NCBI GenBank assembly: GCA_049969615.1
Contig: JBMFOM010000004.1
Span: forward strand, 1-42,006
DNA length: 42,006 nucleotides
Source: a candidate division WOR-3 bacterium
GTDB lineage: Bacteria > Hydrothermota > Hydrothermia > JBDRYB01
Direction of reading: 5' to 3'
The position numbers and the translations under genes were made by a program. The notes under the pieces were generated by a model. That model ran no database searches and was not told the DNA's origin. It saw only the letters and a list, made by a program, of their open reading frames with translations. Position 1 is the stretch's first letter. Each line of letters begins with the position of its first letter. Positions 1-42,006 of the stretch are shown in pieces.

Positions 1-89
1 CCTGAGCTCTCACATATTCCCACCTCCCAGAGGTAAGGTCTGATTTAGGATAGCCTGTAAGTTCTTGGGGCACAAGAGCTTAGCGTATT

Positions 90-132
90 CTCCTCGCTCA
101 GACCAGTAGGTTACTACTTTATCAGAGGTCTC
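90..132. mobile_element. Partial copy (GAGACC end only) of the ~186-bp MITE family
   Basis: gctcagaccagtaggttactactttatcagaggtctc matches the end of the copies at 3352-3536 and 25664-25850. Confidence 0.75.
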
Positions 133-135
133 GTT

Positions 136-612
136 CTATCTAAGCCTCACATAACACACCTTCGGCCCCACCCCGTCGTTGACCTTCAGGAGTCCGGGTT
201 TTGCCTCGGCCGGTAGGCTGTATGCGAGAATGACCGGCGTCTCGCCGGTGGCCAGAACGGTTGTTGAAACTGGCCAGTTTCTCTTTTTCATTTCGGATTG
301 ACTGACTATTCCGTCTATCTGATATTTGACATCAGCGGTGTCCTTCCGTTCAACGAGCATGACCAGGGCCATATCCTGGAGCATAAAGGGCTGTTCAGAC
401 TGGCCGATGTTCTTCACAGAGGCGAACACAAGCTTGTAGTATCTGTCCATGCCAGGGGTAATCTTGTCCACAACGCTATCAACCCTGACGGCCCAGAAAT
501 TGGTTTCGGCCCACTGACCCAGCATTACTGTCGGGGCCTCCTTTTTCTCTTCCTTCTTTCCTCCGCAGGACAGGAAGAATGCCATCATAACCAAACATGC
601 GGCTCTTTTCAT
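136..612 (-). CDS. Hypothetical lipoprotein (possibly DUF4352-like Ig fold)
   Basis: Start reassigned to ATG 612 behind AGGAGG; MKRAACLVMMAFFLSC lipobox followed by a Lys/Glu linker. Confidence 0.75.
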   Translation of the reverse strand: MKRAACLVMMAFFLSCGGKKEEKKEAPTVMLGQWAETNFWAVRVDSVVDKITPGMDRYYKLVFASVKNIGQSEQPFMLQDMALVMLVERKDTADVKYQIDGIVSQSEMKKRNWPVSTTVLATGETPVILAYSLPAEAKPGLLKVNDGVGPKVCYVRLR

Positions 613-638
613 GCGAAAACCTCCTAAATCAGGCGAAA

Positions 639-668
639 ATTTTAAGGATAAAAAATGGGTGCGGTCAA
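639..668 (-). promoter_or_regulatory. sigma70-like promoter for the lipoprotein gene
   Basis: TTGACC-18 nt-TAAAAT on the minus strand. Confidence 0.55.
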
Positions 669-1432
669 GTCCCTTGGCCGAAGAACCTAAGGGAATTTTC
701 CCAGACCCCGCGCGCCGCATCTTCTATGTGCATCTCAAGGACATCTGCTATTTTTTCCACGACCAGCCTCACATTCGCTGGTTCGTTTCTATGACCCCTG
801 GTGGGAGATATGTAGGGGCAGTCCGTTTCAGCTACCAGGCTGGATATGCCCAGCTCGCGAATTGCTGTTCTGAGCCTCTTTGAACCCAGAATTATGACGC
901 CTGTCACCGAGATCGGATAGCCTCGCTCCGCGGCCCATCGTGCCTCGCTAATGTTGCCTGAGAAGGCGTGAAACAGGGCCTTATGTGGTTTCATTTGTTC
1001 AAGGACCGGCAGAACCCGGTCAAACGCCTCTCTTATGTGAAGAACGACAGGCAGACCTTTGTCCTTGGCGAGAGCAAGTTGCGCTCTGAGACCGTGCTCC
1101 TGATCCGAAATGGGGGCATAATCCCAGTGAGTATCCATTCCTATCTCGCCTATCGCGACCGTCAGGGGATTGTCAAGGAGATCCTCTATATCACGGAGCC
1201 AGTGGTCCTGCCAGCCAGCAGAATAGTTGGGGTGAATGCCGACTATTGCCCTGAGAAGGGTTGGATATTTCTCGGACAATCTCAGTGCTTCCCTGGAGGA
1301 CGGTACATCCCAACCCACCAGGTTTATCCTGGCCACCCCAGCGGTAATTGCCCTATCAATCACCCGATCGAGATCGCTGGCAAAAGCCGGGTCATTGAGG
1401 TGCGCGTGGGTATCATAGAACCTAATATCCAT
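665..1432 (-). CDS. tatD: TatD family hydrolase/DNase
   Basis: DTHAH, GIHP, AIGEIGMD, LHIRE, FHAFSG, ETDCPY and RNEP motifs. Confidence 0.95.
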   Translation of the reverse strand: MDIRFYDTHAHLNDPAFASDLDRVIDRAITAGVARINLVGWDVPSSREALRLSEKYPTLLRAIVGIHPNYSAGWQDHWLRDIEDLLDNPLTVAIGEIGMDTHWDYAPISDQEHGLRAQLALAKDKGLPVVLHIREAFDRVLPVLEQMKPHKALFHAFSGNISEARWAAERGYPISVTGVIILGSKRLRTAIRELGISSLVAETDCPYISPTRGHRNEPANVRLVVEKIADVLEMHIEDAARGVWENSLRFFGQGT

Positions 1433-1487
1433 GTGGAAAGCCCCTGATCGGTTTTTTTATTTCTTGTGAGGAACCGGCAACGAGCTT

Positions 1488-3263
1488 TCAAGACGAGAAC
1501 TCTATGACCGCGTAATTCAGGATGCCCCTGAAGATTGCGTCGGCTATGCCGGACAGCGCGCCGTCAACGGGCAAGTGAACCGCTACCCGTGCGCCATCTG
1601 GGTGGATCAGGATATACTGGCCGCTTGTTGTCATCTCGTATTCCTGGCCAAGCGAGTCAATCTGGTTCTTTATTATCTCGGCCAGGGCAGTCCCCTTCTT
1701 GTCAAGATAGTAATGCTTGACCTGCCTCCTGGGCTTAACATCCAGGGAAACGAGTACCTCGGAGCCAAAATCCTGGGCCTCCCACGCGGAGTGCTCCTCT
1801 GGCTCCCAAGTTATCTGGGTGAGCTGAGACATCTTCACTATCGCTCCGTGGAACGAGAGGAGGTGTTTGAGCTCGGTCGCGACAGACATCAGCCTTGGGT
1901 CTCCTATGTCTATGTAAAATCTCCTGTCAAGGAGAAGTCCTCCCTGCATGGGTTCAAGGGTTATCCTCCGGAAATCAGAGCCGCCAGGGGGAATATCCAC
2001 TTCTATGATCTGAGGTTTGTAGCCCATGGCCCATACCTCTATATCTCCTGATATACCTCCGGGAGCGGATATCCAGAAATATCTACCGTCCAGGGCAGGA
2101 AAGCTGTGCGACCTGTAGCGGACCCGAACGCTCCTGCCGGATGGTACTATCTCCCCCACGAACATGGCATAACGGCTCTCCCTCCGTATTTCAATGGGAA
2201 TAACTCTCTGCGCCCTTCCAGAGGATAACTTCACCCGCGCGGATGAGCCGTTTGTCTTCCAGGGGTAGAGAACAGCGCCGAGCCTAGTTTTGAAGGATTC
2301 CCTGACTGTTTCCCCTGTAGAATCAAGTATCTCAACATCCACGGGAGTCCCATCAGCAACGGGCATTCCATAATGATCAAGCACCTCCAGGGTCAGGAGA
2401 ACCGGGGCGGTTGTCTTATATGGGACGATTGGTGGAAAAACAGATGCGGCAAAGGCCGCGGCGGGACGCTTTACTATGAAATCGTGTCTGACCAGGCGTG
2501 AGCTCCTACCCCAAGAGTTTCTCGCTACGCATTCAATCCTATGTAATCCGTTGGAAAGGAAGGGCAAATAAACCGAGAGGCCCTCCGGGGAAACCTCAAA
2601 TATGGGTTCTTGTTCATCAATCCTGACCATGGAGTAGAGGGGTTCCATCTCCCCCTCAACCCTGATGAGCGCCTTGCCTTCGGCTATTTCAATGGACTTA
2701 ATTACTGGTCCCGGAACATCAAAATAATACTTCAGGGAATCAAATATGGCTTTAGCCTCGGCTTTTCTGCGTTTCTCGTTCCGGAGAAACATCTCCTCGC
2801 GGGGATCGGCTATGTAGGATGCCTCCGTCAGTATCGCTGGTTCAACATCAATCTGCATAACGGTATATTTGGAAGGAAGGGGGTTCCCAAATGGCAGACC
2901 CATCGCCTCGGAGAGTTTGTGGGCCGCTATCCACGCGAGGTCAACGGAAGGCCCCTGCGGGACCCATGGATAATAGACCTCAACGCGGTTGGTGAAATCC
3001 TCTGGCATGGCGTTGTGGTGTATGGCGACATAGGCGTCGGGTTTGAGGGAGTTAGCCATATCCCTCCTCTCCCACCTAGTAATGGTCTCGTCTCCCTCCC
3101 TTGTCATTGTCACATCCGCGCCGGCCTCCGAGAGCATATCACGAAGGAAAAAGGCCACGGAGAGGTTGACATCCTTCTCCTTGAGGCCACCTGGCCCGAC
3201 CGCGCCAAATTCCTCACCCCCGTGTCCGGGATCAATGAGTATCCTCTTGCCTCTCAGGGGCAT
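1488..3263 (-). CDS. N-acetylmuramoyl-L-alanine amidase (Amidase_3) with Ig-like middle region and a degenerate second amidase-like domain
   Basis: ILIDPGHGG, EKDVNL, AIHHNA and ILTEASY motifs. ATG 3263 is preferred because a TTGAAA-18-TAAAAT promoter overlaps the longer GTG start. Confidence 0.85.
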   Translation of the reverse strand: MPLRGKRILIDPGHGGEEFGAVGPGGLKEKDVNLSVAFFLRDMLSEAGADVTMTREGDETITRWERRDMANSLKPDAYVAIHHNAMPEDFTNRVEVYYPWVPQGPSVDLAWIAAHKLSEAMGLPFGNPLPSKYTVMQIDVEPAILTEASYIADPREEMFLRNEKRRKAEAKAIFDSLKYYFDVPGPVIKSIEIAEGKALIRVEGEMEPLYSMVRIDEQEPIFEVSPEGLSVYLPFLSNGLHRIECVARNSWGRSSRLVRHDFIVKRPAAAFAASVFPPIVPYKTTAPVLLTLEVLDHYGMPVADGTPVDVEILDSTGETVRESFKTRLGAVLYPWKTNGSSARVKLSSGRAQRVIPIEIRRESRYAMFVGEIVPSGRSVRVRYRSHSFPALDGRYFWISAPGGISGDIEVWAMGYKPQIIEVDIPPGGSDFRRITLEPMQGGLLLDRRFYIDIGDPRLMSVATELKHLLSFHGAIVKMSQLTQITWEPEEHSAWEAQDFGSEVLVSLDVKPRRQVKHYYLDKKGTALAEIIKNQIDSLGQEYEMTTSGQYILIHPDGARVAVHLPVDGALSGIADAIFRGILNYAVIEFSS

Positions 3264-3351
3264 CTTATAGTCTGGTGATAATTTTAAAGGCAGGAGCCAT
3301 TTGATTTCAACCACCACGGGATGGTGGAGAACTTAAAGTAATCCAAGCCAT

Positions 3352-3536
3352 GAACCCCTGAAAAATTCCGGTTTGTCCTTGGTCCCCATCCGAAAGCCTC
3401 ATCATAGCTAGAAGGGAACCCTGAGGAAATGCCCCCGTGGCGGGATTTTTCAGGGGCCACTCTTAGAAACCTGTTCTTTTGGACAAAGTGCTCCTGGCTC
3501 AAGCCAGTAGGTTATTGCTACTTTATCAGGGGTCTC
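3352..3536. mobile_element. MITE-like dispersed repeat, full copy 1
   Basis: Collinear with 16641-16826 (inverted) and 25664-25850; ends GAACCCCTGAAAAA ... TTTATCAGGGGTCTC; no clear TSD on this copy. Confidence 0.85.
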
Positions 3537-3601
3537 CTGATCGTCTGGAATCTTCTGAGAATAGGGGTCAAGCTAGGGGTTTTCGCGGGGCTGATGTTCT
3601 T

Positions 3602-3637
3602 CAAATGTTTGATCCTGCGTAGGGAGTAGGGTATAAT
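3602..3637 (+). promoter_or_regulatory. Conserved promoter module copy (DUF2520 gene)
   Basis: CAAATGT TTGATC CTGCGTAGGGAGTAGGG TATAAT. Confidence 0.75.
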
Positions 3638-3652
3638 CTTAATCTGAAACCA

Positions 3653-4582
3653 ATGATTGGCATTGTTGGCGCGGGAAATGTCGGTCTCTCCCTGGTGGGG
3701 GCTTTGGCCAAAAAGGCCTGTGATGTAATCCTGCTTTCGGATCACTACGAGGGCCCAATGCCCTTCATCGGACGTGGCAAAACGAGGGCTTTCCTTGAAG
3801 GATCCGATGCCGTGATAATAGCGGTCAAGGACAGGGAAGTCCGCGAGATGGCGAACTGGCTGGCCTCGGCCGGGGCTGAACTCGCGGGTAAGGTATTTTT
3901 GCACTGCTCCGGCGTGTGGGACTCCTCTGTCCTGACGAGCCTGGCGGAAAGGGGCGCGAGGGTTGGGGTTATGCATCCGATTCAAAGCTTCCCGAGGCCC
4001 GATCCGGACCTACTAAGCGGCATATATTTTGGAATATCCGGCGATCCGGAGGCTGAGGACCTGGCCGAGAAAATCGCAAGAACCCTCGGCTGTCGGACAA
4101 TAAGGGTGAGGGATCACGCCCTTTATCACGCGGCCTGTGTGATGTCTGCTGGGTTCATAGCGACCATGATGAGGCTCGCGGGCAAGGTCATTTCATTCGC
4201 GTCTGACGGGGATTGGCGCGCCCTCTTGCCCATGGCCAGGGGAACCCTGAAAAACATAGAGGACATGGGGCCGGAGAGGGCAACGACCGGCCCCCAGATC
4301 AGGGGGGACTGGGAAACGGTCGGGAGGCATTCCGAGGCCCTCCACATGTTTGATCCAGGCCTTGCCCTGCTTTATAATCTGCTTTCTGCTAAAATGAGCG
4401 AAGATAAGGACAAAAAAGAGCTTGATCCCCGCCTGTTGGAGGTTCTGGCTTGTCCAAAGTGCAAGGGCGAGCTGGAATACAGGAAGGACGAATCTGTTCT
4501 GCTTTGTCACGCGTGTCGGCTAAGATTCAGAATAGATGATGGTATACCCATAATGCTCATAGAGGAGGCAGAGGAATTCTGA
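3653..4582 (+). CDS. Rossmann-like/DUF2520 protein fused in frame to a Trm112-like (UPF0434) zinc-ribbon domain
   Basis: GIVGAGNVG, LHCSG, MHPIQSF, YHAACV and TGPQIRGD, then LLEVLACPKCKGEL..LLCHAC..FRIDDGIPIML. Confidence 0.85.
   Translation: MIGIVGAGNVGLSLVGALAKKACDVILLSDHYEGPMPFIGRGKTRAFLEGSDAVIIAVKDREVREMANWLASAGAELAGKVFLHCSGVWDSSVLTSLAERGARVGVMHPIQSFPRPDPDLLSGIYFGISGDPEAEDLAEKIARTLGCRTIRVRDHALYHAACVMSAGFIATMMRLAGKVISFASDGDWRALLPMARGTLKNIEDMGPERATTGPQIRGDWETVGRHSEALHMFDPGLALLYNLLSAKMSEDKDKKELDPRLLEVLACPKCKGELEYRKDESVLLCHACRLRFRIDDGIPIMLIEEAEEF
4350..4378 (+). promoter_or_regulatory. Intragenic promoter upstream of the Trm112 domain ATG (4394) and porU
   Basis: TTGATC-17 nt-TATAAT. Confidence 0.6.
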
Positions 4583-7500
4583 TGATCGATATGCTCCTTC
4601 TGGGAATACTTGCCCAGGCAATTGCTCCGGCGAGGACCGACGGTTCCCTATCCGCGAAACAACCTCCGGTTTCCGGACCAGCCCTGACCAGCGAAAGAGA
4701 CACATCCGCAGGCCTCACCATTATCTCATCAGACGAGAATCATCTCATATTTACCCTTGATTTTCCTTCGCCACAGTTCTCAACAGAGAACATCAACGGC
4801 AAACCGTTCCTGAGATTCTCCAACACAGGATGGGGCAAACCGGGTGAACCCGATCTGCCCGGCCGTTTGGTTAGCTTTGCCATACCGCGGGGAAAATCTG
4901 CACGAGTGAGTGTATCTGTCCTTGAGGAGAGCTCTTTTCTGGGCCCGGCTCCCCTCCCCTGCCCCAGGTATATTGACGATGGTTTGACCCCGGTGTATGA
5001 GGCCGGTAGATACGAGACGCCGTGGCCAAAATCAATCTGGGACGAGCGAAGCAGTGGGCTACTTCGCCATCTGAAATACATGAGCATCATCATCTATCCC
5101 TGTTCCTACAATGGCACGAGCTATACCTTCAGGAAAAAAATTAAGGTGAAGGTGGATTTTGTCCCGCAGGATGACGGCCTCGTCCAATTTTCTGGCTATG
5201 ACCCGTTTGATGAGATATATGCGCTGGAGCTGGTGAACTGGAAGGGCCAGTCCTCCTGGAAAGCCGCCCTGCCCACGAAAAAGGCCATCCCTGATCCGTT
5301 CTCGTCTGCCTCGGTATGGATAAAGGCTTATGTTCGCGAGCCAGGCATATATGAGATCAGCTACGAGGATATGACCCGCCTCGGCGTGGCCCCGGCTCTC
5401 CTTTCGGATCCGAACGGCCTCTCGGTATTTTCCATGGGTAACGACACCATGCGCTCTGATACCGGGCACAAGGAAACGATATTTTCCCAGGTTGCATCCA
5501 GGGTTGATGATGGCGGGGACGGGGTTTTTGGGCCAGGGGACCGGATCCTGTTTTACGCGGAGGGAATCCCGGACAGAAAATACAGCAGCCTGGATAGATA
5601 TTTTGATTACTGGAATCACCCATATACGGATACCGTTGTTTACTGGGTGGCAGTTGGGTTCAACGGAATACCTGAGAGGGCCGCGGCCAAGGACGCCAGG
5701 CCCTCGGCCGGAATCCCGTGCTCCACAAGCGTGGCCTATGCCCACCATGAGAAAAACGAGATAAACCTAGGCCAAAAGGGCATAATATGGGTCCAAAAGG
5801 AACCCACGCTTTCTCTTCCCCAGAGCTCCATGTATGCTGATTACCCGTTTGAAATGATCTGTAAAGGGGTTGGGACCGGACGAGGGACGATAAACATCGC
5901 TACGGTTGGAATTGCAATATCTGGCACGGGTGACGCCACCTACCAGGTCTGGCTGAACGGCCAGATGGTCGGCCAGTCATCAACGACCCCCGGCATGAGG
6001 AGGTTCTACAAGGTCCAGGTAACCAACCTCCGGGAGGGAACCAACACCGTTACAATACGTCTCATCAGAACGGATGAGTTCGCGAAAGAGATATATTTGG
6101 ATTACATTGACATAGAATACGATAGAAGGAACGAATATCCTGGCGAAACAAGCTTCTTCTTCCCGGATTCTGCGGATAATAGATACACGGTATTCGCGTG
6201 GGGGCCAAAGCCGGTTTTCCTTTGGGATGTGTCTGACCCGTTTAACCCGGTGGTGCTCAGAAATTTCACATGGGACAACGGTCAGCTCCAGTTCACGGAC
6301 TCGCTCTGGGGAGGCAAAAGAATATATCTCTCAACCTTCACCAGGAAACCGGTAAAGCTGGGCATTCTTGATCTCTCCGTGAACCTGCGCGATCCATCCA
6401 ACCGGGCCGACTACATAATATGCGGCCCAGATGTTCTCATGGAGCCATGCCGGGCGCTGGCGGATTGGCGAGCCGAAAACCTCTGGCTCTGGAATCCCTC
6501 GGATAGCGCGTGGGAAAATACCGGGGGCAAGGTTTTTTATGTCAGGCTTGAGGATGTCTATGATCAGTTCGGCTTCGGCATGAGGGACCCAGTGGCAATA
6601 AGAAACTTCTATTGGTATGCCTACGCATACTGGCAGACACCGCAGGTTACCTATTACCTGAACATGGGAGACGGAAGTTATGACTACAAAGGCTACAGGA
6701 CGACTGAGGGCAACCTGTTCCCGCCCTGGAATCCTTGGGAGTCGCACAGCCTTAACGATGGTCCCTGGACCCACGAGGACTTCTATCTTGATTTTGATGG
6801 CAATAATTATCAGGACGCGTTTTATGGCCGCGTCCCTGCTAGGGATAGGCGCGAGGCGTGGGATTATGTGACAAAGTTGAAGCGCTACGAGCGCGGGGAG
6901 GCGAACGGCCCGTGGCGGAACAGGGTTCTTTTGGTGCCAGATGACGAATACCACGAGGGCGGACAACCCGATCCCATACGAGATCACTGGGTCAACACCG
7001 ACACGCTTCAGAGATACTACATCCCCAGAACCATGGAGGTTCGCCACTGCTACGGCATAGAGTATCCCATGGAAGGAGGAATGAAGCCCCTGTGGACAGA
7101 TGATTTCATAAGGTATTTCAATGAGGGTAGCCTCCTGATAACCATGTTCGTCCACGGGTCTCCGACACAGATAACCCACGAGAGACTTTACCTGCTCTCG
7201 TCTGACCGGGACAGGATAAATGCTGGACCCAGAAACGCTTTCGTGCATGTACTCTCTTGCAAGGTCGGAATATTTGAGCGCATTGACCCCCCACACTGCA
7301 TAGGCGAGGACTGGACAATAAGGCCGGGTGGAGCAATGGGCGTTATATCCACAACATCTAACGCCACCTCCAGCGCGAATCGCTCATACGCCAAGGCCAT
7401 GTATAAGCTATTGATGGATTACAAACCCCACCCTGCAGGTGAATTTGAGCTGGCCGGCAAAAATGATGCTGACTATTATCTCTGCGGTGAACCAGGAATC

Positions 7501-8505
7501 CCGATAAGACTTCCGCCGCCGGATCTGAGCCTTACTGCGCCGGACACCCTAGTCCCTGGGACAAGAACAGACTTCTCCGGCTCAGACGCGACCTGGCCAC
7601 TGGTTTATCCTCTGGGCCTGGATACCAGGTATCTAAAGGAAGGTCAGACACATTTCGGCGACTATTATTCCATTGAATCTGAGGATTGGGCTGAGTATCG
7701 CGGAGCAATAAGTGCTTCCGGGAGCTTTTCCGGAAGCTATACCGTGCCCATGGACGCCAGGAGGGACACGGTGGGCGCGAGGCTCATCGTGTATGATCCC
7801 TCGCCACCCTTTGGCAGGGTTGGCCTGGTTGACAGCCTCTACACCTCACAACCAGGGAACTCCTCGGATATTAATGGCCCGGCAATATCCTTTTTCATGA
7901 ACGGCCATGAGCTCGTTGACGGGAACCGGATCCCATTCAAGGGAACAATTGAGTTCAGGGTTTCTGACCCATCGGGGATATACATAAGGCCAAGGGAATA
8001 CCCTGAGGATGGCGCATCCCTTATGTTCATACTTGATGACGAGGATCACGATGTAGCAACCAGTTTCCAGTATGACAAAAACTCTGACACATCGGGGTTT
8101 GGGTTCTATGATTATGACCTCTCCAATGAATCTGGCGCACATAGCTTCGGCCTACGAGCCTATGATAACATCGGCAACATAAACACCAGGATGATATCCT
8201 TGACAGTAGGAGAAACAGAGCTCTCGCTCACGGACGCCCTACCTGTGCCAAACCCGTTCACGGGCGGCAGACTTTATTTCTCGTTCAGGGTCAACGCTCA
8301 GGCCAGGGCCAGGGTAAAGGTTTTCACGGTCACAGGAAAAGAAGTCTGGAACTCAGGAGAAAAGCTGGCCAACCCAGGAATAAACTATGTCGCATACACG
8401 GGCCCGGATGTGGCGAACGGGCTTTATCTGGTAGTGTTTGAGGCAAAGGACCTCACGGGAGCCAGCAAACAGAAGGTCGTTGAGAAACTGCTGATAACGA
8501 AATAG
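4582..8505 (+). CDS. porU: C25 (gingipain-type) cysteine peptidase, PorU-like T9SS sortase, with propeptide and C-terminal sorting-like domain
   Basis: Signal peptide; GKPGEPDLP; GIYEISYED; DPVAIRNF; MGDGSYDYK; GRVPA; His/Cys dyad in FVHGS and LSCKVG; PVPNPF..VKVFTVTGKEV..ANGLYLV..KLLITK. Confidence 0.85.
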   Translation: MIDMLLLGILAQAIAPARTDGSLSAKQPPVSGPALTSERDTSAGLTIISSDENHLIFTLDFPSPQFSTENINGKPFLRFSNTGWGKPGEPDLPGRLVSFAIPRGKSARVSVSVLEESSFLGPAPLPCPRYIDDGLTPVYEAGRYETPWPKSIWDERSSGLLRHLKYMSIIIYPCSYNGTSYTFRKKIKVKVDFVPQDDGLVQFSGYDPFDEIYALELVNWKGQSSWKAALPTKKAIPDPFSSASVWIKAYVREPGIYEISYEDMTRLGVAPALLSDPNGLSVFSMGNDTMRSDTGHKETIFSQVASRVDDGGDGVFGPGDRILFYAEGIPDRKYSSLDRYFDYWNHPYTDTVVYWVAVGFNGIPERAAAKDARPSAGIPCSTSVAYAHHEKNEINLGQKGIIWVQKEPTLSLPQSSMYADYPFEMICKGVGTGRGTINIATVGIAISGTGDATYQVWLNGQMVGQSSTTPGMRRFYKVQVTNLREGTNTVTIRLIRTDEFAKEIYLDYIDIEYDRRNEYPGETSFFFPDSADNRYTVFAWGPKPVFLWDVSDPFNPVVLRNFTWDNGQLQFTDSLWGGKRIYLSTFTRKPVKLGILDLSVNLRDPSNRADYIICGPDVLMEPCRALADWRAENLWLWNPSDSAWENTGGKVFYVRLEDVYDQFGFGMRDPVAIRNFYWYAYAYWQTPQVTYYLNMGDGSYDYKGYRTTEGNLFPPWNPWESHSLNDGPWTHEDFYLDFDGNNYQDAFYGRVPARDRREAWDYVTKLKRYERGEANGPWRNRVLLVPDDEYHEGGQPDPIRDHWVNTDTLQRYYIPRTMEVRHCYGIEYPMEGGMKPLWTDDFIRYFNEGSLLITMFVHGSPTQITHERLYLLSSDRDRINAGPRNAFVHVLSCKVGIFERIDPPHCIGEDWTIRPGGAMGVISTTSNATSSANRSYAKAMYKLLMDYKPHPAGEFELAGKNDADYYLCGEPGIPIRLPPPDLSLTAPDTLVPGTRTDFSGSDATWPLVYPLGLDTRYLKEGQTHFGDYYSIESEDWAEYRGAISASGSFSGSYTVPMDARRDTVGARLIVYDPSPPFGRVGLVDSLYTSQPGNSSDINGPAISFFMNGHELVDGNRIPFKGTIEFRVSDPSGIYIRPREYPEDGASLMFILDDEDHDVATSFQYDKNSDTSGFGFYDYDLSNESGAHSFGLRAYDNIGNINTRMISLTVGETELSLTDALPVPNPFTGGRLYFSFRVNAQARARVKVFTVTGKEVWNSGEKLANPGINYVAYTGPDVANGLYLVVFEAKDLTGASKQKVVEKLLITK

Positions 8506-8515
8506 CTCTTTCTCT

Positions 8516-10079
8516 CTAGAACTCCTGTTCCTCCATTTCCCAAGGTTCTATCCTATCAATGGGTTCCAAGCGGAAATCGCCCTCGCCAGCGAACTTACCC
8601 GTGAACCTCTCGCCCTCTACCCTTAGAACGCAAATATAGATTCCTCGTGGCAGTGAAACGGGCGCGGAAAATTCTTTTCCGGCAAAACTCACGGCCGCAA
8701 CGCGCGCGCCCATGGAATTATAGACTTCAAGCGAAGCCGCGTCCACGGGCCTGGTTGCCTGTATGCTCAGGAGACCGCCGGAAAAGTTTCCCCTGAATGC
8801 GAGGTCGGGTTTTGGCGCTCCAGTATAGCCCTCGGTGATGTCAGTGGCACAATCAGTGTTGACCCACACATAGAGGTTGTTGTTGATGCCCGCGATGATG
8901 TCAACGCAACCATCGCGATTCACATCCTTGACCTCAACGCCATAGGAATACTGAGATGTCCCCGGCTCAACAGGCCACATCTGGAATGTCGGCGGATTGC
9001 CTCCCATGTTGTCAAACCAGGCTATAGTGTGGACGAGAGGCCTCATGGTGGAGACTATTATGTCCTGATCGCCATCGCCGTCAATATCAGCTATGCCCAC
9101 CTCGGACTCGGAGAGGCCGGGTAAGAAGGCGACGGTGTCCGCGAAATTGGAATAGACCGTAACCGGATTGAACCCTCCTGCTCCATTGCCCAGAAGTAGC
9201 ATAACATTCTGGTGACAACCCACAATGTCAAGGTTGCCATCGCCATTAACATCCCCTACCTGGATTCCGTGTCCGGCCTTCGTGTGAACCTGATAGGCAT
9301 TCCAGTTCAGCCCACCACCCAGGTTCAGGGCAACAGCAACGGGGCCCCATCCAGCGGACGCTATGTCCATCTGGCCATCATCGTTGAAATCACCAAGCGC
9401 AATGCCCTCACCATAGCCGGGCATAACAGTCCTCAAACCACCGCCGCCGGTTAGGTAGACATAGACAGCGCTGCCCTCATCCCCAAAAACGGCATCAAGG
9501 ATCCCATCACCATCAAAGTCCCACGCCGCGCAGTGGTTGGGAAAATCATACTCGCCCAAGTCAATGGGCGTCCAGCTGGGAGCGATGAGCCAGAAGGGAT
9601 GACCCCAGTACTCCCAGTCTCCCCAAGTATCCTCTTCGCCGTGATACCTGGCAGATGCATAAAGGATATCCTTGAGTCCATCGCCGTTCCTGTCGTCAAC
9701 ATCAAGGCCATATGGTGTCCTCACCTCAGGGCTTATGGCCTGAACAGAGAACACAGGAAAACCCTGATTGTAGGCGATATAAACTTGGCCCCACCACGGC
9801 TCATCTGAGTCCAGCGCCGTGAAAACGATATCTATATCATAGTCGTTGTCCATGTCGCACGCGGCATGGTGATTGGGCGCGAGAAACCATATCTGGCTCC
9901 TCTGTGAGGTTATGTAGGTCTTCACCCAGGTCACCTGGCCAGAGGGTATTAGAACAGGCTGGCTCGTCCCACCAGAGGACTGCGGCCAAAATCCCTCTCC
10001 GCTATCATCCTTCACATTCGGCAATCCCGCCCATCCCAGGGAGACCGCCAGGTATCATTCCTATGATCAGATACTTCAT
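8516..10079 (-). pseudogene. FG-GAP/VCBS repeat secreted protein with T9SS-like CTD; one-base frameshift in the signal peptide (pseudogene or sequence error)
   Basis: Repeated DxDxDGxxDI motifs. AGGAGG-ATG at 10079 is out of frame with the long ORF; removing one base near 10051 gives MKYLIIGMILAVSLGWAGLPNV. Confidence 0.75.
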
Positions 10080-10109
10080 CTTTACACCTCCTTGTTACCT
10101 AGACCAATT

Positions 10110-10145
10110 ACTATAACCTATTTTCTACGCGCGATCAAGTATTCG
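10110..10145 (-). promoter_or_regulatory. Conserved promoter module copy (FG-GAP gene)
   Basis: CGAATAC TTGATC GCGCGTAGAAAATAGGT TATAGT. Confidence 0.7.
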
Positions 10146-10210
10146 CGTTCGCTCGGTTCCGTCCACCCTTCCGGGCACAAATGGCCTCAGGTTGGCCTTT
10201 GCGTTAAACC

Positions 10211-10379
10211 CAACCCTGACACCAAAACCCTCATTTTAGGGGGTCTGTCCCTGGAAACCCGCGTAAAATCGTTGGTGAGGTCCTGAATTTTGCCCAAATA
10301 TGTAGTTCCAGCTTTTCAGGCCTGAAATTTATAAGTGCCTGTTCATCAAGAACTTACAGAAATTGAGGTGTCAAAGTTG
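10211..10379. repeat. Non-coding element bounded by imperfect inverted repeats (possible IS remnant or second MITE family)
   Basis: CAACCCTGACACC ... GGTGTCAAAGTTG (11/13 complementary); the same end recurs at 19521-19538 and 25386-25400. Confidence 0.5.
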
Positions 10380-10474
10380 AGTTTTGCGGCGCCCGGGGTC
10401 CAAAGATAGGCTGAGCAGTGTTATGTGGACTGATCCCTTGATAACTCAAGAGCCTCGCAATCTGCCGCAAAACT
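10380..10474. repeat. 95-bp segment with perfect 11-bp inverted ends
   Basis: AGTTTTGCGGC ... GCCGCAAAACT. Confidence 0.5.
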
Positions 10475-10478
10475 AGGG

Positions 10479-11648
10479 CTATAAAGCATCCCGTCCGCGA
10501 GACACCACTGCAATGGCCTCGCTAAAAATTCCCCTCATCCTATCCGCATATAAATCCGGATCAAAAAGACTATCCGCCCTCTCCCTGGCCCTCCTGCCGA
10601 GTTTTTCGCGCAAGCCATTGTCTTTCAAGAGCTCAATAACGGCGTCCGCGAGGGCCTCGTGATCAAAAGGTGGAACTAGGAGACCGGTATCCCCCATGAT
10701 CTCAGGTGCACCCCCGGTATCGGAAGATATGAGTGGTTTGCCCAGGGTCATTGCCTCGGCCGCAACCAGAGAATAACTTTCCCTGAAGCCACCGCGAGGG
10801 ACAGTCGTCTGAAGGACCAGGAGCGAGCCGGCCATCCACGCCATGTTCTCTTGCCAAGGAAGCGGCCCAAGAAACCTTACCCTTTCCAGGCCTAGCTCGC
10901 AGGCCAAGGAAACGAGGGATTCAGCGTGGGAGCCGGTTCCCGCTATGAAGAGATGCGCCCATGGAACCTCCCTTTCAACCATGGCCCAGGCCCTGAGGGC
11001 AATATCAACGCCTTTTTCTGGTGACAACCTCGCGGGAAGATAAACATATCTTTCCTTTTCGCCAACCGGCGGGTGCAATTCTGGCATGAGTATTGGGTTA
11101 TAGACAACCTTCACTTTGCTCACATCAATCCCGAGCTCGGCTATCCTGCTCCGCAGGTTTTCTGAAACAGCAACAGCAACAGTGGCGGATTCCAGGCTCT
11201 TCTGAAGTAGTTGATCCGCTAGCCTTACTATGGGATGGTCGGGCGGATGGCCTGAGGCCCTCATCAGCTCGGAATCAACGCTGTGAATGTGAACAACCCA
11301 AGGCAATCCTGCCCGATTGAGAAAATCCGCCAAAAGGCCCCCGCAGAATGTGCCGTGGATGTGGATGACATCAGGGCGCGCGATGTCGAGCTCTCGCCTG
11401 AGCACCTTAATCATCTCCGGCCTAACGAGCCACCTGAAAAAAGTCAGTTCAAAGGGGGTTCTGGTCACGATGGCAATGAGGCGTGCGAGACGCTGACGGC
11501 TCCGAGGAGGCGGATGTAAGTTAACGGGGTGAATCAGGATCTTATAATCAAGACCCCGGGAGCGAAGTATCTGTTCGGCAATTTCCATGTGGGTCCAGAC
11601 ACCCGTAACAGCACTTTTCCCAGCGAGAGTCATCGCGTAGACCTTCAT
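10479..11648 (-). CDS. Glycosyltransferase family 4 (GT-B)
   Basis: RPDVIHIH, AVSE, RLSPEKG, ESYSLVAAEAMTLGKPLISSDTGG. Confidence 0.92.
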   Translation of the reverse strand: MKVYAMTLAGKSAVTGVWTHMEIAEQILRSRGLDYKILIHPVNLHPPPRSRQRLARLIAIVTRTPFELTFFRWLVRPEMIKVLRRELDIARPDVIHIHGTFCGGLLADFLNRAGLPWVVHIHSVDSELMRASGHPPDHPIVRLADQLLQKSLESATVAVAVSENLRSRIAELGIDVSKVKVVYNPILMPELHPPVGEKERYVYLPARLSPEKGVDIALRAWAMVEREVPWAHLFIAGTGSHAESLVSLACELGLERVRFLGPLPWQENMAWMAGSLLVLQTTVPRGGFRESYSLVAAEAMTLGKPLISSDTGGAPEIMGDTGLLVPPFDHEALADAVIELLKDNGLREKLGRRARERADSLFDPDLYADRMRGIFSEAIAVVSRGRDAL

Positions 11649-12976
11649 CTTAACCTCTTAAACATGAGAAGGAACATAATAAGGGCATTCAGATAAATTG
11701 TGATGGTGGCAGAGGCAGCCAGTCCTCCAACCCCAAAGGGTTTTATGAGGACGACGCTCCCGATGGTGTTGAAGAGTATGCCTGTCACGCTTATCACAAG
11801 GGGCAGGCGGAATTCCTTCATGCCGCGAAAGGTTGCTAGGGCCACAAAGGAAACGAACATAGGGAACATACTCAGGACATACCAACGGAAGGTTATGGAT
11901 GTGGCGGATGCGGCATCAGGCTCAAAGGCACCACGCTGGAATATGAGTTTGACTATTGGCCCAGCAAAAATGGCCAGAATTAGGCTCAGAGGCCCTATAA
12001 CCAGTAGGGCCTTCTTGAGCAGAGAAAAGGTGAAACCACGCAGTTCCTTTATTTTTCCAAGCGAGGCCATCTCCGCGGCCTTTGTGAGGTGGACGGTGGT
12101 AAGGGCAGTGATGAGTAGCATGGGTATATCAAATACCCTCCAACCATAATATAGATAGGATATGCTCCCTGAGGGAAGACTGGAAGCGAATATCCTGCTG
12201 ACGGTGGTGTTTATCTGATCCAGTCCGTAACCGAGAAGAAGGGGCATTGACAATATCAAAAATTCCTTGGTCTGGGGAGTCCACACACGGCCCAGGACGC
12301 GGCCGCCGGTAACCGTGGGAAAAAGAAGGGCAAGGCCGGCAACGAGGTAGCCAATGCCCCAACCGGCCGCGAGCGCGTATATACCTATTGTCTGGGCGAG
12401 AAAGAGGAAGAATATTATGAACGTGTTCAGTATAATGCCGCTGGTCTGGGGAAGGGCAAAGCTCCTACGAGCGTTGTAGTAAGCGGTGGCGAGGTGAACG
12501 AGGACCATGCCCAGGCTCATGGGCAATAGGATATAGAAAATCCGGACGGCCAAGGCGTGTATGTCCGGGGGCAAGAGAGGGGCAACAACACGCACAAGCA
12601 GGGGGCCAAAAACCGCCAGGATAGCGATGAGACCGACAGAGATAATGAGCCAAAGGCTTAACAGGGAGGCAAAAGTCTCGTTCTGCCCTTCCTGGCCTTC
12701 CTTGATGCCTTGCTCAACCAGAATGGGCGTTCCTACGACCGGCAAAAGGCTTGAGGGCAAAAGGACTGCCAGGGTGAATATTGTGTATGAGGCGACAAAC
12801 GCGTCAACCGCGGGACCAGCACCATAGAAATATGCCATTAGGATCTCCCTCAGAAAACCCATGGACTTTGATATGAGTGTGAAGAGTAGAATGAGCAAAA
12901 CGCCCTTTTTACCTGACTGTCCAGGTGCGAAAAATCCTCCAACAGTGGCGAGAAAACCTTTCCAGAGCTGCTTCAT
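11645..12976 (-). CDS. murJ: MurJ/MviN family lipid II flippase
   Basis: SKSMGFLREILMAYFYGAGPAVDAF, FASSLPSGSISYLYYG, IFQRGAF; multiple TM segments. Confidence 0.88.
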   Translation of the reverse strand: MKQLWKGFLATVGGFFAPGQSGKKGVLLILLFTLISKSMGFLREILMAYFYGAGPAVDAFVASYTIFTLAVLLPSSLLPVVGTPILVEQGIKEGQEGQNETFASLLSLWLIISVGLIAILAVFGPLLVRVVAPLLPPDIHALAVRIFYILLPMSLGMVLVHLATAYYNARRSFALPQTSGIILNTFIIFFLFLAQTIGIYALAAGWGIGYLVAGLALLFPTVTGGRVLGRVWTPQTKEFLILSMPLLLGYGLDQINTTVSRIFASSLPSGSISYLYYGWRVFDIPMLLITALTTVHLTKAAEMASLGKIKELRGFTFSLLKKALLVIGPLSLILAIFAGPIVKLIFQRGAFEPDAASATSITFRWYVLSMFPMFVSFVALATFRGMKEFRLPLVISVTGILFNTIGSVVLIKPFGVGGLAASATITIYLNALIMFLLMFKRLR

Positions 12977-14238
12977 CCTTTTCTCTTTGGAGTTGAGACC
13001 TCTATCTTCAGGGGAATACCGGCAAAACTGAACCTAGCCCTTATCTCTCTTTCAAGAAAGGAAAGGTATTCGGCCCTTATGCGCTCTTTCGCGAATAGTT
13101 GGAAAGAGGGTGGGGCGCTCCTGACCTGTTTTAGGGCAAATAGCATTGTTCCGGGCGAGACCCTTCCGGCGGCATCCACCAGAAGATCATAAAGCGCGTC
13201 CTGACCAACCTGCCTGTGAAATTCCCGGTGGAGCGCCTTGATGATTCCAGGTATCTCATTTATCCCCTCGCGACTGAGCGCCGAGACGAGTAAAACCGGC
13301 GCCCAGTAGGCAAAACCCATGTGCTTTCTGACTTCCTCAAGCACAAGCGCCCTCTTCTTTTTGGGGACGAGATCAATCTTGTTGAGGCAGAGAACAAGCC
13401 CCCTGCGCTCCGAGATAACGAGGTTGACTATTTTCTTGTCAATCCTGGTTATTTCCTGGGCCGCATCAAGAACAGCCAGGCATATCTCTCCATAACGCAG
13501 GCTCCGTAGGGACCTCAGATAAGAGTAATATTCAAGGTCATCGGAGAACTTTCGCTTTATACCGGCAGTATCAACAATCAGAAAATCACCGATAACGGCC
13601 TCAACGGGATCGCGGGTCGTCCCCGGAATGGGTGAAATCACTGCTTCATCCCTCTCGGCCAGGGCATTCAAAAGGGAGCTCTTGCCCACATTCGGTTTGC
13701 CTATTATGCTTATTCGTATCAGTCCGGTCTTCTGAGGCAGGGGCGGAACCCGGCCAACTATTTCAATGACCCTGTCAAGCAGATCTGAGACCCCTTCGCC
13801 TGTTATAGAGGATATGGGGAAAACCTCAAAGCCAAACGCGTGAAAATCCGAAGGGGCGGACTTCCGTGAATCACACTTGTTGGCAGCTAACAACACGGGC
13901 CTGCCACTTTTCCTCAGCCAACCGGCTATCTCACGATCTAGGGGCAAAAGCCCATCCTTGGCATCCGTCAGGAATATGATCGCATCTGCCTCGCGGACAG
14001 CGGATTCTATTCTCTTTTTGACCTCGGGCCAGAGCTCGGGGCTTTCCTCGCCCATGAAACCACCCGTGTCAACTATGAGAAAACCCGCACCGTCGTGTTC
14101 TGCGGGTTTCTTTATGGTATCCCTGGTCACGCCGGGCCTCTCGTCCGTAACCGCGAGGGGCTTGCCGAGGAGCCGGTTGAAAAGCGTGCTCTTTCCAGTG
14201 TTCACACGGCCAACGATGACAACTATCGGGAGCTTCAT
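12973..14238 (-). CDS. der: Ribosome biogenesis GTPase Der (EngA)
   Basis: Two G domains (GRVNTGKS/GVTRD/DTGG/NKCD and GKPNVGKS/GTTRD/DTAG/NKID); start taken at ATG 14238. Confidence 0.95.
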   Translation of the reverse strand: MKLPIVVIVGRVNTGKSTLFNRLLGKPLAVTDERPGVTRDTIKKPAEHDGAGFLIVDTGGFMGEESPELWPEVKKRIESAVREADAIIFLTDAKDGLLPLDREIAGWLRKSGRPVLLAANKCDSRKSAPSDFHAFGFEVFPISSITGEGVSDLLDRVIEIVGRVPPLPQKTGLIRISIIGKPNVGKSSLLNALAERDEAVISPIPGTTRDPVEAVIGDFLIVDTAGIKRKFSDDLEYYSYLRSLRSLRYGEICLAVLDAAQEITRIDKKIVNLVISERRGLVLCLNKIDLVPKKKRALVLEEVRKHMGFAYWAPVLLVSALSREGINEIPGIIKALHREFHRQVGQDALYDLLVDAAGRVSPGTMLFALKQVRSAPPSFQLFAKERIRAEYLSFLEREIRARFSFAGIPLKIEVSTPKRKG

Positions 14239-14297
14239 TTGATCATACCAGTCTAATTGGACATACACGAGGCCTGTTGGGCGCCGTCAATGCTTCC

Positions 14298-14648
14298 TTA
14301 TTTCATTGCCCCCTTTATCTCCTCTAGGGTTCCGTTAATCTCCTTGAGCGCGTCCTCTATGTCCCGCAGGTTGGAGCTAACGGGCTCAAGGCCTGTCTTC
14401 AGGTCAGATGTGAAGTGAAAGTCATAGGAGGACGAGCCGGATCCATATTGAGCTTGGGTGTAAAGGCTCCTGCCAGAAGCATGGCCGGCTCCACGGTAAA
14501 GCGCGGCTTCAAGCCGTTGTCTGGATGCCCTCTCGCTTACCCAGAATACAGTACTGATAGTGGCCCAGACTACAAGGCCGCATATCGCTATCTGGGATAA
14601 CAAGGCCAGCGCATTGTCTCTGAACCATCCTTGTATTTTCATGTCCAA
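14298..14648 (-). CDS. Hypothetical single-pass membrane protein with C-terminal coiled coil
   Basis: GGAGG before TTG 14648 / ATG 14642; one hydrophobic segment; LRDIEDALKEINGTLEEIK heptads. Confidence 0.6.
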   Translation of the reverse strand: MDMKIQGWFRDNALALLSQIAICGLVVWATISTVFWVSERASRQRLEAALYRGAGHASGRSLYTQAQYGSGSSSYDFHFTSDLKTGLEPVSSNLRDIEDALKEINGTLEEIKGAMK

Positions 14649-14699
14649 AAACCTCCGCTACTTGCCATATTTTAAGGCAAGAGCACGCGCCGCGGCAGG

Positions 14700-14728
14700 T
14701 TGAAGACTGCCTGTCAAAGCTGTATAAT
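14700..14728 (+). promoter_or_regulatory. sigma70-like promoter for the clostripain gene
   Basis: TTGAAG-17 nt-TATAAT, with an extended -10 TG. Confidence 0.6.
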
Positions 14729-14746
14729 TTGACTCTTGAGGAGGCT

Positions 14747-16591
14747 GTGATGATTAGAACTATCACGGGATTAGCCATTTTGGTGGGCCTATCTGCCGCC
14801 CAACAAAAGACATGGACCATAGGAGTGTTCCTGAACGGGGACAACAACCTTGAGGAAGCGGGTATAGACGATATAAACGAGATGGAGAGTGCCATAGACA
14901 CGAACAAATACAACCTCTATGTGCTATTTGACAGGATACCCGGCTACGACAACTCCAACGGAGACTGGACCGGAACCAGGCTCTATAGGATTCTACCTGA
15001 CGCGAACATGACCACAATAAACTCCCAGCTTCTGAAGGATTGTGGGGAGCTGAACATGGGAGACCCGGACAATGTGATATGGTTCTTGGATACCATACAG
15101 ACGCTTTCCCAGACAACGCACTACTGGGTGATAATCTGGAACCACGGCTCAGGCTGGGAAAAGAAGGGCGGCCCAACCGACGGAGTCTCCTACGATGACA
15201 CTGATGGAGATTACTTGTCGGTGTCAGGTGGGGAGATCAGAGAGATAACCGAATCAGCATTCAACATACTGGGCAGGAACCTGAGCATAATATCCTACGA
15301 CGCGTGCCTGATGGGACTCCTGGAGGTTGAATACGAGGTAAAAGATTTCACCGATGTCTCATTACATTCCGAGGAAACCGAACCCTGGGATGGGTATCCC
15401 TATGACATGCTTATGCCGTGGCTGAACTCCCACCCCGGCGCCTCGCCTCAGGAGCTGGGGCACAACTTCGCCGAGATATATGTAAATAGCTACAAACCGG
15501 GCGGAACCCAGTATGATGGCAGTTCAAACATAACCCACTCCGCGGTTGACCAGGGGCCCTGGTTCACGAGGTATTGCCTAGCAGTGGACGAGTTCTCGCG
15601 AGAGCTCATAAAAGCCGGCGGAAAGAACCAAGCGCAGATAAGCTCGTGCTACCAGAACGCTCAGCGTTACGCGGATGATGATCTGATGGACATCTATGAC
15701 TTCGCGAAGGCCATAGCCGGGACAGGCTCATTGCCAGCGGAGCTGAGGGCCGCGGCCCAGGCCCTAATGGACATTCAGGGTGATGGCTCGGTCTACAACG
15801 ATACAGCGCTCATAGGCTCATTCTGGTATGATAACGATGACTCATGGGGATCGGTTGCTGGTTCGCACGGAATAGCCATATATGGCCCGACCGGCTCGCC
15901 GGACTCCCAGTGGAGAAACCTCTATTGGGCAAAGAACTCCTCTTGGTGGTGGTTCATAAACGGATCAACCTCTCTGCCGAATCAACCCATTCTCACATAT
16001 CATTCCAATTCCATCGGAGACGGACTTCCCTATGGCGACAATTCATTTAACATCACCCTCATCAACTCAGGCGGACAAACAGCAACTGGAATCTCGGCAA
16101 CGCTTTCATCTCAGGACCCATACATCACGATAACTCAGAACACCTCCTCCTACCCCAACATAGCATCCGAGGGCACAGGGACATCAATCTCAGGCTATCA
16201 GGTTAACCTGGATGGCTCGTGTCCACAAGGCCACAGGGTATCCTTCTTTCTGAACATAACCGCTGGCAGTTATACCAACACCACGAGCTTTAACATGATA
16301 GCTGGTAGTACTGGTGTCTGCGAGGATCCATGCGAGGATATCACGAAAACCGTTCTCCTCCCGTTCCAAAACCCGGTTAGAGGCACAGTCAGAATTGAAT
16401 TCGCGCTCTCAGGGCGAGGGAGCGCGACCCTGAAGGTATACGACGCCTCGGGCCGGTTGGCCGGAACCCTGTTTGGCGGCAAAGGAACCGGGATTCACTC
16501 GGTGTCCTGGGCGCCTGAGCCGGGCGCTTATTTCCTGAGGCTTGAGGAGGGAGGCGTGGCAAAGACCACGAAGCTGGTGGTGACGAGGTAG
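14747..16591 (+). CDS. Clostripain-family (C11) cysteine peptidase with T9SS-like C-terminal domain
   Basis: GAGGAGG RBS; signal peptide; NGDNNLE, ELNMGDP, WNHGSGW (His), SYDACLMG (Cys), SEETEP; QNP..VYDASGR..GAYFLRL..KLVVTR. Confidence 0.92.
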   Translation: MMIRTITGLAILVGLSAAQQKTWTIGVFLNGDNNLEEAGIDDINEMESAIDTNKYNLYVLFDRIPGYDNSNGDWTGTRLYRILPDANMTTINSQLLKDCGELNMGDPDNVIWFLDTIQTLSQTTHYWVIIWNHGSGWEKKGGPTDGVSYDDTDGDYLSVSGGEIREITESAFNILGRNLSIISYDACLMGLLEVEYEVKDFTDVSLHSEETEPWDGYPYDMLMPWLNSHPGASPQELGHNFAEIYVNSYKPGGTQYDGSSNITHSAVDQGPWFTRYCLAVDEFSRELIKAGGKNQAQISSCYQNAQRYADDDLMDIYDFAKAIAGTGSLPAELRAAAQALMDIQGDGSVYNDTALIGSFWYDNDDSWGSVAGSHGIAIYGPTGSPDSQWRNLYWAKNSSWWWFINGSTSLPNQPILTYHSNSIGDGLPYGDNSFNITLINSGGQTATGISATLSSQDPYITITQNTSSYPNIASEGTGTSISGYQVNLDGSCPQGHRVSFFLNITAGSYTNTTSFNMIAGSTGVCEDPCEDITKTVLLPFQNPVRGTVRIEFALSGRGSATLKVYDASGRLAGTLFGGKGTGIHSVSWAPEPGAYFLRLEEGGVAKTTKLVVTR

Positions 16592-16612
16592 GCACTGTTC
16601 GCGAGAAAACCG

Positions 16613-16635
16613 AGGGGCCGTGAGGGCCCCTTTTT
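16613..16635 (+). terminator. Intrinsic terminator
   Basis: AGGGGCC-GTGAG-GGCCCCT followed by a T run, just after the clostripain stop. Confidence 0.8.
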
Positions 16636-16640
16636 AATAG

Positions 16641-16826
16641 GAGACCCCTGATAAAGTAGCAATAACCTACTGACCTGAGCCAGGAGCACTTTGTCTAAGA
16701 GAACGGGTTTCTAAGAGTGGCCCCTGAAAAATCCCACCGAGAGAGCATTTCATTAGGGTTCTCTTTTTGTTATGATGAGGCTCACGGACAGGGATGAAGG
16801 ACAAACCGAGATTTTTCAAGGGTTTC
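16641..16826. mobile_element. MITE-like dispersed repeat, full copy 2 (inverted), with 5-bp TSD AATAG
   Basis: GAGACCCCTGATAAAG ... ATTTTTCAAGGGTTTC; AATAG at 16636-16640 and 16827-16831. Confidence 0.9.
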
Positions 16827-16931
16827 AATAGGATAATGTGCGCGGGTTGTTGGGATGCAAGCCCTCCGCGTTTAGGGGCAGGCTATGTTTCACCCTAAAT
16901 GGACCCCGGATTCACCCGTGGCAAGTCTTTG

Positions 16932-16961
16932 CTGATCCGCGCCTGCCTAGCGCCTTATAAT
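16932..16961 (+). promoter_or_regulatory. polA promoter (leaderless geometry)
   Basis: CTGATC-18 nt-TATAAT, 6 nt before ATG 16968; no SD. Confidence 0.6.
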
Positions 16962-16967
16962 TCTCTC

Positions 16968-19463
16968 ATGAAGAAGCTTCTCCTTGTTGACGGCTCGTCC
17001 CTGGCATACAGGGGCTATTTCGCGCTGATAAAGAATCCTCTGAGGAACTCAAGGGGATTCAACACCTCCGGCATTTACATTTTCCTGAACTCTCTCCTGA
17101 AAACCCTGAGGGACATCAAGCCCACCCACGGCGCTGTTGTGTTTGACTCAAAGAAGCCAACATTCAGGCACCAGGTCTTTGAGGCATACAAGGCAGAGCG
17201 GCCGAAAATGCCAGATGACCTCTCCGCGCAATTGCCTTACATAAAGGATGTCGCGGAGGCGCTGGGCCTTGTGGTTATGGTCAGGGATGGGTATGAGGCT
17301 GATGATGTCCTGTATAGCCTAGCCAAAAAGGCCTCCGATCAGGGCTGGAATGTGATAATCCTCACATCGGACAAAGACCTCCTGCAGCTGGTGAACGAGA
17401 GGATTTCAATCCTGGACACCAGGCCACAGTTTGAAAAGCTCTATACGCCAAAAGAGGTCAGAGAAAAGTTCGGTGTCCCGCCGGAAAGGATTCCCGATTA
17501 CCTGGCCTTGGTCGGCGACAATATAGATGGGGTTCCGGGTGTCAAGGGAGTGGGCGAGAAGGGCGCCTGCGAACTTTTGAGCAAATACGGTTCCTTGGAA
17601 GGGATATATGAACACCTGGACGAGATCCGTGGCAAATATGCCAGCGCGCTGGCCGAGGGCCGTGTAGATGCTAGGATGAGCCTTGAGCTAGTCAAGCTAG
17701 TGGATGTGCCGGACCTGCCGGAACCAGCAGAATTGGAGATCAGGCCGCCGGACCGCTCCAGGCTTTTTCCGGTGTTCAGAGAAATGGAATTTCATACCCT
17801 GATAAAGGAATTCTCATCGCCATATTCAGAGGTCTATCCGCTGGAAATCCTAACGGGAAAACCAGAGGGGAATTTCGCGCTTTCTGGACACGCGGAAATA
17901 TTCTGGGCAAAGGAACCAGCAAGAATATTCAAGTGTTCCATAGGGGAAGCTGGGGCCGCGCTAGCCAACGAGAGCGAGAAATACGCTTTCAACTCAAAGG
18001 AAATCCACAGGGCCTGTCTGGAAAGGGGCTTGGAACTAAACGGCGTGGCCTTTGATCTGGTCGTGGCGGACTATCTTCTTGACCCGAGCGCGCAGTCAGA
18101 GACGGGCCGCTACAAGGAGGGTATAGAGCACCTCGCACCCCGATATCTTGGTCTCATGCCCTCCCCAAGGCCCGAGGAATATCACGCGCAAGAGGTTGAC
18201 TTGGTAATCAGGGTAAAGGACGGGGTCATGGAAAGGTTAAGAAATGAGGGGCTTTGGGACCTCTTCGTGGACATAGAACTTCCCCTTGCTAGGGTTCTCG
18301 CCAGGATGGAACACGCTGGGATAAAGGTTGATACGGAATACCTTAGGGATTTTGACCGCGAGCTGGCCGGGAGCATAGAGGGATTTGAGAAGGAGATATA
18401 CGAGCTGGCCGGGGTAAAATTCAACCTTAATTCTCCAAAGCAGTTATCGCATGTGCTATTTGACATACTCAAACTCGTACCGACCAAGAAGACAAAGACA
18501 GGGCTTTCAACCGCTCAATCAGTGCTTGAGTCCCTATCAAAAGAACATCCCCTGCCTGGGAAGATACTTGAATACCGGGAGCTCTTCAAACTCAGAAGCA
18601 CCTACACCCAGTCCCTCCTGGAGCTGGTTAATCCAAAAACAGGTAGGGTTCATCCGACATTCCATCAAACCGGAACATCCACGGGCCGCGTCTCTTGCTC
18701 TGATCCGAACCTGCAGAACATCCCCATAAGGACAGAGATAGGCAAAAAAATAAGGCGGGCATTCGTGGCCGAGGATGGGCATCTGTTATTGGATGCTGAC
18801 TACTCCCAGATAGAACTGAGGATAATCGCTCACATAACAGGCGATCCCGGACTGTCCAAGGCATTCAAGGAAGGGTTTGATGTCCACTCAGCGACTGCCT
18901 CCGCGATCCTCGGGAAACCCATTGAGGCAATAACGCAGGAAGACAGGCGAATAGCCAAAATGGTCAATTTCGGGATAGCCTATGGCATGAGTCCCTATGG
19001 CCTCGCGTCCAGGCTGGGCATTCCGGACGATCAGGCAAAAACCATAATTGAGGCTTATTTTGCCAATTTCCCCAAGGTCAGGGAGTGGATGGAAACCCTG
19101 ATAGCGGAGGCAGAGACCAGTGGCTATGTCACGACGCTCCTAGGCAGGCGCAGGTATGTTCCGGGAATAAGGAGCGAGAACAGGCAGGAGCGTGAAGCCG
19201 CTCGTCGGGCCGCTATAAACGGACCGTTCCAGGGCGGGGCCGCGGACATAATCAAGAAGGCCATGGTTGAGATAGACGAGGCCGATGTCCCTGCTGTGCC
19301 ACTCCTCCAGATACACGATGAGCTTATTTATGAGGTCGCCGAGGGGGACGCGGAAGATGTTTGCAAACAGATAAAGGCAATAATGGAGGATACCCTACCC
19401 CTGTCAGTGCCCTTGGTCGTGGAGACCTCCGTGGGGAAAAATTGGATGGAGGCGGGAAAATAG
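16968..19463 (+). CDS. polA: DNA polymerase I
   Basis: LLLVDGSSLAYR 5'-3' exonuclease, EADD, DYSQIELR, AKMVNFGIAYG, LQIHDEL. Confidence 0.97.
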   Translation: MKKLLLVDGSSLAYRGYFALIKNPLRNSRGFNTSGIYIFLNSLLKTLRDIKPTHGAVVFDSKKPTFRHQVFEAYKAERPKMPDDLSAQLPYIKDVAEALGLVVMVRDGYEADDVLYSLAKKASDQGWNVIILTSDKDLLQLVNERISILDTRPQFEKLYTPKEVREKFGVPPERIPDYLALVGDNIDGVPGVKGVGEKGACELLSKYGSLEGIYEHLDEIRGKYASALAEGRVDARMSLELVKLVDVPDLPEPAELEIRPPDRSRLFPVFREMEFHTLIKEFSSPYSEVYPLEILTGKPEGNFALSGHAEIFWAKEPARIFKCSIGEAGAALANESEKYAFNSKEIHRACLERGLELNGVAFDLVVADYLLDPSAQSETGRYKEGIEHLAPRYLGLMPSPRPEEYHAQEVDLVIRVKDGVMERLRNEGLWDLFVDIELPLARVLARMEHAGIKVDTEYLRDFDRELAGSIEGFEKEIYELAGVKFNLNSPKQLSHVLFDILKLVPTKKTKTGLSTAQSVLESLSKEHPLPGKILEYRELFKLRSTYTQSLLELVNPKTGRVHPTFHQTGTSTGRVSCSDPNLQNIPIRTEIGKKIRRAFVAEDGHLLLDADYSQIELRIIAHITGDPGLSKAFKEGFDVHSATASAILGKPIEAITQEDRRIAKMVNFGIAYGMSPYGLASRLGIPDDQAKTIIEAYFANFPKVREWMETLIAEAETSGYVTTLLGRRRYVPGIRSENRQEREAARRAAINGPFQGGAADIIKKAMVEIDEADVPAVPLLQIHDELIYEVAEGDAEDVCKQIKAIMEDTLPLSVPLVVETSVGKNWMEAGK

Positions 19464-19536
19464 GTGTCCGTAACACAGCCGACAGTTGCTGGTCAAAAAA
19501 CATGGCGATGATAGATTTTGCCTAACTTTGACACCT

Positions 19537-19572
19537 CATTTAAATGATCTCGCGAAGAAAATGGGTTATAAT
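19537..19572 (+). promoter_or_regulatory. Conserved promoter module copy (DUF2085 gene)
   Basis: CATTTAA ATGATC TCGCGAAGAAAATGGGT TATAAT. Confidence 0.65.
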
Positions 19573-19578
19573 CTATCC

Positions 19579-20241
19579 CTGCACAAGATAGTTGAAATAG
19601 CCTTCTTTCTATGTGGCGCTGTCTGCCACCAGTTGCCGGCGCATTCCCTTCACCCTGGTGGACACCAGCTTCCCCTCTGCGCCCGTTGCACGGGAATCCA
19701 CTTCGGCCTATGGGCAGGTTTCTACTTCCTGTTGGTCCTCAGGAGACGTAAGCTTGGAATAGTGCCGAATTGGAAGGTCGCTATCGCGATAGCGGTCTCG
19801 CTTGCGATTATGGCTGGGGATGTTCTGACAGGCTTACAGGGATGGCAGGCTGCGGCCAACGAGCGAAGGCTAGCCACTGGACTCTTGACCGGTTATTCCC
19901 TGGCCTTGCTTATGGGGCCAGTGCTCGCGGGCATAAACAGGAACGAGGCCACGAAATCAAACCTGGGTTGGGCTGATCTGGGCTTGGGCGCGTTTCTGGT
20001 CGCGTGTCTGTGGCCATTACTGTTTTATACGCCTGGGTGGATGTCATATCCCCTCACTATCTTTGAGGGCCTTTCGGTCATAGGGGCATACGCTGTTGTT
20101 TGGGGAGTCCTGATCGCCTACACGACATTCGCGGCCAGAAATAGACCCATTCCCTGGTGGCTATGGATAGGCGGAGGGGTAATAGTATCGTTAATACAGG
20201 CTGTTCTTATGGGAGCGTTGAGAATCAGGCTGGGCATATAG
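19579..20241 (+). CDS. DUF2085 family membrane protein (start uncertain: CTG 19579 or ATG 19561)
   Basis: VCHQLPAHS..GGHQLPLCARCTGI motif; multiple TM helices. Confidence 0.85.
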   Translation: MHKIVEIAFFLCGAVCHQLPAHSLHPGGHQLPLCARCTGIHFGLWAGFYFLLVLRRRKLGIVPNWKVAIAIAVSLAIMAGDVLTGLQGWQAAANERRLATGLLTGYSLALLMGPVLAGINRNEATKSNLGWADLGLGAFLVACLWPLLFYTPGWMSYPLTIFEGLSVIGAYAVVWGVLIAYTTFAARNRPIPWWLWIGGGVIVSLIQAVLMGALRIRLGI

Positions 20242-20243
20242 GG

Positions 20244-21065
20244 ATGCTAGTCTCAGAGGCAATACAGGCACTTGAGCTGTATCTCGCGGGAAGAGCGGAA
20301 CCGGCGAGGGAGGCATATTATATAATAACCGAGCTCCTCGCGGACGCGGGAGAAACCTCTCGGCTAGTAACGGAGATACCGGACTCCATGTTTAGGAAGG
20401 CCGTGAGGATTGCAAAAAGGAGGGCAAGGGGGGAACCAATCCAGTATATATTCAGGAGGGCCTACTTCATGGATATGGTGCTCAGGGTAAAGAAAGGGAT
20501 ATTCATACCCAGGCCGGAAACCGAAGTGCTGGCACTGGTGGCGGGTGAACTTTATCCAAAGGACTCTGAGATAAGAATATGGGATATAGGAACGGGAACG
20601 GGCTGTCTGGCAATATATCTGGCGAGGCACTATGGAAAATCCACAGTCATAGCTTCGGATATAAGCGGAAAAGCGCTCAAAATCGCCAGGGAAAATGCTA
20701 ACAGCTACGGGGTATCCGGGAGAATAAGCTTTGTAAAGGCCAATGGGACAAAAGCCGCTAGAGACACCTATCATTTGGTTGTATCCAACCCACCATACAT
20801 ACGGACAGAAGAGTTGAAAGACCTGCCGCGGGATGTGCTCATGGAACCCGCCGAGGCGCTTTGTGGAGGAGAGGATGGCGCGGCGCTCTCAAAGGAGATA
20901 ATACTCAATCATCACCTTGTTCCGGGTGGATGGGTTGTCCTGGAGACAAGTCCGTTCATAGCAGAAGCTGTCTTGAGGTTCGCCAGAGAACACGGGTTTC
21001 AGGCCGAGGTGTTGCCGGATCTCTCAGGGTTTCCGAGGGTCATAAGGGCACAATGGAATGGATAA
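20244..21065 (+). CDS. prmC: Release factor glutamine methyltransferase PrmC/HemK
   Basis: RRARGEPIQYI, IFIPRPETE, DIGTGTG, VSNPPYI. Confidence 0.95.
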   Translation: MLVSEAIQALELYLAGRAEPAREAYYIITELLADAGETSRLVTEIPDSMFRKAVRIAKRRARGEPIQYIFRRAYFMDMVLRVKKGIFIPRPETEVLALVAGELYPKDSEIRIWDIGTGTGCLAIYLARHYGKSTVIASDISGKALKIARENANSYGVSGRISFVKANGTKAARDTYHLVVSNPPYIRTEELKDLPRDVLMEPAEALCGGEDGAALSKEIILNHHLVPGGWVVLETSPFIAEAVLRFAREHGFQAEVLPDLSGFPRVIRAQWNG

Positions 21066-21688
21066 ACGAGAAGGGTTATTACGAGCTTGTCGGCATTGAG
21101 CGCTTTAGGGCCTATTTCTCAACGAGGATAGGTTTCCCTCCGGTTGGAAATTTCATAAGCCTGAACCAACTTCACACGGGTATAGTTCAGGTGGCACCGA
21201 TAGAGCCTGATACCACTGGAGACGCTATTATCACGAATAGAGAGGGGATATTCATCGCGATAAGAACCGCGGATTGCGGATCGGTATTTCTGTTTGATGA
21301 GGAAAACCATGCGCTCGGCCTGGCTCACGCTGGCTGGCGCGGCGCGCTGACAGGGGTTCATCTGAACGCAATTGAGGCAATGGGCCGGTTCTACGGGACG
21401 CGACCGTCCGACCTCATGGTCGCAATGGGACCGATGATTTGTGGGAGGTGCTACAGGGTTGGCGATGATGTGGCCCGACTTTTTCCCGGATTCACAACCG
21501 CAAGGCGCGGGAGCTGGTTCCTTGACCTTCCAAGATACTTGGTTCAATCGTTGATTGAAGCAGGTATAAAACAGGATAATATGATTCTCCCTCCAACCTG
21601 CACCGCGGAGGATCATTGGCTTTGGTCAGCCAGACGGGATGGCTCGGTCGGGAGAAACTGGGCACTGGCATGCATAGGTTTATACTGA
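21053..21688 (+). CDS. pgeF: YfiH/PgeF family protein (purine nucleoside phosphorylase / laccase domain)
   Basis: QLHT, GDAIIT, TADC, AHAGWRG, GPMICGRCYRVG, CT..SARR. Confidence 0.9.
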   Translation: MEWINEKGYYELVGIERFRAYFSTRIGFPPVGNFISLNQLHTGIVQVAPIEPDTTGDAIITNREGIFIAIRTADCGSVFLFDEENHALGLAHAGWRGALTGVHLNAIEAMGRFYGTRPSDLMVAMGPMICGRCYRVGDDVARLFPGFTTARRGSWFLDLPRYLVQSLIEAGIKQDNMILPPTCTAEDHWLWSARRDGSVGRNWALACIGLY

Positions 21689-22770
21689 TAGTTGGGCTAG
21701 GGCTATTGCTCTCCTGCTCCAGGAAACCGCCAGAGCGCTATCTGCTTTTTACAGGTTCGCTTTCTGGTTATCTGGAGGCCTGCTCCTGCCCCGGAACACC
21801 TGAAGGGGGACTCAACGCGGCCACACACCTGGCAAAGGAATTCAGAAAAAAGCATCCTGACGCTCTTCTAGTTGATGCAGGCTGTTTTACTTCCGATACA
21901 ACGGATACACTGAACACCTGGTTCATGACAAGGGGCATGATAACAGCTGGATACGACGCGGTAGCGATTGGTGTCTGCGACACACAGGATAAATATGCTG
22001 GCCTGTGGAACAGCCTGCCGGTTCTGGATGAAAAAAGGCCCTGGGTGGTCATAAGGGGTATTCTCTTGGTCAGGGTAATGGATGAAAGGCCACCCGACCT
22101 ATCCGGCGCCCATTCTTATGACTACACTGTATTCCTGTCATCAGCCGGCAGGGAAACCGACGAGGCCTTGGCAAGGAACCATGGCCCGGACGCCATAATA
22201 GAGGCAAGGGGAGAATTCCAGTCATTCAACATTGGAAAAACACTCATAGTCCCATCGGTCCCAAGAGGAATGTCCCTTGGGGTTCTGAAACTGAGAGCGG
22301 AGGGCGCGGAGGCCTGGTTCATACCGGTAAAACCGGAGACACCGACCGATCCGGAGGTCAACATGGTTCTTGACGAATACAATCAGGCTTACAGGGCACA
22401 TATCCAGAGGATCGGGGCAAAGATGAGCTTCCGCGGGCCAGGGTTCTGCAAGTTCTGTCACAAGGAAGAATATGAGGTTTGGAAGGCCTCGGAACACGCG
22501 CACGCTTTTGAGACCCTGGTTGAGGACGGGAGAGTTGACAACCCCTGGTGTCTTATCTGTCACACAACGGGTTTTGGCAAGGGAGGATTTGTTGACCCAG
22601 AAAAAACTCCACAACTAGTCGGCATAACCTGCGAGGCATGTCATCCGGGGGGCAAGTGCCCGGAAAACCCACCGCCAAAGGGGAATCTCTCCGAGTGCAG
22701 GGTTTGCCACACCCCGGATCAAAGCCCAGGGTTCAACGAATCCAGATACTGGCAGAAGATAAAGCATTGA
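21670..22770 (+). CDS. Lipoprotein: UshA/metallophosphoesterase-like N-terminus plus tetraheme c554-like cytochrome domain
   Basis: LLLSC lipobox; GYLEACSC..GGL, LLVDAG, GYDAVAIG; four CxxCH motifs (CKFCH, CLICH, CEACH, CRVCH). Confidence 0.85.
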   Translation: MHRFILIVGLGLLLSCSRKPPERYLLFTGSLSGYLEACSCPGTPEGGLNAATHLAKEFRKKHPDALLVDAGCFTSDTTDTLNTWFMTRGMITAGYDAVAIGVCDTQDKYAGLWNSLPVLDEKRPWVVIRGILLVRVMDERPPDLSGAHSYDYTVFLSSAGRETDEALARNHGPDAIIEARGEFQSFNIGKTLIVPSVPRGMSLGVLKLRAEGAEAWFIPVKPETPTDPEVNMVLDEYNQAYRAHIQRIGAKMSFRGPGFCKFCHKEEYEVWKASEHAHAFETLVEDGRVDNPWCLICHTTGFGKGGFVDPEKTPQLVGITCEACHPGGKCPENPPPKGNLSECRVCHTPDQSPGFNESRYWQKIKH

Positions 22771-22776
22771 TAATCC

Positions 22777-22817
22777 GAGACCTCTGACAAAGTAGCAATA
22801 ACTTACTGGTTGGGGGC
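22777..22817. mobile_element. Partial MITE copy (GAGACC end)
   Basis: gagacctctgacaaagtagcaataacttactggttggggg is nearly the reverse complement of 25810-25850. Confidence 0.8.
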
Positions 22818-22988
22818 TAAACCCTCTCCGGGCTTCAGAATAGGCGGAGTCCACTACACCGGCTCCGAGCTTATAGACGAGTGGTTTAAGGGTGCCCATG
22901 ATCTTGAACCGTATCTTGACGCTGATTCGCTTTGCCGGCCTATCTGTCCAGGAACCACCGGGGGAATGTTTCGTGTTCTGACCACGGT

Positions 22989-23024
22989 CAAATACTTGTT
23001 CCTGCACAGGAAATGGATTACAAT
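22989..23024 (+). promoter_or_regulatory. Conserved promoter module copy (znuA), containing the palindrome TTCCTG-CA-CAGGAA
   Basis: CAAATAC TTGTTC CTGCACAGGAAATGGAT TACAAT, 6 nt before ATG 23031. Confidence 0.75.
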
Positions 23025-23030
23025 TTCAAC

Positions 23031-23849
23031 ATGAGGAAATTTTTGGCTATACTCGTGCTTGCTTTGTCTTGTCAGAATGAGCATAGCGCGCCAATCGTTG
23101 CCACCATATATCCCTTGACCTCCATAACCATGGCCATAGCTGGCGATGAATTCCGGGTGATCGGCATTGTCCCGCCGGGCGCAAACCCTCATGCATACGA
23201 GCCAACGCCAAAAAATGTGGCCGCGCTATCGGGCGCGAGGGTCGTCATCTACGCCGGGCCGCTTATGGAGCCGTGGGTTCCGAGAACTGGCACAAAGGCT
23301 ATTCTGGTTGATGCGTCTGCGGCTGGTAAGATGCTCGTAAATGATCCGCATGTCTGGCTTGATCCGGAAAGAGGAAAGCTGATAGCCAGTTCGGTAGCGG
23401 TCGCGCTCTCCGAGGCCTGGCCAGAGAAAAAAGAAGTGTTCCAAAACAACCTTACCAGTTTCAACGCCCGCGTTGACAGCTTTGACACCTGGTTTAGGTC
23501 AGAGCTCTCCTCGGTCAAAGACAGGAGGTTCGTTTCGGTTCACCCCGCTTGGAGGTATCTTGCCGCTCGCTACGGCCTTCTGGAGGTTGCCAGCCTGGGA
23601 GCAGGAGAAGGCGGAGAAGTATCCCCGATGACCCTCACCACCACCATAGAAACCATGAAGAGGGAGGATGTCCACGCGGTCTTTGGCGAGCTGGGTTCCT
23701 CTTCGCCCTACACCAGGACTCTGGAGTATGAAGCCGGTGCGAAAGTGGCCAGGCTTGACCCTATAGGAAACCCTGGTGACACGGCCAGAGACGACTATGT
23801 TGACCTCCTCTATTACAACGGGAGGGAAATCATCAGGGTTCTGAAATGA
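23031..23849 (+). CDS. znuA: Zn/Mn ABC transporter substrate-binding lipoprotein
   Basis: MRKFLAILVLALSC lipobox; NPHAYEP, DPHVWLDP, HPAWRYLA. Metal specificity cannot be determined from sequence alone. Confidence 0.9.
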   Translation: MRKFLAILVLALSCQNEHSAPIVATIYPLTSITMAIAGDEFRVIGIVPPGANPHAYEPTPKNVAALSGARVVIYAGPLMEPWVPRTGTKAILVDASAAGKMLVNDPHVWLDPERGKLIASSVAVALSEAWPEKKEVFQNNLTSFNARVDSFDTWFRSELSSVKDRRFVSVHPAWRYLAARYGLLEVASLGAGEGGEVSPMTLTTTIETMKREDVHAVFGELGSSSPYTRTLEYEAGAKVARLDPIGNPGDTARDDYVDLLYYNGREIIRVLK

Positions 23850-24568
23850 ACGCGGTCAGCGTGCGCAACCTGAACGTTGAGCTTAGTGGAAGAATGGTTC
23901 TTTCCGAGATAAACATGGAGGTCGCGGAGGGATGGATAGTGGGGATAATAGGCCCTAACGGTGGTGGAAAAACGACATTACTCAGGACTATCTTGGGTAT
24001 GGTGAAGCCTTCTTCCGGGGATATAAAGGTCTTTGGCACCAATCCGAAGGACGCGGCGAAAAAAGGCCTGGTGGGATACCTGCCTCAAAGGCAAACCAGG
24101 AGCCTTTTGCCCCTTACCGCTCTTGAAGCGGTTATGATAGGGGGCAAGGTGGACAAAAGTGAGGCAATCGCGGCCCTCCGAACCGTAGGGATGGCTGAAC
24201 ACGCGGGCCGTTCGTTCTGGGAGCTCTCGGGGGGCCAGACACAGAGGGTCTCGCTAGCAAGGGTCATGGTTGGAAAACCCAAGCTCATGCTCCTTGACGA
24301 ACCATCAACTGGAATAGACACTGTGAGCCAGGAGGATTTCTACAAACTGCTTTTGAGGATGAGGGCCGAGACTGGGGTAACCGTGATACTGACCTCCCAC
24401 GATGTGGGCGCTATTTCATCCTATATTGACCAGGTTTTCTGCCTTAACATCAGACTACACCGCCACGGCCCCGCGTCGGCGTGTCTGACCAACCAGCACC
24501 TTTCCGAGCTATATGGCCGAGAAGTGGACATAATAACTCACATGGAACCTGACGATGGGAATCCTTGA
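23846..24568 (+). CDS. znuC: Zn/Mn ABC transporter ATPase
   Basis: GPNGGGKTT, LSGGQTQR, LLDEP, SHD. Confidence 0.92.
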   Translation: MNAVSVRNLNVELSGRMVLSEINMEVAEGWIVGIIGPNGGGKTTLLRTILGMVKPSSGDIKVFGTNPKDAAKKGLVGYLPQRQTRSLLPLTALEAVMIGGKVDKSEAIAALRTVGMAEHAGRSFWELSGGQTQRVSLARVMVGKPKLMLLDEPSTGIDTVSQEDFYKLLLRMRAETGVTVILTSHDVGAISSYIDQVFCLNIRLHRHGPASACLTNQHLSELYGREVDIITHMEPDDGNP

Positions 24569-25346
24569 GTTCTCGTTCGCCAGAAACGCGCTCGCTGGCG
24601 GCTTGATAATGGTCCTTTTTCTGCCCCTCCTGTCTTTCTTTGTGGTCACGAGAAGGCTTTCGTTCACCGGGGTCGGCATATCCCACTCCGCTTTCGGCGG
24701 ACTCGCGCTGGGCGTTCTCCTTGGGATAAATCCGGTCTACGGTGCGGTCTTGGTGAGCATCCTGGTGGCTCTGATAATGGCAGAGGCGGCCCGCCGCGGC
24801 GTCCCTGAGGACACGACCACAGGCATCCTCTTCGCGGGGACAATGGCCATGGGTGCCGTTCTGCTCGCCATAGCGGGCGGCACCAGGGTTGACATTTGGA
24901 CATATCTTTTCGGCAACATTCTGAGCCTCGCGAGTTTTGACCTCGTTCTGCTGGGAATAATCGCACTGTTGAATATGGGATTCCTGCTATTCTTCCTAAA
25001 GAAGCTGCTCTTTTCCACATTTGACCCCGAGCTCGCGGCAGCCCACGGGGTCAGGACAGGGGTCCTGAACACCGCGCTCCTCTTTATACTCGCGCTGTCC
25101 GTTGTCGCGTGCATGAGGGCGGTTGGGGTAGTTTTAATATCGGGACTCCTAGTTTTCCCCGGAGCAATCGGCGCGAGGGTCTCAAAGTCTCATAAAGGCG
25201 GTATCATGTTCTCTTACCTGGCAGGCGCCATAGCAATAATCGGAGGCCTGGGCATCTCTTTCTGGCTAAACCTGCCATCTGGAGCATCAGTAATCCTAGT
25301 CGGGACAATAATATTCCTTCTGTCCCTGGTGTTCTGGAGGAAATAA
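24555..25346 (+). CDS. znuB: Zn/Mn ABC transporter permease
   Basis: ISHSAFGG, YLFGNIL, TFDPELA, VGVVLI. Confidence 0.92.
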   Translation: MGILEFSFARNALAGGLIMVLFLPLLSFFVVTRRLSFTGVGISHSAFGGLALGVLLGINPVYGAVLVSILVALIMAEAARRGVPEDTTTGILFAGTMAMGAVLLAIAGGTRVDIWTYLFGNILSLASFDLVLLGIIALLNMGFLLFFLKKLLFSTFDPELAAAHGVRTGVLNTALLFILALSVVACMRAVGVVLISGLLVFPGAIGARVSKSHKGGIMFSYLAGAIAIIGGLGISFWLNLPSGASVILVGTIIFLLSLVFWRK

Positions 25347-25551
25347 AGGCATGATGAGTCGCACAGCCCCGTTGCTGTGTCCAAGCTCATATTTGACACC
25401 CCCATTTTTTCAATTCGTTTATTGATAAGGAATCCCAAGGATCAAGAGGCAAAATTTCGGCACTAGCTTGGTCTAGAAAGGCCGTTCGGCAGAAGATAAA
25501 TCTGCTCCTTATATCTCTTTGGCATCATGACCTATTTCAATGGCCTCAAAG

Positions 25552-25623
25552 AGCCACCGGAGGGACTTGAACCCACAACCTACGCCTTACGAAGGCGCCG
25601 CTCTGCCGTTGAGCTACGGTGGC
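25552..25623 (-). tRNA. tRNA-Thr(CGT), CCA not encoded
   Basis: GCCACCG TA GCTC AACGGCA GAGC G GCGCC TT CGT AA GGCGT AGGTT GTGGG TTCAAGT CCCTC CGGTGGC T cloverleaf; one U-U mismatch in the T stem. Confidence 0.95.
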
Positions 25624-25663
25624 TCAGGGGCATATTTTAACCCAGTGCGCTGGCTTGTCTCAA

Positions 25664-25850
25664 GAAACCCCTGAAAAATCCCGGTTTGTCCCTCGTCCAT
25701 ATCCGGGAACCTCATCACAGCCAGAAGAGAACCCTGAGTAAATGCCCTCGTGAATGGATTTTTCAGGGAGCTTCTCTTAGAATCCTGTTCCCTCGGACAA
25801 AGTGCTCCTCCCCCAAACCAGTAAGTTATTGCTACTTTATCAAAGGTCTC
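25664..25850. mobile_element. MITE-like dispersed repeat, full copy 3, with 5-bp TSD CTCAA
   Basis: GAAACCCCTGAAAAAT ... CTTTATCAAAGGTCTC; CTCAA at 25659-25663 and 25851-25855. Confidence 0.9.
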
Positions 25851-25898
25851 CTCAATATAAAATGGCGAGGGGAGTGCATCCTAGACGGAAGAGACTTC

Positions 25899-26037
25899 GC
25901 GGCATCGCGGGTGCGGGAACCTATTCCTATGACCTCTGCCTCATAAGGCTCGGCCAGGGTGTTTATCTCTATATGGCAGGGGCCAGAGGGGCAAGGTCGC
26001 GGTGCCGGAATAGGGGCTAATCTCCGCGCCGGGCCGC
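25899..26037 (+). ncRNA. Candidate structured RNA (long rod-like hairpin), family unassigned
   Basis: Nested helices GCGGC/GCCGC, GTGCGG/CCGCGC, CCTATTCC/GGAATAGG, TGACCT/AGGTCG, TGCCTC/GGGGCA, GGCTC/GGGCC, GCCA/TGGC. Confidence 0.45.
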
Positions 26038-26104
26038 AATAAAGTGGCCTTGAAACCGGCTAGCTATCCAATTTATATTTTTCTCGCTTAAAAAGGAGAT
26101 AACA

Positions 26105-27421
26105 ATGTTTGATATCCTTAATTCCCTCATGGCCTCTGGAACAGAGGAACCCAACCTCACGCACATCGTGATGAAGCTGGTGTTCCAGATAGCCATAATC
26201 ATGTTGGTCGCCAAGCTGGCCGGGGAATTCACAGAGAGATTTCTTAAACAACCCTCTGTCCTGGGTGAACTGCTCATAGGCGTCATCATAAGCCCGTTTC
26301 TCCTTGGTCCGTATATCCAGATACCGGGTCTGGGCCCCCTGTTCCCCGTTGAAGGCCACGGCTATGTCCCGGTCTCATCAGAGCTCTACTCCATCGCGCA
26401 GATAGCGGTGATCCTCCTGTTGTTCATGGCCGGCCTGGAGACTGACCTGAAACTCTTCCTTAGATACGCGTTCCCGGCTTTCATAGTTGGCCTGGGAGGC
26501 GTGATATTCTCGTTTGTCTTCGGCCAGGTAACGACATTCTGGATGGGCCACGCGGACAGCTACATGGCCCCAGCGGCTCTTTTCATGGGTGCGATAATGA
26601 CCGCGACCTCCGTTGGGATAACCGCGCGCATACTATCGGAGATGAAGAGGCTCAACACCCCTGAGGGCATAACCATCCTAGGCGCGGCTGTTGTGGATGA
26701 TGTGTTGGGCCTCATAGTCCTCTCGCTGGTGATAGTCATAGCAGAGGCAGAAATGCACGGAGGAGGAATATCCTGGGGCCACCTTGGTTTGGTTAGCCTC
26801 AAGGCATTCGGATACTGGGTCGCGCTCCTCGCGGTTTGGATATTCCTTGCAAGGCCCGTCGCCTGGCTCCTCAGGAAGTTTAGGTCAGAGGGCGCGTGGG
26901 CAGTCCTCATCCTCGCGATATGCTTCTTCTTTGCCGCGTTGTCCGAGGTCTTTGGCCTCGCTATGATAGTCGGCGCATACGCGGTTGGTCTCGCCTTCAG
27001 CCAGACGGATGTGGCCGAGGAGCTGACTGAGAGGATGTCCGGCTTCTACCAGGCCTTTGTCCCCATATTCTTCGTGGTCACCGGGATGATGGTGAACGTA
27101 TTCGCGTTCAAGGAAGTCATCGTGTTCGGTATAATCATAACGGTCCTAGCGATAATCTCCAAGGCCCTGGGTTGCGGCCTGCCAGCCATGACCGTCGGGT
27201 TCAACATCATGGGCGGCGCGAGGGTCGGCGTTGGAATGCTCCCCCGCGGCGAGGTCGCGCTGATAATAGCCTCAATGGGTCTTGCCAGGGGCATAATAAC
27301 CCAGGACATATACGGGGTAGCGATACTGATGACCATGGTCACCACGCTCATGGCGCCCCTGTTCCTGGTTCCCTTGTTCAGGTCAGAGCGAACGGGTACC
27401 TGGAAGAAGAAAAAGGCGTGA
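26105..27421 (+). CDS. Cation:proton antiporter, CPA2 (NapA/Kef-like) family
   Basis: AAGGAG RBS; QPSVLGELLIG, LFMAGLE, ATSVGIT, GAAVVDD, GMLPRGEVALI. Confidence 0.93.
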   Translation: MFDILNSLMASGTEEPNLTHIVMKLVFQIAIIMLVAKLAGEFTERFLKQPSVLGELLIGVIISPFLLGPYIQIPGLGPLFPVEGHGYVPVSSELYSIAQIAVILLLFMAGLETDLKLFLRYAFPAFIVGLGGVIFSFVFGQVTTFWMGHADSYMAPAALFMGAIMTATSVGITARILSEMKRLNTPEGITILGAAVVDDVLGLIVLSLVIVIAEAEMHGGGISWGHLGLVSLKAFGYWVALLAVWIFLARPVAWLLRKFRSEGAWAVLILAICFFFAALSEVFGLAMIVGAYAVGLAFSQTDVAEELTERMSGFYQAFVPIFFVVTGMMVNVFAFKEVIVFGIIITVLAIISKALGCGLPAMTVGFNIMGGARVGVGMLPRGEVALIIASMGLARGIITQDIYGVAILMTMVTTLMAPLFLVPLFRSERTGTWKKKKA

Positions 27422-27426
27422 GAGGA

Positions 27427-30400
27427 CTATCTCAGGGGCCAGGCCTCGTCAAGCTTGGCCTGCAGATCAATTGTGGCCAACAATATCTCGTGAACCTGCT
27501 GGAAGTGTTCTATCATCTCAAGAGTTAATGGCTTGCCCCACTTCTTGCGTTCCTTGAGCCACTTGTCCAGAACCTGATAGCCACCAATATGGTATTCCCA
27601 GGCAGAAGGCTCCACGCCCTCAAAGGACTGGGTGTCGTTTATCCAGACCCGCTTGCTCGCCTCGTTATACTCAACCTTCTTGACGATGTCCGTGCCGGAG
27701 ATGGGATAGCAAACCCTGGGCCTCGGAAAGCTCCCGCGCATGAGATGCAATTCAACCAAGCCTGATCCGAGCTGGCTTATCCTCTCAAATGCAGGGCCAT
27801 CAAACACGGGGATCCGTGGAAAGTCATATTTGAGGAATTCATTATACCTCGTCCGGTAAGCCGGGGTATAGAGGATCCCGTAGATGTAATAGAAAATGTC
27901 CTCAGGTGAGCGCGAGCGCCCCGTCCTCTCCTCCACGAGCCGGAGGAACTCCAGGTTCAGGTTTGGTACAGGCTCCGGCAATGGCCTAGCTTTTTCATCA
28001 AAGAAAAGATAGAGGGGGAAGAGGCAGTTTATTTCCTTTGTCTTGTCAGAAATGGCACAACTCTCAATAATTTTGTCTGAACAAAACGAATGCTCAAATT
28101 GTCCACTAGAAACCTGCCTTGTTGTTATCAACCCCATATTCCTTCCCGCGAGCATGTGGCGCATGACCTTGGAGCGTGGCCCTTCAATAACTGTCGGATG
28201 ATAGAATAGCCAACGCGTGTCAAATGGTCTATACAGGCACTCTTGGATGAATTCTGATGGGTTCTCCAGCTTTTGGAGCTCTCGGCGAGCCTCTTCTAAT
28301 TTCCATGTTCCGGTATCCTTTAGCCCGAAGGTTTCCCTCCCCGATCTAAAACTTTCAATCCTTCCGGACAAAGCTTCCCTGTTAAAGTCAATTACAAAGT
28401 GATCCCTTGCTGTCACTATCCCGGTGCTGTTCACGGAAAAAATATCCTTCACGCTCCAACTCTGCTCGTATTCCTCTGTCAACCCCTCTTGTCTGGGCAC
28501 GAAAAAATAATCCGGGGAATGGGGTTTCAGTTCCTGCCATTCGGTGCTCTCCACAGAATTGGTCCCCAGAAAGTCATATTTGGAGTCCCGAAGGCCCCAG
28601 AGATCAGCGTAATGGACCCTGGCCTGACAGGTATTTCCTGCCTCCTTCACAAATATCCCAATAGCGACCCCTTGTTGGATGTCAAAGACATTCTCGTCCT
28701 TTGAGCCGTCAGGGCACTTCTCTTTTTTCTTGGAGCTTCCGTGCAGGTTAAGGATGTAGATGTCAGTAAAGGAATTGAGCAAGCTCTGGCGCATTCCCCT
28801 GAAAGTGGGGTTGTCCAGATAACCGTGATTGGTTACGAATGCGAGGATTCCTTGTCCAGCTTTGCTTATTTTCCATTGGGCGAACCGGATGAACTTGACA
28901 TAATCGTCCTGGAGCCAGTGTTTTCTCTCGCCCAGGGGCTTGCCATCAACAACCTTATAATCCTCTATGAGCTTCACTATCCACTCGCCCATGTTTGCGG
29001 ATATTCCCGAATACGGCGGGTTGCCCATGATCACGAGAATGGGGGTTTCGGTTTTGACCTTGTTCGCGGACATGGATTAGTCCGAGAGGTCTTTTATCAC
29101 GGGGAAAATGCCGGGCTGGATCACCTGGGGGTCAAGGGTATTCGTGAGATAGACCTTGAGCCGCTCTCCGGAGTTGAGCTCGTGGCCCAGCTTCCGCAGG
29201 GTCATGCTGAGCTTCATGTGGGCTATGGTATAGGGCGCCATAAGCAATTCAAACCCGTAAAAGTTCTTGAGGATGTGTGAACGGACCAGGTCAGAGAACT
29301 TTCCAGAGAGGCCGGCCTGCCGGTTCTCCTCCCCCACTAGGTGCATGGCATATTCAAGGAATGTCCCGGTGCCAAGCGCGGGGTCAAGGACTGTGACTGA
29401 TGGATCGGCAAGGCCCCGGGTCTTCCCAAACCTGGCTGAAAGCAGGGCGTGAACCGAATTCACGATGAAGGAAACTACTGGCCTTGGCGTAAAATACACG
29501 CCCCGGCACTCCCGGACGCCAGGATCAAACGCCTGGAGAAAATCCTCATAAAAGTGTATGAACGGGTCTTCCTCGGCCTTGTGACGGGTGAAAGCCGAGA
29601 GGATGGCCCGGAGATCAGCTACAGAAAGGGTCTGCGCCATTGAGTCAACGACCCACTCAAGGTCAGTTGGGATCTCGCCGGATATGTGCCCAAAAAGCGT
29701 CCGAATTAAGTGGAATGTGTCCGGCAGGAGGTCTTTTGCGAGCCGGCGGGAAAAGCCGGGCCCGTCGTGGACGGCCCTGGCTATGAATAGGCCATAGGCA
29801 ACGGTCTGCGCGTAGGCATCCGCGAACTGCTCGTGGGTCATGTCCTTTATCAGGTATTCGGAAAAAGCGTGGTAAAGGGGAACCAGGGGCCCCTGGCCTG
29901 TGGGGATGTCGCGTGCGAGCCGGGAGAGAACCTGATCACGAAGGACGCGAGCCCGCCGCGCGAGGGCAGAGGCCAACTGCTCGGGGTCCCCAGCGACCTC
30001 CGGCTGGTAAGCCGTGAACATCTCCAACATCTGCTTGAGGGCCCGCGCGTTCCCGGCCGTGGCGTGGAGCTCACCGGGCGCGCCGAGGTGAACCTCAGCC
30101 ACAGGCCTGTGCGAGCCGGCCTGGAAAAGGAGGAAGTCCCGGTAGTTGGTGAGGATGAGGTTGTCGGCCGCGGCCCGATACTTTTCCAGCTGCGCCTTTA
30201 TTTTCTCGTCTGACAGCAGGATCGGGAGATCCTTTTCAATTGCCTTACACTCACAGAACCCGGCCGGGAAGGCTCCGCGCCTTATCACGAAGTCCGGAGT
30301 GCCGGGAGTCTGGCCGGTTGCCTCGTGGATGATCTCATATTCCGGAAGGCATTGCCGAAAAAGTTCTTCAAGGGGTGACCTGAAGCTCATCTCGGAAAAA

Positions 30401-30513
30401 TCCCCCTGCTTGTATATCCGGTTTATCTCCTGGACATAGATTCTGAGGATCGCGTCCACGGGTAAATTATAGGGTTGGGATTCGGGCTCGCTCCACAACG
30501 AGGTCTGCGCCAT
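27427..30513 (-). pseudogene. Single-chain Type IIG/ISP-like restriction-modification enzyme (nuclease, N6-MTase, specificity domain) interrupted by one in-frame TAA
   Basis: PDF..ECK nuclease motif; GVYFTP; VLDPALGTGTF; then GAC TAA TCC ATG at 29077-29079; GNPPY; YRPFD; DFPRIP; IGGYQVLDKWLK. Both ORFs are in the same frame. Confidence 0.85.
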
Positions 30514-30571
30514 GAGGGGGTCGCGTTCCGCCGAGAATTCAACTCGCGACTTGGTTTATCATTTGTAATCC

Positions 30572-32365
30572 GTGGAGTTCCTAGGTCTGCCAGCGCCGCT
30601 TTTGGCCGATGGGGGGATCGGCGAATACCTCTATTCCCTTGGTTTTCCTAGGGAATACCTTGCAAGCGAGGCACTGGTAAGGGCACCGGAGCTCCTCACC
30701 CGCATACACGCGGAATATGTTAGGGCTGGCGCACAGGTTATAACCACTAACACCTTTGATGCCAACGCGGAGAAGATGGACAGGCATGGCCTGGCGCACA
30801 GGTGCCGAGAAATAAATGCCCTCGCTGCCAGCGTGGCCAGGGAATCCGGTGCGCTTCGCGTTGCCGGCTCCATAGGGCCGCCGGATCCCGGTCTCTCTTA
30901 TGCTTTTGCCCCACGCGACCCATCAAGGCTCGCCGAGTCCTACCTGCCCCAGATTGAAGGGCTTCTTGAGGGCGGGGTTGACCTCATCTTGTTGGAAACA
31001 CAGGTTGATCCCAGACACACAGCACAACTTTTCAGCCTCGTGAGGTCTCTGTCCCCGGATGTACCGGTTGCGGCCAGCTTCACCTTTGGCCTTGACCTTT
31101 TGACCCCGGCCGGGTTCTCAGTGGACGATGTCATTAAATCACTTACTGGGCTTGAACTTGCCGGCCTGGGTGCGAACCACGGGATCAGCCCCCTGCAGTT
31201 TCTGGACATATACAGGCAACTTCTCGCCGCCTCGCCGTTTCCTATACTCCTTGAACCAAACTCTGGCCTCGCGCGTTTCCAGGATGGCTCTTTCGTCTAT
31301 CCGGCAACCCCCACACATTTTGCCAGATGCATGGCTTCATGCACCGGCCCAAAAACTGTCCTCCTTGGTGGCTGTTGCGGCACAACCCCGGAGTTCATCA
31401 GCGCTCTCTATGACCAACTTTCCTCCGGCACCAGCAAGGCCGTATCCGTTGGATGGGTGACACCGGAAAATGAGGCTGAGGCATCCGCGGTCGTGAGCTC
31501 GCCGCCAAGGCTCGCAGAGAGCCTTTCAGCTGGGAACGCGCTGGTCGTGGAGCTCTTGCCTCCCAGGGATGGCGATCCATCGACGTTTTTGAAAAAGGCC
31601 GAGACACTCAGGGAGTTTGAGCCGCTGGCAATAAGCATTCCGGATTCACCGATGGGCCGGGTAAGGGCATCTCCCAGCCTGATGGGAACCCTTCTCCGGG
31701 AACGGCTTGGCCTTGAATCCCTCGTTCACTTCGCACTGAGGGATAGGAGCCTTACCCGTGTCCAATCTGACCTACTCGGTCTCTCGGCCGCTGGGCTGCA
31801 CACGGTTTTCGTTGTCGCTGGCGACCCCCCAACTCTGGGCGACTATCCTCAGGCCACAGCCATATATGACCTATCAACGGAGGAAACCCTATCTCTAATA
31901 GGAAGACTGTGCCTTGGCCGGGACCTGGCGGGCCGAGAGATAGGCAAAGGGTCCTACTTCTTCCCCGGAAGCGCTATTTCGCTTTCTGATCCAAAGGCAA
32001 AGGACAAGGTGAATAGGCGCTGGGAGCTTGGCTGTAGGTTTTTCATAACTCAGCCAGTTTATTCGTCCGATGACATAGAACCGTGGCAGGATGTATTAAG
32101 AGAATATCCCGTGATAATTGCTCTCATGCCCATGAGAAACAGGTCCAACGCGCTATACCTGGCATCAGAGGTCCCCGGCATAAGTGTTCCCAGAAAGATC
32201 CTTGAAAAAATTGAATCCCTTGATGACGCGGATGTCCCTCGTTTCTCCTTGGATGTTCTATCTGAGGTGATGGAAGCCATCCGCGGCCTTGCCAGGGGGG
32301 TCTATATATCTGGCCCGGCAAGCGGAACAGAGGAATTGGCGAGGCTATGGAAAAGAGGGTTATGA
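30572..32365 (+). CDS. Bifunctional homocysteine S-methyltransferase / methylenetetrahydrofolate reductase (YitJ-like)
   Basis: LADGGIG, TNTF, AGSIGP, LET, GGCCGTTP; then VELLPP, IPDSP, GDPP, FFITQPVY. Confidence 0.9.
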   Translation: MEFLGLPAPLLADGGIGEYLYSLGFPREYLASEALVRAPELLTRIHAEYVRAGAQVITTNTFDANAEKMDRHGLAHRCREINALAASVARESGALRVAGSIGPPDPGLSYAFAPRDPSRLAESYLPQIEGLLEGGVDLILLETQVDPRHTAQLFSLVRSLSPDVPVAASFTFGLDLLTPAGFSVDDVIKSLTGLELAGLGANHGISPLQFLDIYRQLLAASPFPILLEPNSGLARFQDGSFVYPATPTHFARCMASCTGPKTVLLGGCCGTTPEFISALYDQLSSGTSKAVSVGWVTPENEAEASAVVSSPPRLAESLSAGNALVVELLPPRDGDPSTFLKKAETLREFEPLAISIPDSPMGRVRASPSLMGTLLRERLGLESLVHFALRDRSLTRVQSDLLGLSAAGLHTVFVVAGDPPTLGDYPQATAIYDLSTEETLSLIGRLCLGRDLAGREIGKGSYFFPGSAISLSDPKAKDKVNRRWELGCRFFITQPVYSSDDIEPWQDVLREYPVIIALMPMRNRSNALYLASEVPGISVPRKILEKIESLDDADVPRFSLDVLSEVMEAIRGLARGVYISGPASGTEELARLWKRGL

Positions 32366-32961
32366 GGCCGAGGCCGGAGGAGGTCCTTCCGGAGACCAGA
32401 AGGGTTCTGGCAAGGGCCGGATGCCCACCGGATCGTGGAGAAGCATTCGTTGAGATCGCGAGGGCCGTTGCCGGAAAGCTCATAACGCTCGCCAAACCCG
32501 CAGCTTTCTCGGTTGATCTCCCGGTAATGGGGATTGGTCCAGACATCGTTGAGCTGGACGGGCTTACCATTTCTTCATCGGATATGGTAAAGAAGCTCTC
32601 CGAGGCCGAGACGGTGAGCCTGTTTCTCGCCACAATAGGGGCCGAGCCTGAAGAGGAATGTCGTGCCCTTGGCGAGGGAAACAGGCTAATCGAGGCCCTC
32701 TTGCTTGATTCTGCGGCATCGGAAATGGTTGAAAGGCTTCTCCGGCTGGCACACCTGGATACGGCAAAACGAATGTCCGGGTTCGTCGGAACTGCTAGAT
32801 ACGCGCCCGGCTACGGGGATTTCTCTCTGAGCCACCAGGTCAGAATAGTTGAAGTGTTGGGTGGCGACGAGACCGGAGTCAGGGTGATGCAGGATTCATT
32901 CATGCTGATTCCGAAAAAGAGCACAACGGGGATTATAGGATGGAAAAGGCAAAGGAATTGA
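32347..32961 (+). CDS. Stand-alone methionine synthase activation (AdoMet-binding) domain
   Basis: FLATIG, LLDSAASE, RYAPGYGD, MLIPKKSTTGIIG. Confidence 0.88.
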   Translation: MEKRVMRPRPEEVLPETRRVLARAGCPPDRGEAFVEIARAVAGKLITLAKPAAFSVDLPVMGIGPDIVELDGLTISSSDMVKKLSEAETVSLFLATIGAEPEEECRALGEGNRLIEALLLDSAASEMVERLLRLAHLDTAKRMSGFVGTARYAPGYGDFSLSHQVRIVEVLGGDETGVRVMQDSFMLIPKKSTTGIIGWKRQRN

Positions 32962-35282
32962 GAGAACTGCTCGCCCGGCGCGTTGTTTTCCTAGACGGAG
33001 CCACGGGCACTGAGCTCATAAAAAGGGGCCTTCCGCCGGGCGCTTCCCCAGAGCTGTGGTCATCTGAACACACCGATGTCCTTGCCCGGCTATACATGGA
33101 CTACGCTGATTCTGGCTCTGATATAGTCCTTGCTAACACCTTTGGTGCCAACAGGATAAAACTCGGTGAGCCGGGCCTCGTTGATAAGATAAATTGGATA
33201 ATGGTCCGGACAGCGCTTGATGCGATCGGCCACAGGGTCATAGTCGGAGCGAGCATTGGCCCGACCGGCCTACTGATGTATCCCCAGGGGCCCCTGAGGA
33301 TGTCTGATGCATATTCGGTTTTCCGTGAGCAGGCGGAGGCCCTTCTCAGGGCAGGCATTGAGGTTTTCTTCCTTGAGACCTTCTCCGACCCGCGAGAGCT
33401 AAAGGCCGCGTTTCTCGCGGTAAGGGATGCCGCTCCCGATTCCTTCGTTTCAATGCAAATGACCTTTGGAGAGGGTGGGCTTTCCCTTTCAGGAACAGGG
33501 CCAGCCGCACTGGCGTTGATGGCTGAGCATCTGGGCCCGGACGCTGTGGGCATGAACTGCTCCCAAGGGCCAGGGGGGCTTTTCCCCGTTTTTCAGGAAA
33601 TGGCGAGGTTTTCCACCCGTTTCCTGGTCGTGGAGCCTAACGCCGGGCTTCCGGTCAACGGCTTTTATCCTCTCGGTCCCGCGGAGTTCGCTTCCTGGGC
33701 TGAGGATTTTGCCTGGGCCGGCGCGAATATCATAGGCGGTTGTTGCGGCACGGGGCCCGATCATGTCAGGGAATATGTCCGCTTGATCGGGCAGAGGCCT
33801 CCAGAAATACGAAAACCGGAACCATTGCTGGCGTTCAGTTCATTGGACCGGGTTGTGCCCGCTGGCAAGAAAACCCTCGCTGTCGGCGAGTCAATAAACC
33901 CAACAGGTAGGCCCAGCCTGAAAAAAGCGTTGAAAGAAGGGGATATTGAACTGATCGTTTCCCTGGCAAGGGCTCAGGAGAAGGCTGATCTGATTGATGT
34001 GAACCTCGGCCTGGAAAAAACACTGCCCGACGGGCTTGTTTCGGAGCTGTTCTCAAGGCTAACCGATGGCCCTCCACTCTCCTGCGACCTTTCCTCGCCG
34101 GAGCTCATCCAGCAGGCGTTTTCTGAGCTGGGCGGGATAGGGCTTCTGAATTCCCTCACCGCTACAGAGGAGGATATCTCGTCCAAGATCGGAATCCTAA
34201 AAAGACACGGCGGATTCGCGGTTCTTTTGCCTCTTGATAAAGGGGGACTGGGAGAAACACCGGAGGAGAGGCTCCTTAAAATCAAGAGAGGCATTGAGAT
34301 TCTCGCTGAGCATGGCTTTCCGGTTGAACGCGTGATCGCGGATCCAGTCGTAAAACCCATTGCCACGGGAGCTCCGCCAGATGTTACCCTGGAAACCCTC
34401 AAAGCCTTGAAGTCAATAGGCCTACTGACCATAGCGGGCGTATCAAATGTTTCCCACGGCCTCCCTGGCAGGGCGGGCATCAACTCAGCGATGCTCTCTG
34501 TGTTGATCGCAGCGGGACTTGACCTAGCAATAGTTGATGTGATGAATCAGACTACAATTGATGTCCTGACGGGCGCGCAGGTTCTCGTGGGCAGGATTAG
34601 CCCCACGGAAACACCCGCGTCGGGGCCTGATGACGAATCCTATGACCCGGCCGAGCAGCTATCCTATGCGCTGTTTCTGGGCGACAAAAATACCGCCACG
34701 CTGAGGGCGATGGAACTGCTTGAATCAGGCCTTTCCCCTGAGGATATAATAAACAATTGCCTTGGTCCAGCGCTTGAGCGGGTTGGAAAATCTTACGAAG
34801 AACGAAAGATATTCCTGCCGCACCTGGTCAGGGCCGCGGAGGCCGCTGAGGCACTCATGGATGTCATGAGGCCATTTCTCAGCGAAGGTGCCGGGGCAAC
34901 GCCCCGGGGTACTGTCATCATAGCGACGGTCCGCGGTGATGTCCACGATATAGGCAAAAACCTGGTCGCACTGTTCCTTCGGAACGCGGGTTTCAATGTG
35001 ATTGATTTGGGAAAGGATGTTCCTGCCGAGAGAATAGTCCAGGAGGCCGAAAATACTGGTGCCGAAATAGTAGCCCTATCGGCCCTCATGAGCACCACTG
35101 CTCCCCGCATGGAGGAGGTTATAAGGCTCCTCAAGGATAGAGGGCTTTCCACGCGTGTCATGGTTGGCGGAGCGGTTGTCACAAGGGATTTTGCCGAGCG
35201 CATAGGAGCGGATGGATACGGCCCGGACGCCTACTCAGCGGTTAAGCTTGCCGAACAACTCCTGAAAAAGCCTCGCGGCTAG
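32940..35282 (+). CDS. metH: Cobalamin-dependent methionine synthase core (Hcy, pterin, cap and B12 domains)
   Basis: LDGATGT, GMNCS, GGCCG, GESINPTG, GVSNVSHG, DVHDIGKN, SALM, VGGA. Confidence 0.93.
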   Translation: MEKAKELRELLARRVVFLDGATGTELIKRGLPPGASPELWSSEHTDVLARLYMDYADSGSDIVLANTFGANRIKLGEPGLVDKINWIMVRTALDAIGHRVIVGASIGPTGLLMYPQGPLRMSDAYSVFREQAEALLRAGIEVFFLETFSDPRELKAAFLAVRDAAPDSFVSMQMTFGEGGLSLSGTGPAALALMAEHLGPDAVGMNCSQGPGGLFPVFQEMARFSTRFLVVEPNAGLPVNGFYPLGPAEFASWAEDFAWAGANIIGGCCGTGPDHVREYVRLIGQRPPEIRKPEPLLAFSSLDRVVPAGKKTLAVGESINPTGRPSLKKALKEGDIELIVSLARAQEKADLIDVNLGLEKTLPDGLVSELFSRLTDGPPLSCDLSSPELIQQAFSELGGIGLLNSLTATEEDISSKIGILKRHGGFAVLLPLDKGGLGETPEERLLKIKRGIEILAEHGFPVERVIADPVVKPIATGAPPDVTLETLKALKSIGLLTIAGVSNVSHGLPGRAGINSAMLSVLIAAGLDLAIVDVMNQTTIDVLTGAQVLVGRISPTETPASGPDDESYDPAEQLSYALFLGDKNTATLRAMELLESGLSPEDIINNCLGPALERVGKSYEERKIFLPHLVRAAEAAEALMDVMRPFLSEGAGATPRGTVIIATVRGDVHDIGKNLVALFLRNAGFNVIDLGKDVPAERIVQEAENTGAEIVALSALMSTTAPRMEEVIRLLKDRGLSTRVMVGGAVVTRDFAERIGADGYGPDAYSAVKLAEQLLKKPRG

Positions 35283-35304
35283 CGCTATCCGTTGCGGGTC
35301 GTCC

Positions 35305-35991
35305 TCACTTCAGTTTCAGTCCCCATACTGCTAGCGATTCCTCAGTTATTACAAGCGCGCCAAAGACGCCTTCGGCTCCCTTTATCGCCAGAAGCGCTCC
35401 CTCTGGATCGTTGTCCAAGAGGGCCTCGTTGCCAAGCCTGGTTGCCCACGCATCCGCCAGAGCGCCGCTTTCAGCGACCACGGTCGCGGCCCATGCCCTG
35501 CCGAGGCTCAGGGAAAGCCCGAGTTTCCCTGATGAAGTAGCAATGCCCCATGAACCAGGAGGAACTGTGATCCTCGGCCCCGGAAGCTTCGGGTTCCCGG
35601 AGAAGACCTCAAACACCCTCTCTCGGCTGGTCCTCATAAAAACATCCCCACCGTTCTCTGCGGCCACATCGCCATGATATGCCATCACGACTCTCTCCGC
35701 GAAGGCACCGGCGACCGCGGCCATTGGCCCAACACCAGCGGCCTTGCCGGCTTGTGCCATATTAATCGCTACGGCCGGTGCGCCCGGCAAGGGTTCCAGT
35801 GGGTCAAGACTCCTGCCGAATACTGGATGCCTCTCCAGATACCCTTCCATTTCCTCCCATAGGCTCACGATTATCCGTGCCCCTGGCGTGGCATCAATTG
35901 GATTTTCGGAGCCAAGGAGAATATCTGTTTTGCGGTGGACTATCCTCGCCCGGTAAGGCCATCCAGAGACCCTTTCCCTATAAGGTTTCAT
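35305..35991 (-). CDS. UPF0280/COG2122 ApbE-like protein (sulfur assimilation)
   Basis: VGPMAAVAG, ENGGD, GIATSSG..SLSLG, ADAWAT..GN. Confidence 0.9.
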   Translation of the reverse strand: MKPYRERVSGWPYRARIVHRKTDILLGSENPIDATPGARIIVSLWEEMEGYLERHPVFGRSLDPLEPLPGAPAVAINMAQAGKAAGVGPMAAVAGAFAERVVMAYHGDVAAENGGDVFMRTSRERVFEVFSGNPKLPGPRITVPPGSWGIATSSGKLGLSLSLGRAWAATVVAESGALADAWATRLGNEALLDNDPEGALLAIKGAEGVFGALVITEESLAVWGLKLK

Positions 35992-36374
35992 TCAAATGCT
36001 TCCAGCGCGCCGGTTGGGCATGAGTCCAAGCAGAACAGGCAGAATATGCAGAGCGCCGAGTCAAAGACGAGGCGATCATCCTCGCCCATGCAAAGCGCTC
36101 CGGAGGGGCAGACTCCTGAGCAGGAGCCACAGTCAACGCAGAGTTCATCGCGTCTGGCTATCTTGTCGGAGAGTGGATAAACCGCAACACCCCGTTCCTT
36201 CAACCATACTATTGCGCTTTCGGGATCAGGCCCTATGTCCACTACCATCTCGCCGTCCTCGGTCTGGGTGACCCTTGCCCGCAGGATGTTAACCTCGGCG
36301 CCATGTTCCTTGATGAGCGCGGTGATTATGGGCTTGTCCACTATGTCCTTCGGAAAATGCAGGAATAGTTTCAT
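35988..36374 (-). CDS. NIL domain / 2x[4Fe-4S] ferredoxin (MA1822-like partner of the DUF39 enzyme)
   Basis: KPII..VNILRA; CVDCGSCSGVCP and CIFCLFCLDSCP; GGAGG RBS before ATG 36374. Confidence 0.9.
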   Translation of the reverse strand: MKLFLHFPKDIVDKPIITALIKEHGAEVNILRARVTQTEDGEMVVDIGPDPESAIVWLKERGVAVYPLSDKIARRDELCVDCGSCSGVCPSGALCMGEDDRLVFDSALCIFCLFCLDSCPTGALEAFE

Positions 36375-36375
36375 C

Positions 36376-37521
36376 TCATACCTCCCATGGGAGTGAACGC
36401 CCTTCAATCGGCAGGGGCCTTACATATGGCGATAACTTGAAACGCCCCTCTTTTACCCATGATTTCAGTGTTTCGGCGACCTGCCTTGATATTCTCATGC
36501 TCGTTCTTGAACCTGTCCTCGCCCGCTTCCCCATTATCTCCACCCATCCGGTTCTCAACTCCCGATAGCTCAGCTCTTTGACCACTGGCCTCTGCCTCCT
36601 AGCCACACCATAGTCCAGGATAACTGTCTTTAGCTGGCTGTCAGGCCTTGAACATGTCTCGGCCAGGTCCTCGTCCAATATGGGAATAGCAAGGCCTATT
36701 CCGAGGAAAAGGCTCACACCGTATCCCGGCACATATGCAGCTCGTAGGAAGTCCGGGTTCATCTCCTTCAAATTTCCTATCAGGGCAAGTGTCGCACCGG
36801 GGGTTATTGGTAGCCCGGCCGAGTCGCGTTTTGGATTAGCATTGAACTGGGTCCCCTCCCACGCGACATGCCCTATTGCCCCTCCAAGGAACACCTTTGT
36901 CCCGATTCCAACCGTCCTGAGGTTTGGGTCCTTCAAGAGGGGAGAAAGCTCCCCGGATGTGGCATACATGACATTCCCATATCCCGGCAGGAGCTTTCCC
37001 ATGTATGTGTAGAGGATACGGGATGAGGAGTTTGTCGCGGCGGCATAGTTTTGATAAAGGTTTCTGGGATTGAAGAGGAACGCCTGATTCAGGTTCTTCA
37101 GGGTAATCTCTCCCTCCACTGATTTCCGCGGATAACAATCAGACCTTGCGCCTTCTGCTCGGAACCTCACGGACTCGCCGCGTATCAAAGCCTCTATAAC
37201 ATGCGCGCCACCATATCTCTGGTCAGTCAAAGAGACCTGCGTCGCGCCGAGATACAAGTCAACAGCGGCTATGCCTCCGTATGCCTCTACATCATTCAGA
37301 AATGCTCTCTGGAAGCGGGACGGAGGGTCTGTATGGCCGGTGTTCAGAAATAGCCCTGAGGAGCACATCATCCCGAATGTCCCAGTTGTTATGACATCTA
37401 CCTTTTCCGCTACTGACTTCACTCCCTCTGTCTCCCGGAGCCTCGCGGCCTCCTCCGCGGTGAGGACTACCACCTCACCCCGGGCTATCTTCTCGTTTAT
37501 CTCTTCAAGACTTCTATGCAT
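36376..37521 (-). CDS. DUF39 homocysteine biosynthesis protein (L-aspartate semialdehyde sulfurtransferase, MA1821/MJ0100-like), without CBS pair
   Basis: EINEKI..VVLTAEE, VDVITTGTFGMMCSSG, YGGAHVIE, RNLYQNY, YTYMG, SGELSPL. Confidence 0.92.
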   Translation of the reverse strand: MHRSLEEINEKIARGEVVVLTAEEAARLRETEGVKSVAEKVDVITTGTFGMMCSSGLFLNTGHTDPPSRFQRAFLNDVEAYGGIAAVDLYLGATQVSLTDQRYGGAHVIEALIRGESVRFRAEGARSDCYPRKSVEGEITLKNLNQAFLFNPRNLYQNYAAATNSSSRILYTYMGKLLPGYGNVMYATSGELSPLLKDPNLRTVGIGTKVFLGGAIGHVAWEGTQFNANPKRDSAGLPITPGATLALIGNLKEMNPDFLRAAYVPGYGVSLFLGIGLAIPILDEDLAETCSRPDSQLKTVILDYGVARRQRPVVKELSYRELRTGWVEIMGKRARTGSRTSMRISRQVAETLKSWVKEGRFKLSPYVRPLPIEGRSLPWEV

Positions 37522-37600
37522 CTTGTCTCCTTTGGGTTAAATGCCGGGCCAATGGCTGGTCGGAATGATATATGAGACGGTGGGGGTTTGATCCGGAGTT

Positions 37601-37694
37601 GACGAAGGGATCAGGCCTTTGCCCGTTGAATGGGCAGACTTCCCCTAGCCGGGGATTGGCTAGCCTGACACATGTCATCCTTCGTCCTCTTCAT
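37601..37694 (-). promoter_or_regulatory. Candidate structured leader with a 27-aa uORF (37694-37611) upstream of the homocysteine operon
   Basis: TTGAAC-18-TATACT promoter 8 nt before ATG; MKRTKDDMCQASQSPARGSLPIQRAKA; nested helices GACGAAGG/CCTTCGTC, TCAGGC/GCCTGA, TAGCC/GGCTA, TGCCC/GGGCA. Confidence 0.55.
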
Positions 37695-37728
37695 GGCCCA
37701 AAAGTATAATGACTGGGTCAATGGGGGT

Positions 37729-38085
37729 TCAAGTTGATATAACAAATTTGACGGCCTCCAGTGAGACAACCAAGTGATACACGGTCACATCAAAGTCTAT
37801 CCAAGCGTTGTCCTCGCCGCCCATCTCGCTTATCCATTGTGAGAACATGTTCGCTGGGCCGGTTGAGCCGTTGAACATCAGGCGCTCGGTCATGTGCGCC
37901 ATACCTCCTTAGCAGTCATTCTCGTTGGCCGACCCAACCATATACTACATCTGGATAGCCGTGATACCGGCCGCCGTATCCTCCACGACCAGAACCCTCA
38001 TCCCGTTTTCCATAGCTGTGTCCCTCACCGGTACATGTGGTAAGAGGAGGTTGACGCAGGACAGAAAAAGGAAGACCAAACTCAT
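37729..38085 (-). pseudogene. M16 (insulinase/PqqL-like) zinc peptidase N-terminal remnant
   Basis: ..ENGMRVLVVED..QM*YMVGSANENDC*GGMAHMTERLMFNGS..MGGEDNAW; stops at 37945-47 and 37909-11; HxxEH has become HxxER; truncated. Confidence 0.85.
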
Positions 38086-38125
38086 TGGAGGATTCCCCTA
38101 TGGCGGATGCTATTGGGGCTCAGTA

Positions 38126-38479
38126 TCAAAGTGGATATTCGGGCCTGAACGCATCCTTATAGTGCTTTATTCCCTCTGGGGTCACGGATACGGCGTCAAA
38201 CCTGACCTGGACGCCATCCAGGTTCATCTGTGTTATGAAGCGCTCCGCGGTCAAAGCTATGCGCTTGCGTTTTCTCTCGTCAACGGACTCAAGCGGTTCG
38301 GCCGCCACGGAAGCACTGCTTTTTACTTCCACGAAAACCAGAATGTCGCTGTCCCAAGCAATTATATCGGCCTCCCCACCCCTGATGGTGAAGTTCCTGG
38401 CTATTATAACATAACCTAATGACCTGAGAAACTCAGCAGCTTCCCGTTCAGCGCGCCTTCCGATTTCTACAGTCCCTAT
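38126..38479 (-). CDS. yraN: YraN (UPF0102) family protein, apparent ATA start
   Basis: Frame open upstream of the called ORF: IGRRAEREAAEFLRSLGYVIIARNF..GEADIIA..LVFVEVKS..RFD. Confidence 0.85.
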   Translation of the reverse strand: MGTVEIGRRAEREAAEFLRSLGYVIIARNFTIRGGEADIIAWDSDILVFVEVKSSASVAAEPLESVDERKRKRIALTAERFITQMNLDGVQVRFDAVSVTPEGIKHYKDAFRPEYPL

Positions 38480-38480
38480 A

Positions 38481-38984
38481 TTAATCCTCTCCTTCCTTAT
38501 GCTCAGTGGCTTCCGGTATCTTAGGCTCGGCTGGCTCGGTGGTCATCTCTTCTGCCGAAGGCTCGGGTCCTGGCGCGGCTGGCTTGAGGGCATTGAGCTC
38601 CTCGGCAGAAAGCCTTCTATCCTTGAGCTTAGCGTGTTTGCCTATCCTGCCCCTGAGGTATCCCAGATTTGCTCGCCTCACCTTCGCCCTCTTGACTATC
38701 TCTATTCTCTCCACAGAGGGCGAGGCCAGGGGGAATATCCTCTCAACGCCTATGCCGGCCGAGATCTTCCTGACGATTATGCTTTTCCCTATGCCTTTGC
38801 CCCTTTCCGCTATTACAACGCCTTCATAGGCCTGGAGCCGGACCTTTTCTTCTGGCTTCTTAGTTTTTGGGTTCACCCTTACCTCTTTTACCTTAACATA
38901 AACCCTTACGGTATCTCCGGGCCTCACTTTTGGGAGGTCGGACCGGGCAAAAGAGGACTCAATGGCCCTTATCAGATCTTCCAC
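38481..38984 (-). CDS. rplS: 50S ribosomal protein L19
   Basis: RPGDTVRV, RLQAYEGVVI, VRKIS.GIGVERIFP, VRRANLGYLR; Pro/Glu-rich tail. Confidence 0.97.
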   Translation of the reverse strand: MEDLIRAIESSFARSDLPKVRPGDTVRVYVKVKEVRVNPKTKKPEEKVRLQAYEGVVIAERGKGIGKSIIVRKISAGIGVERIFPLASPSVERIEIVKRAKVRRANLGYLRGRIGKHAKLKDRRLSAEELNALKPAAPGPEPSAEEMTTEPAEPKIPEATEHKEGED

Positions 38985-39711
38985 AGTTCTTCTCCTCTTT
39001 CAACGATTCTCGCAAAATCTCCATATCGTCAGACCCCGTGTTCCTTCTCGCCAGGAGGTCTGGACGCAGGCGCAAAGTATAAAGCAAGGCCTGGCGCTTA
39101 CGCCACTTTTCTATCCTGGCATGATCGCCTGACAGAAGAACCGCGGGCACCCCAAGACCTAGGTATTCCCTGGGTTTTGTGTATGACGGATGGCCAAGCA
39201 TGTTCTCTTCAAAGGAATCATCCCTCGCGGAATCCTGGTCTCCCAGTGCTCCAGGCAGGAGCCTGGCTACAGCATCCAGCAATATGATCCCCGGCCCCTC
39301 TCCTCCTGAGACAATCAAGTTTCCCACCGAAAACCCTTCGTCAGCCCAGCGCATAACCCTCTCGTCAATGTCCTTATAGCGGCCGCATACTATTACCAGG
39401 TGAGGCTGGGCCGCGAGCTCCTTTATCCATTCCTGACAGAGAAGTCTGCCCCTAGCGCTCGCCACGAGAACCATTCCCCCCTCGTCCGAGGTCGCGTCGG
39501 TTATTGCCCTTATCAAAGGTTCTGGTCTCAGCACCATGCCCGGCCCACCGCCAAAAGGGTAGTCGTCCGTGTCCTTGGGGGTTTTGGCGTAATGCTTTGG
39601 GTTCAGGAACCTAACCTGAAGGCTTCCCGCCTCGGATGCGGCCCTAGGCGGTCCGAATTTCAGCCATTGGCTTATAAGCTCGGGGAACAGGGTTATGAAG
39701 GTTATTTTCAA
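38959..39711 (-). CDS. trmD: tRNA (guanine-N1)-methyltransferase
   Basis: ITLFPE, DDYPFGGGPGMVL, CGRYKDIDER, SGGE, YTKP, LLSGDHA; start TTG 39711. Confidence 0.96.
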   Translation of the reverse strand: MKITFITLFPELISQWLKFGPPRAASEAGSLQVRFLNPKHYAKTPKDTDDYPFGGGPGMVLRPEPLIRAITDATSDEGGMVLVASARGRLLCQEWIKELAAQPHLVIVCGRYKDIDERVMRWADEGFSVGNLIVSGGEGPGIILLDAVARLLPGALGDQDSARDDSFEENMLGHPSYTKPREYLGLGVPAVLLSGDHARIEKWRKRQALLYTLRLRPDLLARRNTGSDDMEILRESLKEEKNCGRSDKGH

Positions 39712-39718
39712 TGGAGAA

Positions 39719-39754
39719 ATTATAGCCCACTTCCTGTGCAGGATCAATTATTTG
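39719..39754 (-). promoter_or_regulatory. Conserved promoter module copy (trmD)
   Basis: CAAATAA TTGATC CTGCACAGGAAGTGGGC TATAAT, 7 nt before the TTG start. Confidence 0.75.
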
Positions 39755-39808
39755 TGTATCTGGTGAGGCCGAACATAAGCCTCTATGTTTTTAGGGAAAT
39801 CAGAGCTC

Positions 39809-40324
39809 TTAGAACCTCTTGAGTTTCAAAATCCCCTTGTTTCTGTCTATCTCGCTCACGAACTCTCCTGTCAGCGGAATGGAGAGCCTGTCCAGCTCCA
39901 GGATGAAATAAGAAGGGGTTTGGGTCAGGTCTTCAACCTTTCCAAGGAACTCGCCACCAGGGCCCAACACGCTCATGCCAACAAGCTCAAAGGCATATAT
40001 CTCCCCCTCCGCGGTCGCGGGGAGGTCTTCTGCCCTAGCCAAAAGGTGCAGTCCGGCAATCTCCCTCGCCTTTTCGGGGCTTTCAATTCCGAAAAACTTC
40101 ACCACTAACGTATCCTTTCCCTTGTGCCTCAGATAAGCCATTTTCAGCTCAGTAGTGTGACCATCCCTTGTCTGGACGAAAAAACGGGATATTGCAGAAA
40201 GCCCATCTACCTCCAGATATGGATGCAGGTTAAGCTCCCCCTTGAGCCCAGTGGCCTTCCCTATTCTACCAACAGAAACCAGGTCCTTACTACCCCGGCC
40301 CGCGGACTTGCCGGAGGGCTTCAT
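39809..40324 (-). CDS. rimM: Ribosome maturation factor RimM (start 40324 or 40345)
   Basis: VGRIGKATGLKGE, EGEIYAFELVGMSV, LGKVED; context between khpA and trmD. Confidence 0.9.
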   Translation of the reverse strand: MKPSGKSAGRGSKDLVSVGRIGKATGLKGELNLHPYLEVDGLSAISRFFVQTRDGHTTELKMAYLRHKGKDTLVVKFFGIESPEKAREIAGLHLLARAEDLPATAEGEIYAFELVGMSVLGPGGEFLGKVEDLTQTPSYFILELDRLSIPLTGEFVSEIDRNKGILKLKRF

Positions 40325-40357
40325 GGTTCCTTGCTGGACAACCACAGAGGGTTGCCC

Positions 40358-40597
40358 CTACTCTATGATCTCCAGCTGTGCCCTGCGCCCCTTCTTCATG
40401 GCAGCCGCGCCAACTATCGTCCTTATGGCCCTGGCGGTGCGCCCCTCTTTTCCTATGATTTTTCCCAGGTCGCCTTCGCCAACTCTCAGCTCGTATATGA
40501 CGCTCTTTTCTCCAGCCAGCTCCCGGACATCAACCTTGTCAGGGTGATCCACGAGAGCCTTCGCGATATACTCTATGAGCTCCTTCAGTTCAGCCAT
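40358..40597 (-). CDS. khpA: KH-domain RNA-binding protein KhpA (UPF0109)
   Basis: [27 protein letters not shown]. Confidence 0.95.
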
Positions 40598-40841
40598 GTT
40601 TCACCTCTCTGGTTCTTGCGAGATTAACTATACTCTTTGCTCTGGGTGTTATCTGCGCTCCCTTGTCCAGCAATTCCTGGACTCGTGCGGTGTCCACCTT
40701 GAACTCGTCTTTTCTCAAGGGGTCATAGTAGCCGAGAATCTCAAGGACATAGCTCCCCACAGTGGCCCGACTGTCCACCGCGACTATCCTGTAGAAGGGT
40801 CTCCCCCTCTTTCCTTTTCTCTCAAGTCTTATCTTTAACAT
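40590..40841 (-). CDS. rpsP: 30S ribosomal protein S16
   Basis: [28 protein letters not shown]. Confidence 0.96.
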
Positions 40842-40842
40842 C

Positions 40843-41316
<474 letters not shown>

Positions 41317-41691
41317 TCACTTCTTTGGTTTCTTGGTCCCGTATTTTGACCTACTCTTTGACCTGCCATCAACGCCTGCCGAGTCGTATCTACCCCTTAT
41401 GATGTGATATTTCACACCTGGGAGGTCCTTCACCCTGCCGCCCCTGACCATGACCACCGAGTGTTCCTGCAGGTTGTGGCCTTCGCCGGGGATGTAGGCG
41501 ATGACCTCCTTTCCATTGGTAAGCCGTACCTTCGCCACCTTCCGCAAAGCGGAGTTGGGTTTCTTCGGTGTGGTCGCGTAGACCCTGATACAGACCCCTT
41601 TTTTCTGGGGATTGGCGGCCAGCGCAGGCGCCTTTGACTTCTTTCTCTTCGGCGTCCTACCGAACCTCACCAGCTGGTTTATCGTTGGCAT
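41317..41691 (-). CDS. rpsL: 30S ribosomal protein S12
   Basis: [29 protein letters not shown]. Confidence 0.98.
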
Positions 41692-41718
41692 AAAACTTCC
41701 CTTCTTGCTAGGAAGCAA

Positions 41719-41748
41719 ATTATAAACGAGCCGGCAGGGAAGGATCAA
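41719..41748 (-). promoter_or_regulatory. rpsL operon promoter
   Basis: TTGATC-18 nt-TATAAT. Confidence 0.65.
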
Positions 41749-42006
41749 GTCCTGGTTTTGGCTGCTGGTTTTTCCAGCCCGCAGATTTTTCCTAAGCCAG
41801 GTTCAACCCGCCGTCTATTTTTGGGACAGGTATGGAACCGAAAGTTTCCGAAGGAAAGACAAGGAAAGATCCGCCCCTATAGGCCCCCATATTGAAGGGA
41901 GACCCCTGTATATCACTTTACCCGGCCTCTATAATTTCTTCCCCTAAGAAAGCACATAGAAATATGTGGTCGGAGAACCGGGTGAGCCTTTGGCTGAGAC
42001 CTCTGT

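Follow-up and report, generated by a model that had tools for sequence, protein, structure and literature searches.

A dispersed promoter module ahead of unrelated genes in an uncultured hot-spring bacterium, probably the outward end of a MITE-like mobile repeat

Within the window, the 42,006-nt stretch of contig analysed here, a short promoter module occurs five times, with the coordinates, strands and sequences proposed in an initial annotation of this DNA, and each copy points at a gene as that annotation had also claimed (families DUF2520, FG-GAP, DUF2085, ZnuA and TrmD). Copy 1 (3602..3639, + strand; PWM score 48.9 bits) has a -35 box TTGATC at 3609-3614, the spacer CTGCGTAGGGAGTAGGG and a -10 box TATAAT at 3632-3637, and lies upstream of a DUF2520/Trm112p-like gene with its ATG at 3653, a -10-to-start distance of 15 nt. 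Copy 2 (10108..10145, - strand; 37.0 bits; TTGATC at 10138-10133, TATAGT at 10115-10110) precedes a Shine-Dalgarno site and a 24-codon ORF (ATG at 10078, 30 nt downstream), followed by the FG-GAP gene (10024-8519), the start codon of which is 85 nt from the -10 box. Copy 3 (19537..19574, + strand; 36.2 bits) has a variant -35 box, ATGATC, and a TATAAT at 19567-19572, 60 nt from the TTG start at 19633 of the DUF2085 gene. The remaining two copies are of the leaderless type, namely copy 4 (22989..23026, + strand; 49.0 bits; TTGTTC, TACAAT at 23019-23024), with the ATG of znuA at 23031, 6 nt after the -10 box, and copy 5 (39717..39754, - strand; 59.0 bits; TTGATC, TATAAT at 39724-39719), with the TTG of trmD at 39711, 7 nt after it; the loci orthologous to both lack the module. 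Counted over these five copies, the seven spacer positions previously described as invariant (nnGCnnAGnnAnTnGnn) are correct.

Four of the five copies had been described as lying near MITE remnants, which is roughly right, with three of the associations found by BLAST and one by eye. A dispersed intergenic repeat at 3352..3544 (+ strand), with up to 138 other genomic matches, lies 58-250 nt upstream of copy 1 and is of the cluster 2 type, which elsewhere directly abuts the module; read depth over this repeat was about 50 in a low-coverage run. Upstream of copy 2 is a repeat mosaic (10155..10427, - strand), in which 91 nt align co-linearly with the sequence upstream of another module copy and 10382-10427 is a partial type-A repeat, and a repeat block with up to 89 genomic matches (22766..22825, no strand assigned) lies 164-223 nt upstream of copy 4. 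The segment directly upstream of copy 5 (39755..39785, - strand) gave no BLAST match and was assigned as a probable remnant of the type-A repeat end (..GTTCGGCCTCACCAGATACA) through by-eye comparison with about 25 nt of the type-A alignment.

At the genome level, the module forms a large, discrete and lineage-specific family. The consensus, CAAATAC TTGATC CTGCGCAGGAAGTGGGT TATAAT tT, is 36-38 nt long and has sigma-70-type spacing (TTGATC-N17-TATAAT, within 17 +/- 1 nt), with an 18-nt spacer in 23 copies. A 38-nt PWM at a threshold of at least 10 bits returned 211 matches in the 2.06-Mb genome, exactly five of them within the window, against none in a reversed-sequence control, and the scores leave few intermediates (219 matches with a cut-off of 6 bits, 181 with one of 25 bits). 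A 28-nt pattern allowing up to two mismatches returned 94 matches against none in the reversed control, so that by either measure the motif is far above chance expectation, and with the same pattern the module was absent from 30 relatives, two of them congeneric species. There were no exact module matches in genome and metagenome collections. The earlier description of similarity stopping just outside the module holds on the 3' side, where it ends just after TATAATnT and only 24 copies have downstream flanks resembling those of another copy, but fails on the 5' side, where 119 of the 211 copies continue directly into shared repeats.

These upstream repeats are a MITE-like mosaic of at least six types, all of which join the module at CAAATAC, and copy-to-copy alignments extend over a median of 59 nt and up to 300 nt. 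Of the 77 matches to the type-A repeat, 53 have the module at their 3' end. A left-end motif, CCCAGATTTTGCGGCAGG, occurs 66 times compared with once in the control, and in 34 of the 66 it is preceded by TATAA (up to one mismatch), compared with 1.2% of random positions. This left end was located within 420 nt of 30 of the 211 modules, giving a modal unit of about 180-210 nt and a minimal unit of 50 nt. The family thus resembles MITEs in being short (units of 50 to about 210 nt), non-coding, multi-copy (211 copies) and dispersed, with both filled and empty sites. The terminal inverted repeat is weak: in a post hoc comparison, 12 of 18 positions agreed between the left end and the reverse-complemented right end, a score reached by 3 of 5000 shuffles. 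Symmetry between TTATAACCCA and TGGGTTATAA requires that TTATAA be included in the element, and the far better inverted partner of the left end lies inside the repeat. In a per-copy test for target-site duplication, a copy's own flanks agreed no better than unpaired flanks (3.38 vs 3.40 of 6, n=21); insertion into the -10 box is consequently not proven, and TTATAA could instead be part of the element's own ends.

Neither of the two DDE_Tnp_1 genes examined revealed the autonomous element with the same ends that a MITE would be expected to have, as one of the insertion sequences (IS) bears different ends, GAGCCTGTCCCA, and the second is cut by the contig end. Exact matches to the left end in other species numbered 29, single per unrelated taxon and close to the roughly 17 estimated by chance. 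REP/REPIN elements moved by a RAYT (Y1 transposase) were also considered and rejected: the search for a RAYT flanked by the repeats yielded only Y1_Tnp fragments of 41-61 aa, beside a different hairpin repeat, and the module lacks compensatory hairpin changes.

The copies are placed closely against transcribed features. A start codon or tRNA 5' end follows the -10 box by 4-20 nt in 124 of the 211 copies (about 58%): an ORF of at least 80 aa begins 4-12 nt past the box in 110 copies, and a tRNA lies at most 20 nt away in 14. By contrast with these classes, the -10 box has decayed in 28 copies, 27 of which fall outside both. A module lies no more than 120 nt upstream of 15 of the 43 tRNAs, at a distance of 20 nt or less in 14 of these cases, and the 16S rRNA operon carries one, while the target genes as a whole (tRNAs, rRNA, transport, cell-envelope and housekeeping) are functionally unrelated, with no common theme. 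The 110 copies ahead of start codons fit the architecture of leaderless genes, which is defined by a -10 box 6-8 nt before the start and no Shine-Dalgarno site, and there is a genome-wide spike of -10-to-start gaps at 6 and 7 nt, as also in the congener G002. Judged by this placement, the modules are likely to be working promoters, mostly of leaderless transcripts that would start about 7 nt after the -10 box, and are estimated to serve roughly a third of the recognisable leaderless promoters as well as 14 of the 43 tRNAs.

In two congeners, the module was absent from all 24 orthologous loci compared, and a -10-type box was retained there, its distance to the start codon little changed, while the -35 box and spacer were unrelated to those of the module. 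At 14 of 15 loci in G002, TATAAT lies 6-10 nt before the start codon, and the 15th has TATGAT at 11 nt; the -35 box and spacer of the module were found at none of the 15. All nine loci compared in the other congener, G001, likewise keep the -10 box without the module's -35 box and spacer. At the znuA locus, G001 and G002 have an older spacer in common that this genome lacks, and at one locus 30 nt have been cleanly inserted immediately 5' of TTATAAT. The alignments show replacement of promoter sequence at these loci, most probably as a gain in the present lineage. At the six loci with an upstream anchor, intergenic length changed by -293 to +100 nt (median +5), and at one locus a block seems to have been exchanged for another of equal length between flanks conserved on either side; these length changes and the block replacement fit conversion-like replacement as well as insertion followed by deletion.

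The reading best able to accommodate these observations, with a probability of roughly 70%, is that the family is a promoter-bearing, lineage-specific, MITE-like mosaic repeat of which the module is the outward-facing promoter end, and that its copies overwrote resident promoters in register. A small, gene-less mobile family would have placed the same ready-made promoter before about 200 unrelated genes of one uncultured hot-spring bacterium, bringing a -35 box and, at a distance of exactly 17 nt, a -10 box that also fits the genus-wide consensus tTATAAt. The copies occupy the sites of ordinary promoters in relatives, with a new -35 box and spacer, and retention of the old -10 position would keep the transcription start on or beside the start codon or tRNA 5' end. 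Selection may then maintain both hexamers in the gene-driving copies, with drift of the spacer and upstream repeat largely through transitions, and older copies may shed the upstream part to leave 'solo' modules. The initial suggestion of a self-propagating mobile promoter is supported by the discreteness and lineage specificity of the family, its junction to MITE-like repeats and the unrelated promoter sequence at the same sites in relatives. A further feature counts against a mobile repeat: TGATC is 99% invariant, exceeding the normal requirements of a -35 box.

An alternative, considered unlikely but with several points in its favour, is that a cassette was copied between promoters by gene-conversion-like or microhomology-mediated events anchored on tTATAATtT, with the MITE-like repeats as mere frequent neighbours. 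It would account for a 3' boundary that always falls on a block common to nearly all promoters of the genus, for the equal-length replacement and small median length change, for the negative target-site-duplication test and for the ragged 5' extent of the copies, which start at TTGATC, at CAAATAC or far upstream. Some promoters also have the 3' half alone in common with the module, but insertion of an IS end into a module accounts for at least eight of these. Nor does such copying predict TTATAA at the far end of the composite repeats, and homologous recombination needs far more than a one-sided anchor of 6-9 nt. Solo copies are more diverged than composite ones, which are nearer the consensus (31.2 vs 29.4 matches of 38, p=0.0013), the pattern to be expected from loss of upstream parts over time.

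The spacer itself is best explained by common descent, given its patterns of substitution and distribution, rather than by a requirement of RNA polymerase or an operator: its conservation would reflect shared ancestry, the module being the outward end of a mobile family, and not the binding site of a hidden regulator. Transitions outnumber transversions in the spacer (506:235), whereas transversions dominate in the hexamers. A second alternative appears highly improbable, namely that a global regulator confined to this lineage uses the spacer and its palindrome TCCTGCGCAGGA as operator, with the roughly 200 promoters as its regulon, possibly spread by the repeat. The consensus does contain a perfect 12-nt palindrome overlapping the -35 box, with TGATC nearly invariant, and among 45 copies picked solely by their upstream repeat the spacer is slightly closer to consensus than the linked repeat (identity 0.756 vs 0.692). 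However, the palindrome survives intact in only 28 of the 211 copies, its positions are substituted at frequencies of 12-33%, and compensated pairs among the 211 copies occur at the rate expected under independence. Copies with a dead -10 box retain the spacer equally well (mismatch per site 0.190, n=28, vs 0.179 in working copies, n=113; p=0.75), although these had to pass the PWM without a -10 score, biasing the class towards good spacers. Conserved half-sites, coherent targets and retention at orthologues, the usual marks of a transcription-factor operator, are thus each lacking here, with heterogeneous targets and a motif missing from the orthologous promoters of both congeners.

That the spacer is an extended element read by the host sigma factor or RNA polymerase, selection having arrived at an optimal promoter for this species, is scarcely credible: a weak 'gg.t' immediately before the -10 box and a T at -5 recur in non-module promoters, and the genus-conserved native rRNA promoter is TTGATC-N17-TATAAT with AAATCGGT before the -10 box, but the remaining spacer is uninformative elsewhere, and convergence cannot yield 38-nt identity with transition-type drift and common upstream repeats. 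About 290 non-module leaderless-type -10 boxes lack the motif and have the form TTGaa-N18-TATAATtT, with spacer information of at most 0.2 bit, and in a 400-kb sample of G002, which is leaderless too, there was no recurring 20-mer ending in TATAAT. Regions 2-4 of sigma-A are 92% identical to those of relatives without the module and differ little in the DNA-reading stretches, in that the putative regions 2.4, 3.0 and 4.2 show either identity or single conservative changes. Four sigma-70-family genes are present in each of the three genomes (this one and the two congeners), with no extra sigma gene here. The initial annotation's other proposal, an operator or extended recognition element of an undescribed global regulator, is on these grounds unsupported.

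Returning to the mobile repeat, its register with resident promoters may derive from integration into TTATAA (-10) sites. More tentatively, and as a possibility somewhat to be doubted, the element could be a 'promoter-homing' MITE targeting the palindromic TTATAA core of host -10 boxes, with an end carrying a -35 box exactly 17 nt from the junction. If so, each insertion would rebuild a strong promoter in register, and about a third of leaderless promoters, a third of tRNA promoters and one rRNA promoter would have been overwritten without breaking expression.

Correia elements are small, gene-less, dispersed repeats present in hundreds of copies, and the module family is likewise small, gene-less and dispersed, with ends giving promoters to neighbouring genes. 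A commentary (PMC3575422) describes such a supply of promoter elements by the ends of Correia elements (CREE/NEMIS) in Neisseria and of other promoter-bearing MITEs. In the present family, unlike Correia elements, the surviving unit is a complete core promoter of fixed 17-nt spacing, the terminal inverted repeat is weak and the per-copy test for target-site duplication was negative; with the module in register with a pre-existing -10 box, transcripts would stay leaderless. The family also resembles the putative mobile promoters of Matus-Garcia, Nijveen and van Passel (2012), highly similar upstream sequences before non-homologous genes of one genome, which according to the same commentary were defined over -150 to -50 by an identity of at least 80% across 50 nt or more before non-paralogous genes (PMC3575422). 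Those were mostly pairs, whereas the present family has 211 members, as short as 30-50 nt, at -45 to -5. By that definition, composite copies would qualify and the 36-38-nt module alone would be too short and too near the gene, so that most solo copies would escape the screen.

Promoter movement between bacterial genes is poorly understood and the 2012 survey, as the commentary summarises it, left the mechanism open (PMC3575422). The present species offers about 200 like events, with the 'before' state preserved in congeners at the compared loci and the -35 box and spacer exchanged while the -10 box and leaderless start were retained. It provides a natural data set on the tolerance of a genome for, or its benefit from, wholesale promoter replacement, on whether an element can target -10 boxes, and on the share of 'conserved' promoter spacer owed to ancestry. 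It also counsels caution when regulons are predicted from motifs, since 200 promoters can have a strong palindromic motif in common without its being an operator.

Among other systems, the BIMEs and REP mosaics of enterobacteria are non-promoter elements found mostly at gene 3' ends; they too are intergenic repeats combined variously from few units, but the module is a promoter and its 211 copies have no hairpin covariation. Leaderless ('TA-led') genes occur in Deinococcus-Thermus and Actinobacteria, and hundreds of genes here similarly have a TANNNT box 6-8 nt before the start codon, but this is a general expression style common to the genus and leaves the repeated -35 box and spacer unexplained. 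In IS-borne outward -35 hybrid promoters, as here, the element end gives the -35 box and the junction the -10 box; the present family differs in its far larger scale, the lack of a linked transposase gene and the repeated landing on the -10 box itself. A clear case of such a hybrid on a small scale occurs in the same genome, where the right end of a DDE-transposase IS (TGGGACAGGCTC) is fused to AAARTGGGTTATAAT in at least eight promoters.

Re-reading of the window bore out the initial annotation of the five module copies exactly in sequence, coordinates and strand, and the reported count of seven invariant spacer positions was correct. Within the genome under study (G000; 2.06 Mb, 203 contigs, 53% G+C), of which the window is one entire 42-kb contig, a strict regular expression (spacer plus TAnnnT) found 53 sites, nearly all of the form ...TTGATC CTGCGCAGGAAGTGGGT TATAAT. 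The copies had been proposed as seeds for a scan of the genome and its relatives. A scan using a 28-nt pattern with up to two mismatches gave 94 matches in G000, none in the reversed control and none in 30 relatives, including the two congeners G001 (86% complete) and G002 (95% complete). A 38-nt position weight matrix (PWM) returned 211 matches at 10 bits or more in G000 versus none in the control. The scores were nearly bimodal (219 at ≥6 bits, 181 at ≥25 and 137 at ≥40), and the module family is therefore discrete, with no grading into ordinary promoters. Exact module scans of public genome and metagenome contig collections gave no matches. Short, low-depth contigs of DNA run X1 were identical to the window but yielded nothing on insertion polymorphism or transcript ends, and no RNA run matched a searched stretch of 9 kb.

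The five window genes all belong to the families first named for them, and nine other module-driven genes come from unrelated families, namely radical SAM, BioY, YchF, ACT, two GT4 glycosyltransferases, DAHP synthase, class II aldolase and another FG-GAP gene. In 83 of the 211 copies, an ORF of 60 aa or longer has its first start codon 6-9 nt past the -10 box. A fuller sorting of the 211 copies gives 110 in which the start codon of an ORF of at least 80 aa sits 4-12 nt past the -10 box, 14 in which a tRNA gene lies no more than 20 nt away, 45 with an ORF behind a Shine-Dalgarno-like motif, 25 with an ORF lacking one and 17 with nothing within 300 nt. Counted from the tRNA genes, 15 of 43 have a module within 120 nt upstream, at 20 nt or less in 14 of these, and at the two modules examined tRNA-Lys and tRNA-Glu begin 7 and 9 nt past the -10 box. 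The -10 box has decayed in 28 copies, 27 of which lie outside the start-codon (4-12 nt) and tRNA (≤20 nt) classes. From this geometry we infer that the module copies act as promoters, and also where transcription would start.

The proposed look for module-free sites at orthologous loci gave such sites in both congeners. A search with 108 module genes of the leaderless type left, after filtering on N-terminus and identity, 15 loci in a 400-kb sample of G002 and nine in a 125-kb sample of G001. The module -35 box and spacer were present at none of the 15 G002 loci. At 14 of them TATAAT lies 6-10 nt ahead of the start codon, and the remaining locus has TATGAT at 11 nt; at one locus (C91), the 3' half of the spacer resembles the module. 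All nine G001 loci give the same picture, sequence identity picking up again precisely at TATAAT. At trmD and znuA the -10 box of both congeners is equally far from the start codon, and sequence is unrelated where the module lies. At znuA the congeners have an older spacer, AATATCyTATAAT, in common, so that G000 represents the derived state. In pairwise alignments one locus has a clean insertion of 30 nt that abuts TTATAAT on its 5' side, at another a block has been exchanged for one of almost the same length, and the gain is larger where the module came with a repeat; across the six loci with an upstream anchor, length changed by -293 to +100 nt (median +5). The reading preferred here, with a probability of roughly 0.7, is that the 36-38 nt common to the copies owe their identity to descent, and are the end at which a mobile, MITE-like repeat family carries its promoter. 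This family would have expanded in the G000 lineage after its split from the congeners, its module end replacing the -35 box and spacer of resident promoters with the -10 register retained. Spread of the module by conversion-like recombination is the strongest of the alternatives, but rather improbable.

The flanks of the copies differ on the two sides. Downstream there is nothing systematic in common, with any match in only 24 copies, whereas 170 of the 211 upstream flanks match that of another copy, and in 119 copies the matching upstream stretch runs co-linearly to 12 nt or less from the module. At least six upstream repeat types occur, each joined to the module at (C)AAATAC; the commonest, of about 115 nt, has 77 genomic matches, and a module sits at the 3' end of 53 of these. 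The repeat units have a common far (left) end, CCCAGATTTTGCGGCAGG, which occurs 66 times in G000 versus once in the control, and is followed by a module within 420 nt in 21 of the 66; conversely, 30 of the 211 modules have a left end within 420 nt, with a modal unit of about 180-210 nt and two minimal units of 50 nt. Elsewhere, the left-end 18-mer gave 29 single matches in unrelated taxa, close to the roughly 17 estimated for chance. TATAA (≤1 mismatch) precedes 34 of the 66 left ends versus 1.2% of random positions, and with the module -10 box at the right the composite is therefore bracketed by the -10 consensus of the genus (...TTATAA/CCCAG...GTGGG/TTATAAT). This bracketing would be compatible with integration into -10 boxes with duplication, and a sharper version of the preferred reading, in which the TTATAA core of -10 boxes is the target of the element, is held only tentatively. 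A per-copy test for target-site duplication was negative, own flanks matching at 3.38 of 6 positions and unpaired flanks at 3.40 of 6 (n=21). As an inverted repeat the two ends are weak, agreeing at 12 of 18 positions, a level that 3 of 5000 shuffles attained and that was noticed post hoc. When perfect inverted ends were sought as the mark of a separate element of 100 nt, just the inner inverted copy was re-found, and its flanks are not duplicated. Composite copies, with the repeat upstream, match the 38-nt consensus at 31.2 positions versus 29.4 for solo copies (p=0.0013), and short repeat remnants are visible at many of the latter, a pattern compatible with loss of an unselected upstream part with age.

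Mobilisation of the IS200/IS605 (Y1) type was rejected, as the Y1_Tnp sequences found in G000 were just short fragments beside an unrelated hairpin repeat, for which no link to the module emerged; there is one Y1 gene in G002 and none in G001 (86% complete). These IS200/RAYT-like fragments (G000:C39:1-600 and C73:1-260) adjoin tandem REP-like hairpins of CCCCG..ATAAAT..CGGGG types, which recur at many contig ends with 93-100% identity and probably break the G000 assembly. An insertion sequence that encodes a 499-aa DDE_Tnp_1 transposase, and has a leaderless-type promoter of its own, was found at about 709-2426 of the genome stretch L046 (G000:C82:3591-7283), with inverted ends GAGCCTGTCCCA / TGGGACAGGCTC. 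In a second promoter family, of at least eight copies, the right inverted repeat of this DDE-transposase element is joined to the 3' half of the module; the element therefore inserted into module spacers, rebuilding a hybrid promoter, which shows that nested insertion takes place in G000.

In its pattern of variation the spacer is unlike the operator of a regulator. The module consensus does hold a perfect palindrome, TCCTGCGCAGGA. However, the palindrome is kept in just 28 of the 211 copies, its positions are altered in 12-33% of copies, and double changes restoring complementarity occur at the frequency expected under independence; the absence of compensatory covariation also led to rejection of the idea of a hairpin or REP. 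Spacer mismatches per site were 0.190 in copies with a dead -10 box and 0.179 in working copies (p=0.75), a comparison in which the dead class is biased, its members having had to pass the PWM without the -10 score. The operator reading is accordingly considered quite unlikely. In an unbiased set of 45 copies picked by upstream repeat alone, identity to consensus was highest in the -35 box (0.844), followed by the -10 box (0.778), the spacer (0.756) and the linked repeat (0.692), and fell to 0.359 downstream. Substitutions in the spacer favour transitions (506, versus 235 transversions), and hexamer changes are mostly A/T transversions. In 63 copies the -35 box begins with A in place of T, while TGATC is 99% invariant, beyond what a -35 box would normally need. 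An idea invoking GATC methylation was discarded, GATC not being depleted in G000 (ratio 0.91). Other tetranucleotides in G000 fall well below expectation (TCGA, GTAC and ACGT at 0.04-0.09, CTAG at 0.28, TGCA at 0.40), probably reflecting restriction-modification pressure.

Recognition of the spacer by RNA polymerase itself is the least credible account, and can be set against the ordinary promoters of the genus. TAnnnT boxes in G000 peak 6 and 7 nt before the start codons of long ORFs, so leaderless architecture is general in this genome, with 191 non-module boxes at gap 6 and 102 at gap 7 over a background of about 35-60. These non-module leaderless promoters read TTGaa-N18-..gg.tTATAATtT, with all other spacer positions at or below 0.2 bit. 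The 400-kb sample of G002 has the same leaderless peak and tTATAAt.T, but no 20-mer ending in TATAAT was found twice there, nor was any repeated in the 125-kb sample of G001. Over its C-terminal 330 residues, sigma-A of G000 has 92% identity to that of each congener, and the stretches that we take for regions 2.4, 3.0 and 4.2 show either no difference or single conservative changes. A lineage-specific sigma factor was likewise rejected, as each of the three genomes has four sigma-70-family genes of matching sizes. RNA polymerase thus appears not to need the module spacer sequence.

Upstream of the 16S rRNA gene (stretch L070, G000:C2:47700-48800) there are two tandem promoters, the upstream one being a module copy with its repeat, about 85 nt from a second, genus-conserved promoter. 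This native promoter (TTGATC-N17-TATAAT, conserved in G002) has the TTGATC -35 box in common with the module and is identical at 8 of 17 spacer positions, a resemblance that is no more than suggestive, though the native rRNA promoter may be the source of the module. A tRNA promoter was rejected as the origin, as the module is missing at all six congener tRNAs sampled, of which five show ordinary spacers and one follows another tRNA.

The nearest known systems are promoter-bearing MITEs (Correia elements among them), IS-end hybrid promoters and 'putative mobile promoters', the last being work of Matus-Garcia and colleagues treated in a commentary (PMC3575422). The present case is set apart from these by its scale, by the survival of a complete core promoter as the unit, and because leaderless promoters are replaced in register; the literature searches turned up no mobile promoter described as linked to leaderless starts. 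Of the MITE hallmarks, the TIR is weak, the TSD test was negative, and no autonomous partner with the same ends (TTATAACCCAGATTTTGCGG...) was found; the module family is therefore not placed in any named family.

Several minor observations concern the genes around the modules. A TATAAT-like box lies 7-14 nt upstream of the mature 5' end of about 31 of the 43 tRNA genes in G000 (in the window, tRNA-Thr at 25551-25623, minus strand), so that tRNA precursors would have almost no 5' leader, and a -10-like box is equally close at five of six tRNAs sampled from G001 and G002. Absence of RNase P was rejected as the cause of these short leaders, the RNase P RNA being present in G000, cut by a contig end. 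At G000:C24:2228-2409 two convergent modules, separated by about 100 nt, enclose tRNA-Pro (2276-2351), and one therefore points antisense into it. Between module copy 2 and the FG-GAP gene, window positions 10004-10078 (minus strand) hold a 24-codon ORF (MKYLIIGMIPGGLPGMGGIAECEG) with a strong Shine-Dalgarno site, which could be a leader peptide or small protein. The DUF2520/Rossmann-like protein encoded at 3653-4579 (plus strand) carries a C-terminal Trm112p-like zinc-ribbon at residues 258-297, an unusual fusion.
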